Below, piece by piece: positions 1 to 64,000 of a DNA stretch of 64,000 nt; position 1 is the first letter of the stretch; the number at the start of each line of letters is the position of its first letter. Origin of the DNA: an uncultured virus (IMG/VR IMGVR_UViG_3300031993_000052) (Duplodnaviria; Heunggongvirae; Uroviricota; Caudoviricetes); IMG/VR virus record IMGVR_UViG_3300031993_000052, positions 1 to 64,000 of that record; one strand, given 5' to 3'. Under the pieces are notes generated by a model. It was given only the letters and a program-made list of their open reading frames with translations, was not told where the DNA came from and searched no databases. The translations under genes were made by a program, and so were the position numbers.

Positions 1-415
1 CAATGTCAATCCCGCTTTTTAGTTTTGGGATGTAAAGTTTGTTATCTTTTATTTTGAAGGATTGCTCCTGTGGTAGTTTGAACGACTGTCTGTCCCTTCT
101 GTTCTTGAACTTCGGATAGGAACTTCTATGCTTATAAAAATTCTCGTATGCAGTGTGCATATTTCTTAAACTACACTGCAAAACTTGTAAAGGAACACCT
201 TTCAGAAATTCAAATCCACCAGTCCTGCGTAATTCAGTTAATTTACTTGACTGAACATTATAAGAATCACTTGACTTTGTTTCTTCGTATTGATTTTTCT
301 TTTCATTGAGGAAATGGTTGTACACAAGTCTGCAACATCCAAATACATTGGCAAGATAAATCTCTTGCTCATTGTTCGGATACAACCTGAACTTGTATGT
401 GTACGTTCTTTCCAT
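1..415 (-). CDS. tnpB: RNA-guided endonuclease TnpB (IS200/IS605 OrfB family), N-terminal part; runs off the window
   Basis: Hand translation from ATG at 415: MERTYTYKFRLYPNNEQEIYLANVFGCCRLVYNHFL...LQCSLRNMHTAYENFYKHRSSYPKFK..., the typical OrfB HTH start (Y.FRLYP...FGC.R.VYN) and the PKFK motif. Absent from the ORF track because it is truncated. Confidence 0.85.
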   Translation of the reverse strand, partial: MERTYTYKFRLYPNNEQEIYLANVFGCCRLVYNHFLNEKKNQYEETKSSDSYNVQSSKLTELRRTGGFEFLKGVPLQVLQCSLRNMHTAYENFYKHRSSYPKFKNRRDRQSFKLPQEQSFKIKDNKLYIPKLKSGIDI

Positions 416-458
416 CTGATTGAAATACTGTACTATATTTATATCACTCACATTTTTA

Positions 459-481
459 CAAGACTAAAAGGGATAATTCCG
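459..481 (+). mobile_element. 23-bp terminal-inverted-repeat copy upstream of tnpB
   Basis: CAAGACTAAAAGGGATAATTCCG, identical to the right TIR at 31229-31251. Confidence 0.75.
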
Positions 482-587
482 ATTGAATATAATAAAAATG
501 CAAATTATGCACTATATGATACATATTTTGAAATATGAGTTATATGGTACATAATATATTTCCACGCGTTATTTATAACACACTGCA

Positions 588-595
588 TATAAATA
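588..595 (+). promoter_or_regulatory. T4-like late promoter TATAAATA (representative copy)
   Basis: Exact TATAAATA ~30 nt before gene 625. Also on + at 32372, 36492, 39033, 42613, 44669, 45524, 47561, 52144, 54177, 55166, and on - at 436, 570, 31177, 32326, 56322, 62850; nearly all lie just upstream of a start codon. Confidence 0.8.
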
Positions 596-624
596 TAGAT
601 AGATAATTAGTTTGCAAACAATTT

Positions 625-3600
625 ATGACATCACAGAACAATTTGTCCGAATTACTTTCAAAACTTCTGACACTCAACAAAAATTCAGTTGAGAGTTTCA
701 GCAAGGTGAACGAAGCAGTGACATCCGACTCCGAAACCGTCACGATAAACATAGAGAACCCTGACGGCAGCACCGACACGTTCACGATACCGAGTTTCGG
801 TTATCTGAAGAACTCGATAGAAAGACTGAACAACAACCTGAACGCTGTCGCCAACATAAACGGGGGCGGAAGCACCGTGCGTTTGAGCGACGGAACATAC
901 AGGAAAGTCCTTACATCGAAACTTCCGTCGGAGGCACCGACAATCACACGGATGAACTCCGTCAACACATTCAAGGTGAAAAGCAACTGGTTCTTTGAGA
1001 ATATGATGAACCCCCTGCTGTGTGTGACGGTCGACCTCACGGGTCAAATACCGCAGTCCACGGAAAACGTGGTTGTAAGAAGATACATCCTCGACACTGA
1101 CACCGACCAAAAGGAGACTTTGTTCCAATCGCAGTTCGCACAGAAACCTGACATAGACTACAACACATTCTTGCAGACCATTGTGGACAACGGAATCGGT
1201 TATGTCCTTGATGAGGAAACTGTGGCATTGCCGCCGCGTTCAAAACGATACGACGGGAAGTTCTCGGTCATAAAAATAACCAACGACACCGTGACCGAAC
1301 TCGTCAACGGTGTAAGCATAACAAGGACAAGGAAACTTGTCAAACTGAACACACTGTCATACAGCGACACGCTTTCTGGTTATCCGAACACTATGCAACT
1401 TGCGGTGGGGGACTCCCTTGAAGTGAACTCCAACCCTGTTGACACAAGATATATAATCAAGCAAATCGACACCTCCACAAACACGGTGGTGCTCGAACTC
1501 GTTGAAGGTTACAGGAGCGTCAGGATGGGTTCGGATTTCTTCAAGATTTCATCACAGAAAACCGAAACCATAAACCTCGACGTGACCGTCGGGTTCAACG
1601 AGCATTGCGTTGTGTTTGTCAAACCTGTCGATTCGGATTCCAACATTATGGCGACGGAATGGTCTCCAGGAACGGGTTTTGTCACCAACAACCTCACGTT
1701 CACGTCACAGGACGGAAAGATTATGACCTTGCAGCAATACTATCAGAAAAGTGTAGTGGACTTCGGCGCTTTCCTGTTGAGTTACGCCAACGACTGGTAC
1801 CCGTCCTCAAGCGAAGGTGTGACGCCTGACGCGCCTACGCTCTCACCGACAAACTTCAAGGTCGTGCAGATAAACAAACAGGTGACTGAATCCGACGACA
1901 TAAACAAGATAAAGCAACTGAATGCGGAAAAGGCAAACCTGTCCGACCAAATTTCGGCAAAGGGTATGGCGATAAACGACCTGAAAACAAAAATAAACAC
2001 GACAAACTATGTGTCGCCGACAATGCGAACCGCAGACATTTCCGAATTGCAGAACAAGATAAAGGACTATGAGTCGACAGTCAGCACCTACTCGTCCAAA
2101 GTAAGCGCAATATCCGCGCTGTCGGAATCAAGTTCGGTGGCGTCCGTCAGTCCGAAATTCAGAGTGCGCGGTTTTTGGGAAATGCCGCAGGAAAAATCCA
2201 CACCTGCGACAGGCGCACAGGCAATCATAAAATTCAAGATAAGGTACAGATACCTCAACCCCGACGGGGCGGCGAACGCGGTCGAACAGATTGGCGACAC
2301 GGCAAGCGGGACATTCTCGAACTACAATGTGATTGAAAGCGTGCTCCGTGAAAGAGTGAAGGACGCAAACGGGGTGTTCTATTGGAAACCGATTGATATG
2401 ACCGACTCCGACGAAATCAACATCAACCAACTCGACATCCCTATCACAAAGGGGGAGAAGGTTGAAATCCAAGTCAAGTCCGTTTCAGAGGCAGGGTTCC
2501 CGTCGAACCCGCTCGAAAGCGAATGGAGCGAACCGATGGTGGTTGAATTTCCTGAAGAGTTCAGCACGGACAGTCCTGTGGACAGCATCCTGAAATCGAA
2601 CTCCGCGGACGAAAGTCAAAGAATAGTGGACAATACGTTGAACTCAAGGGGGGTGACATCCCACGTTTCCGACTCGTTCAATGCAAACGGGGCGTCGTTC
2701 CTGCACACGGCAATGAGCATCGCTTCAGGTTTTGTCACAGACGAACAGACACCGATAAGTCTGTATCAGAAACTCGCGGATATGCAGCAGACCATAAACC
2801 AACTTGTCGAAATCATAGGAAACTCCACAGGTGTTATGTCAATGACGCTTTCAGACGAAAACGGAAACGTGTTCGACGTGAAACCCGACACCGTGACGAA
2901 GATTTATGCAGGCGCATACATCACGGAGTCGTCCAAACTCACAGTCAAGAAAGGCGCAATCATCACGAAGAACTACTCCATAAACATACACAACACTGCA
3001 CAGACAGGTCTCCGCCTCATCGCGAGCATCGCGGGAAGCAGAAGCGCTATGGTGAAGGAGAGCAACCTGTACCAAAACAACGCCGTCACGGTGAGGGAAG
3101 GTTACCCCAACATAGGAACATACGACGCACAGGACAACACCTACAACACATTCTACAGATACGACCTCGTGCCTGTGAATCTCTATGCCGCAGAATCATC
3201 GGAAACGGACGGCATCGTCGTTTCAATGAACGGATACCAATCCGCGCAATGCAGAAACCAATTCATCAATATGAGGTTCAAGGACATAAGCGGCGACATC
3301 AGTCTGTACAGAAAAACGGAACCAAGCGAACTGACTGCCAGAAGCAATGATTTCTACATAGGTGACACCGAACCCATAACAGAAGACAGTTTCTTCGGCA
3401 ACGAGTTCATAATGACGACAAACACGAATGAATACATAACAGAGTCGTTCATTTGGAACCCAGAATTGGGGTTCGGCACAGACGACGAACCCGTCGCCGC
3501 GTCGACATCGGTGCCGTACCACGGCAATCCGTCGTTTATGGTGCATATAGACCACCCCAGCATCGCGTCGGCGGACACTTGGTATGACAAGATAAAGGAA

Positions 3601-4425
3601 ATGTTCTCTCTCGGAGAACAGGACAGTGGCAACGACTACTATGCAAACGTCAACGCTTCCGACGCGTATGCGGAATATATGAACAGGTTCATATTCAGAC
3701 TTGCGAAGAACTTCCCGTACACGATAACAAACAACAGGAAAAACGATGTGACGATGAAGAAACAGAGAACTGTCACATCGAAGAACACAATCAACATACA
3801 GACTCCGTATGAATACTTGAGCGAGGAAATCCCACTCACAGAAAACAGAATAGAAAGCACAATCATCCCGTCCGACCAAAATGTCACGACAATCCCGATA
3901 GGAATCACGCACAAACTCGGATACGAACCGAACGACCAATACCTTCTCGGAAAGGACACCTGCACATCCTATCTGTTCCTCAATCCGCAGAACCACGCCG
4001 CCATACAGGTGGACGGTGACTCAAGAACATCGTCGAAGGTCGTCGGCGGAGGCGCTATGGTGTCGATACCCATCACATTCCAATACCGTATGACCGACTA
4101 TTGGGGCAGCGGCGAAAGCGGCAACGGCAGGATACTCGGAGACAGCAGCGTGTCCACGCAGAACAAGACGAACATCAACAACATCTGTATGTCGAACAGG
4201 GTCGGTATAGACGTGTGGAACTCAAAGGACGGAGTGGTTTCCTTCGACCTCGAAATCTACGCAACCTATGGCGACACCACGACCAACATTTCGCCAGACA
4301 CACTTGTCAAGTACAACGCGTCCACAATGAAAAACGCCGTGAACGGTTCAAAGAACACCGACAAGACAGTTGCGAAAACAACAGACATCATCGACATAAC
4401 ACCTGTCACATTGAAGAAAAAATAA
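625..4425 (+). CDS. large virion structural protein (tail/baseplate-like; coiled-coil plus beta-rich regions)
   Basis: 1266-aa ORF after a late promoter; T/S/N/D-rich; heptad segment ~aa 425-500. Family not recognised. Confidence 0.6.
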   Translation: MTSQNNLSELLSKLLTLNKNSVESFSKVNEAVTSDSETVTINIENPDGSTDTFTIPSFGYLKNSIERLNNNLNAVANINGGGSTVRLSDGTYRKVLTSKLPSEAPTITRMNSVNTFKVKSNWFFENMMNPLLCVTVDLTGQIPQSTENVVVRRYILDTDTDQKETLFQSQFAQKPDIDYNTFLQTIVDNGIGYVLDEETVALPPRSKRYDGKFSVIKITNDTVTELVNGVSITRTRKLVKLNTLSYSDTLSGYPNTMQLAVGDSLEVNSNPVDTRYIIKQIDTSTNTVVLELVEGYRSVRMGSDFFKISSQKTETINLDVTVGFNEHCVVFVKPVDSDSNIMATEWSPGTGFVTNNLTFTSQDGKIMTLQQYYQKSVVDFGAFLLSYANDWYPSSSEGVTPDAPTLSPTNFKVVQINKQVTESDDINKIKQLNAEKANLSDQISAKGMAINDLKTKINTTNYVSPTMRTADISELQNKIKDYESTVSTYSSKVSAISALSESSSVASVSPKFRVRGFWEMPQEKSTPATGAQAIIKFKIRYRYLNPDGAANAVEQIGDTASGTFSNYNVIESVLRERVKDANGVFYWKPIDMTDSDEININQLDIPITKGEKVEIQVKSVSEAGFPSNPLESEWSEPMVVEFPEEFSTDSPVDSILKSNSADESQRIVDNTLNSRGVTSHVSDSFNANGASFLHTAMSIASGFVTDEQTPISLYQKLADMQQTINQLVEIIGNSTGVMSMTLSDENGNVFDVKPDTVTKIYAGAYITESSKLTVKKGAIITKNYSINIHNTAQTGLRLIASIAGSRSAMVKESNLYQNNAVTVREGYPNIGTYDAQDNTYNTFYRYDLVPVNLYAAESSETDGIVVSMNGYQSAQCRNQFINMRFKDISGDISLYRKTEPSELTARSNDFYIGDTEPITEDSFFGNEFIMTTNTNEYITESFIWNPELGFGTDDEPVAASTSVPYHGNPSFMVHIDHPSIASADTWYDKIKEMFSLGEQDSGNDYYANVNASDAYAEYMNRFIFRLAKNFPYTITNNRKNDVTMKKQRTVTSKNTINIQTPYEYLSEEIPLTENRIESTIIPSDQNVTTIPIGITHKLGYEPNDQYLLGKDTCTSYLFLNPQNHAAIQVDGDSRTSSKVVGGGAMVSIPITFQYRMTDYWGSGESGNGRILGDSSVSTQNKTNINNICMSNRVGIDVWNSKDGVVSFDLEIYATYGDTTTNISPDTLVKYNASTMKNAVNGSKNTDKTVAKTTDIIDITPVTLKKK

Positions 4426-4437
4426 CACCACACCTTT

Positions 4438-7400
4438 ATGGCACAGTTTCCACAGACACCGATTGGCGGCATAGACGATATGCTTGACAACGCATCCGAA
4501 ATGCTGTTGCGCACAAATCCGAAACTCACAACCAACGTCAAACTGATGACGAACGGAAAGGGTTTGTGGATGGAAAGTTACAGCGCAGACAAGGCATTGT
4601 CCGACAGCAGGTACAAATCCGTCAAGGTGTCCCCGCTCTCGTCATACAGGAAAGACCTTGTAAGTTTCTACAACGGACTCGACAAGACGTCCGCATACGC
4701 CGTTATGGAGGAATACGACAGCGAAAGCGTGAAGGACAACTATGCCGCCCAATACGAGACCTTCTATTGGGCTGGGTGCGAAAGGATTGACTCACTCGAA
4801 TACGACGAGGATATGGGGATGTCCGCCCCGCTTTGGATTTCCGACAAAATGCCTGAAATGTTCGTCATATTCAGAGTCGACGAACCTTCAATATCAAGAC
4901 CGTCAAACCAATCTGAATTTGACTTCAGACGCGACATACTTGAAAAATGCACGATAGTCAGGACGTTCGACCTGACTGAAAACTCACCGATTGGAATGTA
5001 CATAAGGAACTATGCCGCCGAAAAGGGGTTTCCGAAATCGCCAATCACACTGTCGTTGGAACCCGAAACCGTTATGACATACAACGGAATATCATACAAG
5101 AACGGGGAATTTACATCCGCAGTCGAACATTGCCACGAACTTCTGTATGAACACGACGACACAATACTCTCGCTCGAAAAACACATCACGGAAGGATTTG
5201 AACGGAACGGCATAGTGTGCGCAAACCTTATCAACATAGAGTTCCTTTTCGACGACAACGACGCGCAGGAATACTCCATAAACAGATACTTCGGTCTATA
5301 CTGCAACGCCATAGAGGACGCACCGTTCTCACTCGACTGCGAACGCCTGAAATATATGGACAACGAATACCAAGGGAACCCGTCCAAATTCAGTCTGTAC
5401 AGTCAGCGCAACCTTACCGCCGACAACACGCGCGGCGTGGTAATACCCTACACACCGCACGGGAGCATTGACAGGAACCCTTTGCAGGAAGACATAGAAA
5501 ACCTCGACTGCGTGTTCTGCATAAAAGACATAGAAAATTCTATGCACGATATATCAACGATATATCAAAACAACACAATGCGACTGACAGACAAGAAGTT
5601 GAAACTGAATTTGTTGAACGGACTCATTCCGCTTGAAAGCGCAGTTCCCTGCACCTATGACACAAAACCAGTTTCCGCACAGGTGTATATGAATGTGAAC
5701 AGGGACATCCCGACATACACAAAAATATCATTGTGGCAGACCATAGGCGGAGACACAAACCTCATCGGGCAAATCATATCGTCATACATCACGGACGACA
5801 ACGACAACGTGTTGGACATTCAGGGTTGGTTCGACAACGACCAATTCTACGGACGCGGCGAGACTGAAAAAATCGCAGACGCGATTTGCAACTCATTCAA
5901 CTCGACATTCGACACAGGGATAAGAGCGTACAGGAACGGGAGCACCGTCATACTCTCCGCCGACAACCCGTCGTCGACCTATGAATCCTACTCAATCACA
6001 ATAGACGACTGCTCGGATATGGGATGCGTGACAATGGGGAACGGTGCTTTCACAGGCGACTGCACATTCGGACACCTTGTCGTCGGAAAAGACAGCATAG
6101 GTTCATTCACAATCGGCGACTATGTAAGGTCTATGTCAAGGAACGGGTACGCAAGGATAACAGCAGTCGCAATCAACACGGAGGCGCAGACAGACGGTCA
6201 CGTTCTCAAATACACGGACGGCATCAAATACAACGTCCTGACAGACGAGGATGTATGCGGGGTTTCAAGGAACAACACGGTCGAGACATTCAGGGAGTTC
6301 ACTCCTTCGTTTTGCAGACTTTCGTTCTTTCCTGTAAAGGACTTCAACTATTCCACATACGGAAAGAGCGTTTGGGGGGAGATGGGCGAACTCGAATATG
6401 AGAAATCCCTCATCGAGAACCTGACAACGGAAACCGAAATCGAATACAACGCGATGGACGACATAGAACCGCTCGAAAGAGTGGTGGTCGGCATAGAGGA
6501 CTACACACTTGAAGTCCTGTTGGACACAGACGACGCAATCCTCCCTTTCGGGGAAGAGGACTCCTACACAGTAAGGGTCGAACAGGTCGGAGACCCTGCC
6601 GACAGCACCTATGAGGTGACATTGGATATGTCGGTGGAGAACACGCGCTCGGTCGAAAGCGAATACAACAAGATAACAAAGACAGGGTTCAACTTCGCAA
6701 CGCTTTCCACATCGCTCAACAAGAACGAGGAAATTTACATAGACAACGAATACACAAGGTGCTACGAGAACTATGCGTCCCAACTTATGCTCCTCTCAAA
6801 GACCCAACCTTGGATTTGCAAATGGGTGGCGACCGACGGCACGGACATCAGGTGCAACCCCTACCGACTGAACACAAGTCCCGCTTTCGGGCAACTGTCG
6901 TTCTCGCCTGACCACAGGTCGTTCTCGCCTGACACAAACCTGTTCAATCAGGAGTGGGGGTACATATTCGACAAGGTGCCTGAAAGAATGGCAGAAGGCA
7001 ACGATGTGAGCAGGATATGGAGTTACATCGGGGAAAGCGTCACAAAGGACGAAGGCGGAACCATATACGACAACGACCTCGAACGCAACCTGAAATGCAC
7101 CGACCAAGATTGGTTCGACACATATTTCAAAAGGGACTACCTGATTTACGGCGGGGAGAACGACGACACGTTCGCAGACACGCTCGACTATGTGAAGAAA
7201 TACACTAACTTCACAGGAGGAAACGACAATGTGAGCAGTTCCACATTCTTTATGGGTACAAAAATAGAAATCATAGAGAAATCCGATTGGTCGGAGGAGG
7301 TGTCCAACAACCTCGCCAACATAAAGAAACTGTATGGCGGCAAGATGAACGGTTACAGGTTCACGGCGGTGCTTGTCCCGATTTCCGTGACGGACGCAAC

Positions 7401-9183
7401 CGCCATAGGGGACATAAAGACCAAAGTCATACGCAACGACGTGTTCAAGTTCGTTGTGTTGGTCGTATATGTGGTAAGGCAATACAACGACGCGATAGAC
7501 GTCATCGCGGAGGACGAACCCGAACAGCACAGCATATCCATAGACACCATCAACAGATATGTGCTGTATTCGCCGCAGGACAATGTCCTGAACGTGGAGA
7601 ACACCACGCCGATAACTATGCTCGGCGTAGGAAAGATAACGTCAATCATAAAGGAAAGCGGGCAACTGTACACCATATACGGGGAGAACACGAACTTCAC
7701 AAACGATTTCATACCGTATACAGACCACAACACAATAAACGATGTGCCATACAACAAGGAATTGGTACTTGTGAGAAACTACCATTCACAGTCGCCGACC
7801 AAGTTCTTTTCCACATTCGTCATACAGGACGTCATATCAGACACGCAAATGACAGCGGTGCTCGACAGCGACACGCAAAACCCGTTCTCCGCATACGGGA
7901 GGATTCTCAACCTCCATATCCCTATGTGGAACCAAGACGTAGTCTGCTTCTACACGAATACGGACGCAAACGAACCGAGACTCGACACATCGGCATACTT
8001 TGTCGCCAACTGCGACTATGCACAGTTTGCAAGCGCGCTCAACAGATGTGTGTTCGGTTCCATATTCCACGACATCAACGTGATGCAGAAGGAAAACGTG
8101 GTGTATGAACTCGTGGACAAGGACGGCGTGCTGCACACAAGCGAAGGTGAAAACGCAGAGTACCCATACGCAATTATGTTTGTCAAACCGAAGGACAACG
8201 CAAAATACAACTACCTGACAATGAAGTTCGACGGTCAGACAATCGACTACGCGATAATTGCGAACTCCGCATTCCCTATGTTCAGGCACGGATGGGACTT
8301 CACACCGCACAGGACGGAAATACTCAAGTTCAAAGACCCCTATATAGAAGGGATAACAGGTCAACTTTCACCGCACAGGAAATACCTGCTTGAGTCATCA
8401 AGGCACAAAAACACCTGTTTCGCCTCAACGTACAAATCGTTCGCGACGCTTGCACTCGCGTTCCACAGGGCGAACGACAGAAACAGCAATGTGTTCAGAC
8501 TGAAGGAGGGCGACAGACCGCTCTACCCAGTAAGCAACAAGTTCGCAATCGGAACAAGGTCTTTCAACGTGTTCAACTCGCCTTGGGACGCGGGGCACTA
8601 CACGACCACGCTTTCGGAAATCAGCGAGGTGGAATCGCACGGGACTCTTTCAATGAAGGAGCACAAGTCGTTCCTCGCGACGACCTCTATGAAAACGCCA
8701 GACACCATAACACTCGAAACATTCGTACCGTCTGAAACCGAAACCGACAACGCGACCTGCATCCACGAGGAACGCAACGGGAACGTCGTGTTCGACCTCC
8801 TCGTGGAGAAACGCCTCATAATGTATTTCAGGCAGCACCTCGAAAGCGTGTTCGCCGAATACATAGCGGTCGAATACTCCTACGGGGACAAGACGACCAT
8901 CGACGACGACATCGAGGCGTACATAAGGCAGAACCTCCTTTCATTGTACAAGTTGGAGGAAATCACATTCTATGTGAAGGAAACCACGTCCGACACCCTT
9001 GTATATGACTATTCGTTCATAGACAAGTCCGACAATATGAAGAGACGCAACGGTCTGAAACAGGACAAGTCGATTGGACTGAAAACAACCCCGCAATCCG
9101 TTTTCGACAGGCGCATAACATTCAACACCAAACCAAAAAGGACTTACTCGTTCGGAATGTCGGTCAGGATAACAAGAAGGTGA
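4438..9183 (+). CDS. large putative virion structural protein
   Basis: 1581-aa ORF 12 nt after the previous late gene and followed by a terminator. Family not recognised. Confidence 0.55.
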   Translation: MAQFPQTPIGGIDDMLDNASEMLLRTNPKLTTNVKLMTNGKGLWMESYSADKALSDSRYKSVKVSPLSSYRKDLVSFYNGLDKTSAYAVMEEYDSESVKDNYAAQYETFYWAGCERIDSLEYDEDMGMSAPLWISDKMPEMFVIFRVDEPSISRPSNQSEFDFRRDILEKCTIVRTFDLTENSPIGMYIRNYAAEKGFPKSPITLSLEPETVMTYNGISYKNGEFTSAVEHCHELLYEHDDTILSLEKHITEGFERNGIVCANLINIEFLFDDNDAQEYSINRYFGLYCNAIEDAPFSLDCERLKYMDNEYQGNPSKFSLYSQRNLTADNTRGVVIPYTPHGSIDRNPLQEDIENLDCVFCIKDIENSMHDISTIYQNNTMRLTDKKLKLNLLNGLIPLESAVPCTYDTKPVSAQVYMNVNRDIPTYTKISLWQTIGGDTNLIGQIISSYITDDNDNVLDIQGWFDNDQFYGRGETEKIADAICNSFNSTFDTGIRAYRNGSTVILSADNPSSTYESYSITIDDCSDMGCVTMGNGAFTGDCTFGHLVVGKDSIGSFTIGDYVRSMSRNGYARITAVAINTEAQTDGHVLKYTDGIKYNVLTDEDVCGVSRNNTVETFREFTPSFCRLSFFPVKDFNYSTYGKSVWGEMGELEYEKSLIENLTTETEIEYNAMDDIEPLERVVVGIEDYTLEVLLDTDDAILPFGEEDSYTVRVEQVGDPADSTYEVTLDMSVENTRSVESEYNKITKTGFNFATLSTSLNKNEEIYIDNEYTRCYENYASQLMLLSKTQPWICKWVATDGTDIRCNPYRLNTSPAFGQLSFSPDHRSFSPDTNLFNQEWGYIFDKVPERMAEGNDVSRIWSYIGESVTKDEGGTIYDNDLERNLKCTDQDWFDTYFKRDYLIYGGENDDTFADTLDYVKKYTNFTGGNDNVSSSTFFMGTKIEIIEKSDWSEEVSNNLANIKKLYGGKMNGYRFTAVLVPISVTDATAIGDIKTKVIRNDVFKFVVLVVYVVRQYNDAIDVIAEDEPEQHSISIDTINRYVLYSPQDNVLNVENTTPITMLGVGKITSIIKESGQLYTIYGENTNFTNDFIPYTDHNTINDVPYNKELVLVRNYHSQSPTKFFSTFVIQDVISDTQMTAVLDSDTQNPFSAYGRILNLHIPMWNQDVVCFYTNTDANEPRLDTSAYFVANCDYAQFASALNRCVFGSIFHDINVMQKENVVYELVDKDGVLHTSEGENAEYPYAIMFVKPKDNAKYNYLTMKFDGQTIDYAIIANSAFPMFRHGWDFTPHRTEILKFKDPYIEGITGQLSPHRKYLLESSRHKNTCFASTYKSFATLALAFHRANDRNSNVFRLKEGDRPLYPVSNKFAIGTRSFNVFNSPWDAGHYTTTLSEISEVESHGTLSMKEHKSFLATTSMKTPDTITLETFVPSETETDNATCIHEERNGNVVFDLLVEKRLIMYFRQHLESVFAEYIAVEYSYGDKTTIDDDIEAYIRQNLLSLYKLEEITFYVKETTSDTLVYDYSFIDKSDNMKRRNGLKQDKSIGLKTTPQSVFDRRITFNTKPKRTYSFGMSVRITRR

Positions 9184-9188
9184 AAATT

Positions 9189-9215
9189 AAACGCAGGCAA
9201 ACCGCCTGCGTTTTT
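9189..9215 (+). terminator. intrinsic terminator
   Basis: AAACGCAGGC-aaacc-GCCTGCGTTTTT hairpin plus T-tract after the stop codon. Confidence 0.8.
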
Positions 9216-9221
9216 CATTTT

Positions 9222-9243
9222 GGAATTATCGCTTTTAGTCTTG
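9222..9243 (-). repeat. degenerate copy of the TIR (left-end orientation)
   Basis: GGAATTATCGCTTTTAGTCTTG, 21/22 identical to 30220-30241; no partner end found. Confidence 0.65.
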
Positions 9244-9263
9244 TATATGCAGGTTGCAACCGT

Positions 9264-9479
9264 CTAATCGTCGCAATCGCAAAAACCCGTGGCGATATGC
9301 TCACCGCAATACGGGCAGTTATGGTTCCGACCACCTTTAACCAAAAGCGTGTGTTCGGTCATAAAAGTACCGCAATGCGGACATCTTGTTATCCTTACGG
9401 ACAGGTCTTCACCTTTACGCCCGTGATACAATGCCTTCTGCTTTTCTTCAGGCAAACTATGCAAACATTCTTCTGTCAT
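9264..9479 (-). CDS. small zinc-ribbon protein
   Basis: 71 aa with CPHC...CPYC; a CCATTATATTCAA promoter-like motif lies upstream on the minus strand. Confidence 0.55.
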   Translation of the reverse strand: MTEECLHSLPEEKQKALYHGRKGEDLSVRITRCPHCGTFMTEHTLLVKGGRNHNCPYCGEHIATGFCDCDD

Positions 9480-9960
9480 ATCATTTCACCAATTTATCTG
9501 AATATATTTGAATATAATGGAAACCAATTCACCAATCAATCCTATATCGAAAATCCAAATGCACATTCACAACCAATGGTAAAATATCAAACCGAACAAA
9601 CCATATACAATCATTCAAACCAACCAACCTATGTCCAAACCAATCAATCTTATATCGAAATTCCAAACCAATAAAACAGATACAGACCATTCAGACTATC
9701 CAAACCATCCAACCATACAAACATCCAAAAAAAAAATATCAAAGCAAAAAAAAAAAAACAATTCAAAAAAGTGGACCAAAAAAAAGGCAGACAACCAGGC
9801 ATATTACTGATATAATTAGAATTTGGAGATTTTGCTTGTAACATTCCTTTTTTCAATTTGATATATGTTGCGTTTATGTGTGATATATCATTGATATATC
9901 GTTTTTTGTTTTTAATATGCAGTTTGTGTATTTTTCTACGTCTTGTGTAAAAAATGTCCT
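9480..9960. other. candidate replication origin (AT-rich, strand-asymmetric, iteron-like repeats)
   Basis: G-poor A/C tract, two copies of ACCAATCAATCYTATATCGAAA (9531, 9639), poly-A runs, divergent flanking genes, and an apparent C>G to G>C skew switch. Confidence 0.45.
9882..9900. repeat. dispersed GATATATC-N3-GATATATC motif (representative of 11 copies)
   Basis: Copies start at 5548, 9882, 16385, 21012, 24995, 32340, 36496, 45429, 51283, 54154 and 58214. Confidence 0.85.
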
Positions 9961-9962
9961 TC

Positions 9963-9975
9963 TTTTTGTTATATT
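9963..9975 (+). promoter_or_regulatory. putative early/middle promoter TTTTTRTTATATT (representative copy)
   Basis: Same motif at 15090, 20998, 25618, 31258, 33497, 51318 (+) and ~485, ~31195 (-), usually with an A-tract ~10-15 nt upstream and directly before an operon start. Confidence 0.7.
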
Positions 9976-9999
9976 AAAACAAATCAAATATTTCAGAAT

Positions 10000-10245
10000 A
10001 TGGCAAAAACACAGTTAATCAAAATGGACGGCGTCATAACGGACGACCTGTCGAACTGCAAGTACAAGGTTGTGCTTGACAATGGAAAGGAACTCATCGC
10101 CTATGTTTCAGGCAAGATGCGCAAGAACAACATCAGGGTTATGCCCGGCGACTCGGTTACAATCGAAATCAGTCCCTACGACCTTGACAACGGACGCATT
10201 GTTTACCGCAAGAAAGTGACGCAGGATGAGAATACTGAATGTTAA
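10000..10245 (+). CDS. infA: translation initiation factor IF-1
   Basis: MAKTQLIKMDGVI...V.LDNG...AYVSGKMRKNNIRVMPGDSVTIEISPYDLDNGRIVYR matches the IF-1 consensus. Confidence 0.95.
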   Translation: MAKTQLIKMDGVITDDLSNCKYKVVLDNGKELIAYVSGKMRKNNIRVMPGDSVTIEISPYDLDNGRIVYRKKVTQDENTEC

Positions 10246-11872
10246 ATGGCGGAATTTCGCAGGGTGGGGGAACTCTTGGCGTGAGATAGACTTTGAGAAG
10301 CAGAAGGGTCTGACATTGCTGTGCGGTCGCAACGGCGCAGGAAAGTCGAGCATTCCGAACCTGATTGTATATATGCTGTACGGTCAGGTTGACGGTTTCA
10401 CGCAGAAAAGCATCCCAAACAGGGTGAACAGGCATTTCGAGGGCGTCATAAGCATTGTCGCCGAAGGTCGTTCCGTCGTGATACGGAGGGGTCTTATGCC
10501 GAGTGTGTTTGCGGTGACTGTCGACGGCGAACCAATCGACACGGCAGGCAAGGCGAATGTGCAGGCGTATCTTGAAACGGAAATATACAAGACCCCGTAT
10601 AACATATTCAAGAACACCATCGCGCTTTCTATGGACACCTTCAAGTCGTTTGTGAAATTGTCGCCGTCTGAAAAGTGCGAACTCATAGACAGGATATTCG
10701 GGTATTCCATCATCAACACCGCCTCCGCGAAGGCAAGGGAGTGTGTGAAGGAAATCAAGTGCAGAATATCGGAAGGAGAGTCCTCGATAGAGGGGTACAA
10801 CACAACCGTGTCCGAAATGGAGCGACGCATATCCACTATGGTCAATCGCCAAAACGAGGCGAAAGACGAACCTGACGAGACCAATGCGTCCGACATTGAA
10901 GGTCTGATAACCGAAAGCGTGAGGGACTACAACAGCATTGAGGAAACGATAAGAACGCTTGAAGGTATGCGTTCCGACAATGCGATGAGCATTTCGGGTT
11001 TCCGTTCCGAACTCAAGCAGGTCGGGGACAAAATAAAACTTTTCGAGAGCGGCAAGTGCCCGCTTTGCGGTTCAGACCTCAACACACAGGAGCACATTGA
11101 ATACGCGAACACGCTGAAAGACGCTTCAAAAAACCTGACGGACAACATTATGAAATTCGGAAAGCGGGAAAAGAAGATTGGGGACAAACTCGACATTGCT
11201 GTTTCAAAGAAAAAGGATATTTGGGACAGGATAAACTCGTTGAGGATAGAGAAGGCGAAACTCGAATCAAGGCGAAAAGAACGCGATTTGGGGTATGAAG
11301 AGCAGATTTCCAACCTCCGTGCTATGTGCGACGAGATACACGCCAAAATCGCCCCGAAACAGTCCGAAATAGACAAGGACTGCAAGCGACTTGAAGTGAT
11401 GAACACAGTATGCGGCGTGTTTTCAAACGACGGTCTGAAGCAGTATATTTCGGACATCTATGTCCCTATGATAAACGGATATGTCGAGGGCGCCTGCACA
11501 CAACTTGGGATAAACTACAGGATTGTCTTTGACACAGGGTATGCGTGCTCTATCTGGTCGCTTGGCGAGGAGGTTCCCTACAGCACCCTTTCCACAGGCG
11601 AGCGGAAGAAGGTTGACATTGCCGTGACACTCGCTTTCCTGCAAATTGTCAAGAGCAGGGTGCCTGACATAAACATACTTTTCCTTGACGAGGTTCTGAC
11701 CAACATAGATGTGGAGTCCTGCAACGATATGCTCCGCATTTTCAAGAAGTTTGCAGACGACAACGGGTTGAGCATATACATAGTGCACCACGCGAACCTC
11801 GATTCCGTCTATGCCGACAATGTGGTGGAGATTGAAAAGAGGAACGGGTTCTCGAATTTTGTCGGTGAATGA
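10226..11872 (+). CDS. SbcC/Rad50-like recombination ATPase (T4 gp46-like)
   Basis: Walker A GRNGAGKS, central coiled coil with CPLC zinc hook, LSTGE signature, Walker B ILFLDE. Confidence 0.92.
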   Translation: MRILNVKWRNFAGWGNSWREIDFEKQKGLTLLCGRNGAGKSSIPNLIVYMLYGQVDGFTQKSIPNRVNRHFEGVISIVAEGRSVVIRRGLMPSVFAVTVDGEPIDTAGKANVQAYLETEIYKTPYNIFKNTIALSMDTFKSFVKLSPSEKCELIDRIFGYSIINTASAKARECVKEIKCRISEGESSIEGYNTTVSEMERRISTMVNRQNEAKDEPDETNASDIEGLITESVRDYNSIEETIRTLEGMRSDNAMSISGFRSELKQVGDKIKLFESGKCPLCGSDLNTQEHIEYANTLKDASKNLTDNIMKFGKREKKIGDKLDIAVSKKKDIWDRINSLRIEKAKLESRRKERDLGYEEQISNLRAMCDEIHAKIAPKQSEIDKDCKRLEVMNTVCGVFSNDGLKQYISDIYVPMINGYVEGACTQLGINYRIVFDTGYACSIWSLGEEVPYSTLSTGERKKVDIAVTLAFLQIVKSRVPDINILFLDEVLTNIDVESCNDMLRIFKKFADDNGLSIYIVHHANLDSVYADNVVEIEKRNGFSNFVGE

Positions 11873-11907
11873 GAATATAAATAATACATTCTAATATCCA
11901 TTCTGAT

Positions 11908-12132
11908 ATGATTAAAAAATTCTGCACGAAACACGGCATCGAATATCTTGGGGAATGTCCCGAATGCGCTTGCGATGCCGAACCGAAAGTTGAAACCAAA
12001 ACGGAAAGTGCGCCGAATAAAAAGGCATTGAAACCGAAAAGGAAAAACAAACCGAAAGGGCGTGATGTCTATACAGGTTCCTACGATGAGAAACTCAAGG
12101 CGCTGATGGACAAATGGAATCATAAAAACTGA
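11908..12132 (+). CDS. hypothetical protein (CxxH/CxxC)
   Basis: 74-aa in-operon ORF. Confidence 0.55.
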   Translation: MIKKFCTKHGIEYLGECPECACDAEPKVETKTESAPNKKALKPKRKNKPKGRDVYTGSYDEKLKALMDKWNHKN

Positions 12133-12270
12133 AGTATTTGTATTTTTGTAATTGCTTGATTTATCGTTCTTCGGAACATAAACCAACTCCCTGCCACGCA
12201 ACGCCCGCAAATTTCCACTCCCTTCGGGGAGTGGAAGGCAGGTCGCCTGAAAAACAAAACTGAAACAGAG

Positions 12271-12501
12271 ATGATACTGATAGAGAACAGGGAAAACAGG
12301 ACTCCGTATGTGGACGTGTACACCTACAATATGATTAAACGGTTCACTTTCAACGCCTGCACGGTAAAGAAGGATGTGGACGAGGGGGTATATGTCGTGA
12401 CCACAAGCGACAATGACTATTTTGTGGCGGCGTTCCCTGTGAAGGGGACTGCCTATATGCAGCAAACAAACGAAACAAGCGACAATATAACCTTCGTCTA
12501 A
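12271..12501 (+). CDS. hypothetical protein
   Basis: 76-aa ORF directly upstream of the Rep-like gene. Confidence 0.55.
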   Translation: MILIENRENRTPYVDVYTYNMIKRFTFNACTVKKDVDEGVYVVTTSDNDYFVAAFPVKGTAYMQQTNETSDNITFV

Positions 12502-12510
12502 TCCGTTTTT

Positions 12511-14490
12511 ATGGCAATACCGAGAAACATAATAATACCCAATGCGGAACGCAGCGACTACACCTGCCTTGTCCGTACGCAGAACGGTGTGTATGACAGA
12601 AAGGACATCCATACAAAGGTGTCCCGTGCGGACGGGAAGAAAACCACAGTCCTGATTGACGTGAACACAGGCGAAGTTCTGTACACAAGGAGCAGGAACC
12701 TTGTGTCCGAACAAAATTCCAAATTCCACATTTACTCCACCTGCACGGATTTCGCAAAAAGCAAGAACGTGCCCCGTGTGAAGGTGAAGTCGGAAGGCAG
12801 GCACATCATAGACCTGATAAAGGAACACAGGAACTATTTGCAGTGTTCCACAGGTTCGACACACAGGACAAGGGGAATCATCGCAGTCGACATAGACCGT
12901 ATGTGCGGATGCGGTGATATGGATTCCATAAGGCGCGAGATAGAGGAGAGGTTGTGTGTGTGCGGCGACTTGGGGGTGCCTATGCCGAGTTCATACCAAG
13001 TGCACAAGACAAACGGGCACGTCCAACTGTTTTGGGTGCTTGACAATGAAATCACGATAAACGAAGTGAAGACGGTCAATGTGGACTGCGGAGGCGAGAA
13101 GAAAGCGGCGTATTCATTCATAAAGAATGAAAATTGGGGGCGGTACATCAACGCTATGCGTTTCCTTTCCACTGTTCTCGGAGGCGACCCGCAGTTCACA
13201 GGATGGCAGATTAAGAATATGTTCTTCACGCCTGACGTGAACGAGATGGTGTTCTTCGGGGAGTTCTGCACGATTTGGAGGAACGGTGACTGTTGGACTG
13301 AAACGGAACCAACCAAAGTGGAAACCTGCACCTTTGAAAGCATAGACTCGGTTGTGGATGTGTTTATGACAAACCCGTCGGACGAACTTTTGGACAACCT
13401 GATGGAGATTGTGTCAAAGCACGGCGGTTCAAGGGACTCGGTTGTTTTCGGTCTGAAAATGTGCAGCGGTTTCAGGATGAGCGCGGACGCAAAGTCTTTC
13501 TACAATGTCAGCGAAAGCGACGTGGATGAGTCCTGTGACGCAAATTTCAGGGTTGACGCCGAAATGGTCAATATGGGTCGCAACCAATTCGTGAGAATGA
13601 AAACGCTTGAGGTGATACGGAGAAAACAAGGGAAGGTCTCAAGGGAGTGGTGCTACGCTGTCGTCAAAAGGGAATTTGACAAGGCGGTCAGGGACGGTAT
13701 AATCAAGGGAACCTTCGACCACGAGAGGGAATATACGGAGTCCGATTTCGACAGGGATTTCGACAGCACCTATGACTACGGGGTGAACAACTACAAGAGT
13801 ATGCAGTGGAGCGATGAACAGCGTGACACCGCCGCAAAGACAAACCGCTCTAAAAAGACAAGGAAACTCGCGCTTTTGATTGGCATACTTGAGGAACATC
13901 CGAACCTTATACGCAACACGGCGAAAAACAACAGGGAAATCATAGATATTTTCAAGGAATTGTATGACATTGAGATAAAGACAGTCAACACCGTTTCCAA
14001 TTACAAGCGCGAACTTAAACTGAAGGACAAGCAGAAAAAAGTCGGCAAGCGTAACTACCGTTCAATCGCCAAACGCAGCGAATCTTCCGAAGAGTATTAC
14101 GAAAGCGTGAAGAATGTATATGACAGACTCCTCGATTTCGGTTTTTTCGGTGATGTCGCGGGACGCGACACTTGGAAAAGGCGTGTCAGCAGCATAGGCG
14201 GAAACGATGTTTACAGGATTTACAGGGAAAGTTACAGTTTTTCATACAACAAATGTTTATATGAACCGAAAGGAATACTTGAAACACCAAGATATACTTG
14301 GAGTAGCGAAACATATATGTTTTCCTCAATGGGATGTTGGAACAAAGAGCGTTTCGACGGACGAGACGCTTGCGGGGATTTACAGGGAGAGATGCCAAAA
14401 CACTCCCCTGCACCACCTCTATCCGAAAGGGACGACCTATGTGGGTGTCCCAGCCAACGACCACCACTTCACGACGGCGTACCATTATGA
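12511..14490 (+). CDS. plasmid-type replication initiator/primase (Replicase + PriCT-like + basic C-terminus; ColE2/pAL5000 RepA-like)
   Basis: IIAVDID; PMPSS..VHKTNGHVQLFWVL; LGGDPQFTGWQIKN; GRNQF: the motif order of the Replicase family. The 3' end overlaps the next gene. Confidence 0.6.
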   Translation: MAIPRNIIIPNAERSDYTCLVRTQNGVYDRKDIHTKVSRADGKKTTVLIDVNTGEVLYTRSRNLVSEQNSKFHIYSTCTDFAKSKNVPRVKVKSEGRHIIDLIKEHRNYLQCSTGSTHRTRGIIAVDIDRMCGCGDMDSIRREIEERLCVCGDLGVPMPSSYQVHKTNGHVQLFWVLDNEITINEVKTVNVDCGGEKKAAYSFIKNENWGRYINAMRFLSTVLGGDPQFTGWQIKNMFFTPDVNEMVFFGEFCTIWRNGDCWTETEPTKVETCTFESIDSVVDVFMTNPSDELLDNLMEIVSKHGGSRDSVVFGLKMCSGFRMSADAKSFYNVSESDVDESCDANFRVDAEMVNMGRNQFVRMKTLEVIRRKQGKVSREWCYAVVKREFDKAVRDGIIKGTFDHEREYTESDFDRDFDSTYDYGVNNYKSMQWSDEQRDTAAKTNRSKKTRKLALLIGILEEHPNLIRNTAKNNREIIDIFKELYDIEIKTVNTVSNYKRELKLKDKQKKVGKRNYRSIAKRSESSEEYYESVKNVYDRLLDFGFFGDVAGRDTWKRRVSSIGGNDVYRIYRESYSFSYNKCLYEPKGILETPRYTWSSETYMFSSMGCWNKERFDGRDACGDLQGEMPKHSPAPPLSERDDLCGCPSQRPPLHDGVPL

Positions 14491-15049
14491 CTATGTGATA
14501 CCTGTCATACTCGACCTTTTCGGGATGAAGTTCGATAGGAGTGACTATGAACTTACTTCCTATCTGTTGAGGTATCCGACAAGCGAACATCCTGACACGC
14601 TTCACGATTTTTCATATCTGAAACCGAAGTTCGAGACCTCATACCACCTGTTTGACTACTTGGCGCAAAAAGGCAAGGATATGAACACACTGTTCAGGGA
14701 GTACGGGGACTATGACTGCGTGTATGACAAGAATTTCGGAGACACGGAATACCACCGCTTCCTGTATTGCGCCCACAGCGTCGCGAAGATAACCAACAAC
14801 AATCTTCCATACGGCAAAGACCTCATCGTTTCCTGCGACTCGCAGATGGTGCCCGCCATACCGATTCTGATAAATTATTTCAGGAGCATAACTATGCTCG
14901 ACAACAGGTATGGAAAAGACATACGCAGCGTTTGGTTGGACGAACATTATGACTGCGCCCTGTTCGCCCATTTCTCGATGGAAAACGCAAACGAGTGGAG
15001 GTTCAACTGCAAGATGTTTTGGAATTTCGGCATTGATGTGTATTTCTGA
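14261..15049 (+). CDS. DHHW/AlgX-AlgJ-like SGNH-fold protein
   Basis: NDHHFTT (DHHW-like) and C-terminal KDLIVSCDSQ..AIPIL..YF..ITMLDNRY; ATG at 14261 chosen as start. Confidence 0.5.
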   Translation: MNRKEYLKHQDILGVAKHICFPQWDVGTKSVSTDETLAGIYRERCQNTPLHHLYPKGTTYVGVPANDHHFTTAYHYDYVIPVILDLFGMKFDRSDYELTSYLLRYPTSEHPDTLHDFSYLKPKFETSYHLFDYLAQKGKDMNTLFREYGDYDCVYDKNFGDTEYHRFLYCAHSVAKITNNNLPYGKDLIVSCDSQMVPAIPILINYFRSITMLDNRYGKDIRSVWLDEHYDCALFAHFSMENANEWRFNCKMFWNFGIDVYF

Positions 15050-15123
15050 TTTCCGCATTTTTTTCAACTGCCTGTCAAAAAGTACATCTTTTTTGTTATA
15101 TTAAATGAAACGGAAGTACATTT

Positions 15124-15702
15124 ATGGCGACAAAATGCAACATAGTTATTGAAAGAGGCGACGAAACCGCATACCTGTACCATCATTACGACGGTATGCC
15201 GGAGCGCGTGGGTGCGGAACTCGAAAAGTTCCTCGCACAGACATCCAACAGTCAGATGACGCCGAACAGCGTGTACAAGGGATTACGCTATCTTTACGGA
15301 GACGGGTATGAGTTGACCGACGGAATACACGGGGACATCGAGTACCTGTACACAATAAAGATAGAACCTTCTCTGCAAGAAGTGCTGTTGAGGTGTGACG
15401 AGGTTTCGGTTGATTGGACTTCTATGTCTATGTTTCACGCAAACAACACTTGGGTAAAGAAGTACGAGCGTGTGTTCCCGTTCGTCGACAGGAAGTCAAA
15501 CAACGGGATGTACACCAAAGGTGATTTGAAGGATATGCGTGTCAGGTTGAGGTGCGACATTGAAGTTCCTGTCGTCGGCAGTGCGGTTTACAACGAGTGC
15601 CCCGACGAGATTGCGATTGATGAGAAGCGTTTGAAACGTATGCTGATTGACGCGTTTTCAGGGGAAATCATTGCGAACACAAAAATAGAAATAAAAAAAT
15701 AG
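15124..15702 (+). CDS. hypothetical protein
   Basis: 192 aa after a promoter motif; Y.H.DG.P..VG / HGDIEYLY motifs typical of small phage proteins. Confidence 0.7.
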   Translation: MATKCNIVIERGDETAYLYHHYDGMPERVGAELEKFLAQTSNSQMTPNSVYKGLRYLYGDGYELTDGIHGDIEYLYTIKIEPSLQEVLLRCDEVSVDWTSMSMFHANNTWVKKYERVFPFVDRKSNNGMYTKGDLKDMRVRLRCDIEVPVVGSAVYNECPDEIAIDEKRLKRMLIDAFSGEIIANTKIEIKK

Positions 15703-15706
15703 GAGT

Positions 15707-16033
15707 ATGAATAAACCAGTTTGGATTAAATTCGGTGTGGAGAATGAAACCCACACAATCAATCTCGACAATGTTATAGACATAAGGTTCGAGAAAAACA
15801 CAGACAAGGATTCTTCTGTGGAGATACGATATGCGGACAGAACATACACCATTTTCAAGGGCGGTGTAAACGCGATGGAAGCGTTTTACAACAAGGTTGT
15901 CAACGGAGTCAGTATGGTGTGTTCTTTCTATGACTGCGACAACAATCCGCAGGTGAACGGAAAACTTCCAAACCTCGACCAATGTGTTTTGATTACTGAA
16001 AACGAGGAAAATAAAACAATAACAAAATTATAA
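15707..16033 (+). CDS. hypothetical protein
   Basis: 108 aa, tightly packed in operon. Confidence 0.65.
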   Translation: MNKPVWIKFGVENETHTINLDNVIDIRFEKNTDKDSSVEIRYADRTYTIFKGGVNAMEAFYNKVVNGVSMVCSFYDCDNNPQVNGKLPNLDQCVLITENEENKTITKL

Positions 16034-16038
16034 GCGAT

Positions 16039-16386
16039 ATGAAAACCTATAAGTACATTGTGAACGAGAAAAAGCGCACCGTGGTGTGCCTTCTCACTGT
16101 TACGAAAAAAGACGACGGCATTGAAAACACCGAACTTTACCGTGGCATTGCCAAATGCAACCCAGATGACACATTTGACGAAGAGGCGGGCAAGACGCTT
16201 GCAAGACGCAGGGCGATTCTTTCGGAATGCGAGTATGAACTCAACAAACTCGATTGGCGTTGGACTGACGAGGAAATCGAGAACTACCTGACTACGGTCA
16301 CACGGGCAAAGAACTGCAAGCAATATCTCCGCCGCAAGATTCACGAGTTGAAAGTGGAGATAAACAAAACAGTCCGTCCTGAATAA
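16039..16386 (+). CDS. hypothetical phage protein
   Basis: 115 aa; GIAKCNPDDTFDEEAGKTLA..RA motif. Confidence 0.7.
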   Translation: MKTYKYIVNEKKRTVVCLLTVTKKDDGIENTELYRGIAKCNPDDTFDEEAGKTLARRRAILSECEYELNKLDWRWTDEEIENYLTTVTRAKNCKQYLRRKIHELKVEINKTVRPE

Positions 16387-16404
16387 TATATCACCGATAT
16401 ATCA

Positions 16405-16581
16405 ATGAACTCCAATGACGATGAAAACAAACCGAAAGAACAGGACGACAGACCGACAGAACAGGACGGCAGACCGATAGTCCACAAGTGGAAACCCTGC
16501 GACGGGTTTTGTTGGGACTGCGAGCGGCGCACTTGGTGTTGGGCGTCCTGTACCGGGGAGCAGAATGAGTTCGGAAATTAA
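16405..16581 (+). CDS. small Cys-rich protein (58 aa; below ORF-track cutoff)
   Basis: MNSNDDENKPKEQDDRPTEQDGRPIVHKWKPCDGFCWDCERRTWCWASCTGEQNEFGN fills the gap between two genes. Confidence 0.5.
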   Translation: MNSNDDENKPKEQDDRPTEQDGRPIVHKWKPCDGFCWDCERRTWCWASCTGEQNEFGN

Positions 16582-16592
16582 AACAGAAAACA

Positions 16593-17129
16593 ATGAGTCT
16601 TGATTTGTACATAAAGAAAAAAACTCCAATCATAAAGAGTGGAACAGGGGTGTATGCCCGTGAGAACGGGCGGATGTTTGAACTGAAGACCGTAAACGAG
16701 GTTATGTCGAGGTTTCCGAACACCGACCCCTCCTCTATAAAGGTTGAGGAATACGAAACCGATGAGTATTTTCACACGAACCTGACGCACAATCTGTGCG
16801 AGATGGCAGACCATATACCAGTCGGCGGGAATTTCACGGCGTACCATCTGCTGTGGCATCCTGAAAAGATATACGGCGACCCCGATGTGAAAAAGCGCAA
16901 TGAGGAATGGGACTACACTGAAGAGGGATGGCATTTGCGCGAGGATTATGTTTCACGGGTTGAGGAGGCGATGAAGTATGCGATGAAGCACGAAAAAATG
17001 CTGTCGAAGTACAACCCAGACAACGGTTGGGGGAGTTATGAACAGTTGAGGAACGCATTGTGTGAACTGTTCCAAGAGTTATACCCGATAGAAGATATGG
17101 ACGAATACTACATCGTGGCAAGCGTGTAA
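16593..17129 (+). CDS. hypothetical phage protein
   Basis: 178 aa; MSLDLY...NLTHNL..MA...YNPDNGWGSY motifs. Confidence 0.7.
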   Translation: MSLDLYIKKKTPIIKSGTGVYARENGRMFELKTVNEVMSRFPNTDPSSIKVEEYETDEYFHTNLTHNLCEMADHIPVGGNFTAYHLLWHPEKIYGDPDVKKRNEEWDYTEEGWHLREDYVSRVEEAMKYAMKHEKMLSKYNPDNGWGSYEQLRNALCELFQELYPIEDMDEYYIVASV

Positions 17130-17132
17130 CTG

Positions 17133-18104
17133 ATGAGCAGTATAGAACTTTTGAAAAAGATAATCGGATTCGACAAGGATTGGTGTTACCAATACCAACG
17201 CAGGATTGACACTTTGGCACAGGACAAGGTGCGGTATGGTTGGGACGACGAGTACATTAGGAACATAAAGTTGTCCGACTTTGAGTTTATGCCTCTTGAG
17301 AGTGCCGCAGAAAAGGCGTCCGCCACAGAGTTCATAAAACGCTATGAATGGTTGGGCACGGTCGGCAGTTATCCGACACATTGGTTCGGTGCCAAATACA
17401 AAGGGATTCTCGGAGGCGTTGTCATAATGTCTATGCCGAACTCGTTCAGCACGCTGCTCGGTGAAAGGACGAGGAAAATCGAACGCCTCATATCAAGGGG
17501 CGCGAGTGCAAGTTGGACTCCGTTCAACCTCGGAAGCAAGTTCCTTATGTGGTGCATAAGATATATGGTCGACAACACCGACTACAGACTTTTCACCTGT
17601 TACAGCGACACGCAGGCGAAGGAGAAGGGTTCCATCTACCAAGCGCTTAATTTCTATTATCTCGGAAAGGACAGCGGGGCGTCTGTAAGGTGCGTAAACC
17701 CCTACAACCCGTCGAAGATAGTCACCGACAGAGCGTTCAGGGCGAGGAGTTTCTATAAGAGATATGCGAAGGACTTGGGTATTGTGTGGCAGAAGAATTG
17801 GAACAACGACCAAAGGATGCTGTGGGAGAATGTGCCCGACGACATAGAGAGAAAACTGCGAGAGTATTCAAAGGATATGTATGAGAAATCGGTGAAGTTG
17901 AAGTTTCCTCCGAAGCACAAATACGCATTTGTTCTCGGACGGGACAAACGCGAGACCAATGCCCTGCGGAGAGAGTTTCTTGAGCGCAACAAGGTGTATG
18001 AATACCCGAAGGAAAGGGTTGTGGACAATGTGGAGTTCGACAATGAATACAACGAGATTATATCAGAGAGCGACAAGTATGACAAGTCGCACAGACTGTT
18101 TTGA
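17133..18104 (+). CDS. Mom-like GNAT-fold DNA modification protein
   Basis: FI.RYEWLG...FG....GILGGVV...SRG...P.NLGSKFL...YSD....KGSIYQALNFYYLG matches the Mom-family pattern. Confidence 0.6.
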   Translation: MSSIELLKKIIGFDKDWCYQYQRRIDTLAQDKVRYGWDDEYIRNIKLSDFEFMPLESAAEKASATEFIKRYEWLGTVGSYPTHWFGAKYKGILGGVVIMSMPNSFSTLLGERTRKIERLISRGASASWTPFNLGSKFLMWCIRYMVDNTDYRLFTCYSDTQAKEKGSIYQALNFYYLGKDSGASVRCVNPYNPSKIVTDRAFRARSFYKRYAKDLGIVWQKNWNNDQRMLWENVPDDIERKLREYSKDMYEKSVKLKFPPKHKYAFVLGRDKRETNALRREFLERNKVYEYPKERVVDNVEFDNEYNEIISESDKYDKSHRLF

Positions 18105-18118
18105 AAAACAAAAGCGAT

Positions 18119-19438
18119 ATGAACAAAGACCTTGAGAAAAAAATAAGAGACAAAATAGAGGAGTTGAATGCAACCTACACCAAGTACCACAACTGGGAGC
18201 AGGGAACCAAGATTATGATTAACTCGTTCTACGGCGGACTTGGCAACCAATATATGTATTTCTTCAACCCCGACCTTGCGGAGTGCATCACGAAGCAGGG
18301 AAAGAACGCAATCCTGTATGCGGAGAGTCATATCAACGATTACTTCCTGAATGAATGGCACAAGGACGTCGAGGTTCACAAAAGACTTGGCGTCACCGTA
18401 CACTGCCCTGTGAAAAAGCAGGTGACTGTATACATTGACACCGATTCGGTGTATTCCCAACTTGAGGAGGTCATAGCGACGACCGATTGGGGGATAGGCG
18501 ACAACCCGAATTGGAAAATCACAATCAAGAAAAAGGGGGAGAAAGACCCCTATATAACCAATTTCTGCGGAAAGAAGTCGAGGGAATATGTGGAGGATTA
18601 TTTTAACGTGAGAGACGACGATGTTGAGTTTTACAACATAGAACTTGTAAGGGGTGAGGCGAAGGACTTTGCCATCAGACTCGACGACGTGTTCTTGTCT
18701 GATTATTTCAAGAGGATTTTTGACAGTTATGCCGCCGCCATAAACGGAAAGAACTATCTCAACTTCGAGTTGGAGACTTATTCCGACGCAGGCATTTGGT
18801 TGTCAAAAAAGAAATACATACAGAATGTTCGGTGGACTGACAATATGCCGAGGCACGACATTCTCGACAATTTTTCAAAAATCAAGTCGAAGGGAGTCGA
18901 GTTGATACAGGCGTCGAGTCCCGCGTTCGCAAGGGAGAAACTCGCGGAAATCGTGAAATGGATTTTCGAGCACAACGGACTTGACGGGAATATGAAGGCG
19001 TTGTCGCTTGAGTTGAAGAACATAAAGCGTGTTATGAAAGGCGCCCCGATAGATTCAATCTGTTGGAACAAGAAAGCGACGGGTTATATGGAATGGGTGC
19101 TTGACGACACGAAGGAGTTTGTTATGAAGAAAGGCGCCCCCGCCACCACCAAAGGTATCGCATATTACAACTATATGCTCTACCACTATCCGGAGTTCAA
19201 GTCACGTTTCAACCGACTGACGGAGGGTAGCAAATGCAAGTATTATTACTGCAAGGGGAAGACCTGCGACTTCTTTGCCTTTGAACCCGGCAACTATCCT
19301 ATGCCGTTTGCACCTGAAGTCGACATCGACGTGATGTTCGAGAAAATCATCCTCGCTCCGTTGAACAGAATCATAGAGGCGCTCGGTCACAGACCGTTTG
19401 ACAAAGACCTCGTTGTTATAGACTCAAAACTTTTTTAA
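18119..19438 (+). CDS. family B DNA polymerase, C-terminal subunit (motifs B and C, thumb)
   Basis: KIMINSFYGGLGN (motif B), ITKQG, YIDTDS (motif C), KKKYI, KGVELI. Confidence 0.9.
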   Translation: MNKDLEKKIRDKIEELNATYTKYHNWEQGTKIMINSFYGGLGNQYMYFFNPDLAECITKQGKNAILYAESHINDYFLNEWHKDVEVHKRLGVTVHCPVKKQVTVYIDTDSVYSQLEEVIATTDWGIGDNPNWKITIKKKGEKDPYITNFCGKKSREYVEDYFNVRDDDVEFYNIELVRGEAKDFAIRLDDVFLSDYFKRIFDSYAAAINGKNYLNFELETYSDAGIWLSKKKYIQNVRWTDNMPRHDILDNFSKIKSKGVELIQASSPAFAREKLAEIVKWIFEHNGLDGNMKALSLELKNIKRVMKGAPIDSICWNKKATGYMEWVLDDTKEFVMKKGAPATTKGIAYYNYMLYHYPEFKSRFNRLTEGSKCKYYYCKGKTCDFFAFEPGNYPMPFAPEVDIDVMFEKIILAPLNRIIEALGHRPFDKDLVVIDSKLF

Positions 19439-19440
19439 TT

Positions 19441-20979
19441 ATGCTGCTTGACTACATACAAATCGGACAAACCATAAGCGTGTCCTATTACGGAAAGGAC
19501 GGAAAGACGCATATCAAGGACATTCAAATTCCTGACGACCAATTCTTCAACTGGAAATACTGTTCCTCCCAAAACAGCAAGGAACGAGACCCGAACAGGG
19601 TGAGTTGGGATGACAAGGCGGTGAAGAAAGCGTTTATTCCGTATCAGGAAACCTATACTGACAAAACGAGCGGAAAGAAAAGGTCGAGGACTGTCAACAG
19701 TCTGTCCATTTTCAGGATTGCCGAAATCATAGACGACCTACCGAAGGACGAATATGACGAGATTTTCGAGTACAACCTTCCGCGGACATTCTTCGTCGAT
19801 ATTGAAACAGGAATCGACAACGAACTGACGGTGAAGGAGTCTGCGGTGCAGACAAGGAAACCGATAACTGTAATCGGCATAGCGACGCCTGAAAAGGACG
19901 TGATTGTGTTGAGTTCGGAAAAAGACCTTACCGCAAGGGAGAAATCGGAGATACAGTTCGATATGGACAACCACACGAAGCATTACGGGGCGAAGTTCAA
20001 CTTCAGGTTCAAGTGCTTCGGTTCCGAAGTCGCGATGCTGAAATACTTTCTTGGGAGTATGGTGTCCAAGTTCCCTATGATGACAGGTTGGAACTTCATC
20101 GACTTTGACTGGAAGTACATCATCAACCGCTCGACAAAACTCGGTATCAAAGACCCCGTGAAGTTGGCGTCCCCCATCGGGGAGGCGGTCGGGAAAGACC
20201 CGAAGTTCCCCGCACACGTCGGCGTGATTGACTATATGCAGGCGTATGCAAAGTGGGACACAAGCATACAGCAGAAGGAAAACCTGAAACTCGACCAAGC
20301 GGGAAGCGATGTTCTCGGTGTGAAGAAGGTTTCGTATGACGGCACGCTCGACGACCTGTACGAAAAGGACTTCAAGAAATATGTCTATTACAATGTGATT
20401 GACTGCGCGTTGGTCGCTATGCTGCACGACAAACTCGGTGTTTCGGCAATCGGAAACACACTGACCTATATCGCCAAATGCCCGACTATGCGTATGTTCT
20501 CCCCTGTGTCCCTTACAGAAAGCATTATGGCGAGGGACTACTATGCGCAGGGGAAGGTTCTGCCTGTCGTGGAAATGAACTCCGTGCAGCAACCCTATGA
20601 CGGGGCGTATGTGAAGAAACCCGAAGTCGGGTTCCACATCAACTGTATATGCAACGACTTCGCCTCCCTGTACCCGAATATCATCAGAGAGTTGAACTTG
20701 AGTCCCGAAACGCTTGTGGAGAAACTTCTGGAAACCGACATAGCGGGCAAGACAAGACGTCTTGAAGAAGGGTATATCGTGTCGGAGAGCGGTTGCGTGT
20801 TCAAACAAGACCCCGGTGTCTTCAGCACGCTTGTCGGTCGTGTCTACAATCAGAGAAAGTCGTACAAGAAAACCGCGGTGCAGGCGAGCATCAAGGCGAA
20901 ACTGCTCGAAGACCTTTTGAAGCGGACAGACCTGACCGACGCTGAAATAGAGTCGGAGTATGAAAAAATCATAAGTTAG
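19441..20979 (+). CDS. family B DNA polymerase, N-terminal subunit (3'-5' exonuclease + motif A)
   Basis: FVDIET (ExoI), TGWNFIDFDWKYI (ExoII), YNVID (ExoIII), DFASLYPNII (motif A); ends in the first finger helix RKSYKK. Confidence 0.9.
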   Translation: MLLDYIQIGQTISVSYYGKDGKTHIKDIQIPDDQFFNWKYCSSQNSKERDPNRVSWDDKAVKKAFIPYQETYTDKTSGKKRSRTVNSLSIFRIAEIIDDLPKDEYDEIFEYNLPRTFFVDIETGIDNELTVKESAVQTRKPITVIGIATPEKDVIVLSSEKDLTAREKSEIQFDMDNHTKHYGAKFNFRFKCFGSEVAMLKYFLGSMVSKFPMMTGWNFIDFDWKYIINRSTKLGIKDPVKLASPIGEAVGKDPKFPAHVGVIDYMQAYAKWDTSIQQKENLKLDQAGSDVLGVKKVSYDGTLDDLYEKDFKKYVYYNVIDCALVAMLHDKLGVSAIGNTLTYIAKCPTMRMFSPVSLTESIMARDYYAQGKVLPVVEMNSVQQPYDGAYVKKPEVGFHINCICNDFASLYPNIIRELNLSPETLVEKLLETDIAGKTRRLEEGYIVSESGCVFKQDPGVFSTLVGRVYNQRKSYKKTAVQASIKAKLLEDLLKRTDLTDAEIESEYEKIIS

Positions 20980-21053
20980 AAGTTAAAAACGAAAACTTTT
21001 TTGTTATATTAAATATATCAACGATATATCAACTTAAATCAAACCAAAACAAT

Positions 21054-21857
21054 ATGAAATCTTCCTTTAGAATGAAAGATTGCAGCAAAAGCGCGCTGCA
21101 AAACATCATCAAGCAGATGATGATTGTCGACAAGTACATCAACATCCGTATCACGGAGAACTTCGTGGATTCTTCCTCCTACCTTCCCGCCCACGACGTC
21201 GTGAAGTATATGAGGATTCCGAACAACACTTTGTTCAGCAATCCATACGACCTCGACAAACCAATCCGTATGTCGTTCCTGACAGGCACGAAACTCCTTA
21301 TTCTCTTGAGTCAGTTCGAGAGCGACGAGACCATTGACCTTGATGTGCATTATGACGCGCAGACCGACGGTGACGAATACTATGCAATGAAAGTCGTCCT
21401 TGTCGGAAAGAACCTTGAAATCACGGAAGTGTGCGCCGACCAACGCTATGACAGCATCAACATCAAACCGATTCCCGACGACACAATGGCACGCCTTCTC
21501 GACACAAGCGGCAGCGTGCTCGATTTCCGTATCACGAAGGACGACCTCCGTTCCATCAAGTCACTCGGAACAATCGACAAGGACTGCAAGCGTTTTGAAT
21601 ATGTCGTGAACAACGGCGAGGTTTCAATCCGCGAGCGCAGCGACTATGACGTGGAAGACAGCGTCATCTACAACAAGGTCATCACGAATGTTGAGGGTGC
21701 TGACGATGAAAAATATCTCTGCAACAAAAACGTGTTCGGCGTGATGAACCATTCAGGCGACTATGACGTTCAGGTCTGCATTGGCGAACCTATCAGCAAA
21801 GTTGTCTATACGCACAATTCGGACGCGCTTACAATCAACGTAATCGCCTGTATCTAA
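21054..21857 (+). CDS. putative DNA sliding clamp (gp45-like)
   Basis: 267 aa, acidic, alternating alpha/beta, next to the polymerase; no decisive motif. Confidence 0.4.
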   Translation: MKSSFRMKDCSKSALQNIIKQMMIVDKYINIRITENFVDSSSYLPAHDVVKYMRIPNNTLFSNPYDLDKPIRMSFLTGTKLLILLSQFESDETIDLDVHYDAQTDGDEYYAMKVVLVGKNLEITEVCADQRYDSINIKPIPDDTMARLLDTSGSVLDFRITKDDLRSIKSLGTIDKDCKRFEYVVNNGEVSIRERSDYDVEDSVIYNKVITNVEGADDEKYLCNKNVFGVMNHSGDYDVQVCIGEPISKVVYTHNSDALTINVIACI

Positions 21858-21862
21858 AAGGT

Positions 21863-22144
21863 ATGATTGCAGTAAACAACTATATCATTGTAAGGAAGGA
21901 TTCAGATGCACTTATGAAGGGCGGCATAATCTTGCCGTCCTTTCGTGAGCGCAACGGAGAGGTAGGGTTCCCGTTCAGCGGGGTTGTGGAGTCTGTCGGG
22001 GATTTGGTTTCCGACATCCACACAGGCGACCACATTGTGTTTGACGACCTTTGCAGTCCGTGGGTGATAGACGACGAGGACAACAACAGTCTTATCCTTA
22101 TAATGAAAGACACCGATATAATTTGCATTTTGAATGGACAGTAA
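21863..22144 (+). CDS. co-chaperonin GroES-like
   Basis: 93 aa: YIIVR...KGGIILP...GVVESVG...GDHIVF...LILIMKDTDIICIL. Confidence 0.8.
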   Translation: MIAVNNYIIVRKDSDALMKGGIILPSFRERNGEVGFPFSGVVESVGDLVSDIHTGDHIVFDDLCSPWVIDDEDNNSLILIMKDTDIICILNGQ

Positions 22145-23738
22145 TTTTGTCAAGTATGTTTTGCAACACGGAGGACTTTTGAAAAAACTTCAAATCCCTG
22201 TGGAGATGTCGGAGGGACTTGGTTTGTGCAATCCCTCCGTTTTTGTTGACGGCGACAGGGTTGTCGCCAACATAAGGAGGGTGAACTATATGCTGCACCT
22301 TTCGCCGTCGCACAGATGGAACTCGGCGTTCGGTCCCACGAACTACCACCATCCCGACAACGACGTGAACCTGCGTACGGAGAACTATGTCTGCGAACTC
22401 GACAGCGACCTCAACATCATAGACGGCAGTGTCAGGCACGTCGACTATTCCAAATTCAATACCGACGCGAAATGGAGTTTTGTCGGCGAGGAGGACGCGA
22501 GGGTTGTGAGATGGGACTGGAAGATGTTCCTTACAGGTTGCCGCCGTGACACCGAAAACACAGGGAAGTCAAGGATGGAATTGAGCGAAATTGACGAAAA
22601 CGGAGTTGAAGTGTCACGCTCAAGGATACCTGCGCCGTTCAACGACGACGCCTATTGCGAGAAGAATTGGATGCCTGTCGTCGGCGAACCCTACACCTAT
22701 GTGAAATGGTGCAACCCGTTGCAGGTTGTGAAATACGACCCTGTTTCAAAAAAGACCGAAGAGGTTGTGCTGAACAAATACACCATCGAGTGCAAGGGGG
22801 AACTCTGCGACCTTCGCGGGAGCAGTCAGGTCATAGATGTGTGCGGGTACAGGATTGCCCTTGTGCACGAGGTCAAACTTTGGTACAACCGATACGGTGA
22901 ACGGGAGGCGAGATACTATAACAGGTTCATTGTTTGGGACGAGTGTTGGAACATCGTCACGCTTTCGGACAGGTTTCTGTTTATGGGGTTCCCAATCGAG
23001 TTCACAACAGGACTTGCGTACAAGGACGGGATGTTCATAATACCGTTCAGCGTGCTTGACAACGCCGCGTTTGTCTGCAAAGTGAAAAAGGACGCTATAT
23101 TCAAATATCTCGGACTTCCCTGCGGAGGTGCGGAAGAGCATTCAGGCGAACTGCTCGGAACCGACAAAGACCTGTATGCCTTTGTTATGGACAGCACAAA
23201 TCCCCACCTTTCATACAACATCGGTCTGCATTATTTTTCGGAAAAGCAGTGGTGCGGCGCCCACGCGTTTTTTATGCACGCCGCCGAACTGTCCGCGGAG
23301 AACAGGGGAATGTTCAGGGACGTGGGGTATGACGCATTTTATATGGCGCAGAAATGCCTTGAGTTCGCAGGTCGGAGAATCGAGAAAATGATACGCCAAT
23401 ACGCCCAACTGATAGATTGGGATTCCTCAAGGTGCGAGGCGTACTATGAACTGTCGAGGGTGAACTACGGCGGCACCGAAAACCGAGGGGACTATTATAC
23501 CGCACTTGGGTATGCCTCTGTCGTGAGGGACAAGGTTTCTGAAAATATGAAACTTGTACGGGGTTTTTGGGACGTTCTCCCTGTGAAGAATGTGATGGAC
23601 AGGTTTCTTATGCAATACTATATATGCTGCTACAGATGCGGCAAGGACTATGTCGCCGTCGACGGTCTGAAGAACCTCATCGAAAACGGCAGCAAGGACG
23701 TAAGCGACTATATAAAATCACTTGGACTTTCATTATGA
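22134..23738 (+). CDS. beta-propeller glycosidase-like domain + TPR-like C-terminus
   Basis: NPSVF, GEEDAR, EKNWMP, LRGSSQ, IEFTTGL motifs; helical C-terminal half. Confidence 0.6.
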   Translation: MDSNFVKYVLQHGGLLKKLQIPVEMSEGLGLCNPSVFVDGDRVVANIRRVNYMLHLSPSHRWNSAFGPTNYHHPDNDVNLRTENYVCELDSDLNIIDGSVRHVDYSKFNTDAKWSFVGEEDARVVRWDWKMFLTGCRRDTENTGKSRMELSEIDENGVEVSRSRIPAPFNDDAYCEKNWMPVVGEPYTYVKWCNPLQVVKYDPVSKKTEEVVLNKYTIECKGELCDLRGSSQVIDVCGYRIALVHEVKLWYNRYGEREARYYNRFIVWDECWNIVTLSDRFLFMGFPIEFTTGLAYKDGMFIIPFSVLDNAAFVCKVKKDAIFKYLGLPCGGAEEHSGELLGTDKDLYAFVMDSTNPHLSYNIGLHYFSEKQWCGAHAFFMHAAELSAENRGMFRDVGYDAFYMAQKCLEFAGRRIEKMIRQYAQLIDWDSSRCEAYYELSRVNYGGTENRGDYYTALGYASVVRDKVSENMKLVRGFWDVLPVKNVMDRFLMQYYICCYRCGKDYVAVDGLKNLIENGSKDVSDYIKSLGLSL

Positions 23739-24955
23739 TTTCACTTGCAAAACTTGTTTCGCAGCACGGCGTTGTGAAAATGATTGACACCCACAGCGTG
23801 CATAGTCTGAACAACGGCATAACAAACCCCTCCATATTGAAACACAAGGGAAAGGTTGTTATGAGTTTCCGCTCGCCGAGTTACACCTTCCTGTCGTACA
23901 GGTTCCACAACCCAAACGACAGGAACATCGTGTACTATCCTGAAAACAGGAGCGACATACCCGTTCAGTTCACATCATACAACTATCTATGCGATTTCGA
24001 CACACAGACGCTTTCTGTCACCGACAGCAGGGATGTGCTGTGCGATTTCGACAGGAACGGGGGCGAACTCTACAGAGGGTACGAGGATATGCGACTTTTT
24101 TCGGACGGGGACGACCTTATGTGTTCGGCGAGCGTGTTCAAGGATTGGTCGCATATTGATATGACTGTTGGAAAAGTCTTCGGCGATGGAGTCAGACACA
24201 GGTTGAGCATAACAGGCGTTGAGAAGAATTGGATGCCTGTTCTCGGACGACCGAATGTGTTTGTCCATACCGTCCCCAATGTTGTGATAGACACGGGCGG
24301 CGGCAACGTTTCGTTTGTCCGTGACGGGGACAGTACTATGAAATACAGCGGTTCCACCCAACTGCATCCATACAAAGATGGTTATATCGGTGTGTGTCAT
24401 AAAAGGTTCCAACATTCCTGCATAAAGGCGGTTGGTTGGGGGTATTTCCACAAGTTCGTTTATTGGAACTCGGAACTTGAAATCGAGGCGGAGTCCGATT
24501 GGTTTTCGTTCGCCAATCTTCCGATAGAGTTTACTTGCGGTATACTGATAGAAGGGAACGACGTCATACTCCCGTTCAGCGTGTTCGACAACGCCTCGTT
24601 TGTTATGAAGTTCGACGTTTCGCTTATCGAGAATATGCTGTATGGGACGAACATTGTGTCAAGGGACTATGGAACCAATCTCCTGAACGGCGCTTTGCGT
24701 ATGAACACCGAAGAGAAGGTTTCGGAGGTTGTCTGCTCGCACATATTGCATTGTTCCGACAACCCAGCCGCGAAGACCGCCTGTTATGCCTATCTCGCCA
24801 CGTTTATGCCGCCAAGGACATCAATGGAACTTTATACAAGGTGCCTTTGCGAGGTGAAGAAAATAGACATACGTCACGGCAACCATTTTCCGCAGGCGTT
24901 GGTGGCGCAGGATTCTATAAGAAACCAAATTTCAGTTTTTTTTGAAAACGAGTGA
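23735..24955 (+). CDS. paralogous beta-propeller glycosidase-like protein
   Basis: NPSI, GYEDMR, EKNWMP, SGSTQ, IEFTCGI; tandem paralogue of the previous gene. Confidence 0.6.
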   Translation: MISLAKLVSQHGVVKMIDTHSVHSLNNGITNPSILKHKGKVVMSFRSPSYTFLSYRFHNPNDRNIVYYPENRSDIPVQFTSYNYLCDFDTQTLSVTDSRDVLCDFDRNGGELYRGYEDMRLFSDGDDLMCSASVFKDWSHIDMTVGKVFGDGVRHRLSITGVEKNWMPVLGRPNVFVHTVPNVVIDTGGGNVSFVRDGDSTMKYSGSTQLHPYKDGYIGVCHKRFQHSCIKAVGWGYFHKFVYWNSELEIEAESDWFSFANLPIEFTCGILIEGNDVILPFSVFDNASFVMKFDVSLIENMLYGTNIVSRDYGTNLLNGALRMNTEEKVSEVVCSHILHCSDNPAAKTACYAYLATFMPPRTSMELYTRCLCEVKKIDIRHGNHFPQALVAQDSIRNQISVFFENE

Positions 24956-25016
24956 AAACAAAATTTCCATTATATTCAAGAAAAAAAAACAAAAAATATA
25001 TTAACGATATATCACT

Positions 25017-25565
25017 ATGAAGAAAATAATGAAGTCCAACGAGTTCATCAAAGAACAGAAGAAAAACTTTTCAATCAAAAAGGACGGCAAGACTTATTGG
25101 GTGAGTCGTTCAATCGCGGTTCTCGGTCTTGTCATCGCAGAGAGGGGTGGTGAACACTATATCCTCGTGAACAAGAGGGGCGACGGTTGCCCTGACTTCA
25201 ACGGTATGTGGAACATCCCCTGCGGGTATCTCGACTACAACGAGACCACGAAGGAGGCGGTCTCACGCGAGATTTGGGAGGAGTGCGGTGTCAGAATCGA
25301 ACCGTCGGCGTTCACCTTGTACAGCATCAACGATGACCCGCACGAAGGTGAGTCGCAGAATGTCACAATCCGCTATGTGGCGAGGGTTCCTGAAAGCGTT
25401 ATGGACATTCCGTTGAACAACGGCAATTCGGAAAAGGACGAGGTTGACGGCATTATGTGGATGAATGTGAACGACATCGAGAACTATGATTGGGCGTTCA
25501 ACCACCGCTTTTTGCTGCGGAACATCCTGACGAATTTCAATCTTTTTCCGAGAGTTTCAAAATAA
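25017..25565 (+). CDS. Nudix hydrolase
   Basis: Nudix box GYLDYNETTKEAVSREIWEECG. Confidence 0.9.
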   Translation: MKKIMKSNEFIKEQKKNFSIKKDGKTYWVSRSIAVLGLVIAERGGEHYILVNKRGDGCPDFNGMWNIPCGYLDYNETTKEAVSREIWEECGVRIEPSAFTLYSINDDPHEGESQNVTIRYVARVPESVMDIPLNNGNSEKDEVDGIMWMNVNDIENYDWAFNHRFLLRNILTNFNLFPRVSK

Positions 25566-25633
25566 CGGTTGTGACATAATTGAAAAAAACAGCAACAAGT
25601 AGTAAAAAACTCTGCATTTTTTATTATATTCAA

Positions 25634-25860
25634 ATGTGGGGGCATAAGCAACCACATACGTTCTTTGAAAAAAGGTCTGACAAGAACCATCACAGCAAAC
25701 TCAAAATCCATAAAAATCAATTAGTAAGTCTTTGTTTTTGTTTTCGCCCGCCGAACAATCCCTCAAACCAATGACGGGCACCCGCAGGTTCTTGTGGCGT
25801 CAGACCTATCGGGGACGCCTTCTGGTGTCCCTTACTGAAAACAATGGGGTAACACCCAAT
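25634..25860 (+). ncRNA. putative structured non-coding RNA(s) behind their own promoter
   Basis: Hairpins ATGTGG/CCACAT; AGGTCTGAC-AAGAACC/GGTTCTT-GTCAGACCT enclosing CACAGCAAAC; GGGACGCC/GGTGTCCC. No credible ORF. Confidence 0.55.
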
Positions 25861-25869
25861 TACAATATA

Positions 25870-25940
25870 AAGGCGGTTCAGCAAACCTTTCGTTTTAAGC
25901 ATCAAACTTTTAATTTGAAATCGCTAAACAGACCGCCTTG
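25870..25940 (+). ncRNA. CAGCAAAC-scaffold RNA with Lys(UUU) anticodon stem-loop
   Basis: AAGGCGGT/ACCGCCTT outer stem, CAGCAAAC, inner TCAAA-CTTTTAA-TTTGA; homologous to 60217-60577. Confidence 0.7.
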
Positions 25941-25976
25941 TTTTTTTTTTTGAAAAACCAATAAAAACAAAGATAT

Positions 25977-26252
25977 ATGGACAACATTAACGGCAAAAAC
26001 TTAATCCAAAACACGACACCTATCGTATGCGAGGAATGCGGACACAATGTGTTCACCCCCGCATTTTTCCTACGCAAGGTGAGCAGACTGCTCATCGGCG
26101 CACAGGAGGACGGCATTATGCCAATCCAATTCGGGTTTGCCTGTGCCAAGTGCGGACACATCAACAGCGATTTCAAACCAGAAGGACTTGATGAGAACTC
26201 GGAGGGGGAAAAGAAGGATGAGGAAAAGAAGTCCGACCTGATTATTTTGTAA
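25977..26252 (+). CDS. zinc-ribbon hypothetical protein
   Basis: CEECG...CAKCG. Confidence 0.75.
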   Translation: MDNINGKNLIQNTTPIVCEECGHNVFTPAFFLRKVSRLLIGAQEDGIMPIQFGFACAKCGHINSDFKPEGLDENSEGEKKDEEKKSDLIIL

Positions 26253-26271
26253 TAACAACAAAAGAAAGATT

Positions 26272-26997
26272 ATGATAAGCAACGAACAATTATCAAAACT
26301 CGCGATGCGTCCCGTCCCTTCCGCGACGGCGACCTATTCGCCTATTTCCAATTTGGAAATCCACGATACCATCATCGAGGAGGCGGGCAGAAACGGGTTT
26401 GAGGTCAACGGCCTTTATGTCAAGACCAAAAGCGGTACAAACTGCATCGCAATGTATGGTCTGACCGACTTGTTGCAGGAACCGAAAGATTCCGAAATCG
26501 GAATCCGTGTGGGTTTCAAGAACAGTTATGACAGAACTATGTCGTTCGGTTTCGCTCTCGGCAGTGTTGTGTTCATCTGCGGAAACGGTATGGTTTCAGG
26601 CGAGTACACCATCAAGAAACGCCACAGTATGCGGGACATCGACACCTATGCCAAAGAACTCATCCGAGAGTATTTCGGACAGGTCAGGGGTGAGCACGAA
26701 CGCAACCTGAAATTTATGAAAGACCTGAAGCAGCAGACTGTCACGGAGAAAATGGCAAAGGAGATTGTCGGCGGACTTTTTATAAATAATCGTGTGATTA
26801 ACCAATCGCAACTGCGTGAAATGACGCGTCAGATGTATGCGTCGGACAAGTTCAACAACTTCGGCACTTCAGGTGTCATCAGCGGTTGGGATTTGTACAA
26901 TCACGGGACAGAGGCACTCAAATCGTCAGCAAATGGAAACTCATTCGCCAAGCACATCGGATACAATGAATATTTCAGAGAGTTCTTTGGACTCTGA
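26272..26997 (+). CDS. DUF932-like protein
   Basis: NSYDRTMS...VFICGNGM...W.LYN..TE pattern. Confidence 0.6.
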   Translation: MISNEQLSKLAMRPVPSATATYSPISNLEIHDTIIEEAGRNGFEVNGLYVKTKSGTNCIAMYGLTDLLQEPKDSEIGIRVGFKNSYDRTMSFGFALGSVVFICGNGMVSGEYTIKKRHSMRDIDTYAKELIREYFGQVRGEHERNLKFMKDLKQQTVTEKMAKEIVGGLFINNRVINQSQLREMTRQMYASDKFNNFGTSGVISGWDLYNHGTEALKSSANGNSFAKHIGYNEYFREFFGL

Positions 26998-27169
26998 AGT
27001 TGACGAAGTTGTCGACAGACTTCTGTCGGAAAGGGACGCGAAGAAACGCAAACTGAAATTCTTCACTGACGGACTTTTCAATTCAGACGGACTTGAAGAC
27101 GACATTGACTCGAAGTTCAACACGGGCGACGCCGTAGAGAGGGTGGAACCTGAAATAATCTACATTTAG
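26966..27169 (+). CDS. small acidic hypothetical protein (start uncertain)
   Basis: Fills the gap up to the RNase H start. Confidence 0.4.
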   Translation: MNISESSLDSEVDEVVDRLLSERDAKKRKLKFFTDGLFNSDGLEDDIDSKFNTGDAVERVEPEIIYI

Positions 27170-27170
27170 A

Positions 27171-28322
27171 ATGAAATATACTTTAATAATAGACGGTCAT
27201 AATTTTCTGTTCAGAAGTCTTTACGTCCTTCCGCAAAAGAAGGGCGTGAAGATTTTGTCAGACAAAGAGTCGAAGGATATGTTCGTGTCGAAACTTGAAC
27301 AGAACATAAATGCCGTCCTGCGGGATATGGAACCTGTTATCGACAGGTGCATCATCGCCCTTGATTCCCAATCTTGGAGAAAGAGCATAGATTCGGACGT
27401 GGACTACAAGGGCACGCGACATCAGGAGGACACCATCGACTGGGGCGGTTTCTCCGAATGTATGCACACCTTTGTCGACGGTCTTGGGAAGTACAACATA
27501 ACCGTTTCAAAGACAAAGATGGCGGAGGCGGACGACCTCATCTTCTATTGGTCGCACCTCCTCAACAACAAGGGAATCCCTGTAATCATCTATTCGAGCG
27601 ACAAGGATATGTTGCAGATTGTCGGAGTGACGGACAAAAAGACCGACACGATACTCTATTCGGACGTGACGAAGAAAATCTATGTCCCTGTGGGGTTTGA
27701 GAAACTCGCAAAGAACGATTGCGTCAGTGTATATGACACATTTGTCGCTGGCGGGATTTACGACATCTACGACCGTTTCGCACATCTGAAAGTGCTTGTA
27801 AGCAAGCGCAAACTTGAAATGATTGAGGTCGACGCCGACAGGTTCAGGTTCGTCAAGGTGCTGACAGGCGACAAGAGCGACAATATATCCTCGATATATT
27901 CATACGAGAAAAACGGTCGCACGTTCAATGTCACGGAGGCGAAGGCGGAAAAGATACTTGAGGATTTCACATCGAAGGTAGGTGCGCTGAACAGCGAATA
28001 CCTGTATGTGGACGACACCATAGGCGTCCTTGCGGAGTCCTGTTCAAATGTTCTCAAACTCGAAGGCGAGTGCGACAACCTTGCGAAAAACATCAGACGG
28101 AACGTGAAGTATATGATGCTTTCGCTGAACGCGATACCGAACGAGGTCGCAGACAATATGCTTTCCGACATACGGGAACTTGCGAAAAAGATGAAAAAGG
28201 TGGATTTTTCGTCGGTGCATACTGCGCCTGAATCAATCATAAAGAAAACAGCAGGCATATTCAAGGGCGTTGACGCCTCCGATATGTCGTTTATAAAACC
28301 TGACAAAAATTCATTGTTCTGA
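27171..28322 (+). CDS. rnh: T4-type RNase H / 5'-3' exonuclease
   Basis: LIIDG, SWRK...YKG.R, EADDLI, SSDKDMLQ, GDKSDNI. Confidence 0.85.
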   Translation: MKYTLIIDGHNFLFRSLYVLPQKKGVKILSDKESKDMFVSKLEQNINAVLRDMEPVIDRCIIALDSQSWRKSIDSDVDYKGTRHQEDTIDWGGFSECMHTFVDGLGKYNITVSKTKMAEADDLIFYWSHLLNNKGIPVIIYSSDKDMLQIVGVTDKKTDTILYSDVTKKIYVPVGFEKLAKNDCVSVYDTFVAGGIYDIYDRFAHLKVLVSKRKLEMIEVDADRFRFVKVLTGDKSDNISSIYSYEKNGRTFNVTEAKAEKILEDFTSKVGALNSEYLYVDDTIGVLAESCSNVLKLEGECDNLAKNIRRNVKYMMLSLNAIPNEVADNMLSDIRELAKKMKKVDFSSVHTAPESIIKKTAGIFKGVDASDMSFIKPDKNSLF

Positions 28323-28780
28323 TGGCACAGATAAATTCATCTTTTGACTTGATAGATTTCATCTTTTCAGCAAGGGACATAATGACTTGGAACTCGATAA
28401 CCACCTATGAAAAGACGAAGTATGTCTATATGCTGAACCGCACTATGGGCATCGGTTTTCCGATGCAGGCGATGATTATGAATATGATTAAGACTGACGC
28501 GCTCGGAGTCACGGAAACTTGGCGGATTATCACACAGCGTTTCTATGGAAACAAGGTTCCGAGGTTCATTTACACAAAGGCGGAGCGGAATGACAAAAAA
28601 AGCAATCCGTTGGTCGGCATCCCGAAAGAGTGCGTTGACTTTTGGTGTGAAAAACACGAGTGCGGCGACAGGGAATTCTACTCGTTGTTGGAATTGCATC
28701 CTGAACCGCTTTTGGAGGAACTGCAATACATCAAGGATAATTTCTATGAAAAACCAAAGAAAACAGAGGATGATGAATAA
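28322..28780 (+). CDS. possible clamp-loader small subunit (gp62-like)
   Basis: FDLIDFI...YMLNR.M weakly resembles gp62; size and context fit. Confidence 0.35.
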   Translation: MAQINSSFDLIDFIFSARDIMTWNSITTYEKTKYVYMLNRTMGIGFPMQAMIMNMIKTDALGVTETWRIITQRFYGNKVPRFIYTKAERNDKKSNPLVGIPKECVDFWCEKHECGDREFYSLLELHPEPLLEELQYIKDNFYEKPKKTEDDE

Positions 28781-28997
28781 GTTTTTCAAATATCTAATAT
28801 CGCTTGTCATACTGTGTATGCTTATGCTTGTGCGCTCGTTCTTTTGGGCGTTTGTGTTGCAACTTGTATGGAACGGGGTTGTTGTCGGAAACCAAATCAT
28901 AGTGTCCAATGAAATCACATATTGGCAGTCCTATCTGATTTGCGCGTTGGTGTTTTTATCAAAAAGTGTGTTTTATGCAAGAGGTACGGACAAATAA
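28770..28997 (+). CDS. small membrane protein
   Basis: Two hydrophobic segments. Confidence 0.55.
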   Translation: MMNKFFKYLISLVILCMLMLVRSFFWAFVLQLVWNGVVVGNQIIVSNEITYWQSYLICALVFLSKSVFYARGTDK

Positions 28998-29724
28998 TTT
29001 TTTTACATCGGGCGACATCATCGCCCTGCTCCATTCAGTCCTTTCGCTGACTGTGACAATATATCCCGATTCCTATGAAACGGACAGGAAGTTGTTTGAG
29101 GTAATCAAACCGAAACTGAAGAAGGGCGGAACACGTTTGAAACGCAAGTTTTCAGGTGAGGTTTTCAATTTGACCATACGCGAGATGCTCATACTGCTCG
29201 ATATGAAATACGGGTTCAGGAAATGGATGTCCGATTTTGCGTCGAAGTTTGATGTGAACGAAGGGATTGAAGCGAACTATGACAGACTTGTCAGGGACTA
29301 TTCAAGCGTGGAGATAATCATTTTTTACCGCATTTTTCCAAATCTCGCAAACATTGGAATCCAAATATACAGCGGAAATGACGAGCGCCCTGAAAGGACG
29401 AAAAACGCAACGGTTATGCGTCTTCCTGACGCGGAGATTGACGCCATAGAGGTTGTTCTCCGTGAGCATTACAGTCAGGAGATTGTTGACATAATCAACA
29501 GGTTCTGCATTGCAAACGGAACGTTCCGGAATGACGGGATGTCCCGCTCGTTCACCACCCTGTGCGACACGGTGAAGGATTTTCACAATGTCCTGCGGGC
29601 AATAAGCGAGTGGAGCGGAAACGAGGAATTATTGAAAATCCTCGTGGAACCGATAGGGTTCACCGAAATATCGGAAATCAACGACTGTGCCGTCATCATA
29701 ACAACAGACTACCCAGACCTATGA
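28975..29724 (+). CDS. hypothetical protein
   Basis: ~250-aa in-operon ORF. Confidence 0.65.
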   Translation: MQEVRTNNFFTSGDIIALLHSVLSLTVTIYPDSYETDRKLFEVIKPKLKKGGTRLKRKFSGEVFNLTIREMLILLDMKYGFRKWMSDFASKFDVNEGIEANYDRLVRDYSSVEIIIFYRIFPNLANIGIQIYSGNDERPERTKNATVMRLPDAEIDAIEVVLREHYSQEIVDIINRFCIANGTFRNDGMSRSFTTLCDTVKDFHNVLRAISEWSGNEELLKILVEPIGFTEISEINDCAVIITTDYPDL

Positions 29725-29826
29725 GAAAGCGTAAATTGACACGCGATGAAATCATATCGCTGATTATTGCCGCTATGCTGTTTCTGCTCGGTCTGTTCAC
29801 AAGGATATTCAATTAAATCAGACAAT

Positions 29827-30141
29827 ATGAAACCTATTGAACTTACAAATGAAAATTTCAACGAGGTGATTGAAAACAACCATCTTGTATTGATTGACTT
29901 CAATGCTGTGTGGTGCGGTCCCTGCCGCGCGCTCGGCAGTGTAATTGACACCATTGCGGAAAACCGCAGCGACCTCGCGGTGTGCAAGTGCGATGTCGAC
30001 AAAGAAAAGGAACTTGCCGAGCAATTCGGCATCAGGAACATCCCGTTCATCGCCTTCATCAAGGACGGTGAACTTGCGGACAGTCTTGTCGGTTTGCAGA
30101 ATGAGGAAGACCTGAACAAAAAGATTGACGAACTTCTTTAG
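29827..30141 (+). CDS. trxA: thioredoxin
   Basis: IDFNAVWCGPCR...IRNIP. Confidence 0.93.
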   Translation: MKPIELTNENFNEVIENNHLVLIDFNAVWCGPCRALGSVIDTIAENRSDLAVCKCDVDKEKELAEQFGIRNIPFIAFIKDGELADSLVGLQNEEDLNKKIDELL

Positions 30142-30165
30142 TCGCAACCATTGTTTTTGCATATT

Positions 30166-30204
30166 TCAGGGGTGCTTGCAATCCGCAGGCGCCCTTGATT
30201 TTTT
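30166..30204 (+). terminator. intrinsic terminator
   Basis: TCAGGGGTGCTTGC/GCAGGCGCCCTTGA plus T6. Confidence 0.7.
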
Positions 30205-30218
30205 AATTCATATTTTTT

Positions 30219-31251
30219 CGGAATTATCCCTTTTAGTCTTGTAGAACAATATAACTATATTTATTTTTGAGTGTGTGGTGGTTTGTTCGGAAACTTTTTT
30301 GACAAAAGAGTTATCACATCAACCACAAGTGGTTCATATTTCTGTATTGCTCTAACACATTCGGATACCGTGGAACCTGATGCCATTACATCATCAAGAA
30401 CAAGCACACGCTTATCCTTGAACATCTCTAATGCTTCCGAAATTGTATATTTATTTGTAAGCGACACTATACCATTTATATATTTCATATATTTCTTATC
30501 CATTTTTCCAGACTCAAAAAATTCTCCCATATTTACAACCGATTGATATATCTCCCTATATATTTTATCTCGTAAATAATCGGAGTTTTCTTTTGCAATC
30601 TTATCATAGTCAATTCCAAAATCTAAAATATATTCTGTTTTTGTCTTGCAAAAATAATCATTAACCGTATTTTTTGCATTAACTCGTTTTGATATAATTT
30701 TCATAAATCGCTCGTTGATTCCGCTATGTGTTGGACACATAACAATAATGTCGTACTCAACATTTAATGAATTACACGCAGAAAGGAATTTCTTTACATA
30801 TTTGATTATATCAGAATCACTAATATCAAACGACCATCCATATTTTTTCTTTAACGCATAAGTAAATGGGTTTCCATCTACATTTTTTCCTCTCTCGTTC
30901 ATAAGAAAAGTTCTTTTTAATATGGAATAAACCTTTAGATTCCCATATTTATATACAAGATGTTCGTTCTCAAGAAAAACTACGCCATCATTGCTATCAT
31001 TTAACTTGACCGTGCGTTTCTTTTCATCAAAGACAATGCCTTCTGCAATATAATTATCTAATGATGGATGTAAAGTAACGCCATTACATTTTTCGTTTAG
31101 TTTCTCCCACACTCCTTGATTTTGTGCAAGTTCTTCCGTTTTTTTAATATGTGCCATAGTTATAATGTGTTTACTCTATTTATAATATCTAATTGAATAT
31201 AATAAAAATTTCACAAAATACAAAATCGCAAGACTAAAAGGGATAATTCCG
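30219..31251. mobile_element. non-autonomous TIR cassette (IS1595-family-like ends) with a passenger gene
   Basis: Perfect 23-bp IRs CGGAATTATCCCTTTTAGTCTTG...CAAGACTAAAAGGGATAATTCCG; 8-bp direct repeat TATTTTTT at 30211-30218 and 31252-31259; markedly AT-rich interior; no transposase. Confidence 0.8.
30261..31157 (-). CDS. phosphoribosyltransferase-domain protein (cassette cargo)
   Basis: PRPP-binding loop VLVLDDVMASGSTV; low GC. Confidence 0.75.
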   Translation of the reverse strand: MAHIKKTEELAQNQGVWEKLNEKCNGVTLHPSLDNYIAEGIVFDEKKRTVKLNDSNDGVVFLENEHLVYKYGNLKVYSILKRTFLMNERGKNVDGNPFTYALKKKYGWSFDISDSDIIKYVKKFLSACNSLNVEYDIIVMCPTHSGINERFMKIISKRVNAKNTVNDYFCKTKTEYILDFGIDYDKIAKENSDYLRDKIYREIYQSVVNMGEFFESGKMDKKYMKYINGIVSLTNKYTISEALEMFKDKRVLVLDDVMASGSTVSECVRAIQKYEPLVVDVITLLSKKFPNKPPHTQK

Positions 31252-31286
31252 TATTTTTTTTTATTATATTCAATAAAAGGACATTT

Positions 31287-31682
31287 ATGCGCATCAGCGA
31301 CAGCGGGATTTTGAAAAGGAAAGACATCGGTTTTTACACCACGCACATAGACAACGGCAATTTTGGGAAAACCTGCATTGTCGACGCAGTTGTATTCGCA
31401 AGGCAAGCGGACAATGTTACGGAAGAACGGTGCAGGGTGTGCATATTCTGCGCGGAAACCCCTGAAATGATGTCCGATGAAATGGGGCGCATATTCAAAT
31501 TCGACTGTGCCTCCGATGCGAGCAACGGCATTCCCGCGATGTGGGCATACGCAAATGAAATGGTTGAAATGGAAATCTACCTCACCAAATTCGTGTTCGG
31601 GGATTTTTGCAAGAACTTCACGGGCATTGAGGTTTCCATCGACAAAATCTCTTTCGTGGACAGAAGCGAAATCAGGTATTAG
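31287..31682 (+). CDS. hypothetical protein
   Basis: 131 aa after a promoter motif. Confidence 0.6.
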   Translation: MRISDSGILKRKDIGFYTTHIDNGNFGKTCIVDAVVFARQADNVTEERCRVCIFCAETPEMMSDEMGRIFKFDCASDASNGIPAMWAYANEMVEMEIYLTKFVFGDFCKNFTGIEVSIDKISFVDRSEIRY

Positions 31683-31734
31683 ATTGCCTTCCGCATTTTG
31701 GTTGTGAAACCAAAGGGGATAATTCCTTTATGTA

Positions 31735-32307
31735 TTATTTCAGTTTTATATTTTTCGTGATTGACACCAATGATTTGAGTTCGTTTTTCTGCACATCGTC
31801 GAGCGATTGGATGACGCTCCCGTAAGTCCCCCAGAACGCGAACGCTATCTCGTCGGCATTGAGTATGTATCCGTACAGGTGTTCGTCCAATGCGAACATC
31901 TGTATCTCAAGTTTTCCTTCATTGAGTATTGTTCCCGCCCATTCGGAGGCGTATTGTGTTTTGTCTATAAGTATGTTGCAGGTGTTCAGAAACAGTATGT
32001 CCGTCCTGTTCGACGACACAATCACGAAGAACAATGTGTTGTCGCTCGATGTGTCTTTCACTATGACAGGACATACAGACATTTTCGCGAAGGTGTCTAT
32101 CTGCATAGACTCGCAGGTATAGTTCGGGTACCCGTCCATATCAATGGCGTCCTTGATTATGTATGGCGGCATTGTGTCGGCAGGCGTTGCCTGTGTATGT
32201 GATGTTGTATCTATGTTTGTGTTGCCCCCGTTGCAGTCCTTGCATTTCGGGCAGGAACAAAGCAGGAATGTTGTTGCGATGATGATTGCGGAAAGGATTG
32301 TTTTCAT
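31735..32307 (-). CDS. lipoprotein
   Basis: Signal peptide with lipobox-like LLCSC; late promoter at 32326-32333 (-). Confidence 0.7.
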   Translation of the reverse strand: MKTILSAIIIATTFLLCSCPKCKDCNGGNTNIDTTSHTQATPADTMPPYIIKDAIDMDGYPNYTCESMQIDTFAKMSVCPVIVKDTSSDNTLFFVIVSSNRTDILFLNTCNILIDKTQYASEWAGTILNEGKLEIQMFALDEHLYGYILNADEIAFAFWGTYGSVIQSLDDVQKNELKSLVSITKNIKLK

Positions 32308-32416
32308 AGTTTGGTTGTTTTGAGATATTTATATGCAGCGATATATCAATGATATATCGACTTTGGTGTCGTATAAATATAGTGTGATTCTATTGTTTAA
32401 CCAAAATCCAAAAACT

Positions 32417-33466
32417 ATGATTTTTACACCATTGAACGAAGTGAAGGACATCAAGGATGTTGTCTTTCTTGCTGGACCCTGCCCGCGCGCAGGTCAGGAT
32501 TGGGAGGATTGGCGTTCCGAAATTTGCGAAAAACTCGGTTCCGCAGGTTTCAGGGGCGACATCATCAATCCGACAAATCCAAACTATGATACAGAAGACC
32601 CCGACTATTACAACAAGCAATGCACTTGGGAGACAGTCGGTCTGCACACAGCGTCCTGCATTGTCTTTTGGGTTGACCGCAACGACGAGCATCCCGCTCT
32701 CACGACCAATATCGAGTTCGGCATTTGGAGCGACCGCGCACCGAAGTCCCTTGTTGTCGGAATCCCTGAAGGAAGCGAGCATTGCGGTTACATAAAATGG
32801 GTGTGCGAGAAAAAGGGAATCGCCTGTTTCGACACGATGGACAAGGTCGTGGACGAGGTCGTCCGCAGGTTTTCGCCGAAGAACGGTCAGCGACTTTATT
32901 TCACGTCCGACACGCATTTCGGTTCCGACAGACATCTCGAATTGAGCAAACGACCGTTCAGGGACGTGGGCGATATGGACTTGACATTCATCTCGAATTG
33001 GAACAAGACGGTGACGTCGAATGACATTGTGTTCCATCTCGGAGATTTCGGGGATTTGTCGGTTCTCGGAAAACTGAACTTCAAAAAGATGTTCCTGTTG
33101 AAGGGGAACTACGAACACGACATCAAGGACTTTGTTGTGTCCGACCCAAGAGTTGTCGTTTGCGACAACAACGACAGTGTTATGAAGTTTGTCCTTGACG
33201 GGGAGGAGATACCCTGTGTCCACGAACCGTTGTTCGACAGGAACAGCAAGTTGGGGGACTATTTTATGAAAACCTCGAACAAGTTTTTCCTTTACGGGCA
33301 CATCCACGAAAAGGGACTTGTGAAGCACAACGGACTCAATGTCGGAATAGACGCGCACAATTATACGCCGATAGGTGTGGACACAATCCGCTTTTACAAA
33401 AATGCCATACAGGTTCACTATGACGGAAACGTGTTCTGCGACAGCGTCGGTCTCGTCGTGAAATAA
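32417..33466 (+). CDS. nucleoside 2-deoxyribosyltransferase-like domain fused to a metallophosphoesterase
   Basis: N-half VFLAG...W...NP...WE...TTNIEFG; C-half SDTHFG, LGDFG, GNYE, HEP, GHIH. Confidence 0.8.
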   Translation: MIFTPLNEVKDIKDVVFLAGPCPRAGQDWEDWRSEICEKLGSAGFRGDIINPTNPNYDTEDPDYYNKQCTWETVGLHTASCIVFWVDRNDEHPALTTNIEFGIWSDRAPKSLVVGIPEGSEHCGYIKWVCEKKGIACFDTMDKVVDEVVRRFSPKNGQRLYFTSDTHFGSDRHLELSKRPFRDVGDMDLTFISNWNKTVTSNDIVFHLGDFGDLSVLGKLNFKKMFLLKGNYEHDIKDFVVSDPRVVVCDNNDSVMKFVLDGEEIPCVHEPLFDRNSKLGDYFMKTSNKFFLYGHIHEKGLVKHNGLNVGIDAHNYTPIGVDTIRFYKNAIQVHYDGNVFCDSVGLVVK

Positions 33467-33547
33467 TTTTTCGGCGGTTTATAAAAAAACGTCTGTTTTT
33501 TATTATATTAAATTTGATAGATTTTTGTTGTCCATAACACATATATT

Positions 33548-34054
33548 ATGCGATACGAAGTTGAAGTTTTGAAATACAATCAAATATGGTGCAGGTTTGA
33601 CGGCAAGTGTTGGGGTGAATGCAAGTCCGAATACTCGGATTGGAGCGGATTTTGTTCAGAAAAGGAAAACTCGCTTTCTCGTTTCGACACGGAATGCTCG
33701 TTGGTCATAGGAGTTGGAGAGTATTACCAAAACGCCTGTTATGAAATGACGGTTGCACCGATTTCCGTTTCTGTCAAATTTCACAGGTTCCCAGACGACT
33801 ATGAGATTGAGGTCTTGAACAGTTGCTCTGTTTCGTTTTTACAAGGTGACAGGTATTCGTTTGAGACGATGTGCGTTCCCGCCAATGAGAATGAAATGCT
33901 CGGTTGGGTTCGGAAAACGCTTGACAGCAGGTATGTCACGCAGTACATAAACGATGAGGTTCTCTATCGACTCGGTATTGATGACGACGGGAAACTCGCT
34001 TCCGAAATAGCGGACTCGATTGCGCATAAGGTTGTGCTTGAAATTTTTCACTAA
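33548..34054 (+). CDS. hypothetical protein
   Basis: 168 aa after a promoter motif. Confidence 0.6.
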   Translation: MRYEVEVLKYNQIWCRFDGKCWGECKSEYSDWSGFCSEKENSLSRFDTECSLVIGVGEYYQNACYEMTVAPISVSVKFHRFPDDYEIEVLNSCSVSFLQGDRYSFETMCVPANENEMLGWVRKTLDSRYVTQYINDEVLYRLGIDDDGKLASEIADSIAHKVVLEIFH

Positions 34055-34063
34055 ACTTGGCAA

Positions 34064-34537
34064 ATGATGAGAATTGTTATAACTGGTCCGGCGGCAAGCG
34101 GAAAGGACGTGCTTCGCAGAAGATTTGTCGAACGAGGTTTTGTATATGCGAAACCCTATACAACAAGACCCGTCAGGGATGGTGAAAGTTCCGACGACTA
34201 CACATTTGTGACAGAAAATGAGTTCGCGGCGATGTGCTCGTTCCCACTGTTTGCCGTCAGCGCCTGCTACAACGGGTGGATGTATGGTATAACGATGAGC
34301 GACTACATAGGTTCGACTGTGGCGGTGCTCACCCCTGAATACATAGAAATGCTTGACCGTGTTGGATTGATGAAGGACTGCTTCACAATCCTGCTTATGC
34401 CTGACGAAAACATAAGGAGAAAAAGACTTCTGCAAAGGAATGACGCCGATGACGTTGAACGCAGGTTGCTTGCCGACAGAAAGCAGTTCGAGAGGTTCGA
34501 GTGTTATGATATGGTCATCACAAATCCTTATTTTTAA
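34064..34537 (+). CDS. guanylate kinase-like
   Basis: GPAASGKD, YTTRPVRDGE...DYTFV, YNGWMYG. Confidence 0.85.
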   Translation: MMRIVITGPAASGKDVLRRRFVERGFVYAKPYTTRPVRDGESSDDYTFVTENEFAAMCSFPLFAVSACYNGWMYGITMSDYIGSTVAVLTPEYIEMLDRVGLMKDCFTILLMPDENIRRKRLLQRNDADDVERRLLADRKQFERFECYDMVITNPYF

Positions 34538-34548
34538 TACTATCAACA

Positions 34549-35235
34549 ATGGCAAAGAAAAAACAAAAGGAAGAAAAGACAAGGATATTCGTCACATCCG
34601 ACCTTTGGTTGGGGAGACACAATATAATTGACATATACAAAAGACCGTTCAGTTCGCTTTCTGATATGAACAATACAATCATTGAGAGGTGGAACACGAC
34701 TGTCGGGGAGAATGACATAGTGTTCATTCTCGGAAATTTCGTATATGACGGGACAAGGGCGCAGAACCTGATAAGCGAACTTCGCGGGTTCAAAATACTT
34801 ATGGCGACGGAAAACGACAAACGCACCTTGCAGATTGACCCGAAGGTCATAGAGGAACTTATGACAGGTGCCGATGAAATCTACAATGAAGATTCTATGG
34901 TTCTGTACGAGCATTTCGGATTGGTTCCCGACAATGACGCTTTTGAGAAAATAAAGGAAGTTTCAACCGAAGATTCTCCTGAATTTATGATGCTTCGGAC
35001 AGGCATATTCGAGATTTCCCAATACGGTGTTGTTCTTTCCACCTATGCGCTTCAGGATTGGAACGGGAAGGACAAGGGTTCCATAAACATACACGGAGGT
35101 ATGCTTGAGACGCCAGCCGACATTTCAGACGAAACCCGTGTGAGCGCACGCTGCGATTTTTGGGACTTCACGCCTGTGAATCTCCACGACCTTAAAAAAA
35201 TAATTGATATGAAAAGAAACGGAGGTATGTTATGA
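34549..35235 (+). CDS. degenerate metallophosphoesterase paralogue
   Basis: SDLWLG/LGNF/TENDK in place of DxH/GD/GNHD. Confidence 0.65.
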   Translation: MAKKKQKEEKTRIFVTSDLWLGRHNIIDIYKRPFSSLSDMNNTIIERWNTTVGENDIVFILGNFVYDGTRAQNLISELRGFKILMATENDKRTLQIDPKVIEELMTGADEIYNEDSMVLYEHFGLVPDNDAFEKIKEVSTEDSPEFMMLRTGIFEISQYGVVLSTYALQDWNGKDKGSINIHGGMLETPADISDETRVSARCDFWDFTPVNLHDLKKIIDMKRNGGML

Positions 35236-35675
35236 TAGGGAAAATGTTCAGGGAATGGAAAGTGTGGCGCACAGTAAGACGCGTTGCAAAGTCAAACAGG
35301 GAAGCGATACACAAGGCGGGGTTTGACGTCGATTGGATTGGACGTATGTATGCCATTGTGAACATCCCCGATGAAATTATGGAACTGCCTGTCCGAAACA
35401 GGGAGGACGCGGAAAAGCAGCAGATTGCCGTCGATATGTACATCAAGGAGACTATGGGGCAGATAACCTCGATTCTTATGGAACTCCGCATTGCCGACCT
35501 CGTCGTGTACCCGTCGCAATACGAGAGGTTTGAAGGCACCAACTCTATGCTCGTCATCCTCGCGCCTGAACGCTACTACACAAAGACTTGGAAGGTCGTG
35601 TTTATGTCGCTGCTTATGGGAGGTCTTTTGACTGGACTTGGTTTTTTGGTTTCTTACCTTTTAAGGACAATTTAG
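35232..35675 (+). CDS. hypothetical protein with C-terminal TM helix
   Basis: 147 aa with a hydrophobic tail. Confidence 0.65.
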   Translation: MIGKMFREWKVWRTVRRVAKSNREAIHKAGFDVDWIGRMYAIVNIPDEIMELPVRNREDAEKQQIAVDMYIKETMGQITSILMELRIADLVVYPSQYERFEGTNSMLVILAPERYYTKTWKVVFMSLLMGGLLTGLGFLVSYLLRTI

Positions 35676-35677
35676 TT

Positions 35678-36496
35678 ATGGCAACGAAAGAGAGTTTGAG
35701 CATCACCGAGTCAATCGGAGGCAGAAGATATTACAACATAGACGAAAACGGCGTACTTCATAAACTGCCGAGCGTCACAACCATTCTTTCCGCTATGACA
35801 GACCAAAGCGGTCTTGAGGCGTGGAGAAACAGGGTAGGTCACGAGGAGGCGGACAGGATAACCACGTTCAGTGCCAACAGGGGAACGTGTATGCACCAAA
35901 AACTTGAGTATTGGTTCACATCGGACATCGTCGACAAACAGGCAAGGTTGATTGACGTGAACCGAAAGATGGATGTGTTTGTGAAGGAGAACGGTTACAC
36001 CGCCGAAGAACTCGCCTGCGGAAACAAACTGTTCAACAGTCTTTATGTGTGCGGTTTTTTTGAAAGGGTGAAGTCGATAATCGAAATGGAGGATACCCTG
36101 TATTCAATGGCATACGGAGGGTATGCGGGACGCGTTGACTGCGTGTATGAGAATCAGGACGGACTTCCAGTGCTGCTCGACTTCAAGACCGCGCGGCACA
36201 AGAAACGCCCTGAATACATCACCAACTACTATATGCAGTTGAGCGCGTACTATCTTGCCTATTACCAAATGTTCGGCGTGAAACTCGACCACGCGGAACT
36301 TTGGATTGCGGTGGAGAACGATGTCCCGCAACTCGTGTATGTCACATACGAGGAACTGAAAAGTTGGTTGAACCATTTTCTCAAACTCGTCGACGGATAC
36401 CACAAAAAATACGACTGTGTGCTTGAGGAGCATTTGAAGTCGCTTCAAGTTCCTGTTATTCAGAACCTCAAGGACGTCGTTGCAAGAAAATTATAA
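35678..36496 (+). CDS. PD-(D/E)XK exonuclease
   Basis: PSVTTIL, RGT.MH, YAGRVD...LLDFKT, QLSAY. Confidence 0.85.
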   Translation: MATKESLSITESIGGRRYYNIDENGVLHKLPSVTTILSAMTDQSGLEAWRNRVGHEEADRITTFSANRGTCMHQKLEYWFTSDIVDKQARLIDVNRKMDVFVKENGYTAEELACGNKLFNSLYVCGFFERVKSIIEMEDTLYSMAYGGYAGRVDCVYENQDGLPVLLDFKTARHKKRPEYITNYYMQLSAYYLAYYQMFGVKLDHAELWIAVENDVPQLVYVTYEELKSWLNHFLKLVDGYHKKYDCVLEEHLKSLQVPVIQNLKDVVARKL

Positions 36497-36530
36497 ATAT
36501 ATCAATGATATATCTACAATAAAAATCACT

Positions 36531-37196
36531 ATGATAGCATTACCGATTATTTCAATAGCATTGTGCTTCGCCTACATCATATACATTCTTTTCAAATATG
36601 GTGTGCCCACGTCGATTTCCGAAACCTATTACCTTCTGCCGAACAAATGGGATTGGATGTTCTCCGCTTGGTGTGTTCTCACTTCGGTTCCATTCGGTTT
36701 TTGGTGGTACACAATCTCTCCGAAATCCCTCTGTTGGATTCCGATTGTGATTGTTCTCGGTATGACGATGATAGGCGTCAGTTGCCGCTACAAGTCTGGA
36801 CCGAAAAAGGACGACAACTATGTGCCGAACCTTGCGATGGACGACCTCCTGAAGGAAAAGAAAGCGGTCAAGAAATCATTCAAGGACTTCATCAAGGAAC
36901 TTATTGAAAAATTCAAACCCGCCAACTTCCTGAAGTATGGATGGGCGCGTCCGATTCACTATATCAGTTCGCTTGTCGTGATAACGCTTGCAACCGTGTA
37001 TGTCTGCATTATGACACCCATCGCCATAGCATACGTCGTGCTTGCCTATCTTATGTTCATACTTATCGGAATGAACGTCCCTGCGGTTTACAACAAGGAC
37101 TATTCCGTGGACGTCGATAACAAGGCGTGGATATTCTTTATGGAGGTGGTTTGCTTCCTGCAACTTTTCATCTTCGTGTGGATTAGCATCATCTAA
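36531..37196 (+). CDS. multi-pass membrane protein (late)
   Basis: About six hydrophobic segments; TATAAATA at 36492. Confidence 0.7.
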   Translation: MIALPIISIALCFAYIIYILFKYGVPTSISETYYLLPNKWDWMFSAWCVLTSVPFGFWWYTISPKSLCWIPIVIVLGMTMIGVSCRYKSGPKKDDNYVPNLAMDDLLKEKKAVKKSFKDFIKELIEKFKPANFLKYGWARPIHYISSLVVITLATVYVCIMTPIAIAYVVLAYLMFILIGMNVPAVYNKDYSVDVDNKAWIFFMEVVCFLQLFIFVWISII

Positions 37197-37222
37197 ATTC
37201 CACAGGTTCAAATTTCCGTGCT

Positions 37223-37759
37223 ATGAGAATAACGGACACAAAAATTTTGAACAGGAAGTTCAGGGACGAAGGAAGAAGTTGGTTCGACACAGGTGTTACG
37301 GCGATTAGCGGAAACTTTCCGTATTTGCACATCAGGTTCCTATATGGATACGGAGAAAATATCCAACCACGTCCTGTAATCGGGTTTGACTTCAATTTCA
37401 ATGAAGATGATATGTCGCCTGAATGTGTCGATGTCATCGAAAAGATGAACGCTTGCAAAAACCTTCGAGGTTATTCGTCATCCGCAGGTTATCATTCATA
37501 CGACATTACCTTTCTCGAAAACGGTTTGAAACCCGTGTCAAAGGATGAACGCAGCAAAATGGGGTATCTTTTGGAGTCCATATATGCACTCGCGGAGAAA
37601 TTCGATTCTTTCAACAAACTTGAAAACCCGAAAGTTATTGACATCACAATGTATTCATCTCGCGACACCATTGGAAACATTCTGAAATCGCACCATTATT
37701 CCAATATGTTCAAGAACTGCGTCGGATTGACGTCCGCCCCCGATTTCCGCATACAATAA
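37223..37759 (+). CDS. hypothetical protein
   Basis: 178-aa ORF. Confidence 0.6.
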   Translation: MRITDTKILNRKFRDEGRSWFDTGVTAISGNFPYLHIRFLYGYGENIQPRPVIGFDFNFNEDDMSPECVDVIEKMNACKNLRGYSSSAGYHSYDITFLENGLKPVSKDERSKMGYLLESIYALAEKFDSFNKLENPKVIDITMYSSRDTIGNILKSHHYSNMFKNCVGLTSAPDFRIQ

Positions 37760-37767
37760 CAAGTGCA

Positions 37768-38166
37768 ATGAAACGAAAACCGATTCCGAAAAAGACGAGG
37801 GAACTTGTGTGGCACAAATATGGGTGCAAGTGCGCATACTGCGGTTGTGACCTTGAATACAAGGAGATGCAGGTTGACCACAAGTACAGCGTGGCGTACA
37901 ACCGTTGGGGCGTCAAGTCGAACGAACGCGTCGATGAAAGCAATGGCATCGACGACATTTCCAACCTTATGCCGTCCTGCCGTATGTGCAATTATTACAA
38001 GTCTGTCTCGGACATCGAGCGGTTCAGGAAGAAACTCCTGAAAACGCTGTCGGAAACTTCGGTCGCGTCGTTTCAGACAAGACTTGCAATCAAGTACGGA
38101 ATGGTTGTCGTGCAGGAATGGAACGGTAAGTTTTGGTTTGAAAAATACGAGGAGGAAGAGCAATGA
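37768..38166 (+). CDS. HNH endonuclease
   Basis: CAYCG...VDH...NLMPSCRMCN..K. Confidence 0.85.
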   Translation: MKRKPIPKKTRELVWHKYGCKCAYCGCDLEYKEMQVDHKYSVAYNRWGVKSNERVDESNGIDDISNLMPSCRMCNYYKSVSDIERFRKKLLKTLSETSVASFQTRLAIKYGMVVVQEWNGKFWFEKYEEEEQ

Positions 38167-39005
38167 TTTCGGTGATAATGCCAACGCACAGGAAACCGCC
38201 TATGCTGCGACTTACTTTGTTGAGCGTGCTTTCACAGGACTATGACGATTTTGAACTTATAGTTGTGGACGCGAGTAATGACGGATATTTCAAGGATGAG
38301 TTCGAGCGTCTTATGAAAGACGACCACCTTCTTGTTTGGTACAGTCACAAAAAGAAAAACGTGAAGATACTCCGACCTGAAGAAAATTGTCAGTTGCCGG
38401 GCGCTATGAAAATGTACGGATTCAGAAATTCGGTTCAGGACAACGGGTTCTGCATATTTCTCGACCACGACGATTTCCTTTGGGGCAATACGCTTAAAAA
38501 CATACATAATGCTGTCTCCGCTTACCCCGACTGCGATATGGCAGGGATGGACTATACGAGTATGGTGTATATCGACGGAAATGTGTTCACAAACAAAAAA
38601 ACCTATGTCGGCGGCGAGGTGTGCGGTTCGACCGATACCATTTACATTGACAGGTTTTATTTCAAGTTCAGCGGTCAGCAGGACATTTACAGGAACAAAC
38701 ATCCGTATAAAAGTCCTATGCACCCGAAGATAATATCGAAACGCGCGTTGCGTGACAACAGGTTCTCTTTTGTAGAGGATACCGAGACAATGGACGATTG
38801 CGCATTCGCGATTATGTCGCACGCATTGAAAGAGGTTTACATCTATGCGGTAGGGTATGTGTATGTCGGGTATTACAATTCAAACAGCACGAGCGGGAGA
38901 AAGGTGAGCGAACGCGCAAAGAAAATAATGGACGACTCGAACATATACGATTCTATGCTCTCCGAAATGGGTTATGTAAAGCACAGGGACGTTTATGTCC
39001 CCTAA
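38163..39005 (+). CDS. glycosyltransferase family 2
   Basis: ISVIMPTH...SVLSQ...ELIVVD...FLDHDD. Confidence 0.85.
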   Translation: MISVIMPTHRKPPMLRLTLLSVLSQDYDDFELIVVDASNDGYFKDEFERLMKDDHLLVWYSHKKKNVKILRPEENCQLPGAMKMYGFRNSVQDNGFCIFLDHDDFLWGNTLKNIHNAVSAYPDCDMAGMDYTSMVYIDGNVFTNKKTYVGGEVCGSTDTIYIDRFYFKFSGQQDIYRNKHPYKSPMHPKIISKRALRDNRFSFVEDTETMDDCAFAIMSHALKEVYIYAVGYVYVGYYNSNSTSGRKVSERAKKIMDDSNIYDSMLSEMGYVKHRDVYVP

Positions 39006-39084
39006 AACCTGAAACACACATTTTGTTTGCCATATAAATATATCAACAGCAGAATATGCTGCCTATAGAATATATTTAAGCATT

Positions 39085-42000
39085 ATGGCAATTCAATCTG
39101 AACTTTACGGTCTCAAATCGGCAGGAACCTACAGATTTGAGAAAGACCAGAGCGTGACATTGACAACAGTGGCACCGCTCGAAAACATTAGAATGCTTGT
39201 CGGTTTCTCGAAGAAGGGCCCTTTCAACACCCCTGTCCTGATTAACACGACAAAGGAATTTATCGACACATTCGGTGACATTGACCGCTCGCTTGAAAAG
39301 AAAGGCGCGTTCTTCCACAGAAGTTGCCTTGCCGCTTTGAGCGCTGGACCAATCTACTGCCTCAACCTCCTCAAACTCACAGACGAGGATGTGGTTGACG
39401 TTATGAAATTCTCGACGTCCGCAACTTGCAGGGTGCAGACCTGCAACCCGACGCTTGAAGACAGAAGTATGCCGAAATTCTCGTATCGCGGAATGTACAA
39501 CATCGACACGTTCTACACTCCGTCCGAGGAAAGTTTCCTTTATACCGTCGGTCGCAGCAATGTCTATGACCACAGCGGAAACTCTACAAACGACATTCTC
39601 GATTTCACAAACATCGGAAAATCCCCCGTTTCAGTCATCGTGACAAAGGCAAGCGCATACAACGCAAGCGGTTTTCAAGTCACGGCGCAGGAATGGTACG
39701 GCAAGGGCAATGTCCCCGCTTTCCTTCACGACACCTCCTACATCAGCGACTTTATGGTCGATGTGTATGTGTTGAGCGGAAATTGGGGCGGCGACTTCGC
39801 AAACGAGGACGGAAAGGAACCTTATGAGAGATTCGCTTCCGACATCAAATTCAGCAAGTATTTCGACAGCAAGGGCGGTCTTATCCGCAGAAAGAATGCA
39901 ACCGATACGACAGACACCCTGTTCGCGCAGTTCCTCAACGAACCCGATGTGAACCTCATCGGCAAGTATACAGGATGCCTTATCCCAGGTTTTGTGGACA
40001 AGAACGGTCGCAATATGTACATCGAGTACCTCATCAACAGCGACACCTCCACGAACGGTCTTATGTGCGCTGTCAATGAACAGATTTTCGACGGCGACGT
40101 CCTTATTGACGGCGACACCAACGGTATCGACCTTATCGGAAACTCCCTCTACGACGCCATTGAAAAAGGTCTCGCGGACAATGTGAACTACCTTTCATAC
40201 AACGGCATTGTTACAGGCAACGTTTCAACCAACGGCGAACATTGGAACCTCTGTGAAGAGGGCGACGGCAATACACTGACACTCATTGAAAACGAGGAAA
40301 GCAGCGCATTGCGTGAATTTGAACCGATTGACGGAACAAGCGACGCCACAATCGGACTCCTCAAGTGCGTGTTCGGAAGCAACGACCACAAGACATTCAG
40401 CGAATATGTCTATTACTATGACGAAAAGGACGGAATGTATGTCGAACCTTCTGACGAGGGGACAACCCCTGACGCAAGAAACGCATTTGCTTGGGGTGAA
40501 ATCTTCAACGAAGTTTCAAACGGAAAGAAAGTGTATATGGTGCTGAACGGGGAAGGAACTTCAAACAAGAAACTTGTCCCTGTGACTTCAATCAAGAAAT
40601 CATATCTCTATGACTATGTTGACAGAACCCTCCCAAGAAGCGTGAAAAGCGATGTGCAGGATGCACTTGACGCAAAATACACAGAGGGTGGAAGCATCAA
40701 GTACACAAAGAGCATTATGAACTCCAACCCGATTGTGAAGTACGAAGTGGTGCTCACGAGCGAGAACGCAATCGAGTACACGGGCAGTGACATTGAAAAC
40801 GTTGTCACAAACGGGTATGTGATTGCTTCGGAGTTCGACAAGTTCAACGCTGCATACAACAATAATGGCAACACCGCCGCTGTCCTTTTCCTTGAAGGCA
40901 CGAGTGTCTATGAAAACCTCTCTTCAATCGGAACAAACGACAGTCTTGTGATTTCTTTCGACGGAGACGACTATACGAATGCAAGAGTCTACGACATCAA
41001 CTGGACTAACGACTCGATTCCTGTCAAGACGATTCAGTTCAACAACTCAAGCGACATCTATGAAATCGCAAACAGCAACTACGCACCTGATTATGTACTT
41101 GCATTGTTCAACACAAAGAACGGCGATAATACAGTACTTGAAGGAGATGTCGCCACCGACGATTTCTACACATTCGTTGACAAGAAACTTGCCGAAGGAT
41201 TTTCCATCGTACTCGGAACGCAGAACCTCGAAACGACTGTCGTGGTTTACAAGGAGAAAAACGGCGTTCAGGCAAAACCGAACGAGTTCATCATTCCTGT
41301 CAACACAAACGACAGCGCCTATGACTGCGTGAAGGTCGGCAACTACGCACTTTCCAAATACGGTGACGGACACCGCCTCACCCGTATCGTGAACATCACA
41401 GGCGTCGCCAATGAACAAGGCATTGTAGATTACAGACTCGTTGCCTGCCAAGACAACGTGGACATCGTGACCGAACAATTCAACATTGTTGAAAACGAAA
41501 GCGTCAATACCCTCGAAATCTTCGGCAACCTCTGCGATTGGTTCAACTGCTACAATGTGTTCACACTCGGCGGTTTCAAGATGCAGGCATCACACCAACC
41601 TGACGGAACGAATGCAAGACAGCACGAAATCCTCGACCTCCTTGCAGAGAACTCGGAGGATTCCAACCTGTTCAACGCACTCATCGACAGGGAACTCATC
41701 CAATTCCGTTATTTGGTTGACACCTTCGGACTCGGTATCGAGGAGATGTGCAAGAAACAGTACACCAACCTCTGCAAGAACAGAAAATCTGCGTTCGCAA
41801 TCGTCAACGCACCTTCCTGCAACGATTTCAAGAACAGCGAAGACCCGTCGTTCGTAGACAAGAACAAGGCGGTTTCCGCAGAGTTCATTGCAAAGGGAGG
41901 CGACCCGAACACCAATCCTTCATTCCTGTTCTCACTTCCTGACAAGGTGAACGGTTCTACTTGGGGCGGTTATTACTACCCGTACCTCAAGGTGTATTCA

Positions 42001-42597
42001 AACTACACGACAATCAACGTTCCGCCCGCCGCATACGTTTCCAACAACTATGTCGCCAAATACGGTTCAGGTATGCCTTGGACTGTCGTGGCAGGTCAGA
42101 ACAGAGGTGTGGTCAGCGGCAACAACGTTGTCGGTGTTGAAGCAAGTCTTATCCGCGACAACCGCGATTGGTTGGAACCTTTCGGAATCAACTCAATCAT
42201 CTATGAAAACGGAGTGGGTTGCGTAATCTATGCGAACAAGACCGCACAGCAGAACCCGCAGAGCGCATTGAGTTCAATCAATGTTCGCGAAGTGTGCATC
42301 TACATCCAAGACGGAATTGAGAAGATTTTGAGAAACTATCTGTTCGAGTCCAACACCGCACAGACAAGACTTGAAATCAAGACCCTCGTTGACAACTTCC
42401 TCGACATTGTCAAATCAAACTTCGGCGTCTATGACTTCCATACCGTTATGGATACGTCAAACAACACTAACGAGGTGATTGACAAGAATATGGGGGTCAT
42501 CTCGGTCTATGTGGAGCCGGTCCGAGCAATGGAGATTTTGGTACAACAACTCACTATTCTCAAGACGGGTGCAATCGAAAGTGGAACATTTGAGTAG
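39085..42597 (+). CDS. tail sheath protein (gp18-like) with large insertion domains
   Basis: N-terminal G.YRFE.D...VGFSKKGPFNTP; C-terminal YYPY...VPPAA...AG.NRG...IN.I...INVR...FESN...TR; late promoter at 39033. Confidence 0.92.
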   Translation: MAIQSELYGLKSAGTYRFEKDQSVTLTTVAPLENIRMLVGFSKKGPFNTPVLINTTKEFIDTFGDIDRSLEKKGAFFHRSCLAALSAGPIYCLNLLKLTDEDVVDVMKFSTSATCRVQTCNPTLEDRSMPKFSYRGMYNIDTFYTPSEESFLYTVGRSNVYDHSGNSTNDILDFTNIGKSPVSVIVTKASAYNASGFQVTAQEWYGKGNVPAFLHDTSYISDFMVDVYVLSGNWGGDFANEDGKEPYERFASDIKFSKYFDSKGGLIRRKNATDTTDTLFAQFLNEPDVNLIGKYTGCLIPGFVDKNGRNMYIEYLINSDTSTNGLMCAVNEQIFDGDVLIDGDTNGIDLIGNSLYDAIEKGLADNVNYLSYNGIVTGNVSTNGEHWNLCEEGDGNTLTLIENEESSALREFEPIDGTSDATIGLLKCVFGSNDHKTFSEYVYYYDEKDGMYVEPSDEGTTPDARNAFAWGEIFNEVSNGKKVYMVLNGEGTSNKKLVPVTSIKKSYLYDYVDRTLPRSVKSDVQDALDAKYTEGGSIKYTKSIMNSNPIVKYEVVLTSENAIEYTGSDIENVVTNGYVIASEFDKFNAAYNNNGNTAAVLFLEGTSVYENLSSIGTNDSLVISFDGDDYTNARVYDINWTNDSIPVKTIQFNNSSDIYEIANSNYAPDYVLALFNTKNGDNTVLEGDVATDDFYTFVDKKLAEGFSIVLGTQNLETTVVVYKEKNGVQAKPNEFIIPVNTNDSAYDCVKVGNYALSKYGDGHRLTRIVNITGVANEQGIVDYRLVACQDNVDIVTEQFNIVENESVNTLEIFGNLCDWFNCYNVFTLGGFKMQASHQPDGTNARQHEILDLLAENSEDSNLFNALIDRELIQFRYLVDTFGLGIEEMCKKQYTNLCKNRKSAFAIVNAPSCNDFKNSEDPSFVDKNKAVSAEFIAKGGDPNTNPSFLFSLPDKVNGSTWGGYYYPYLKVYSNYTTINVPPAAYVSNNYVAKYGSGMPWTVVAGQNRGVVSGNNVVGVEASLIRDNRDWLEPFGINSIIYENGVGCVIYANKTAQQNPQSALSSINVREVCIYIQDGIEKILRNYLFESNTAQTRLEIKTLVDNFLDIVKSNFGVYDFHTVMDTSNNTNEVIDKNMGVISVYVEPVRAMEILVQQLTILKTGAIESGTFE

Positions 42598-42615
42598 ACC
42601 TTTTTCAACTTGTAT

Positions 42616-42652
42616 AAATAAAGGGAGAGCATTTTGTTCTCCCTTTATTTTT
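42616..42652 (+). terminator. intrinsic terminator overlapping a TATAAATA
   Basis: AAATAAAGGGAGAGC/GTTCTCCCTTTATTT. Confidence 0.7.
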
Positions 42653-42665
42653 ATGTTGTTTAATT

Positions 42666-44648
42666 ATGAAAAAAGACATTATTATTAAATTGTTGAACAC
42701 TCCGTCAAAGGACGGCGGTATGCGAAACCTGACAGAAAAAGGCATTATGAATAAATTTCCTGATTTATATGAATTTCTTATCGGATTTGATTTTCCAAAA
42801 GATTTTACAATAAAGCAAATGATTTATCATTACATCAATGATGATGTTGAATGTAATATTGGTGTTTGTGACTGCGGAAAAAGGTGTAAGTTTTTAAGCA
42901 TAAATGAAGGATATTGCAAACATTGTTCTGTAAAATGTTCAAGAAATTCAAAGGATGTCAATGAAAAGAGAAAGAACACCTGTTTGAAAAAGTATGGTGT
43001 GGACAGTCCTTCAAAATCAGATGTTGTAAAAGAAAAGAGGAAACAAACATTTATAGACAAGTTTGGTGTTGAACACCCTATGCTGTTGGATGAAATTAAA
43101 GAAAAGATAAAGAATACCAATATGGAACGATATGGGGTTGAATGTGTTTTTCAATCAAATGAAATAAAAGAAAAGATAAAAGAAACAAACATAGAAAAAT
43201 ATGGTTGGGAGAATCCTATGTGTTCCGATGAAGTAAAAGAAAAGATAAAAGAAACCAATATGGAAAAATATGGTGTTTCACACCCTTTGCAATCGGATGA
43301 AATAAAAGAAAAGATAAAAGAAACCAATATGGAACGATATGGGGTTGAAAATGTCGGTCAAACAGATGTAGTGCGTGAGAAGGCAAAGAAAACAAACATA
43401 GAGAAATATGGTGTGGAATGCCATTTTCAATCGGACGAAATCAAAGAAAAGATAAAGAATACCAATATGGAACGATATGGGGTGAAAAATGTTTTTCAAT
43501 CGGATGAAATAAAAGAAAAGATAAAAGAAACCAATATGGAACGATATGGGGTGGAAAAACCAGCACAATGTGATTCTGTAAAGGCGAAGGCAATACAGAC
43601 AACAGTTGAACGATATGGCGTGAAATATCCTATGCAGTCCGATAGAATAAAAGAAAAGGCAATGGAGACAAACGCCAAACGATATGGCGTGAAATATATA
43701 ACACAATCAAATGAAATAAAAGAAAAGATAAAAAATACAAATCTTGAAAAATATGGAGTGGAATGGTTTTGTCAAACAAGCGCGGCAAGGAATTATTCAA
43801 ATGATTCAAAACCGAATTTAAGTTTTGCCGCCAGTCTTGATAAGTGCAATATAGTATATGACCGTGAGTATCCAATATCCCATTATTCCTATGATTTTAT
43901 CGTTGGAAATTATTTGGTTGAAATAAACCCCACAATAACACACAACAGTCATATAAGTATATTCAATGGAAAGGTAAAAAACAGTTCGTACCATTCGGAT
44001 AAATCACAAACTGCTTTGAATAAAGGTTATTTCTGCATACACGTTTGGGATTGGGATGACCAAGACAAAATTGTTAATATGCTTAAACCAAAAAATGTAG
44101 TATATGCAAGAAATCTTGAAATTCGTGACGTTTCCGTAGAATCGGCAAGTTTGTTTTTGAACACATATCATTTACAAAACACTTGTAAGGGTCAACGTGT
44201 AATATATGGTTTATATATGGACGATATGTTGGTTGAACTTATGTCATTCGGAAATCCGAGGTATAACAGGAACTATGAATGGGAACTTTTAAGACTTTGC
44301 ACGCATAAAGACTACACTGTGGTTGGTGGTGCGGAAAGACTTTTCAAGCATTTTATATTGACAAATAAACCGAAATCAATCATCAGTTATTGTGACAATT
44401 CAAAGTTCAGCGGACACGTCTATGAAAAACTTGGTTTCAAAATCCTTCGTTCATCCAAACCGACTTGTCATTGGTATAACTTGAAAACAAAACAGCACAT
44501 TACAGATAATTTATTGAGACAACGTGGGTTTGACCAACTGTTCGGCACAAACTATGGAAAGGGTACTTCAAATAAAGAACTTATGCTTGAATATGGGTTT
44601 CTTCCTGTATATGACTGCGGGCAGACAAGTTTTGTTTGGAATTTATGA
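42666..44648 (+). CDS. repeat-rich putative homing endonuclease with C-terminal GNAT/Mom-like domain
   Basis: Cys cluster; about 12 copies of a 22-aa KIKETNMERYGVE..FQS.E repeat; YDF...VEIN...H...IHVWDWD nuclease-like block; LLRLC...GGAERLF...SYCD...G.VY.KLGF. AT-rich. Confidence 0.65.
   Translation: MKKDIIIKLLNTPSKDGGMRNLTEKGIMNKFPDLYEFLIGFDFPKDFTIKQMIYHYINDDVECNIGVCDCGKRCKFLSINEGYCKHCSVKCSRNSKDVNEKRKNTCLKKYGVDSPSKSDVVKEKRKQTFIDKFGVEHPMLLDEIKEKIKNTNMERYGVECVFQSNEIKEKIKETNIEKYGWENPMCSDEVKEKIKETNMEKYGVSHPLQSDEIKEKIKETNMERYGVENVGQTDVVREKAKKTNIEKYGVECHFQSDEIKEKIKNTNMERYGVKNVFQSDEIKEKIKETNMERYGVEKPAQCDSVKAKAIQTTVERYGVKYPMQSDRIKEKAMETNAKRYGVKYITQSNEIKEKIKNTNLEKYGVEWFCQTSAARNYSNDSKPNLSFAASLDKCNIVYDREYPISHYSYDFIVGNYLVEINPTITHNSHISIFNGKVKNSSYHSDKSQTALNKGYFCIHVWDWDDQDKIVNMLKPKNVVYARNLEIRDVSVESASLFLNTYHLQNTCKGQRVIYGLYMDDMLVELMSFGNPRYNRNYEWELLRLCTHKDYTVVGGAERLFKHFILTNKPKSIISYCDNSKFSGHVYEKLGFKILRSSKPTCHWYNLKTKQHITDNLLRQRGFDQLFGTNYGKGTSNKELMLEYGFLPVYDCGQTSFVWNL
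42960..43770 (+). repeat. 66-bp coding tandem repeats
   Basis: Recurrent GAAATAAAAGAAAAGATAAAAGAAACCAATATGGAACGATATGGGG units. Confidence 0.8.
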
Positions 44649-44697
44649 ATTTGATGTTGCGAGTATGGTATAAATATACCGAATATAATTTCCAACT

Positions 44698-45366
44698 ATG
44701 AAGAATGTTTTCAAATACGATGAGTTCGTAGGAACTGTGAACGAGAGCAGGTATGAGACAGGCAGGGTGGACAAGTACCACAACCGCGAATATAATTGGA
44801 AGGTCGTGTTTGACGACCTGAAAAAGGTTGTTCTCGGAAGAAAGAAGATGACCAAACCCCTTTATCAGGCATTGTGCCATTTCACAATCGCACATTACAA
44901 TATGTGGGGTTGGATTGATTACTATAACGGAAATTGGGGCGAACTCGCAAGCGAACTCAATCCCCATCCCTATGGTGACTTTGACGCATCCGACCGCGCC
45001 CCGTTTGATGACATTCAGAACTTTCTGAACCAACATAGCAGGAACACCATACAAAGCCCCTATGAGAGCGTGTCTAATGAAAACGGCGCAATCTTGAACG
45101 AGGGTCTCGTTTCAACCATCAAGGCGAAAAGCAGAATCACGAAGGTTCAGGCGGCGGTTTTTGACAAGGCGTCCGAACTCATTGAAAAGAACCCGAAGAA
45201 ATACAAGGACGGAAACGATGTGTTGAGAGACCTTGAAAACGACGCGAAGAAACTTTATGAAAAGGAACTTGGTGAGTTCATCAAGAACAAGGACATCATC
45301 ACCGCTGACGAATGGTGGAAGAACTTTTCAAAAAGCGCGGCAATGGTGATTGTTCCCGAAGTGTAG
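44698..45366 (+). CDS. putative internal head protein
   Basis: Late promoter; N-terminus MKNVFKYDEFVGTVNES resembles T4 capsid-targeting leaders; lies before the capsid gene. Confidence 0.5.
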   Translation: MKNVFKYDEFVGTVNESRYETGRVDKYHNREYNWKVVFDDLKKVVLGRKKMTKPLYQALCHFTIAHYNMWGWIDYYNGNWGELASELNPHPYGDFDASDRAPFDDIQNFLNQHSRNTIQSPYESVSNENGAILNEGLVSTIKAKSRITKVQAAVFDKASELIEKNPKKYKDGNDVLRDLENDAKKLYEKELGEFIKNKDIITADEWWKNFSKSAAMVIVPEV

Positions 45367-45392
45367 CGGTACATAATCACCCCAACAACCAC

Positions 45393-45421
45393 AAAACCTT
45401 CCGAAATCGGAAGGTTTTTTT
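45393..45421 (+). terminator. intrinsic terminator
   Basis: AAAACCTTCCGA-aa-TCGGAAGGTTTTTT. Confidence 0.8.
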
Positions 45422-45623
45422 CTGTCAAGATATATCACTGATATATCATCATTTTATACAAATGCCTGTTTTTCAGTCGTTACGGTAGAAATGTTATTTT
45501 TAGGTGTGTTGTAAAACAGCACATATAAATATATAACAGGAATGCGGAAATCTTTTGGATTATAGAAGAAAAGAATCCGCCGAAAAAGATTAGCATTCAC
45601 ACAAAGAATATACTTTAAGTATT

Positions 45624-47444
45624 ATGTACAATATGGCTATCAATGAAAGTCAGGTTGTTGCTACTTGGGGACAGCACATTAAGGAATCCCTCGGTATCAC
45701 TGACGAATCAAAACTCCAATGGATGTCGAAATATGCTTATCTTCACGATTTGCACGACAAGAAGATGATTGCGGAGTCTGTTGACGGACACGCACACCTC
45801 AACCCGAATATGAACATCGGCGGTATGGGCGCCATCAATTTCCCTGGTGCTGCCACCAACAACACCTATGACCGTTCACTCGCAGGTTCAGGTGACAATG
45901 TGTACAGCGTTCTTCCTTTGGCACTCCAAGTCGCTGCACAGACCATCGCTCTTGACTTGGTTCCTGTGGTTCCGATGCAAGGTCCTCACGGTCTGCTCCA
46001 ATACCTTGACTATGTGTATGAAGGCGGTCGTCTGAACAATATGGGTGGAAGCGAATACACCTCTCCGTTGTATAACGGCAAACCTGAAAACTTCGCTTCT
46101 CCTTATATGATTAAGGCAAACATCACCGCTATGGACGGTGCTGGTACCGACGCTGAAAAATTCATTTTCCGTCCGAACTCAACCTATCACTTCAAAGGCA
46201 ACGATGATTATGAACTGACCTACATCTATCCTAACCGTATTGACGGTAAACCGTTGTTCCGCGTGATTGAAAAATCACACTATGCAGGTCAGAAGATGGT
46301 CGGTGGAGAAAACGCTTCAACTCCGATTTACGTTCTCTTCGACAATCTTATGTCAGACGGTTCCAACAAGACCACTCTCGTCTGCGATGAGTACATTGAC
46401 AAAGACAATGTTAAGCACACTGACTTTGAAATGACCATCACAGCCGCCAACGGTATTGAAAACGTCCGTGCATTTGAAGACCACGTCACTTCATTCAGCG
46501 GTGAAGGTTTCCTGAAGAAAACCGTCACAAGCAACAATCCTTACACCCGTGAAATGGGCGAGGCAACCCCAGGTCGTAAAATCGGTCTCAAGTCCTACAC
46601 TTTGGACATCAAGGCAATGACCCTGAAAGTTGACTCCGCTATCACCCGTGAGCAGGTTCAAGACCTCAAGCAGTTCGGTATCGACGCTATTTCCCAAGCA
46701 GAAGCTGCACTCGTGAACGAACTCACACAGGGCATCAACAAAATCATCCTTGAAAAGATGTTCAACCTTGGTGCTCTCAATGCAGTTCAACTTCAAGAAG
46801 TTGAAGGTCGCAACCTTATCTCCGCTTGGTTCGTGAATGGTGAACCCGCTTCCACTACTGACAAAACCACTAACATTTGGTTGGGTGACAAATACAACAA
46901 AGAAACAGGCGAACTTGAAGGTAAATATGTTGCCGAAAACATTCCTTACACCAACGTCACAGGCGGCGGTGAAGTGATGGGCACCATCCAACGTCGTATT
47001 ATGACCAAAATCATCGCTGCTTCCAACGTGATTGCAGTCCGTGGTCGTAGAGGCGCAGGTACCTTCGCAGTCTGCTCCGGCACCATCGGTACCGCTCTCC
47101 AAGATTGCGCAGGTTTTATGCCTTATCCGCTTTCTAACACCATCTCCGCTAACGGCAACAGTCTGTATCCGATTGGCGCACTTGCTGGCATCAGCATCTA
47201 CGTCGACCCGAATATGGCATTCAACGATATGCGCGTTGTGGTCGGTCGCAAGGGTAAAGAGAACGAACCAGGCATCGTGTTCTGCCCTTACCTTATGGCA
47301 GACAAAGTCGAAACTACAAGCGAGTTCACGATGGCACCTGTCATCTCCCTCCAATCTCGTTTCGCTTGTGTTGAGGCAGGTATCTACCCGCAGACGCAGT
47401 ACTACACTTTCAGTATCAAACTCGACGGTGTAAGTCTTGTCTAA
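45624..47444 (+). CDS. major capsid protein (gp23-like)
   Basis: DLVPVVPMQGP.G...LDYVY; E..QDLK..GID...E..L.NE; GI.IYVDP...VVGRKG...PG..FCPY; late promoter; strong codon bias. Confidence 0.93.
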   Translation: MYNMAINESQVVATWGQHIKESLGITDESKLQWMSKYAYLHDLHDKKMIAESVDGHAHLNPNMNIGGMGAINFPGAATNNTYDRSLAGSGDNVYSVLPLALQVAAQTIALDLVPVVPMQGPHGLLQYLDYVYEGGRLNNMGGSEYTSPLYNGKPENFASPYMIKANITAMDGAGTDAEKFIFRPNSTYHFKGNDDYELTYIYPNRIDGKPLFRVIEKSHYAGQKMVGGENASTPIYVLFDNLMSDGSNKTTLVCDEYIDKDNVKHTDFEMTITAANGIENVRAFEDHVTSFSGEGFLKKTVTSNNPYTREMGEATPGRKIGLKSYTLDIKAMTLKVDSAITREQVQDLKQFGIDAISQAEAALVNELTQGINKIILEKMFNLGALNAVQLQEVEGRNLISAWFVNGEPASTTDKTTNIWLGDKYNKETGELEGKYVAENIPYTNVTGGGEVMGTIQRRIMTKIIAASNVIAVRGRRGAGTFAVCSGTIGTALQDCAGFMPYPLSNTISANGNSLYPIGALAGISIYVDPNMAFNDMRVVVGRKGKENEPGIVFCPYLMADKVETTSEFTMAPVISLQSRFACVEAGIYPQTQYYTFSIKLDGVSLV

Positions 47445-47466
47445 CCTTTAATTAGGACTGATATTT

Positions 47467-47496
47467 AAGGGGTTGTGATTTCACAACCCCTTTTTT
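47467..47496 (+). terminator. intrinsic terminator
   Basis: AAGGGGTTGTGA-tt-TCACAACCCCTTTTTT. Confidence 0.85.
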
Positions 47497-47616
47497 ATTT
47501 TTAGGAACTCATTGAAACCAATTCATAACAACAACGGCAAATCTCGATTGAAAAAAAATCTATAAATAAAGTGATGTGACATTTTTTTTGTATTTTTGCA
47601 AAGTGAAAATCAGACT

Positions 47617-49560
47617 ATGAACAGAGATGAATTGAAACGATTGTTGCTGCTTCCGAAATCGGAAGGCGGTATAAACCAAATCCAAGAAAGCGGGTTTGCG
47701 AAAATGTTTCCTGAAGAATATGCCGAATTGTGCGGCATTGACTTTCCGAACGGGTTTACATTCAGGCAGAAACTTTATCATTGGTTGAACGGTGATTTTG
47801 GTCTTGCGCTCGGATTCTGCAAGAAATGCGGAAAGCGTTGTTCATTCAAGAACCTGTCAAAAGGTTATTTTGATTATTGCAGCAATTCCTGTGCGCAGAG
47901 TTCCGATGAGAACATAAAAAAAGTGAAAGCGACCAAACTTGAAAGGTACGGTGAAGAGAACTACAACAACAGGGAAAAATCAAAACGTACTTGTATGGAG
48001 GCGTATGGTGTTGACAATCCGTTGAAATCCGGCGATGTTGTGGAAAAGGGAAAACGCACCAAACTTGAAAGATACGGCGATGAGAATTACAACAACAGAA
48101 AAAAGGCGTCGGACACAAAACTTGAAAAGTATGGTGATTCGGCATATAACAACCAACAGAAATACAAACAAACCTGCATTGAGAAATACGGAGTGGAAAA
48201 CGTGTTCCAACTTCAGTCGGTGAGTGAGAAAATACACGACACTATGATGGACAAATATGGTGTCGGGCATTCGATGCAGTCTCCTGTTTTTCAAGAAAAG
48301 GCGAAAGACACGAACCGCAAGCGATACGGGAGCGACTATGTTATGCAGAATGATGAGGTGAAGCATAAGTCCCGTGACACCAATATTGAGAAGTACGGTC
48401 ACCCTTGCAGTTTGCAGAATGACGAAGTTAAGGAAAAGGCGAGGAACACTATGATTGAAAAGTATGGTGTCGAGCACAATTCGCAGACGAAGGAGTTTTG
48501 GGAGAAATACAAAGACACTTGTGTGGAGAAATACGGCGTGGAGCACCCTTCTATGAGCGAAGACGTCAAGGACAAGATGAAGCATACTTGTATTGAACGC
48601 TACGGCGTGGAGTATGCGTCGCAGAGCGATGAGTTCAAGAAAAGGGTGATGGAGACGAACCGCAGGCTGTACGGGGTTGATTGGTATTGTATGACTTCGG
48701 AGTGCAGGTTGCACGGAAACGACAGCAAGGTGAACCTGAATTTCGCCAAGACGCTTGAGGATTCAACAATACCGTTCGAGCGTGAATTTCCGTTGGAAGG
48801 GTATTCTTACGATTTCAAGGTCGGAAATGTGCTTATAGAACTCAACCCGACCATAACCCACAATTCAGCGGTCAACATATATGGTGGGAACCCGAAAGAC
48901 GAGAACTATCACTTTGCGAAATCGAACACTGCGGAATTGCACGGACTCTCCTGCATTCATATTTGGGATTGGGACGACAAGGCGAAGATAGTCCGTATGC
49001 TGAAACCCAAAACAATTCTGTATGCAAGGAAGTTGGTTCTGCGTGAAGTCGACGCCGTTTCCTGCGACCGTTTTTTGAACGAGCACCATTTGCAGAATAC
49101 TTGCAAGGGGCAGTCTGTCTGCTTGGGTCTGTATATGGACGATGTGTTGGTTGAGGTTATGACATTCGGCAAACCGAGATACAACAAGAATTACGAATGG
49201 GAACTTTTGAGGCTTTGCACACATTGCGATTACAAGATTGTAGGCGGAGCGGAACGATTGTACAGTCATTTTGTGAAGTCATACATCCCGAAATCAATCA
49301 TAAGTTATTGCGACAACAGCAAGTTCAACGGCGGAGTGTACAAAAGACTCGGAATGTCGTTGCTGCGCCTGTCCAAACCGAGCAAACATTGGTGGAACGG
49401 AAAACGGCATATCACGGACAACTTTTTGAGGCAGCGCGGGTTTGACCAACTGTTCGGCGCCAACTACGGAAAGGGGACGGACAACAACGAACTTATGCTT
49501 GAACACGGTTTTTTGCCAATCTATGATTGTGGACAGATGACTTTTGTTGTTGAATTTTAA
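47617..49560 (+). CDS. repeat-rich putative homing endonuclease with GNAT/Mom-like domain (paralogue of 42666)
   Basis: Same architecture with a very similar C-terminal ~280 aa; preceded by TATAAATA (47561) and a Bacteroidota-type TATTTTTG (47591). Confidence 0.65.
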   Translation: MNRDELKRLLLLPKSEGGINQIQESGFAKMFPEEYAELCGIDFPNGFTFRQKLYHWLNGDFGLALGFCKKCGKRCSFKNLSKGYFDYCSNSCAQSSDENIKKVKATKLERYGEENYNNREKSKRTCMEAYGVDNPLKSGDVVEKGKRTKLERYGDENYNNRKKASDTKLEKYGDSAYNNQQKYKQTCIEKYGVENVFQLQSVSEKIHDTMMDKYGVGHSMQSPVFQEKAKDTNRKRYGSDYVMQNDEVKHKSRDTNIEKYGHPCSLQNDEVKEKARNTMIEKYGVEHNSQTKEFWEKYKDTCVEKYGVEHPSMSEDVKDKMKHTCIERYGVEYASQSDEFKKRVMETNRRLYGVDWYCMTSECRLHGNDSKVNLNFAKTLEDSTIPFEREFPLEGYSYDFKVGNVLIELNPTITHNSAVNIYGGNPKDENYHFAKSNTAELHGLSCIHIWDWDDKAKIVRMLKPKTILYARKLVLREVDAVSCDRFLNEHHLQNTCKGQSVCLGLYMDDVLVEVMTFGKPRYNKNYEWELLRLCTHCDYKIVGGAERLYSHFVKSYIPKSIISYCDNSKFNGGVYKRLGMSLLRLSKPSKHWWNGKRHITDNFLRQRGFDQLFGANYGKGTDNNELMLEHGFLPIYDCGQMTFVVEF

Positions 49561-49571
49561 TTCTGTTGTTT

Positions 49572-51305
49572 ATGATGAATGCGGAATGTGACACTACTAT
49601 GGAAGAACTCAAAAATTTTCTCAATGCCAAACCCGTGTACTTGCAGGAAAGCAAATTTGCAGTGAAGTTTCCCGATGAGTATGTCACATTGTGCAGTTGG
49701 AAGTTTCCCGACGGGTTCACATTCCAGCAGAAACTTTATCATTATGTCAATGGCGACAATATATTCAGACTTGGATTGTGTCCCACTTGTGGAAAGCGTT
49801 GCAGGTTCAAGTCATTTGGCAGAGGTTACTTTGAGTATTGCAGCAAATCCTGTATCTATACAAAGGAGCGTTCCGAAAAGTGCAAGGAGACAAAACTTGA
49901 ACGATATGGTGACTCCAACTACAATAACATAGAAAAGGCGAAGCGTACTTGTATTGACAGATATGGTGTGGAGAACGTCTCGCTTGTTGAGAGCATATCG
50001 GAGCAGAAATCGGAAACAAGACGTAACAGGACATCGGATGAGAAAGCGGCGACAAGGGAGAAAATAGCACGGACGTGGGCGGCAAAGACAGATGATGACG
50101 TAAACAGGCATATAGAGAGTATCCGACAGGGAAAACTTGAAAAGTATGGGGACGTCAATTTTTCAAATCCGCAAAAGACAAAGGATACTAAACTTGAAAG
50201 ATATGGGACACCAACCTATGTGAACCCTGAAAAAATGGTCGCGACAAAGCGTGCGAAGGCATTGGATGCAGACCCGAACATAATCAGTTTCAATACTGAC
50301 GGCAGCGTGGTCAGGAGATGTGATAATCCATCCTGTGACAGGTGTGATGAAAAGTGCTATACCACATTCACGAGACTTCATTATGACAGAATCAGACTTG
50401 GGTGTATCACCTGCACCAAACTAAATCCCATTGACAGGCACACGAGCGGAGGTGAGAATGAGTTGTATGAATATGTCAGGGGGGTGTACGGAGGAACCAT
50501 AGTGAAGAATGACAGGGGTGTCCTCGGAGGTCAGGAACTTGACATCTATCTTCCTGACAAGAAACTCGCATTTGAGTTCAACGGGTTGTATTGGCACAGT
50601 GATTTATACAAGGACAAGAACTATCACTTTGAGAAATCAAAATCCTGTATGGAGAAAGGTGTGAGACTTGTCCATATATGGGAGGATGATTGGCGTTACA
50701 GGAGGGATATTGTGGAGAACCTCATATCAGGAATATTGGGAAAGCACAATACTTACATAAACGCAAGGAAATGTTCGGTGGGAAAGGTGGATGCAAAAAC
50801 AGCGCGAGTGTTTTGTGATAAATACCATATACAGGGTTATGTGAACTGTGCTGTCAGATATGGTATTTTCTATAATGGAGAACTTGTGATGGTCTCGTTA
50901 TTTGGAAAGCGCAGGCGGATTTGCGGAGGTGTCCCGAAAGAGAATGTTTGGGAACTTTACAGGATGTGTTCGGTGTTCGGAACGAGAGTTCGCGGAGGTG
51001 CGAGCAGATTGCTTGTGCATTTCATCAATGATGTCAGACCGAACTCCATAGTAACTTTTGCCGACTCCTGTATTTCTGACGGTGGAGTCTATGAGAAAAT
51101 GGGTTTTGTGAAGGACGGTGTTGTGCCGCCATCCTACTATTGGGTTGTTGGCATTGAACGTGTGCCGAGATATAGGTTCCAAAAGTCAATGCTTGAGGAG
51201 TGCAAGGACAACTCTGACCTTACGGAGGATGAGGTGATGCGGTCAAGAGGATGCCTCAAAATATGGGATGCGGGAAAAGTGAGATACATCATTGATATAT
51301 CGTAA
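49572..51305 (+). CDS. putative homing endonuclease with GNAT-like C-terminus
   Basis: Shared N-terminal Cys cluster and ERYG repeats; ELDIYLP...AFEFNGLYWH...HIWEDDW; GGASRLL...FAD...G.VY..MGF. Confidence 0.65.
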   Translation: MMNAECDTTMEELKNFLNAKPVYLQESKFAVKFPDEYVTLCSWKFPDGFTFQQKLYHYVNGDNIFRLGLCPTCGKRCRFKSFGRGYFEYCSKSCIYTKERSEKCKETKLERYGDSNYNNIEKAKRTCIDRYGVENVSLVESISEQKSETRRNRTSDEKAATREKIARTWAAKTDDDVNRHIESIRQGKLEKYGDVNFSNPQKTKDTKLERYGTPTYVNPEKMVATKRAKALDADPNIISFNTDGSVVRRCDNPSCDRCDEKCYTTFTRLHYDRIRLGCITCTKLNPIDRHTSGGENELYEYVRGVYGGTIVKNDRGVLGGQELDIYLPDKKLAFEFNGLYWHSDLYKDKNYHFEKSKSCMEKGVRLVHIWEDDWRYRRDIVENLISGILGKHNTYINARKCSVGKVDAKTARVFCDKYHIQGYVNCAVRYGIFYNGELVMVSLFGKRRRICGGVPKENVWELYRMCSVFGTRVRGGASRLLVHFINDVRPNSIVTFADSCISDGGVYEKMGFVKDGVVPPSYYWVVGIERVPRYRFQKSMLEECKDNSDLTEDEVMRSRGCLKIWDAGKVRYIIDIS

Positions 51306-51354
51306 AAAATACATTGTTTTTTGTTATATTTAATAATAACAAAATTTATTGAAT

Positions 51355-51858
51355 ATGCCTGATTTTTCTTTTACATACAAAAATGGCGCGGTGCTTGAGT
51401 ACGACGTTGGAAATTTTGACGCTTGGTGTGTATATCTGACAAGACCTGACGGCAAGCGGATTGCTCCGAGAGACAGGGAGTATTTTTCAAGGATAAAGGA
51501 TTATGACAAGGTGATTGGAGGCGGTGCTGTCTACAAAGACCTTGTCAGGATATACAACAAGACAAACAATGTCCCGAACCCACTTGTGCTTGAGAAAATA
51601 GAGGAGTATTGCCACAGGCGCTATGACGCTTGCTGTGGAAGCGATTATGCAACTTCAATGGCAATAGACTATGGAATAATCTATATGGGTATGGTCGCGG
51701 AGGAAAACAAGAAAAACTCCGTGCTCGGAAAACGTGTCAAAAGACTTGGTTTTCATCAGGTTCTTGTTGAGAATATGGATTGCAGTTGTGCCGCGTCATA
51801 CAGCAAAGGAGTCAAATCGGACGAACTTGACAAACTTTGTAAAAAATATGGTTTTTGA
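51355..51858 (+). CDS. hypothetical protein
   Basis: ~167 aa after a promoter motif. Confidence 0.65.
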   Translation: MPDFSFTYKNGAVLEYDVGNFDAWCVYLTRPDGKRIAPRDREYFSRIKDYDKVIGGGAVYKDLVRIYNKTNNVPNPLVLEKIEEYCHRRYDACCGSDYATSMAIDYGIIYMGMVAEENKKNSVLGKRVKRLGFHQVLVENMDCSCAASYSKGVKSDELDKLCKKYGF

Positions 51859-51860
51859 TT

Positions 51861-52148
51861 ATGGAACAAAGTGAATTGGAAACGAATGTGTGTGTTTTTG
51901 CACACGAGAACAATGTATCGCCTGAAAACGTGCGTGTTATAAAAAAGTCAGAACTTGTTGTCGGGCAGACCTACAACGGCGTATGCAGAAACGCAGACCA
52001 CGCAGTATGGAAAGGCGAGTGCTTTGAGTATTACAGATACAAGTTCGGAAGTTGGTTCAAGGAGGAAATCAACCATTTCGAGGATGACGACGGGTATGAT
52101 GTGTTTGTGCCTATGGAGGTTGTTTCTGCGAAAGACGCCTGCATATAA
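51861..52148 (+). CDS. hypothetical protein
   Basis: 95 aa; Y.G.CRNA..A.W...F.Y.RYKFG...INHFEDDDGYDVFVP. Confidence 0.65.
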   Translation: MEQSELETNVCVFAHENNVSPENVRVIKKSELVVGQTYNGVCRNADHAVWKGECFEYYRYKFGSWFKEEINHFEDDDGYDVFVPMEVVSAKDACI

Positions 52149-52171
52149 ATATAGGAAACATAACACATTGG

Positions 52172-54142
52172 ATGGTTGACGGAAACAGAACTACGGCGAA
52201 TGGAGACCAACTGCTTGTCAGCGTGAAGGAACCATATCTCAACCTGATGGAGATTTCGGGTTACGAGTATGTGGCTAAAGGCGAGACTGAAACATTGTAC
52301 TATACAAAGGAGTTCAGGTGGTCTACGGACGGAATCCTCTACAACGATTGGAAACCCCTGACCAATGAAAACCTGAAGAATATACTCCTAACACCTGACA
52401 AACCTTTCTATCCCCAATACCGCCTCACGCAGAACGGCGACGGAGAACTGACGTTCGAGAGCATCGCGCTCGAAACCGTCACGGAGGAAGGTCTTGTCAC
52501 CTCAATACCGTTGTGCGGCATTGACGACAACAGCAACTGCTGTGGACGGCAGAACCTCGTGTTCGAGTGCTGCGGCGGCGGGTTCAATCCCTATTCGGTC
52601 GGAAACTCCTCCTATGTCTATACCCAACTCTCGCAGGTGGTTTCCAATATGTTCGGTTTCTGCGTGCAATACTTCAAGACAAGCGCAGACCAACGCTCGA
52701 AGGACGTCATCCTGCACGAATACTCATTGCTCAACGTGATTGCGGAGGGGAATGTGAAGATTGTCGTGCCCGACAACCAACTGCCGACGAGGGAGATAAA
52801 CTTCAACCCCCTTATGATGGACTATCCAGTGGTGTTCGAGGTGCATATCGTCAAGCAGGGGTTCAGGAGCGCTTTCGGTCAGGACGCCAAACCCGAAGTG
52901 GGGGACTATCTCTATTTCGAGCAGTATGTGAACAAGATGTACGAAGTGAACGCTGTGTCCGAAACCGACGACTATCTTTACACAGGAGCGTATTGGAGGG
53001 TCAGTCTCGCGCAGTATCAGAAACGGAGCGCGGTCAAGTTCGAGACTCCAGAAATTGAACTTGCCACCGACACCCTCATATTCAACACCGACAAGTTCAA
53101 CATCGAGGTCGAGAAACAGGAGGAGGATGTACGCAAACCTGAACAGTACAACACGATAGGCAAGGTCGAGAACGACTATGTGCGCAGGATACTCGACAAG
53201 CGCCTGAAAATCGAAACGGAGAGTATATACAACAACTGGACGGTCATCTCCAAGCACCATTACGCGCTGAAGTCCATACCTCGCGGGCAGACCGCCATAC
53301 AGTACAGGTATGACAGTGGGTGGGGTGAAAGTGACGACAGGATGTTCACTATGTGGTTCAGACCGAAATACGCGAACCCGAATTTCATAGACTCTTCCAA
53401 CAAGACCTATGCGGACTCGCAGTTTCCAAAGACCGATGTGATGGAAATACTGAACGACGGCGGTTATGCCGTGTTCAGGGTTGAAAGTGTGAAAAACATA
53501 TCGGAGGGTATGCTTGTCCGAGTGAACGGAACCAACTATCCGAAGGTTATGAAAGTTGTGTCGGTGGACTATGAAAACAATCTGTTCAAGGTTAACAACA
53601 GGTATATTGACAACTGCATTGTGGTTAACGCCTGTGTCCTGCCTTCGCAAACCAATGAGTTCCTTGTTTCGGAAGGAGGGTTTGCATTGTCATACGCATT
53701 CAAGTCCGTGTGTGTGTCGTTGGGCGGGAAAGACATTCTGTTCGACCTCAAGAAAAACGGGGCGGACGGTTTCGGAGGTCTTTTGGCGGACAGGTGGTGG
53801 GCGTTCGTCGTTATGGTGAAACCGTCGGAAAAGAAATGCGCATTGTGGATATACTCGTTGAGTTCGGGGAATCCGAACCTCCGCACGATGGATTCCGCAA
53901 TCAGTCAAGTCTATTATTCTATGCAGGAAGTCCACGGAGACCTCACCGTCGGCGACGGGCATTTCGGTTTGCGTTCCTGTGCTATGGACATAACGAACAT
54001 AAGGATATGGAACGAACTGTGCGAGGAAGACAAGCACAATCTCATTCTGTCGCAGTATGTCGTGAAGGATAGTCACAAGTGCGAACTCGTGGACAATGCA
54101 CAACCTGAACTTATGCTCGACAAGGTAACCAATCCGAGATAG
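52172..54142 (+). CDS. virion protein, probably neck/head-completion (gp14-like central domain)
   Basis: Late promoter; FEVHI.K..F...FG..AKP.VGDYLYF....KMYEV resembles gp14. Confidence 0.5.
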   Translation: MVDGNRTTANGDQLLVSVKEPYLNLMEISGYEYVAKGETETLYYTKEFRWSTDGILYNDWKPLTNENLKNILLTPDKPFYPQYRLTQNGDGELTFESIALETVTEEGLVTSIPLCGIDDNSNCCGRQNLVFECCGGGFNPYSVGNSSYVYTQLSQVVSNMFGFCVQYFKTSADQRSKDVILHEYSLLNVIAEGNVKIVVPDNQLPTREINFNPLMMDYPVVFEVHIVKQGFRSAFGQDAKPEVGDYLYFEQYVNKMYEVNAVSETDDYLYTGAYWRVSLAQYQKRSAVKFETPEIELATDTLIFNTDKFNIEVEKQEEDVRKPEQYNTIGKVENDYVRRILDKRLKIETESIYNNWTVISKHHYALKSIPRGQTAIQYRYDSGWGESDDRMFTMWFRPKYANPNFIDSSNKTYADSQFPKTDVMEILNDGGYAVFRVESVKNISEGMLVRVNGTNYPKVMKVVSVDYENNLFKVNNRYIDNCIVVNACVLPSQTNEFLVSEGGFALSYAFKSVCVSLGGKDILFDLKKNGADGFGGLLADRWWAFVVMVKPSEKKCALWIYSLSSGNPNLRTMDSAISQVYYSMQEVHGDLTVGDGHFGLRSCAMDITNIRIWNELCEEDKHNLILSQYVVKDSHKCELVDNAQPELMLDKVTNPR

Positions 54143-54210
54143 CGGAAAGCGCTGATATATCAATGATATATCCGCATATAAATATATGCGGAGCAATCAT
54201 AGACATAATT

Positions 54211-54789
54211 ATGGCAGAGATAAAGAAAGCGAACCTTACATTTCCAAAATCTTTCACGAAAAGGAAGAAAACCACTGAAATCATACTCCATTGCGCGGCA
54301 ACGAAGGAGGGCGTGAACTACAGCGTGAACGCAATACACAATATGCACATCAAGAAAGGGTGGAACGGAATTGCTTACAACTACTACATAGACCTCTACG
54401 GCACGATTTGGGAAGGTCGTCCCGAAGACTGCGTCGGGGCGCACACTACCGACCACAATTCAATCTCAATCGGCATCTGCTATTGCGGCGGCGTCGACAA
54501 GAACAACAAGGCGAAGGATACAAGGACGCCCGCGCAGACCGCCGCTATGATTTGGCTGTGCAGATATTTGCACAAGAAATACCCGAACGCGACGTTCCAC
54601 GGGCACAGGGAGTTCGCGAACAAGGCGTGCCCGTCTTTCGATGTCAAGACTTGGATTAAGACGTTCGACCTGAATATGCCAGACAACGGATTGACGCCTG
54701 TCGTGAAGTCGACGGACAACGCAAAAAAAGTGGCGGACGCAACCACGAAGATTATCGACAAGATTTCAAAACTGTTCAAGAAAAAATAA
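54211..54789 (+). CDS. N-acetylmuramoyl-L-alanine amidase (endolysin, T7-lysozyme type)
   Basis: IILHCAAT...GW..IAYNY...GR...GAH...N..SIGICYCGG...GHREF.NKACPSF. Confidence 0.92.
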   Translation: MAEIKKANLTFPKSFTKRKKTTEIILHCAATKEGVNYSVNAIHNMHIKKGWNGIAYNYYIDLYGTIWEGRPEDCVGAHTTDHNSISIGICYCGGVDKNNKAKDTRTPAQTAAMIWLCRYLHKKYPNATFHGHREFANKACPSFDVKTWIKTFDLNMPDNGLTPVVKSTDNAKKVADATTKIIDKISKLFKKK

Positions 54790-54795
54790 ACGACT

Positions 54796-55170
54796 ATGAA
54801 TACATTTTACCTATACACACCAATCTATATCAAAGACCTTTCAGAACACGGTTTCACGCTGAAGCGCGGACGCAAGTTCAACAGCACATTCCTTTTCCAC
54901 AAGGAGTGCGCAATCGGTATGAACGCATATATCGACGAGGACGAAAACGGGGGATACATAGACACCCTGAACGTGACCGACGAGTGCGAGGGAGTGTTCG
55001 TCCGCCTGTACGAGGCGTTCAAACCTCAACTTATGGACGAGTTCTGGTTCACTATGTGGAACTCCCTGAACGATGCGAACAAGACCGAAAGCGAATACAA
55101 AAGGGCATTGGACAATTCCGCATACACAGCAAGGCGTTTGGTTGAGAATGCAATGCGGAAAAACGTATAA
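54796..55170 (+). CDS. hypothetical protein
   Basis: 124 aa. Confidence 0.6.
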   Translation: MNTFYLYTPIYIKDLSEHGFTLKRGRKFNSTFLFHKECAIGMNAYIDEDENGGYIDTLNVTDECEGVFVRLYEAFKPQLMDEFWFTMWNSLNDANKTESEYKRALDNSAYTARRLVENAMRKNV

Positions 55171-55194
55171 ATACAAAAAATAAATTTTGGAACT

Positions 55195-55593
55195 ATGACA
55201 CACATAATGAGAATTGACGAGATGTCTGATGGTATAAAAAAATCTGAAATTACATTTGAAGAATTGATTTCAATGACGGATAATTTTACAGTCAGGTGTT
55301 CTTTACGGAGTCGGTATGATTTTGTAATCAAAAGGGATTTTCTGTTTGATATTGTAAGAAAAAATGGAAATACAATCGACGCTACAATAGAGGAAATGGA
55401 TTCCATTGAAGGTGAAACTAAAAAAATGGGTGTTCGTTACAAAAAGGATGTAAAAATGACATTTGATGAAACTGAAATGTCAATTTCGGCAAATGTTGTA
55501 CTCGCTGATATTTTGAAAGACTTTGACAATGAATTTTTTAGGAAGAATGAACTCATATCAATCGACATAATAGTAGGTGACGATGTTTTTTAG
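55195..55593 (+). CDS. hypothetical late protein (AT-rich)
   Basis: 132 aa after TATAAATA at 55166; N-terminus MTHIMRIDEM. Confidence 0.6.
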   Translation: MTHIMRIDEMSDGIKKSEITFEELISMTDNFTVRCSLRSRYDFVIKRDFLFDIVRKNGNTIDATIEEMDSIEGETKKMGVRYKKDVKMTFDETEMSISANVVLADILKDFDNEFFRKNELISIDIIVGDDVF

Positions 55594-55606
55594 ACATTCG
55601 ATACAA

Positions 55607-55656
55607 TTTTGAAACAAAAAAGGGGAGCACATTGTGCCCCCTTTTTTGTTTCAAAA
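55607..55656. terminator. bidirectional terminator between convergent blocks
   Basis: TTTTGAAACAAAAAAGGGG...CCCCTTTTTTGTTTCAAAA. Confidence 0.8.
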
Positions 55657-55780
55657 AATCCAAATTGGCAGATAAGCAGAAATCGCCGCTTTTACGGCAT
55701 TTTATCTTTTTTATGTACACAGATACCATTTTTTGAACATAGTGTCCAAAACAGGCGAAAACACGCCTAAAATTAAAAAT

Positions 55781-56293
55781 CTATACCCAAGTTATCTTTT
55801 TGTATTCTCCGTCTTCGTAGTAACCGAACGAAAAGCACATCGGGGTTAGGAAAACTGGTTCTGTGATGATGTTCTTTTTGTATTTGTCCGCATACCCCTT
55901 GTTCATATATGCGATTGTGATATGGGGTTTGTAGGTCGTGAACTCCGTGTGGAGGGTGTAGTTCGCCTTTATCGCGGAGTTTGTCGTATGAAGCGCTTGG
56001 CATACCACGCCGCATTTCAGGACGTCGTAGTTGTCGTTGCTGAACACGCTCACGTCTGAAAGCATTGTCTTGTAGTCGTTGAGAGGAAGCAGGTGCTTTT
56101 TCAACTGTTCAAGGTTGACGTCGTTGTCGAGACAGGGAGCGAGCGTGACGTGCGTCTCGGTTTCAAGTCCATAGACGAACGGTGAATCTGGGTCGCTCGG
56201 TTTGTACAGTTCATAGTCCTTGATGCTGTTTTGGATTCCCTTTATGTAGTCAGGTGTTTGGAAGTCCACCATCAAAAATGCGTATTTGTCCAT
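55781..56293 (-). CDS. 2H phosphoesterase (T4 gp57B/Acb1-like)
   Basis: Two HxT motifs (THVTL, PHITIAY); 170 aa; at the 3' end of the tRNA array. Confidence 0.7.
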   Translation of the reverse strand: MDKYAFLMVDFQTPDYIKGIQNSIKDYELYKPSDPDSPFVYGLETETHVTLAPCLDNDVNLEQLKKHLLPLNDYKTMLSDVSVFSNDNYDVLKCGVVCQALHTTNSAIKANYTLHTEFTTYKPHITIAYMNKGYADKYKKNIITEPVFLTPMCFSFGYYEDGEYKKITWV

Positions 56294-56345
56294 ATCTGTT
56301 TTTTTTATTATTGTCGGTTTGTATTTATAAACCGCTGCTTGTTAG

Positions 56346-56418
<73 letters not shown>

Positions 56419-56419
56419 T

Positions 56420-56719
56420 TTACACGTCCTTTGACATAAGGACGCCTATTTTTCCTTCCGTGAAAAGTCTTGCCTGTTCGAGCGTGCAAAAGATTGCGGG
56501 TCGTTCGTTGAACTCATTGTCTATGCAGATTGCGACTCTCGGTTCGGACGGTTCCTCCACATCCTCAAACCAACCGCTTCCGTTCATACAGACCTCGCTT
56601 TCATCATCGACCTCATATACGACATAGCGTTTTGCCGTTGAAATTTCAATGCTTCCGTCAATGGCGGTTCCGAAAATATAGTTCACGCTTTCTTCTTTGA
56701 TAATGTATTTGCTTTCCAT
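56420..56719 (-). CDS. hypothetical protein inside the tRNA array
   Basis: 99-aa acidic ORF with A-rich leader. Confidence 0.6.
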   Translation of the reverse strand: MESKYIIKEESVNYIFGTAIDGSIEISTAKRYVVYEVDDESEVCMNGSGWFEDVEEPSEPRVAICIDNEFNERPAIFCTLEQARLFTEGKIGVLMSKDV

Positions 56720-56745
56720 ATTCTTGATTTTTGTTTTTTAATTTG

Positions 56746-56816
56746 TTGTCGGTCAGAGGGTCGAACTCCGATTAGCGGAACCAGAATCCGCTGTGCTGCC
56801 ATTACACCAACCGACA
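56746..56816 (-). tRNA. tRNA-Gln(CTG)
   Basis: GCGGA-TT CTG GT-TCCGC. Confidence 0.92.
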
Positions 56817-56822
56817 TTACAA

Positions 56823-57014
56823 GACCATTTGAGACAATGCCGCCAACTCTTCCACGTCGTTTCCGATACGCTTAAACAAGGGGTTACATCAATGCTCACC
56901 CCCCAACGGACAGTACGTCCGCTGTATCCGACCCGTATCTCAAATCTTGGGGTGACGTCACTTCCCCGTGAGGACACGTTGTTCTCGGCATAGTCGTCAT
57001 TGCCCACTTTGGTC
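56823..57014 (-). ncRNA. ~190-nt long-hairpin RNA candidate
   Basis: Ends pair (GACCA..GGGCAATG / CATTGTCT..TGGTC); lies between two tRNAs. Confidence 0.4.
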
Positions 57015-57020
57015 ATTGTG

Positions 57021-57092
57021 AGCGGTGGACGGGATTTGAACCCGCAACCCCGACCTTGGCAAGGTCGTATTCTGCCGTTGAACTACCACCGC
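57021..57092 (-). tRNA. tRNA-Gly(GCC)
   Basis: CGACC-TT GCC AA-GGTCG. Confidence 0.95.
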
Positions 57093-57239
57093 ATCGTCTC
57101 TTTTCATCAGACTTCCTTGCAATATCCGAATCTTGTACTACCGGGCATCAATAAGCACATCCGTCCTATTGACATTTTGAGACACACCCGTTTAATTGTT
57201 GTCTATCGTGAAACAATCTAAAGACCGCCTATGTGTTTG

Positions 57240-57311
57240 CAAGACCATAGGATTTGAACCTCCATTTCATCATTGGACGGATGATATTCTACCAAATTGA
57301 ACTATCGCCGC
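57240..57311 (-). pseudogene. degenerate tRNA (GTC loop, broken acceptor stem)
   Basis: D arm and TTCAAAT T-loop recognisable; ATCAT-CCGTCCA-ATGAT; acceptor does not pair. Confidence 0.5.
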
Positions 57312-57338
57312 CGGACGAAATTTTGGACATTTCGTTTG

Positions 57339-57409
57339 CAGGAGTGGAAGGACTCGAACCTCCGTCTACGGTTTTGGAGACCGTCGTTCTACCACTGAAC
57401 CACACTCCT
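57339..57409 (-). tRNA. tRNA-Trp(CCA)
   Basis: ACGGT-CT CCA AA-ACCGT. Confidence 0.95.
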
Positions 57410-57435
57410 ATTCACCGTTGAACTACAGACTCAAG

Positions 57436-57518
57436 TGCGGACGGTGAGAGTCGAACTCACACGGGGATACCCCCACCACCCCCTCAAGGTGGCGCGCCTG
57501 CCATTTCGCCACGTCCGC
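57436..57518 (-). tRNA. tRNA-Leu(GAG)
   Basis: CCACC-TT GAG GG-GGTGG; long variable arm. Confidence 0.93.
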
Positions 57519-57529
57519 ATAATCTCATA

Positions 57530-57696
57530 GATGCAACCAATCACTTTCCGCTTTGGCGGTGTATTCGGACTACGGGTCGATTACCTCCGACGTCCTAATT
57601 ACGTCCATTCTCTCTAACGGGCACTCGATGTCCATCAGTGAAGTTCTATTCGGGGCGTCGTCACGTTTCCCGCTACGGGTCTATATTGGTTGCATC
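57530..57696 (-). ncRNA. ~167-nt structured RNA candidate
   Basis: Perfect 12-bp closing stem GATGCAACCAAT/ATTGGTTGCATC. Confidence 0.5.
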
Positions 57697-57837
57697 CGTT
57701 TAAGAAATTCGGCAAACGAGTTTTGTATCGTCATCTTAAACTAAATGTTGACACAACCGCATCGCATTCTGCGGTCGCTTTGAAACGCCAACAATGTGCC
57801 CACAACGAAGGGTCACAAATCTTGCCGTATCCCATTG

Positions 57838-57911
57838 TACCGGCAGGTGGATTTGAACCACCGTCTCCGCCTTATGAGGGCGGCGCAAGAAACCGACTCC
57901 GCTATGCCGAT
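57838..57911 (-). tRNA. tRNA with CAT anticodon (Met/Ile2)
   Basis: CCGCC-CT CAT AA-GGCGG. Confidence 0.85.
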
Positions 57912-58085
57912 GTTTTGAAAACAAAAACCAACAGGTGTTTTGATTAAACTATGTATTCCTTTTTCTTGCTTATCGGGTCTCGATGACCCGTGGAACCCAC
58001 CTCTGATTTGCCTTGCAGCGTCAGTGATTCTCTGTTGTCAATGCACGGAACAGTTATGCCCTATCGCAATGTTTTTGTTTCCAAG

Positions 58086-58174
58086 CGGAGGGGGTAGGAT
58101 TTGAACCCACGGAACCCTTGCGGGTTCGGCGGTTTTCAAGACCGCTGCAATAAACCAGACTCTGCCACCCCTCC
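58086..58174 (-). tRNA. tRNA-Ser(TGA)
   Basis: GCGGT-CT TGA AA-ACCGC; long variable arm. Confidence 0.95.
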
Positions 58175-58237
58175 AAAAATACTCCTGCTTTAAGGCAAGT
58201 CAGGTGAACCTTTGATATATCATTGATATATCGCTTG

Positions 58238-58311
58238 TGGAGCGTGGGGGAGTCGAACCCCCGACCCCCTGCGTGCAAAGCAGGTGTTCTGGCCAACTGA
58301 ACTAACGCCCC
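58238..58311 (-). tRNA. tRNA-Ala(TGC)
   Basis: CCTGC-TT TGC AC-GCAGG; G3:U70. Confidence 0.95.
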
Positions 58312-58424
58312 GTTTACAACCTTTACAGACCGTATGGTTACACACGGGAAGTATAACCGAACCATACGTCGGTGTGCGCTGAACCCGTATCCGCAAACGG
58401 CAGCAACCGTTCCTAATCGGACAT

Positions 58425-58810
58425 CACGGACTTTACTTTTTTATGCACCTCGCCTTTACAGCGGCACGCACACCATTTCACGCAAACCATAAAGATTGTG
58501 GACAGACTCTTTGGTGTTTATCGCTTTGTCTCCGACTTGCATCGTCGCACTTGCGGTGTGCGAGACCGTGCCTTCTTTTTTATATATGTCATCCCTTCGG
58601 GCATTGGGCAGAAAGGAAAACATAATATATTTGAGAATTTCTCTCTCACGCGCTTGCGTGGTTCCTGTCGGAATGCTCCTTTCCAATACATTGCAGGGAA
58701 CACGTCCCCGCGACCGACAGTGGTCGCCCATATATCATTTCAGGGCATTGCTCCGACAACGGGATGAAAAAGCAAGCGAATCTTATGTTCGCCAAAAAAT
58801 AAAGTCCGTG
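58425..58810 (-). ncRNA. ~385-nt large structured RNA candidate
   Basis: Closing stem CACGGACTTTA/TAAAGTCCGTG; several internal hairpins; no credible ORF. Confidence 0.55.
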
Positions 58811-58816
58811 TCGGAA

Positions 58817-58894
58817 TGGTAGCGCGGACGGGACTCGAACCCGCAATCTCCACCTTGAAAGGGTGGCGACTTAAACCAGTTTGTCCACCGCGCC
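58817..58894 (-). tRNA. tRNA-Glu(TTC), CCA encoded
   Basis: CCACC-CT TTC AA-GGTGG. Confidence 0.95.
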
Positions 58895-59047
58895 GTTCAG
58901 TGCGGTATAACCCGCACGTCCAACTGTTTGTTCATCTTGGAAAGTTGTCAACCTGCACGACTTCCTTTTTTGAGTTTTCCGCGCACTGCCGAGTTGTACG
59001 GACGAAACTTGAGAATGAAAAAAAAATAGTCAAATAAAAAAACATTG

Positions 59048-59121
59048 GGTGGAGAGTGGGACTCGAACCCACGACCTACGGAACCACAATCCGCCGTTCT
59101 GCCAACTGAACTATCCCCACC
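59048..59121 (-). tRNA. tRNA-His(GTG)
   Basis: G-1:C73; GCGGA-TT GTG GT-TCCGT. Confidence 0.95.
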
Positions 59122-59125
59122 AAAT

Positions 59126-59548
59126 AAGTGATTGATGTGTTGTTACACCAAATTCTCCGACGGCGGTTTCACGGACATCTCAACGGGCGACTAACTTGGC
59201 AACTACGCCCTGCGCCGAACTTTTCTTCATAGTTCGGACACCCCCGCTTTCGCGGTGAAGATTAAGAGCAATCTCCTCTCGTACTGTCGCTCCTTATCCG
59301 TCGTACCTGTCTCCGACACCGAATTGCACTTGCGCCACATCAAGGAGACACCCGTGTTTCAACGGGATTTTAATTGAGGACAACCGTGTATTCGTGCTTG
59401 TGACTCCGTGAGGTTGCCCATACCGCACCAAGTTCGCTGGTATGGTGTTCTTGTGACGTAAATCAACTATGCGCATAGTAGTATGTAGTCACTACCTCTT
59501 GAAACTCTTTAGAGGATGGACACTATCAGTCCCACCTTTCAATCACTT
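59126..59548 (-). ncRNA. ~420-nt large structured RNA candidate
   Basis: Closing stem AAGTGATTGA/TCAATCACTT filling the Ser-His tRNA gap; many internal hairpins. Confidence 0.55.
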
Positions 59549-59549
59549 G

Positions 59550-59637
59550 CGGAGAGTGAGGGACTTGAACCCCCGCGCCGTTTTCACGACCTATCTGTTT
59601 AGCAAACAGACCCCTTCACCGACTTGGGTAACTCTCC
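59550..59637 (-). tRNA. tRNA-Ser(GCT)
   Basis: TCTGT-TT GCT AA-ACAGA. Confidence 0.93.
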
Positions 59638-59805
59638 AAAAAAGCAAAATCTTACACAAGACGAGTTGCGCTTTAACTCTCTTGTCCTTCGCTGTGGCGA
59701 GACCACGGATTGCTCCGCACTTTTGTTGTTAAACTTCCACAGACCCCATTCTCATCGGAATCCCAAGCGGAAAAGATTTTATCCGCACCCTTTGATTTTG
59801 CTATG

Positions 59806-59949
59806 CTGTTATGGCGGGACTCGAACCCGCAGTACCGCAGTAATCCTGAACCGCGGGCAACCTTTACGTCTCACTCCCAAGACTTCTAATCTGACCGACA
59901 ATGGTGACGGTTTCAAGCGAGGGTTTGCCAATTCCCCTTCACATAACAG
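59806..59949 (-). ncRNA. tRNA-like RNA with an expanded central region
   Basis: Acceptor CTGTTATG/CATAACAG, D-like AGGG..CCCT arm, perfect T arm; ~90 nt in place of the anticodon and variable arms. Confidence 0.55.
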
Positions 59950-59968
59950 TTGTGTGTTGATGAATTTG

Positions 59969-60048
59969 TAGGGGAGGTGGGACTCGAACCCACATACACC
60001 AATTACAGAATTAACGACTGTATATAAGACAGGACTGATACACCCCTA
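59969..60048 (-). tRNA. atypical tRNA-like gene lacking a D arm, TAT loop (Ile?)
   Basis: T arm GTGGG-TTCGAGT-CCCAC; CTGT-CT TAT AT-ACAG; long variable region. Confidence 0.5.
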
Positions 60049-60135
60049 TGCGATGCCGAGAATCCCTGTCATAAATTTGCCCGCCAACGGCGGACACCCA
60101 TCAACAGATGGGGCAAGGCATTGCTTGTGAAAGAG

Positions 60136-60209
60136 TGCTCCCAGCAGGACTTGAACCTACGACCCCCTGATTATGAGTCAGGCGCACTAACCAACTGTGC
60201 TATGGGAGC
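60136..60209 (-). tRNA. tRNA with CAT anticodon (Ile2-like or Met)
   Basis: CCTGA-CT CAT AA-TCAGG. Confidence 0.9.
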
Positions 60210-60216
60210 ATAGAAA

Positions 60217-60289
60217 CAAGGCGGTTTTTTTAGCGAGTACAAATTAACGGTTTGTTGCTTGAAAATAGTGGTTTGCGGAATCCGCCTTT
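60217..60289 (-). ncRNA. scaffold RNA with Asn(GUU) anticodon stem-loop
   Basis: AAGGCGG/CCGCCTT, CCGCAAAC, ACAAA-CCGTTAA-TTTGT. Confidence 0.7.
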
Positions 60290-60329
60290 ATATGTTCAGT
60301 ATTATGGAAAAAGAGAAAATTCAAAAAAA

Positions 60330-60399
60330 CAAGGCAGGGGTTGTTAGCGAGTACAAATTAAAAGTTTGTTGCTTGGATAGGTTTGCTGCACCTGCCTTT
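60330..60399 (-). ncRNA. scaffold RNA with Lys(UUU) anticodon stem-loop
   Basis: AAGGCAGG/CCTGCCTT, CAGCAAAC, ACAAA-CTTTTAA-TTTGT. Confidence 0.7.
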
Positions 60400-60439
60400 A
60401 TTATTCAGTATTATGGAAAGAGAAGATTCAAAAAAAAAA

Positions 60440-60505
60440 CAAGGGAGATTTGTTGCGTTTCAAAGTTACAGTTTGATGCCTACAATGTTTGCTGAACCTC
60501 CCTTT
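60440..60505 (-). ncRNA. scaffold RNA with Tyr(GUA) anticodon stem-loop
   Basis: AAGGGAG/CTCCCTT, CAGCAAAC, TCAAA-CTGTAAC-TTTGA. Confidence 0.7.
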
Positions 60506-60510
60506 AGATA

Positions 60511-60577
60511 CAAGGTGATTTTTTTGCTTGGTTGAATTTGGATTTCACTTTGCAATGCGTTTGCTGCAATCACCTTT
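60511..60577 (-). ncRNA. scaffold RNA with Trp(CCA)-like loop
   Basis: AAGGTGATT/AATCACCTT, CAGCAAAC, TGAA-ATCCAAA-TTCA. Confidence 0.6.
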
Positions 60578-60589
60578 TTGTTTTAATTG

Positions 60590-60662
60590 TATCCCCGCAG
60601 GGACTCGAACCCCAATCTTGAGTTCCGTGGACTCACATTCTAATCCATTGAACTACGGGGAC
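60590..60662 (-). tRNA. tRNA-Arg(ACG)
   Basis: TGAGT-CC ACG GA-ACTCA (C33 is unusual). Confidence 0.88.
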
Positions 60663-60767
60663 TTATATGGGCGGGGTTATCGTCATACCTTACTATAGTT
60701 ATACGCCGAATATGATGTTATCCCCTGCGTAAACTTGTTCCAATGTACGGTTGGAGTTTACGTTTAG

Positions 60768-60840
60768 TGGGAAGGGGTGGAGTCGAACCACCATCATCGG
60801 ATTTTCAGTCCGCTGCATAGACCTGCTTTGCTACCTTCCC
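60768..60840 (-). tRNA. tRNA-Phe(GAA)
   Basis: CGGA-CT GAA AA-TCCG. Confidence 0.9.
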
Positions 60841-60919
60841 GTTTTGCGGATGTGTGTCTCGCGACAGGCGTCCGCAACTGATAAATATAAAAAAACACAA
60901 ATAAAATGATTATCACAAG

Positions 60920-60990
60920 AGCGGCATATCAGAATCGAACTGACATATCCAGATTGGAAGTCTGGCGCACTGCCTTTGTGCTAATGCCGC
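60920..60990 (-). tRNA. tRNA-Gly(TCC)
   Basis: CCAGA-CT TCC AA-TCTGG. Confidence 0.92.
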
Positions 60991-61082
60991 GTGAGGCGCG
61001 CGTCCGCGCCCGTACAAGAGGCGTGATGAAATGACTTATCCCAAAAGTTTTTCTTGTTTTTTGCCGAATGCCTCTTTTTTTG

Positions 61083-61196
61083 CCGCGGAGATTGGAGTCG
61101 AACCAATGTCAGGAGTTCCCAATAGCGAAAATTGCTGATAGGTTCTTTGAACAAGAATCATTTGCTACTCCCGTTCTGCCGTTAAACTACTCCGCG
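61083..61196 (-). tRNA. tRNA with ~43 extra nt in the anticodon loop (identity uncertain; Pro TGG possible)
   Basis: Acceptor CGCGGAG/CTCCGCG, D and T arms intact; stem GGAGT/ACTCC encloses ~50 nt. Confidence 0.6.
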
Positions 61197-61540
61197 ATGT
61201 TCCGACATAATGTGGTGTGAACCGCTGAAACCACAATCGCACTTTCGCTGTCGGGGCGAACTCCGCTTTGTTTCTCCGGAGCGGAAAACCATCACTGCAT
61301 TCGTTTTGATTAACAATATACAGCATCACGGTATCGCACCGTGCTCTCTCCGCAGGGTCGCGGGCGTGTCACTTGACACCTATGTTGCAGTGATTGTATG
61401 TCCTCCCGCCCGTGCCTTTGCACATTATCTGCGGATTTGTATGGACACGTTTCAAGGTTGTGCTGAAACCCGACGCCATTCTAAATGTTATTTTAAGGAA
61501 GCGTTTAACTCTCCTAAAACTATGTGCGGCATAGTCTTTG

Positions 61541-61611
61541 TTGAACTTGGAGGACTCGAACCTCCACCAACAGAACCAAAATCTGTTGTGCTGCCATTAC
61601 ACCAAAGTTCA
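61541..61611 (-). tRNA. tRNA-Gln(TTG)
   Basis: ACAGA-TT TTG GT-TCTGT. Confidence 0.93.
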
Positions 61612-61616
61612 ATATG

Positions 61617-61688
61617 TGGGTCGGGCGGGACTCGAACCCGCAGTCCCCTGATTAAGAGTCAGGTGCAGTGCCATTTTGCTACCGACCC
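61617..61688 (-). tRNA. tRNA-Lys(CTT)
   Basis: CCTGA-CT CTT AA-TCAGG. Confidence 0.93.
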
Positions 61689-61692
61689 GATG

Positions 61693-61848
61693 TGGGCAGG
61701 GAAGGATTTGAACCTCCGAACCCGAATGGGAGCGGATTGGCAATGTGGGAAATTACGAATTTCCGAAACTTCATTATTCACATTGCGGTTTAACGTGTAA
61801 CCTTCACGTAGTACAGTCCGCCGCGTTTAACCACTTCGCTACCTGCCC
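61693..61848 (-). tRNA. tRNA-Tyr(GTA) interrupted by a 73-nt insert (61739-61811) between positions 36 and 37
   Basis: GCGGA-CT GTA [73 nt] AA-TCCGC; all other arms are canonical Tyr. Confidence 0.85.
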
Positions 61849-61860
61849 TTATAGAATTTG

Positions 61861-61931
61861 TGGACATTACGGGAATCGAACCCGCTTTCACGCCTCCCGT
61901 TGCAGTGGGACACGCTACTGCCGTTATGCCC
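61861..61931 (-). tRNA. atypical tRNA-Cys(GCA)-like
   Basis: T arm intact; TCCC-ACTGCAAC-GGGA (8-nt loop); short D arm. Confidence 0.5.
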
Positions 61932-61942
61932 TTGTTGTTATG

Positions 61943-62014
61943 TGTCACGGATGAGACTCGAACTCACAATCCCCTGATTAAAAGTCAGGTGCATCGCCAT
62001 TATGCTACCGTGGC
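61943..62014 (-). tRNA. tRNA-Lys(TTT)
   Basis: CCTGA-CT TTT AA-TCAGG. Confidence 0.93.
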
Positions 62015-62839
62015 ATTTTTTATTTTTTGTATTATATTTTTAATGAATCGTTCTTTACATTCTTTTGGCATTTTTTTATACCGAGACCATCTTATTCTAA
62101 ATAAACACGTCCATCCATTTTTTTGTAATACTTCAGTTCGTTTTTTGTCGTGTTTAACAATACGCTTGTCCAAATAATGTTGTTCCCCATCAACTTCAAA
62201 ATATGTTTTTGTTATTGGAAATGCAAAATCCAAAAAATACCCAAATTGATAATAATTTTGTTCATATTCAATATGTTCATCATTCAAAATTTGCTTAAAA
62301 TACTTTTCACAATAACTATCACCGTGTGAATGATGATTTAATACATAAGGAACTTTATTCGGGTGCTTTTTCAAATACTTTTTTCTAATATCAGAAAGGT
62401 GCTGTTTTTCTTGTTCAGTATGCTTTATTCCTTTTTGTGGACTTTTTAATTCACCGTTTTCATAACGGAGTTTAAGTGAAATTGCTGCTTGTTTAACACG
62501 CTCATCTGTCTCTTTTGTTAAACCTTTGTTCCACGGACGCTTACCCATCATACCATTACGATATACTCTATTTTTGTTTTGTGGACACTTACATTCGTGT
62601 GCTTTAAGTGATTTTACACTATAACATTGTTTTCCACAGTATTTACAAACAAGACTTTCATCTTTGTCGTAATGATAATTTTCATTACTATGTTTTTTTG
62701 AATATACCGCATAACCACAAACGTGATTTTCCAAAGGTTTTCTATTTGGATTCAACTTACAAGTTCTTTCGTGAATACCCAATGCACAAGAACGTTTTAA
62801 CATTTTGTTACAATACCTACAAATATACATCATTTCCAA
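62000..62839 (-). CDS. putative homing endonuclease (Zn fingers + NUMOD3-like + DUF559/Vsr-like) inserted in the tRNA array
   Basis: CRYC..H..C twice, PWNKGLTKETD, KHTE..K..LS..RK, LDFAF...EVDGEQH...D..R...L...GW; AT-rich; late promoter at 62850 (-). Confidence 0.75.
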   Translation of the reverse strand: MEMMYICRYCNKMLKRSCALGIHERTCKLNPNRKPLENHVCGYAVYSKKHSNENYHYDKDESLVCKYCGKQCYSVKSLKAHECKCPQNKNRVYRNGMMGKRPWNKGLTKETDERVKQAAISLKLRYENGELKSPQKGIKHTEQEKQHLSDIRKKYLKKHPNKVPYVLNHHSHGDSYCEKYFKQILNDEHIEYEQNYYQFGYFLDFAFPITKTYFEVDGEQHYLDKRIVKHDKKRTEVLQKNGWTCLFRIRWSRYKKMPKECKERFIKNIIQKIKNATVA

Positions 62840-62886
62840 TATATTATTATATTTATAAGTACGCTAACATTGAGTTATCATCATTG

Positions 62887-62959
62887 TAGCGGGAGCAGGA
62901 CTCGAACCTGCGATTACGAGATTATGAGACTCGTGAGATGACCACTTCTCCATCCCGCT
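62887..62959 (-). tRNA. tRNA-Met(CAT), initiator-like body
   Basis: AGCGGGA/TCCCGCT; GAGA/TCTC D stem; CT CAT AA. Confidence 0.85.
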
Positions 62960-62966
62960 ATGTTTA

Positions 62967-63036
62967 CAAGGTGGCATAACCATTAACCTTAAATTAAATA
63001 AATACTATGGAAACTGTTTTGCTGAAAACCACCTTT
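62967..63036 (-). ncRNA. CAGCAA-scaffold RNA with AU-rich apical part
   Basis: AAGGTGG/CCACCTT with CAGCAAAAC after the 5' strand; no clear anticodon loop. Confidence 0.5.
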
Positions 63037-63040
63037 CTTG

Positions 63041-63114
63041 CTGGGATGGAGGGACTTGAACCCCCGACTTACGGATTAACAGTCCGCCGTTCTGACCAAC
63101 TGAACTACATCCCA
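63041..63114 (-). tRNA. tRNA-Asn(GTT)
   Basis: GCGGA-CT GTT AA-TCCGT. Confidence 0.95.
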
Positions 63115-63120
63115 TTGTTG

Positions 63121-63195
63121 TGGGCAAGGCAGGACTTGAACCTGCGACCCCCGCCTTATCAGAGCGGTGTTCTGACCAAACTGAACTACTTGCCC
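63121..63195 (-). tRNA. tRNA-Ile(GAT)
   Basis: CCGCT-CT GAT AA-GGCGG. Confidence 0.95.
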
Positions 63196-63273
63196 GTGAA
63201 AATTGAGTTGGTTTATGGTCTAACTCAAGACTAACGACCGCTCTTATTATGAAAAACAATAATATGGTTTTTG

Positions 63274-63357
63274 TGGTCGGGGCGGGAATTGAACCCGCAC
63301 GTCCTTTCGGACAAAGGTTTTTGAGACCTTCGCGTCTACCAATTCCGCCACCCGACC
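63274..63357 (-). tRNA. tRNA-Leu(CAA)
   Basis: AAGGT-CT CAA AA-ACCTT. Confidence 0.95.
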
Positions 63358-63400
63358 GCAGGCGTCAATGCGGCAAAGAGAGCGTAAAAAGGATTTATAG

Positions 63401-63481
63401 TGCGTCAGAAAGGACTCGAACCTTCACGCCTCTCGGCATCGGTTCCTAAAACCGACGTGTCTGCCATTCCACCACAGACGC
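63401..63481 (-). tRNA. tRNA-Leu(TAG)
   Basis: TCGGT-TT TAG GA-ACCGA. Confidence 0.92.
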
Positions 63482-63487
63482 ATTTTA

Positions 63488-63541
63488 CAAGATACTTAAA
63501 ATTTCCTATAATTTTTTTAATAGATTGCTGAATGTATCTTT
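63488..63541 (-). ncRNA. short CAGCAA-scaffold RNA
   Basis: AAGATAC/GTATCTT with ATTCAGCAAT; A-rich apical loop. Confidence 0.45.
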
Positions 63542-63549
63542 ATTTCTCG

Positions 63550-63627
63550 CGTACCGTACGGGACTCGAACCCGCATTTACCTCCGTCACGATGACAGCGT
63601 GCTTACCGCTATTACACCAAACGATAC
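63550..63627 (-). tRNA. atypical tRNA (TCG in a collapsed loop; Arg- or Asp-derived)
   Basis: Acceptor GTATCGT/ACGGTAC and T arm intact; CTGTCA-TCG-TGACGG. Confidence 0.5.
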
Positions 63628-63703
63628 TGACGGGAGATTGAACGCTAAAGAATGCGGTATCGCGATTACCGCGAAGCGTCTTGTACAACCTTTGTCCCGT
63701 TTG

Positions 63704-63775
63704 CGGTCACACTGGGAATCGAACCCAAATCTCGTGATAGACAGTCACGCATCTTAACCTTTAGACGATGCGACC
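63704..63775 (-). tRNA. tRNA-Asp(GTC)
   Basis: CGTGA-CT GTC TA-TCACG. Confidence 0.9.
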
Positions 63776-64000
63776 GTTTGTCGGTTTATGTCCGCGCCTC
63801 TCCACGACGCTTCCAATCTTTTGCATAATTTCAGCGATTTATACACGCAGTTCCGACTACTTTGCGTGTGCCCCGTAAAAATGTGGAACATACATCTACG
63901 GACATAACTCCCCGCAGCGGAGCAGGCGTTTTTTCACGCAACGCCCCTTGCGTACCATTACGGCGGTATTGGAGACGCCGCAAGGAATTTGACCGTTTTT

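Follow-up and report, generated by a model that had tools for sequence, protein, structure and literature searches.

Identification of a repeated palindrome

The window, i.e., the whole 64,000-nt stretch that was analyzed, derives from a jumbo myophage of ~300 kb, of the T4-late-promoter type, from the bovine gut (rumen). A search of this 64-kb window for GATATATC-N3-GATATATC with ≤2 mismatches gave 12 matches, which included all 11 double palindromes of the initial annotation at the coordinates listed there. Six of these are perfect (5548, 9882, 32340, 45429, 54154 and 58214) and five have one or two changes in the first half only (16385, 21012, 24995, 36496 and 51283), as had been described. 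The twelfth match, which had been overlooked, is a weak and doubtful copy, AATATATCCTCGATATATT (27882–27900, + strand), with two mismatches, one per half, inside an exonuclease-like CDS (27171–28322).

Two contexts given in the initial annotation were borne out: the perfect copy GATATATCAACGATATATC (5548–5566, + strand) is inside a 1581-aa ORF (4438–9183), and the perfect copy at 58214–58232 (spacer ATT) is between tRNA-Ser (58085–58174) and tRNA-Ala (58237–58311), both on the − strand. The perfect copy at 9882–9900 (spacer ATT) is in a 190-nt gap and is followed by a T-run and then, at 9966, by a promoter-like TTGTTATATT ahead of an IF-1-like gene. Copy AATATATCACCGATATATC (16385–16403, + strand) occupies an 18-nt gap between two + strand genes, its first bases being overlapped by the upstream stop codon and the next ATG following 1 nt downstream. 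Copy AATATATCAACGATATATC (21012–21030, + strand) is fused to a promoter-like TTGTTATATTA (21001–21011), has an ATG 23 nt downstream and marks the left edge of a block that is collinear with the related phage G002, and AATATATTAACGATATATC (24995–25013, + strand) has the motif ATTATATTCA (24969) upstream of it and the ATG at 25017 downstream. The perfect copy at 32340–32358 (spacer AAT) separates divergent genes and is flanked by outward late-promoter TATAAATA motifs at 32326 (− strand, 6 nt away) and 32372 (+ strand, 13 nt away). Copy AATATATCAATGATATATC (36496–36514, + strand) overlaps both the stop codon of gene 35678–36496 and a late-promoter TATAAATA (36492–36499), giving TATAAATATATC, a fused arrangement that recurs in the relative G006 at 31300 and 11901. 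The perfect copy at 45429–45447 (spacer ACT) lies 7 nt past an intrinsic-terminator-like hairpin (~45395–45421), and the major head gene's late-promoter motif is 77 nt downstream. Copy GATACATCATTGATATATC (51283–51301, + strand) falls in the final 22 nt of a DUF7487 gene (49566–51305), with a TTGTTATATT motif (51321) 20 nt beyond, and is spanned by a contig from an RNA library (X7 record 21, 50949–51373). Lastly, the perfect copy at 54154–54172 (spacer AAT) is between gene 52172–54142 and an amidase gene, with a late-promoter TATAAATA (54177) 4 nt beyond.

Merging the window with an identical overlapping contig produced 133,871 bp (133.9 kb), less than half of the genome, with 21 good copies and one doubtful copy. 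Nineteen of the 21 good copies are non-coding, though only 15.5% of the sequence is (binomial P = 6e-14, by our gene calls). The phage also encodes many HNH or homing-endonuclease-like genes, Rad50/Mre11-like genes and, at merged positions 100024–101235, a TnpB (IS605-type) gene. The rule that the spacer starts with A holds for 11/11 copies in the window, but fails for three of 21 in the longer contig (GCA, GTT and TGC). The motif reduces to the 19-bp palindromic consensus GATATATCA-N-TGATATATC, and since A-N-T is the spacer of 12 of the extended contig's 22 copies, the unit is best described as a perfect 19-bp palindrome (9-bp arms) that is at once a direct and an inverted repeat.

The occurrence of the palindrome is not random. 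Dinucleotide shuffles of the window (n = 100) had a mean of 0.01 matches and a maximum of one, compared to the 12 observed, so that composition, which the initial annotation had raised as a possible explanation, does not account for the frequency. The half-site GATATATC occurs 18 times in the window versus 0.47 expected, and only once (30545) outside any double site. Degenerate copies are absent: matches with three to four mismatches were either offsets of true copies or background (~3.2 expected).

Even spacing of the copies

The 21 good copies in the merged contig are separated by a mean of 6167 bp (CV 0.40, range 2469–12236), and in G006 there are six copies in 36.7 kb at intervals of 2.8–10.2 kb. 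Random intergenic placement gives a CV of ~0.87 versus the observed 0.36–0.40 (P < 1e-4), in a test that was post hoc in that the spacing had already been remarked on in the initial annotation. None of 20,000 simulations of uniform placement was as even as observed, and only one of 20,000 random picks among 82 intergenic gaps. For the 19 intergenic copies alone (CV 0.355) none of 20,000 simulations was equally even, with the same outcome whether the minimum candidate gap was 15, 18 or 40 nt. By comparison, promoter and terminator motifs in the same DNA are randomly spaced, unlike the palindrome (promoter-like motif P1, CV 0.76; TATAAATA, CV 1.02; terminator-like hairpins, CV 1.26).

Relationship to promoter-like motifs

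Ten of the 21 copies are within ~26 nt of a promoter-like motif, six adjoining P1 (21012, 24995, 51283, 87703, 123749 and 128894) and four adjoining TATAAATA (32340, 36496, 54154 and 73195). The copies are at no fixed distance from these motifs, which agrees with the initial annotation and speaks against an ordinary operator. Where a copy is between P1 and the ATG, the two are 35–43 nt apart rather than the otherwise usual 14–25 nt, and such a copy would begin a few bases from the predicted transcript start. Two copies share bases with a −10-like late-promoter motif, and by the T4 rule for start sites transcripts there would probably lack the first arm.

These arrangements could be those of a dispersed operator or roadblock array, modeled on the L5 stoperators, the P1 C1 operators and KorB at promoters, in which a global transcription regulator such as a phage repressor shuts or insulates transcription units by blocking initiation where the palindrome overlaps promoter motifs and elongation elsewhere. 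In addition to the proximity to promoters and the putative transcript starts, the recurrence of fused TATAAATATATC arrangements in this phage and G006 fits such an array, as does the intergenic, genome-wide placement of stoperators (PMC9283540). We nonetheless consider it unlikely, as the even spacing would be unexpected, the promoter motifs themselves are randomly spaced, the two coding copies cost amino-acid changes (see below), and there is nothing to repress between the tRNAs or at the convergent gene ends where copies 64784 and 80848 are located. Moreover, G002 orthologs use the same promoter motif without the palindrome, and no integrase or repressor gene was seen among the genes of the 133.9-kb merged contig. 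The proposal in the initial annotation of a binding site that organizes, segregates or packages the genome, rather than a simple operator, is supported in part: the palindrome behaves as a genome-scale feature of the DNA, a role in segregation or packaging would be speculative, and an operator in the wider sense (roadblock or global repressor) is still viable.

Hairpin potential

When folded, the 19-mer has eight stem pairs closed by a 3-nt loop (−9.5 kcal/mol at 32340, flanks included), and separate terminator hairpins are 0–8 nt from copies 45429, 64784, 80848 and 114247. In related metagenome contigs, seven of 21 copies form the apex of a longer hairpin (−21 to −23 kcal/mol), in which a further six to eight pairs covary on the flanks and a T/A run is present. 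The covariation shows that selection acts on a fold in those contigs, in keeping with a role in termination or as RNA. The palindrome might then be what is conserved at the tip of bidirectional intrinsic terminators, or a stem-loop for stabilizing or processing mRNA, akin to the stem-loop part of the PeSL cassettes of T4-type phages. PeSL stem-loops are likewise variably placed relative to promoters and at the borders of variable regions (PMC2839356). For the phage studied here the chance of this is slim. Stem-extending flanks were found for none of its 22 copies and none of the six in G006, the stem sequence is invariant and never covaries, and variant copies break pairs (A-C, C-A) to leave RNA hairpins of very low stability (−1.5 to −2.5 kcal/mol), with copy 51283 folding no better than shuffles. 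In-gene copies would also cut or terminate essential messages, terminators lack the even spacing, and no Rfam family matches the palindrome.

Origin of the copies in coding sequence

Both in-gene copies, in the 1581-aa ORF and in an FtsH-like gene, are in the same frame and encode DISTIY (GAT ATA TCA ACG ATA TAT at 5548). In G002 the ortholog of the FtsH-like gene encodes DISKIH (GACATATCAAAAATACAT), and among homologs of the 1581-aa protein the residues are DISMIY (78% identity) or DISKIH (69% identity). As palindrome-free relatives have DISKIH instead of DISTIY, the coding copies arose in situ through substitutions, nonsynonymous ones included.

This origin bears on whether the repeat is a selfish miniature palindromic element (REP/PATE-like) that was spread by a transposase or gene conversion and is of no use to the phage. 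In favor of this, the copies are identical and lie mostly between genes, the contig has the TnpB gene, and close relatives differ in having the repeat. A selfish element is very improbable, however, given that substitutions rather than insertion made the coding copies, that the spacing is far from random and decayed copies are absent, and that there are neither conserved flanking ends nor target duplications. A Y1 transposase was not found in G000, G001 or G006, and the exact motif is kept across phages of 34–46% GC with only 40–80% protein identity. Among the 80 listed of 103 bacterial matches to the exact A-N-T-spacer 19-mer, no genome had more than one copy. Many Rhizobiales genomes carry the identical 19-mer once each, as an operator-like site that covers a promoter −10, so proteins are able to read this sequence, a precedent for the binding sites proposed below.

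Related phages and mosaic junctions

The motif is restricted to one lineage. It is common to G006 and several metagenome contigs, and was not found in four relatives (G002, G008, G009 and the complete 413-kb G010), so that its function would be dispensable, or replaced by something undetected, in those phages; no substitute evenly spaced palindrome was present in G002 or G010, the two motif-free relatives checked. Within syntenic neighborhoods the position of the site turns over: in the relative L101 the tRNA-Ser/tRNA-Ala pair is kept with the palindrome 179 nt beyond tRNA-Ala, and gene 25017's counterpart in G002 has the promoter motif and no palindrome.

Several copies coincide with junctions between strains, in a comparison of assembled contigs, where a repeat can produce short matches that look like breakpoints. 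Strain X2 departs from the present sequence, in one of its contigs, immediately ahead of 51283 and shows a loose end directly ahead of 54153; past 54184 both X2 and X5 are divergent, both have 45421–45521 swapped for 102 other letters, and in X5 the DUF7004 gene is replaced at 51841, with a copy 11 nt before. A small gene is 3' of a copy in the present phage and 5' of one in L187. Where both flanking genes have G010 homologs, 8/8 copy-bearing gaps are synteny breakpoints versus 13/29 other gaps (P = 0.005), an excess that weakens with gap length (P = 0.057 at ≥18 nt; P = 0.15 at ≥40 nt).

These junctions would be expected at the target of a phage endonuclease or recombinase, with a nick or cut starting recombination-dependent replication or clamp loading, or with the site being the crossover point for cassette exchange. 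The HNH/homing-endonuclease-like and Rad50/Mre11-like genes are compatible with such a target, and even spacing would be favored if hot spots were needed near any break. We judge it distinctly unlikely, considering the fading of the breakpoint excess, that the copies may merely occupy module borders, and that contig data can show neither ends nor nicks. DUF7487 proteins do track the motif (2/2 positive records, 0/4 negative records), yet the family is very large and widespread (>4600 matches).

Proposed function and comparison with known systems

The array looks unlike ordinary operators, terminators or a mobile repeat. We tentatively favor, at somewhat under an even chance, a reading in which the palindromes, as DNA, form an array of sites where a symmetric protein specific to the lineage binds or is loaded. 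The 19-bp palindrome would be a selected, sequence-specific recognition site in double-stranded DNA, maintained as an evenly spaced array of about one site per 6 kb in a single lineage of jumbo myophages from the rumen. This lineage most likely encodes a protein that docks on each site as a symmetric dimer or as two such dimers and may act over kilobases by spreading, sliding, bridging or coating, in the manner of ParB/KorB/Noc-type arrays, so that spacing would count for more than exact position. A site could therefore be at any point that the compact genome can accommodate, whether next to a promoter or terminator, in the terminator loops of relatives, or in coding sequence. The identical repeats may in turn become junctions of mosaic exchange. 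No ParB_N-domain gene was found in the 134 kb (less than half of the genome) or in G006, and neither Pfam and PHROG scans of the ORF calls (134 kb) nor six-frame searches identified a clear HTH or RHH protein.

Among chromosomal systems, parS/ParB, NBS/Noc, matS/MatP and SBS/SlmA comprise 13–16 bp palindromes, possibly in genes, that are read by dimers which spread, bridge or organize DNA. Those arrays are much sparser and are confined to, or excluded from, one chromosomal region, whereas the phage array is uniform at 6 kb; homologs of ParB, Noc, MatP and SlmA were not found in the phage (134 kb). The USS/DUS of Haemophilus and Neisseria are short exact motifs that are strongly over-represented, reportedly evenly spread, often in inverted pairs in terminators, and also in coding sequence, and that arise by point substitution. 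The palindrome shares their exactness, over-representation, even spread, terminator pairing, coding copies and substitution origin, but USS/DUS are 9–12-mers at ~1 kb density for DNA uptake by competent bacteria, and we know of no such process for a phage.

The P1 C1 operators and the phiC31 conserved inverted repeats are comparable to the stoperators of mycobacteriophage L5. The latter are >20 near-identical repressor sites, genome-wide, at promoters and in short intergenic spaces (PMC9283540). They are asymmetric 13-mers of temperate phages, read by a monomer and oriented with transcription, while the phage site is palindromic, is also in coding sequence, and belongs to a phage in which no lysogeny genes were seen. 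The PeSLs (early promoter plus stem-loop) of T4-type phages are described in PMC2839356 and PMC4122927 as repeated intergenic elements with variable placement of the stem-loop relative to the promoter, found at the borders of insertions, deletions and replacements among related phages. The palindrome resembles them in its repeated intergenic occurrence, variable promoter placement and location at borders between related phages. PeSLs are, however, composite promoter-terminators with variable stems that are clustered in hyperplastic regions, as opposed to a fixed, evenly spaced 19-mer without its own promoter and with weak variant hairpins.

In comparison with the OB sites of KorB, a ParB-family CTP-dependent sliding clamp of the IncP plasmid RK2, the phage site has another sequence, is longer (19 bp) and is carried by a ~300-kb virulent-type myophage in which a ParB_N gene was not found (134 kb). 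To our knowledge, even spacing and coding-sequence copies have not been described for OB, of which there are 12 sites on the 60-kb plasmid. KorB loads at OB and slides to distant promoters, as reported in PMC11790492. Like the phage palindromes, the OB sites are short perfect palindromes that recur at kilobase intervals across a mobile genome, with no consistent distance to promoters.

Copies of the palindrome and their spacing

The window is the first 64,000 bases of a virus record that is 75,477 bases long with a completeness of 26%, and a second IMG/VR record of 124,221 bases is 100% identical to that record over 65,827 bases and extends it; by CheckV, the examined records of the phage represent 26-39% of its genome, the full size of which is roughly 300 kb. 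A script merge of both records gave a contig of 133,871 bases with 21 good copies of the palindrome and a doubtful one, and the sequence was found in bovine and sheep gut metagenome runs. The initial annotation had listed 11 spaced double palindromes in the window, six of them perfect and five altered in the first half alone, and a mismatch search recovered all 11 where they had been placed, with the same division, and added a weak twelfth at 27882. With up to two mismatches allowed, GATATATC-N3-GATATATC matched 12 times in the window, dinucleotide shuffles giving an expectation of 0.01, and the half-site was present 18 times against 0.47 expected, only once on its own. The excess also held against a Markov background, with 68 half-sites on both strands of the extended contig compared to 4.8 under an order-3 model, and base composition was thus ruled out as the cause of the motif's frequency by both expectations. 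Since the spacer had the form A-N-T in 12 of the 22 copies, the unit is a perfect 19-bp palindrome, GATATATCA-N-TGATATATC. No decayed copies were found, and no sequence outside the 19-mer was conserved among the copies. All nine clean asymmetric copies (window 16385, 21012, 24995, 36496 and 51283; merged contig 64784, 78379, 93693 and 114247) had their variant half to the left as read on the plus strand, including two in minus-strand gene regions (two-sided P about 0.004), and the copies with an AAC or ACC spacer were mostly asymmetric ones. No such one-sided variant half was seen in the motif-bearing relative G006.

The intervals between copies had a mean of 6167 bp (sd 2439, CV 0.40, range 2469-12236), and equal evenness was obtained in none of 20,000 uniform placements and in one of 20,000 sets picked at random among 82 intergenic gaps, a result whose strength is somewhat reduced by the test having been done after the spacing had been pointed out in the initial annotation. 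The 19 intergenic copies alone gave a CV of 0.355, and none of 20,000 draws was equally even at any of the minimum candidate gap lengths used (15, 18 and 40 nt). Control features from the same DNA were all chance-like in their spacing, with CVs of 0.76 for a promoter-like motif, 1.02 for TATAAATA and 1.26 for terminator-like hairpins. The even spacing is the most telling result of the analysis, and the array is real and not ordinary.

Gene content and promoter motifs

The genes of the phage include those for a tail sheath, a major head protein, a split DNA polymerase, a Rad50-like ATPase and an amidase, along with 26 tRNAs, a gp55-like late sigma factor, TnpB and four DUF7487 homing-endonuclease-like proteins. 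The motif TATAAATA (n=41) lies mostly 12-56 nt upstream of start codons and on the correct strand, which is the T4 late-promoter pattern. A second promoter-like motif, tttt-TT(A/G)TTATATT(C/A)AA, was located 14-25 nt upstream of many start codons (window 21001, 24969, 9966, 15093, 31261, 33500 and 51321, among others). This motif was also present in relatives that lack the palindrome (14 copies in G002 and about 42 places in G010), and it probably serves the family as an early or middle promoter, separate from the TATAAATA late class.

Several other features of the DNA were recorded. The tRNA array is on the minus strand (window 56345-63775); one of its Rfam matches is 156 nt long (61693-61848) and may hold an intron, and the ARAGORN call of a tmRNA at 61860-62242, which overlaps tRNA-Lys, is probably spurious. 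Cell-like genes encode an IF-1 homolog (window 10000-10245), a GroES-like protein (21863-22144), thioredoxin (29827-30141), an FtsH-like AAA+/M41 protease (L050:7953-10076) and a Thg1-like tRNA-His guanylyltransferase (L051:7017-7916). Approximately 20 tandem paralogous genes of 140-160 aa run on the minus strand from L052:14380 to L053:4105 (merged 124.0-133.8 kb); they matched no family, G010, the complete relative, has no homolog of them, and two of them have a palindrome between the promoter motif and the start codon. A second repeated element, GGAATTATCCCTTTTAGTCTTG, often running on into the TATAAATA motif, was found at window 472(-), 9222, 30220, 31242(-) and 31718(-) and at merged 94382, 99959, 101240(-) and 114273, as well as in G002 and beside terminators in the metagenome relatives L077 and L166, and this element may represent a small RNA or else a regulatory cassette. 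The start of the window (1-498 and 2-451(-)) repeats merged 99941-100438 in inverted orientation at 93% identity, and that merged stretch adjoins an IS605-type TnpB gene (merged 100024-101235; OrfB_IS605 and Cas12f-like TNB). The open frame at the window start may be a second TnpB truncated by the contig end, and no TnpA was found.

Position of the copies relative to genes and signals

By our own ORF calls, 19 of the 21 copies are non-coding, in a sequence of which 15.5% is non-coding (P=6e-14). They adjoin all kinds of signal. Copies were fused to, or just 3' of, the second promoter motif at 21012 and 24995 and, on the minus strand, at 123749 and 128894, and they preceded that motif at 9882, 51283 and 87703. 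The copy at 36496 overlaps TATAAATA, those at 54154 and 73195 are beside it, and that at 32340 is between two divergent TATAAATA motifs. Terminator hairpins neighbor the copies at 45429, 64784, 80848 and 114247, the copy at 16385 fills an 18-nt gap between genes and the one at 58214 is between tRNAs.

The palindrome was rejected as a phage RNA polymerase or late promoter, as the phage uses TATAAATA and a gp55-like sigma factor and the distance from palindrome to TATAAATA varies. It is rather unlikely that the copies serve as global roadblock or operator sites. Relevant to such a role, the promoter motif was 35-43 nt from the ATG with a copy in between versus 14-25 nt otherwise, and the G002 ortholog of gene 25017 keeps the promoter motif without a copy; only 10 of the 21 copies have a promoter-like motif within about 26 nt, and the absence of a fixed distance from promoters, claimed in the initial annotation, was upheld by the varied positions relative to both promoter motifs.

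Copies within coding sequence

The two in-gene copies, one in the ORF for a 1581-aa protein (window 5548) and one in the FtsH-like gene, are read in the same frame, as GAT ATA TCA ACG ATA TAT, which translates to DISTIY. In G002, the ortholog of the FtsH-like gene encodes DISKIH with GACATATCAAAAATACAT, and among homologs of the 1581-aa protein the peptide is DISMIY at 78% identity and DISKIH at 69%, with unrelated residues farther out. A search for related loci found no relatives of the in-gene copy locus in IMG/VR. The DISMIY homolog, seen as a peptide alone, could contain a perfect copy if its codons were as in the window (GAT ATA TCA ATG ATA TAT C). On this comparison the in-gene copies originated where they stand, through substitutions that included K to T/M and H to Y, and this favors selection at the level of the DNA sequence over the insertion of a mobile element. 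That the palindrome is a selfish element is very improbable given this origin by substitution, the lack of conserved flanks and the lack of a Y1 transposase (PF01797), for which there was no match in the incomplete phage records G000, G001 and G006, only TnpB being present.

Relatives with and without the motif

The motif-bearing relative G006 (36.7 kb) has six copies, two of them in coding sequence, at intervals of 2.8-10.2 kb, and among the matches listed there were at least about 19 motif-bearing metagenome loci, linked by protein similarity or by sample; copies in these loci were examined from the flanking sequence of the matches. A 144-kb contig from the source sample of the phage likewise has copies. 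The relative L101 has the same tRNA-Ser/tRNA-Ala pair with no copy in the spacer and one copy 179 nt farther on. The motif was missing from the 121.6-kb G002, whose head protein is 80% identical, from G008 and G009, and from G010, a complete genome of 413 kb. As G006 and G002 share genes that are 80-85% identical, gain or loss of the motif was recent. The intergenic region before the head gene could not be aligned with G002. Neither G002 nor G010 yielded another evenly spaced palindrome in its place: the only candidates in G002 were an 18-nt coding tandem repeat and codon-level repeats, and a dispersed composite motif of G010 was dismissed as unrelated and irregularly spaced. That motif, TTTTTTCNGAAAAAA followed by GTTATCAAC-ARA-GTTATCAAC, occurs in about 23 places (L300-L320; e.g., 36874, 67527, 77060, 149158 and 392211) and has no counterpart in G002, G006 or the phage of the window.

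In cellular genomes, no bacterial genome had more than one exact copy with the A-N-T spacer among the 80 matches listed of 103. These 80 were on different contigs and none of the 103 resembled the window's phage, and they were set aside as a clue to the host. Many Rhizobiales (Mesorhizobium, Phyllobacteriaceae; L069, L071, L081, L087, L091, L094 and many others) have a single genomic occurrence of the identical 19-mer, covering the -10 region of a TTGACA promoter with a gene starting ATGTGG downstream, apparently an ordinary operator unrelated to the phage array.

Hairpins and mosaic junctions

In the related metagenome loci, 7 of 21 copies were extended by 6-8 covarying pairs with a T/A run before or after, forming strong hairpins (-21 to -23 kcal/mol), and these copies at terminator apices are the best evidence for an RNA or terminator hairpin. 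We consider that role improbable for the array, as none of the 22 copies in the window's phage and none of the six in G006 has a flank-extended stem, variant copies fold poorly as RNA (-1.5 to -2.5 kcal/mol) and Rfam at gathering score returned only tRNA matches in the 64-kb window and none for the palindrome. The G+C-rich stem and following T-run of an intrinsic terminator were present only in some relatives and not in this phage. The terminator-apex copies read as a safe spot for the palindrome in a crowded genome.

Strain variants were compared using contigs of approximately 95-97% identity mapped to window 36001-56000, parts of which are without RNA cover. Strain X2 departs from the window exactly before 51283 and before 54153, and both X2 and X5 diverge after 54184, just beyond the TATAAATA 3' of the copy. 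In X5, a copy is 11 nt before 51841, the point where the DUF7004 gene is replaced, and 45421-45521 is replaced in X2 and X5 alike. Synteny with G010 was broken at all eight copy-bearing gaps with two-sided homologs versus 13 of 29 other gaps (P=0.005), an excess that weakens in longer gaps (P=0.057 for those of at least 18 nt and P=0.15 for at least 40 nt). The copies are located at module borders, and their coincidence with mosaic junctions may mean that they shape module exchange among these phages. Divergence at copy edges and the eight broken gaps would suit a nick or recombination site; with the excess fading in longer gaps, and all mapped runs being contigs in which a short match to the repeat can mimic a breakpoint, we regard such a site as unlikely.

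Possible function and comparison with known systems

The even spacing, the lack of decayed copies and the sites written into coding sequence at an amino-acid cost indicate a function at the DNA level that depends on distance, and the findings point to one that was gained or lost between close relatives. It is quite possible, if somewhat short of probable, that the palindromes form an array of docking or loading sites for a putative lineage-specific symmetric protein acting at a distance, and the system offers a testable case for the organisation, insulation or self-marking of giant phage genomes. A more specific form, which we consider distinctly doubtful, is a tracking system in which a ring or coat loaded at each palindrome slides over a limited range, forcing one site per few kb; the ring would be a KorB/ParB-like clamp or a T4-type sliding clamp, and in the latter case it would be loaded via a site-specific nick and would activate the TATAAATA late promoters. 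If true, no phage genome before it would have had an enhancer or loading array built in along its length, and the array would free late transcription or genome coating from dependence on replication forks.

Plasmids, temperate phages and bacterial chromosomes are known to carry scattered arrays of one repeated binding site, and we know of no description of a strictly even array of one palindrome per 6 kb in a large virulent-type phage. Among the matches listed in a full-text literature search for the 8-mer, none was on phages or regulation, only primers and barcodes. A weak lead to a reader of the palindrome, based on sequence, is the four DUF7487 proteins (window 42666-44648, 47596-49560 and 49566-51305; L051:11619-13514), which are encoded on either side of the major head gene, show a weak Mom/GNAT-like match at the C terminus and were present in both motif-bearing and none of four motif-free records. 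Their family is very large and widespread with varied DNA-binding fusions, and no solved relative was found. A centromere of the parS/ParB type or a KorB OB array goes with a ParB-family (ParB_N/CTPase) protein from its own replicon; a six-frame search for ParB_N (PF02195) gave no match in G000, G001, G002 and G006, the records of the window's phage being 26-39% complete, and controls were positive in 11 of 14 genomes. Given motif-bearing and motif-free relatives, including the complete 413-kb genome, a putative reader gene can be looked for by phyletic profiling with full genomes.

Among known systems, REP/RAYT or IS200/IS605-derived elements have a Y1 (HUH) transposase and hairpin ends with conserved flanks, neither of which was found in the incomplete records here. 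The array would bear a partial likeness to PeSLs (PMC2839356) and to stoperators (PMC9283540). PeSL cassettes join a promoter to a stable stem-loop and cluster in hyperplastic regions; here, a promoter-like motif is near only 10 of the 21 copies, variant hairpins are weak and the spacing is even rather than clustered. L5-type stoperators are asymmetric with an orientation that follows transcription; here, 12 of 22 copies are perfect palindromes and the nine asymmetric ones have the variant on the same side regardless. Classical parS sites are few and clustered near the origin or par operon, unlike the 21 copies distributed evenly over 134 kb. As in parS/ParB or KorB OB arrays, the unit is a short duplex palindrome (19 bp), for which binding is putative, and it is tolerated inside genes, as seen in the two coding copies made by substitutions. 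In its mode of working, the array may be likened to the site arrays of KorB, ParB and Noc (PMC11790492).

Follow-up and report, generated by a model that had tools for sequence, protein, structure and literature searches.

Four small-RNA units within a phage tRNA array

The window, by which we mean the whole stretch of 64,000 nucleotides analyzed here from an uncultured tailed phage, contains a tRNA array in which positions 60216-60578 of the minus strand hold four tandem small-RNA units (U1-U4; Table 1). As first noticed in the original prediction, these share one architecture, namely an outer stem, an unpaired (A)CAGCAA, a short inner stem (2-4 bp of pairing in U1-U4), an apical stem of 4-5 bp and a 7-nt loop, and this is borne out by the reading of the minus strand, by covariance models and by covariation (see below). 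The outer stem, which in each unit runs from AAGG to CCTT and is followed by GT, differs between copies and stays paired as predicted, but it spans 7-10 bp rather than 7-9 bp; the unpaired C(A/C)GCAAAC reported for every unit can be read in all four. The loops also proved to be anticodon-like: they agree with the loops of the array's canonical tRNAs at 6/7 (U1, U2 and U4) or 7/7 positions (U3, the loop of which is identical to that of the array's own tRNA-Lys), and in three of the four the 7-nt anticodon loop has U33 together with a purine at position 37, the exception being U4 with C33. Canonical tRNAs for all four of these anticodons are present in the same array.

The units are nevertheless not tRNAs and are missed by tRNA finders, as had been claimed: ARAGORN and the Rfam tRNA model call no tRNA in 60216-60578, and U1-U4 lack a D arm, a T arm and the closed-stem module of YrlA, displaying an anticodon-like arm only. 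An Rfam search of this interval returned no family that would explain them at either gathering or lenient thresholds (E up to 10), YrlA and YrlB included. The cluster fills a slot bounded by the genes for tRNA-Arg(ACG) and tRNA-Met, and units occupy the same slot in a 413-kb relative (G002). The two spacers following U2 and U3, said to be near-identical, have an exact 13-mer in common (60295-60307 and 60404-60416) and are alignable over ~40 nt, with no further copies of the 13-mer in the window beyond chance. The U2-U3 spacer is possibly a terminator tail combined with a promoter serving the next unit; a scan of the cluster for sigma-70 promoters and terminators gave nothing above shuffled sequences, with 0 terminators in 59900-61100. 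The units also depart from the form of intrinsic terminators, as 45-55 nt lie within the closing stems and, of U1-U4, just two (U2 and U3) are followed by a T-run. Folding energies are unremarkable (z = -2.5, -2.0 and -0.3, with U3 scored on shortened coordinates), and the depth of the unit region is 0-4 in contigs of four RNA-library runs, a type of library that cannot capture 70-nt RNAs.

The count of four holds for the cluster, but the window contains four more units, three of them in the tRNA array (U5 and the units at 63487 and 61014) and one outside it, U6, which lies on the same strand as the protein genes.

Table 1. Small-RNA units and neighboring features in the window. Coordinates of U1-U4 include 2 flanking bases, and their stem lengths are consecutive pairs; R1 and R2 are covariance models.
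Feature	Position	Strand	Outer stem	Unpaired element	Inner and apical pairing	Loop or payload	Context	R1 (bits)	R2 (bits)
tRNA-Met(CAT)	60135..60209	-					6 nt downstream of U4; ARAGORN		
U4	60216..60290	-	7 bp	TCCGCAAAC	as in U3	as in U3 save loop CCGUUAA, Asn-GUU-like, C at position 33		81.1	63.4 (E 1e-9)
Spacer U3-U4	60291..60328	-					near-duplicate of spacer U2-U3		
U3	60329..60400	-	8 bp	GCAGCAAAC	inner AGC/GCT; apical ACAAA/TTTGT	CUUUUAA, Lys-UUU	T7 after	76.6	62.0
Spacer U2-U3	60401..60438	-					T-run, then conserved stretch ending CCATAATACTGAA		
U2	60439..60506	-	10 bp	TCAGCAAAC	apical TCAAA/TTTGA	CUGUAAC, Tyr-GUA-like	T10 after	72.6	54.7
U1	60510..60578	-	AAGGTGATT/AATCACCTT (9 bp)	GCAGCAAAC	inner TTGC/GCAA; apical TGAA/TTCA	AUCCAAA, Trp-CCA-like		65.4	49.9 (E 4e-7)
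tRNA-Arg(ACG)	60589..60662	-					10 nt upstream of U1; ARAGORN		
Weak unit	61014..61078	-	AAGAGGC/GCCTCTT	TTCGGCAAAAAAC		loop not anticodon-like		21.7	25.1 (E 0.023)
U5 (weaker)	62966..63037	-	AAGGTGG/CCACCTT	TCAGCAAAAC	apical TTAA/TTAA	UUUAAGG	between tRNA-Asn and tRNA-Met	24.5	19.6 (E 0.26)
Unit	63487..63542	-	AAGATAC/GTATCTT	TTCAGCAATC		A-rich hairpin, not anticodon-like	between tRNA-Asp and tRNA-Leu	28	42.1 (E 1.2e-5)
U6	25868..25941	+	9 bp	TCAGCAAAC		CUUUUAA	T11 after; 36 nt to next ATG	77.4	61

A widespread phage RNA family

The units are real members of a widespread and hitherto undescribed phage RNA family. A motif search returned 14 matches against 2.4 expected, and the covariance models R1 and R2 recover the units at E values of 1e-9 to 1e-16; R2 was trained only on units adjoining Ro60-like genes (see below), and U1-U4 still score 50-63 bits with it. 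A pattern scan of viral contigs yielded mostly chance matches among the matches listed, and a stem-pairing filter was applied to these. Across 85 distinct relatives, in an alignment fitted to the covariance model, pairing reaches 99.3% in the outer stem, where 7/7 pairs show compensatory changes, and 96.6% in the apical stem, where 5/5 do, against 29-44% when partners are slid as a control; in all, compensatory changes occur at 15/15 modelled pairs. The family is conserved in phages with proteobacterial, firmicute and actinobacterial hosts.

In 54 hairpin-bearing relatives, the middle triplet (loop positions 3-5) varies, while the flanking positions C32 (74%), U33 (72%), A37 (80%) and A38 (70%) are conserved. 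The combination Y32-U33-R37 is found in 33 of these 54, versus 11.6% of 14,696 control hairpins, and in 40 of 88 hairpin-bearing units of the R2 set, in which 28 of 116 units are without such a hairpin. Common loop types are Lys-UUU, Asn-GUU and Tyr-GUA; contrary to the idea that each unit displays a different anticodon, Lys-UUU dominates across the family. At positions 33-34 of the loop, TT is swapped for CG (CUUUUAA/CCGUUAA) in otherwise identical units, recurrently in two lineages.

What the closing stem holds is variable: an anticodon arm, a whole tRNA, a T/D-arm module or nothing. In some relatives the closing stem encloses an entire tRNA, or the acceptor end is closed into a hairpin. Others (L176:1606-1711, L247:3912-4029 and L249:4322-4415) feature a module of T arm, closed stem and D arm, through which the first aligns to Rfam YrlA (43.5 bits, E 1e-6); members of this type score 43.5 and 36.4 bits with the YrlA model, below its gathering score of 69. 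Hybrid members have their anticodon-like hairpin on the 5′ side of the T arm, at the position of the YrlA V stem, and in mycobacteriophage Tyson a unit lies between the gene for a 'Ro-like RNA binding protein' and a YrlA match. Payload-less minimal units are found 23-26 nt ahead of the start of the Ro60-like gene (L199:881-923 and L226:2438-2475). Relatives are often the first element after a TTGACA-N17-TATAAT promoter or the last before a T-run, at 1-10 nt from tRNA ends, and about half of the units are not followed by a T-run.

Linkage to a gene for a Ro60-like protein

The candidate partner of these RNAs is a protein with the Pfam domains DUF2828 (PF11443) and DUF7788 (PHROG 850), the predicted fold of which is a TROVE ring with a vWA domain. 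Among the matches listed by Foldseek for its AlphaFold model (pLDDT 79.5), ranks 1-10 and 12 are Ro60/TROVE chains (E 4e-9 to 6e-4), with Ro60 of Thermus phage phiLo as the best match alongside Deinococcus Rsr and Xenopus and human Ro60, and the alignments cover the whole length of the protein (about 504-529 columns). Its MIDAS motif, DxSGS, shows no variation among 10 sequences. At the sequence level, Pfam TROVE does not match the protein and vWA_Ro60 does so only at E 0.046, a phmmer search of PDB with one Ro60-like protein gave no match, and a sequence profile of the protein reached Ro60 in PDB only at E 0.5-0.7, so that the homology that we propose between the DUF2828/DUF7788 protein and Ro60 rests on the predicted fold. 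A literature search on DUF2828 brought up only unrelated plant and tardigrade papers.

Linkage is seen from both sides. Starting from the RNA, 13 unit-bearing records were examined, and PF11443 is present in 10, including all seven that are at least 67% complete; nine of these 10 have a unit on the gene's strand at no more than 500 nt from it. Starting from the protein, 80 loci were picked by the DUF2828/DUF7788 protein alone and then scanned for units. With R1, 37 of these loci have 40 matches at E<=0.01, all 40 of them on the gene strand and 27 no further than 500 nt from the gene, and at E<=1 the bias persists (92/94 matches). R2 recovers 124 matches in 60 loci at E<=0.01, every one on the gene strand, with at least two matches in 38 loci; the remaining 20 have no unit within 2.5 kb by R2. 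The Ro60-like protein itself occurs in 711 records of cultured phages, including Felixounavirus, P100-like Listeria phages, Twort-like staphylococcal phages and mycobacteriophages, and in 4/5 cultured-phage loci examined its gene is found within 2.5 kb of tRNA genes.

For the units of the window, the RNA-protein pairing is by proxy, because no DUF2828 gene is found in the ~134 kb known of this phage (fragments G000, 75 kb and 26% complete, and G006, 124 kb and 39% complete). Its relative G002 (413 kb, CheckV 100%), the major capsid protein of which is 82% identical to that of the window, combines units in the tRNA-Arg(ACG)-to-tRNA-Met slot with a Ro60-like gene at 211 kb that is preceded by a payload-less mini unit 23 nt upstream. 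A second relative, G007, has a capsid protein 80% identical to the window's and also encodes PF11443; its fragment has no tRNAs, and a tblastx comparison of 37.6 kb of it against the whole record gave only four short matches (10-65 aa), all in the remainder of the record (L005) and none in the window. In this clade, units are dispersed through the tRNA array at a distance from the Ro60-like gene.

Comparison with known RNAs and phage systems

The original prediction could name no known family arranged in this way; the arrangement is, however, that of Y RNAs. As a family, the phage units are encoded beside a Ro60-family gene and on its strand, and their closing stem is built from the 5′ and 3′ ends, as in Y RNAs. 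The known Ro-binding motifs GNCGAAN0-1G and CGAA are absent, and (A)CAGCAA(A/T/C)C is found at the analogous place. The earlier proposal of CAGCAAAC as a candidate protein-binding site gains support from the linkage to the Ro60-like gene and, by analogy, from the way in which Ro60 and Y RNAs pair.

YrlA (RF02553) and YrlB, the bacterial partners of Ro60/Rsr, resemble the phage family (Chen et al. 2014, PMC4201824) in their two-end closing stem, a conserved motif 5′ and immediately above that stem, a variable tRNA-mimicking module and the presence of several copies next to the Ro60 gene in the same orientation. Some phage members extend this likeness to the YrlA-type T arm/closed stem/D arm module itself. 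The phage family differs in its handle, which is (A)CAGCAA with AAGR/YCUU-GU rather than the GNCGAAN0-1G given in the same paper (PMC4201824). Its partner is of the DUF2828/DUF7788 type and not Pfam TROVE, its members are all below the Rfam threshold, and its commonest module is the anticodon arm, precisely what YrlA is without.

Three phage systems come close. In Thermus phage phiLo, the source of the best structural match to the modelled protein, Ro60 binds two Y-like RNAs, Yrl1 and Yrl2, which are encoded upstream of its gene, were picked out because a CGAA motif occurs in them together with a large internal bulge, and bind host PNPase; the sections of that report drawn on here describe no anticodon-arm module for either (PMC12135203). 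In Felixounavirus Bas63, the Ro60-like gp130 is encoded directly upstream of tRNA genes, and its loss leads to sensitivity to the Ppl defense system (PMC11482910, PhageMaP preprint); the authors guess that some of the 'tRNAs' are Y RNAs, and the portion of their account used here identifies no RNA partner (PMC11482910). In the related phage humlepung, family units lie in the gaps between annotated tRNAs and are not those tRNAs. In the P100-like Listeria phage CKA15, three highly transcribed unannotated regions precede the Rsr-like CKA15_055, and these abundant RNAs, near tRNA genes and co-oriented with the Ro60-like gene, were proposed as possible Y RNAs, though not defined as such in the part of the source that we used (PMC12282133). 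The related LP-125 displays two weak family units 190-340 nt before its Ro60-like gene, and one region matches ROOL RNA instead.

Phage tRNAs are also deployed against anticodon nucleases, as with the T5 tRNAs that counter PARIS and retron PtuAB and with phage anticodon-loop variants, and van den Berg et al. reportedly worked on phage tRNAs versus tRNA-targeting defense in 2023. As in these cases, the units present an anticodon loop on a phage RNA amid tRNA-targeting immunity; those tRNAs are complete, chargeable replacements, whereas the units have neither a D arm nor a T arm, and no acceptor end. Phage T4 encodes the stable RNAs species 1 and 2 (rnaD and rnaC), small and of unknown function, within its tRNA gene cluster; going by this general description, they are comparable as small RNAs encoded alongside tRNA genes in a phage that has a T4-type capsid.

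Interpretation and alternative explanations

Because of the same-strand gene linkage, the predicted Ro60 fold of the protein and the YrlA-matching payloads of some members, we consider the units to be probably Y-RNA-like RNAs, putative ligands of the phage Ro60-like protein in which the anticodon arm is the exposed module.

A rather unlikely variant of this would limit the Y-like RNAs to gating or regulating the Ro60-like protein or its mRNA, with the apical hairpin being an inherited stabilizing stem, at the V-arm position of YrlA, and no bait. Gating is one role of Y RNAs, the hairpin of the hybrid members does sit at the V stem position 5′ of the T arm, and the payload-less units just ahead of the gene start (23-26 nt) suggest an operator. 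However, a stabilizing hairpin needs no conservation of C32, U33, A37 and A38 around a varying middle triplet, and the recurrent two-base swap in the loops of otherwise identical units would be unexpected.

The converse, which we regard as unlikely, is that the units act as free-standing decoys that on their own bait or inhibit host anticodon nucleases or tRNA-modifying enzymes, the Ro60-like protein being uninvolved. PrrC/PARIS, colicin E5 and retron PtuAB act on tRNAs of the types Lys-UUU, Asn-GUU and Tyr-GUA, and positions 33-34 of the anticodon loop flank the PrrC cut site. It would be in keeping with decoys that the loops are canonical anticodon loops, that these three types are the common ones, that the window units duplicate anticodons already covered by the array's canonical tRNAs and that the 33-34 swap recurs in two lineages, but the constant handle, its strict same-strand linkage to the Ro60-like gene, and the payload-less and T/D-arm units would all go unexplained.

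It is quite unlikely that the units punctuate the tRNA operon, their closing stem with or without a T-run serving as a terminator, a protective 5′/3′ cap or a processing insulator around a tRNA remnant. T-runs do follow U2, U3, U6 and several relatives, and units are often first after a promoter or last before a T-run, at 1-10 nt from tRNA ends; yet the terminator scan finds none at the cluster, about half of the units lack a T-run, terminators of the ordinary kind serve the phage at other sites (55640 region), and the conserved single-stranded CAGCAA, the conserved loops and the linkage to the Ro60-like gene find no explanation. That the family consists of functionless, decaying tRNA-derived repeats is very unlikely: the degenerate loops of the weak members (63487-63542 and 61014-61078) and the duplicated spacers would fit decay, but the compensatory changes in every modelled pair, the retention of the family across proteobacterial, firmicute and actinobacterial phages and the 124/124 strand bias speak against it. 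Minimal arm-less tRNAs, charged and used for translation, are scarcely credible despite the anticodon loops, the 7-bp end stem and the tRNA-like spacing within the array, given the lack of D and T arms, the first pairs and 3′ GU that are the same for every 'identity', the relatives that nest a whole tRNA in the stem or close the acceptor end, the canonical tRNAs for all four anticodons and the missing U33 of U4. Self-cleaving ribozymes, integron attC sites, CRISPR-repeat mimics, retron ncRNAs and type III antitoxin repeats were also considered, and the units bear no defining feature of any of these.

A possible role in counter-defense

As Y-RNA-like ligands of the Ro60-like protein, the units would be transcribed together with the tRNA array, whose strand they share and whose tRNA ends lie 6-10 nt away, and may be released by processing of the neighboring tRNAs or delimited by start and stop signals of their own (T-runs follow U2, U3 and U6). 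Each would fold into a closed rod, both stems of which are backed by covariation. The base of the outer stem (AAGR/YCUU-GU) and the single-stranded (A)CAGCAA above it would form the constant handle, which we posit to dock on the Ro60-like ring because of the tight gene linkage and by analogy with the known mode of Ro60-Y RNA binding. The apical module, here seemingly copied from Trp-, Tyr-, Lys- and Asn-like anticodon arms, would remain exposed and could engage a factor that reads anticodon loops, which might either be tethered to the protein or titrated away. The setting of such an activity is likely tRNA damage or repair and counter-defense.

We also offer, as a tentative and decidedly speculative extension, that many phage lineages possess a programmable counter-defense platform in which a Ro60-like ring is loaded with swappable anticodon-arm RNAs that capture, inhibit or redirect host factors attacking or reading the loop in question, among them anticodon nucleases and further immune systems aimed at tRNAs, with the 33-34 variants (CUUUUAA to CCGUUAA) as uncleavable baits. 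Hundreds of cultured phages encode the Ro60-like protein, the RNA partners of which have so far only been guessed at, and the family defined here supplies candidate partners that can be searched for by their handle; its commonest cargo is the tRNA anticodon arm, the part of the tRNA missing from the known bacterial Y RNAs. Phage Ro60-like proteins, tRNA arrays and host defense directed at tRNAs can in this way be connected concretely and testably, and the Bas63 gp130 knockout already offers a defense-related phenotype (Ppl). Genome annotation currently overlooks several such small RNA genes per phage, in the gaps of the tRNA arrays.

Units with a constant handle and variable tRNA-derived cargo

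The four tandem minus-strand units (U1-U4) in the tRNA array, which are present exactly as originally predicted, most likely belong to a Y-RNA-like family for a phage Ro60-like protein of the DUF2828 type, and carry anticodon-arm modules. They lie between tRNA-Arg(ACG) and tRNA-Met(CAT), and each has an outer stem (AAGG.../...CCTT) of 7-10 consecutive pairs followed by GT, an unpaired C(A/C)GCAAAC, a short inner pairing and an apical stem of 4-5 bp with a 7-nt loop resembling the anticodon loop of a tRNA in the same array (see the table). As anticipated, no tRNA finder calls U1-U4; they are assigned to no Rfam family either, and alignment confirms that the U2-U3 and U3-U4 spacers are near-duplicates. 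A covariance model of the units (R1) recovered further copies in the window, and in two of the three weaker ones in the array the loop is not anticodon-like.

IMG/VR pattern scans, followed by a stem-pairing filter and R1 searches of whole records, recovered this architecture in at least 12 other records, ranging from a 40.8-kb complete phage to phages of 203 kb and 413 kb. The constant handle, comprising the closing stem and the (A)CAGCAA motif, runs (T/A)AAAGR, three variable pairs, 2-3 bases and (A)CAGCAA(A/T/C)C, and returns through an A-rich linker to YCTTGT. Its stem covaries (e.g., AAGG/CCTT, AAGA/TCTT and TAGG/CCTA), and a model-fitted alignment of 85 distinct sequences displays compensatory changes in 15/15 modelled pairs, with 99.3% pairing in the outer and 96.6% in the apical stem versus 29-44% for slid partners. 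The cargo inside the handle is most commonly a lone anticodon-like arm; other versions hold an arm with a second hairpin (e.g., a Ser-UGA loop and a stem resembling a variable arm), a hairpin with a Lys arm, a set of D, Val and T arms lacking an acceptor stem (Rfam tRNA, 46.5 bits), an arm with a T arm, closed stem and D arm 3' of it, a whole tRNA-Arg(ACG), or no payload at all. The nested tRNA-Arg(ACG) has the 9-nt direct repeat TTAAACAGT on both flanks, as if recombination had inserted it. In one related record (G009), three units have identical handles and cargoes that all differ.

Features of the window and of related loci (L-numbers; positions counted within each locus)
Feature	Position	Strand	Remarks
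U1	60510-60578	-	Loop AUCCAAA, 6/7 identical to tRNA-Trp; R2 49.9 bits
U2	60439-60506	-	Loop CUGUAAC, 6/7 identical to tRNA-Tyr; R2 54.7 bits
U3	60329-60400	-	Loop CUUUUAA (~60360), 7/7 identical to tRNA-Lys(UUU); R2 62.0 bits
U4	60216-60290	-	Loop CCGUUAA (~60247), 6/7 identical to tRNA-Asn; R2 63.4 bits
Further unit	25868-25941	+	R1 match among protein genes; Lys-like loop, then T11
Further unit, weaker	62966-63037	-	R1 match; tRNA array
Further unit, weaker	63487-63542	-	R1 match; tRNA array
Further unit, weaker	61014-61078	-	R1 match; tRNA array
Unit with whole tRNA-Arg(ACG)	L127:2139-2255	-	tRNA nested in closing stem; also called by ARAGORN
Units differing by UU/CG swap	L229:4087-4153; L230:4087-4153
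Mini unit (G002)	L199:881-923		Closing stem and CAGCA motif only
Mini unit	L226:2438-2475		Closing stem and CAGCA motif only
ROOL-like RNA, Listeria phage LP-125	L291:968-1519		87.4 bits (curated 99.1); between tRNAs, upstream of Ro60-like gene
tmRNA call (ARAGORN)	61860-62242		Probably spurious; overlaps 279-aa ORF and a tRNA-Lys
279-aa ORF	62000-62839	-	Low GC; DUF559/restriction-endonuclease-like end; within tRNA array
tRNA-Tyr(GUA)	61693-61848	-	~80-nt intervening sequence 3' of anticodon; called by Rfam, not ARAGORN
tRNA-like gene, by eye	~61085-61200	-	~50-nt insert in anticodon stem; called by neither Rfam nor ARAGORN
Array gaps	59133-59541; 58377-58825; 61012-61563; 57515-57835; 59651-59851	-	Covered by RNA-library contigs; depth ~4490 over 59133-59541 (run X22)
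170-aa protein	55781-56293	-	Borders tRNA array; two HxTx motifs
Family-B DNA polymerase	18101-20979	+	Split over two adjacent ORFs

Anticodon-like loops

Among 66 distinct units (E<0.01), 54 form a 7-nt loop on a stem of 4 bp or more, and in these C32 (74%), U33 (72%), A37 (80%) and A38 (70%) persist while the middle triplet varies, the pattern expected of anticodon loops in the original prediction. The proposal of a different anticodon on each unit falls short in that UUU is the commonest triplet (16/54, followed by GUU with 7, UGA with 5 and numerous singles) and some units lack an anticodon-like hairpin. The Y32-U33-R37 signature marks 33/54 units versus 1,712/14,696 (11.6%) hairpins taken from those loci as controls, a figure that is conservative because the automatic pick at times settled on a T loop or another competing hairpin. 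In the wider set found with R2, a model rebuilt solely from the gene-adjacent hits of R1, the signature is seen in 40/88, and 28/116 units lack a hairpin of this kind. On these counts, which include phylogenetically non-independent sequences, anticodon-arm display is the main cargo class and not the sole one. The payloads of U3 and U4 are identical except at loop positions 33-34 (UU versus CG), and the same swap is found in an unrelated lineage (L229 and L230); this recurrence favours selection on the loop.

Linkage to a gene of predicted Ro60 fold

In the 40.8-kb phage, three units form a small operon of their own (extended -10 promoter, ordinary terminator) that begins 28 nt 3' of a 463-aa gene matching Pfam DUF2828 and DUF7788. 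Across 14 records (13 bearing units, plus G007, a relative without them), this gene is found in 11, including 10/13 of the unit-bearing records (7/7 of those at least 67% complete). The three unit-bearing records in which it was not found are all fragments: a 15.7-kb piece, the record of the window and a 124-kb twin nearly identical to it. Of the 10 records with both units and gene, 9 have a unit on the gene's strand no more than 500 nt away. The protein family, termed 'RNA-binding protein' in PHROGs, is barely detectable as a Ro60 relative by sequence methods alone; its AlphaFold model (pLDDT 79.5, pTM 0.67; from a 10-sequence alignment with an invariant MIDAS motif) aligns along its entire length with Ro60/TROVE structures, which take ranks 1-10 and 12 among the Foldseek matches listed and include Thermus phage phiLo Ro60 (E 4e-9), Deinococcus Rsr, and Xenopus and human Ro60.

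We also searched the 2.5-kb flanks of 80 loci gathered by the protein alone, out of at least 571 such loci in IMG/VR. R1 gave 40 hits in 37/80 loci at E<=0.01, of which 40/40 are on the gene's strand and 27/40 less than 500 nt from it, and at E<=1 92/94 hits are on that strand. R2 gave 124 hits at E<=0.01 in 60/80 loci, 124/124 on the gene's strand, with at least two units in 38 loci; as a control, the complementary strand of these flanks gave 0 to 2 hits. The payload-less mini units of L199 and L226 lie 23-26 nt upstream of the start codon of the Ro60-like gene and may be an autoregulatory site.

U1-U4 belong to the family flanking this gene, as judged from their R2 scores. The gene was not found in the ~134 kb known of the window's phage, for which G002 (413 kb, CheckV 100%, capsid protein 82% identical) is the best proxy: it shares the tRNA-Arg(ACG)-to-tRNA-Met slot, with two units there versus four in the window, and its Ro60-like gene is 195 kb away from these, preceded at 23 nt by a mini unit. 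G007 (capsid protein 80% identical) also has the gene, and its fragment has no tRNAs; L211 and L212, which encode the closest relatives of the protein, have no unit within 2.5 kb. Units in the window's clade seem to be located in the tRNA array and not beside the gene. With the gene unmatched in the known part of this phage, we infer the pairing of its units with the protein by kinship, through G002 and G007.

Known Y RNAs and cultured phages

The layout, thought in the original prediction to match no described family, is Y-RNA-like, and the candidate protein-binding motif and the anticodon display are retained from that interpretation. YrlA, a known bacterial Y RNA, has a conserved 5' motif followed by V, T, closed-stem and D elements, and its genes adjoin Ro60 in >250 bacteria and phages (PMC4201824); phiLo Ro60 binds two Y-like RNAs whose genes lie upstream of its own (PMC12135203). 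In the 40.8-kb phage, the T arm, closed stem and D arm of the middle unit can be aligned with Rfam YrlA at 43.5 bits (E 1e-6, short of the curated 69), with the end stems outside the fit, and mycobacteriophage Tyson has, in order, a 'Ro-like RNA binding protein' gene, a 58-nt unit (loop AUGGUAA) and a YrlA hit (36.4 bits). By tblastn, the Ro60-like protein is found in 711 cultured-phage records. In 4/5 such loci examined, the gene is less than 2.5 kb from tRNA genes with family units in the gaps; units are found in Felixounavirus humlepung (three, between tRNAs), Bacillus phage Izhevsk (three), Mammaliicoccus phage PMS3 (two) and Listeria phage LP-125 (two weak, with an RtcB ligase gene 1.3 kb downstream), and the cultured-phage units overlap no Rfam family.

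Bas63 gp130, a Ro60-like protein encoded upstream of tRNA genes, counters the Ppl defence system, and its authors guess at Y RNAs among these tRNAs (preprint PMC11482910). In a Listeria phage, three highly transcribed unannotated regions lie upstream of an Rsr-like gene, whose product was detected in virions (PMC12282133). Both reports approach the present finding and leave the RNAs undefined; our literature search returned no description of the unit handle or of anticodon-arm Y RNAs. The ROOL-like RNA of LP-125 may be the counterpart of a 'highly transcribed region' of the related phage CKA15.

Possible function

Two features are established: the conserved closed fold with its constant handle and variable tRNA-derived cargo, and the strict linkage and co-orientation of the units with a gene of predicted Ro60 fold. 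By analogy with Y RNA stems on Ro60, the handle would dock on the Ro60-like protein, and the anticodon arm would be exposed and could engage an anticodon-loop-reading factor. The 2H-phosphoesterase/RNA-ligase-like gene at the array edge, RtcB in LP-125 and the Ppl phenotype of gp130 point to a setting of tRNA damage, repair or counter-defence, in which the arm may act as a decoy, a tether or a simple stabiliser.

The window and its tRNA array

The window, 64 kb taken from a viral record of 75.5 kb (completeness 26%, CheckV), encodes a T4-type major capsid protein and a tail sheath, and its sequence is present in sequencing runs labelled bovine gut metagenome. The minus-strand array extends from ~56.3 kb to the window's end, with 26 ARAGORN calls (25 tRNAs and a tmRNA) and 26 Rfam tRNA hits. 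The 279-aa ORF within it looks like a homing endonuclease insertion. Its large gaps under RNA-library contigs match no Rfam family and look like abundant structured RNAs of 200-550 nt. The 170-aa protein at its border weakly matches the 2'-5' RNA ligase/2H phosphoesterase superfamily (Pfam E 9e-5, below cut-off) and PHROG 755 'RNA ligase' (E 1e-6), and more weakly still the anti-CBASS Acb1. In the split polymerase, the upstream ORF corresponds to the later part of the profile, and the downstream ORF to the exonuclease domain and the earlier part.
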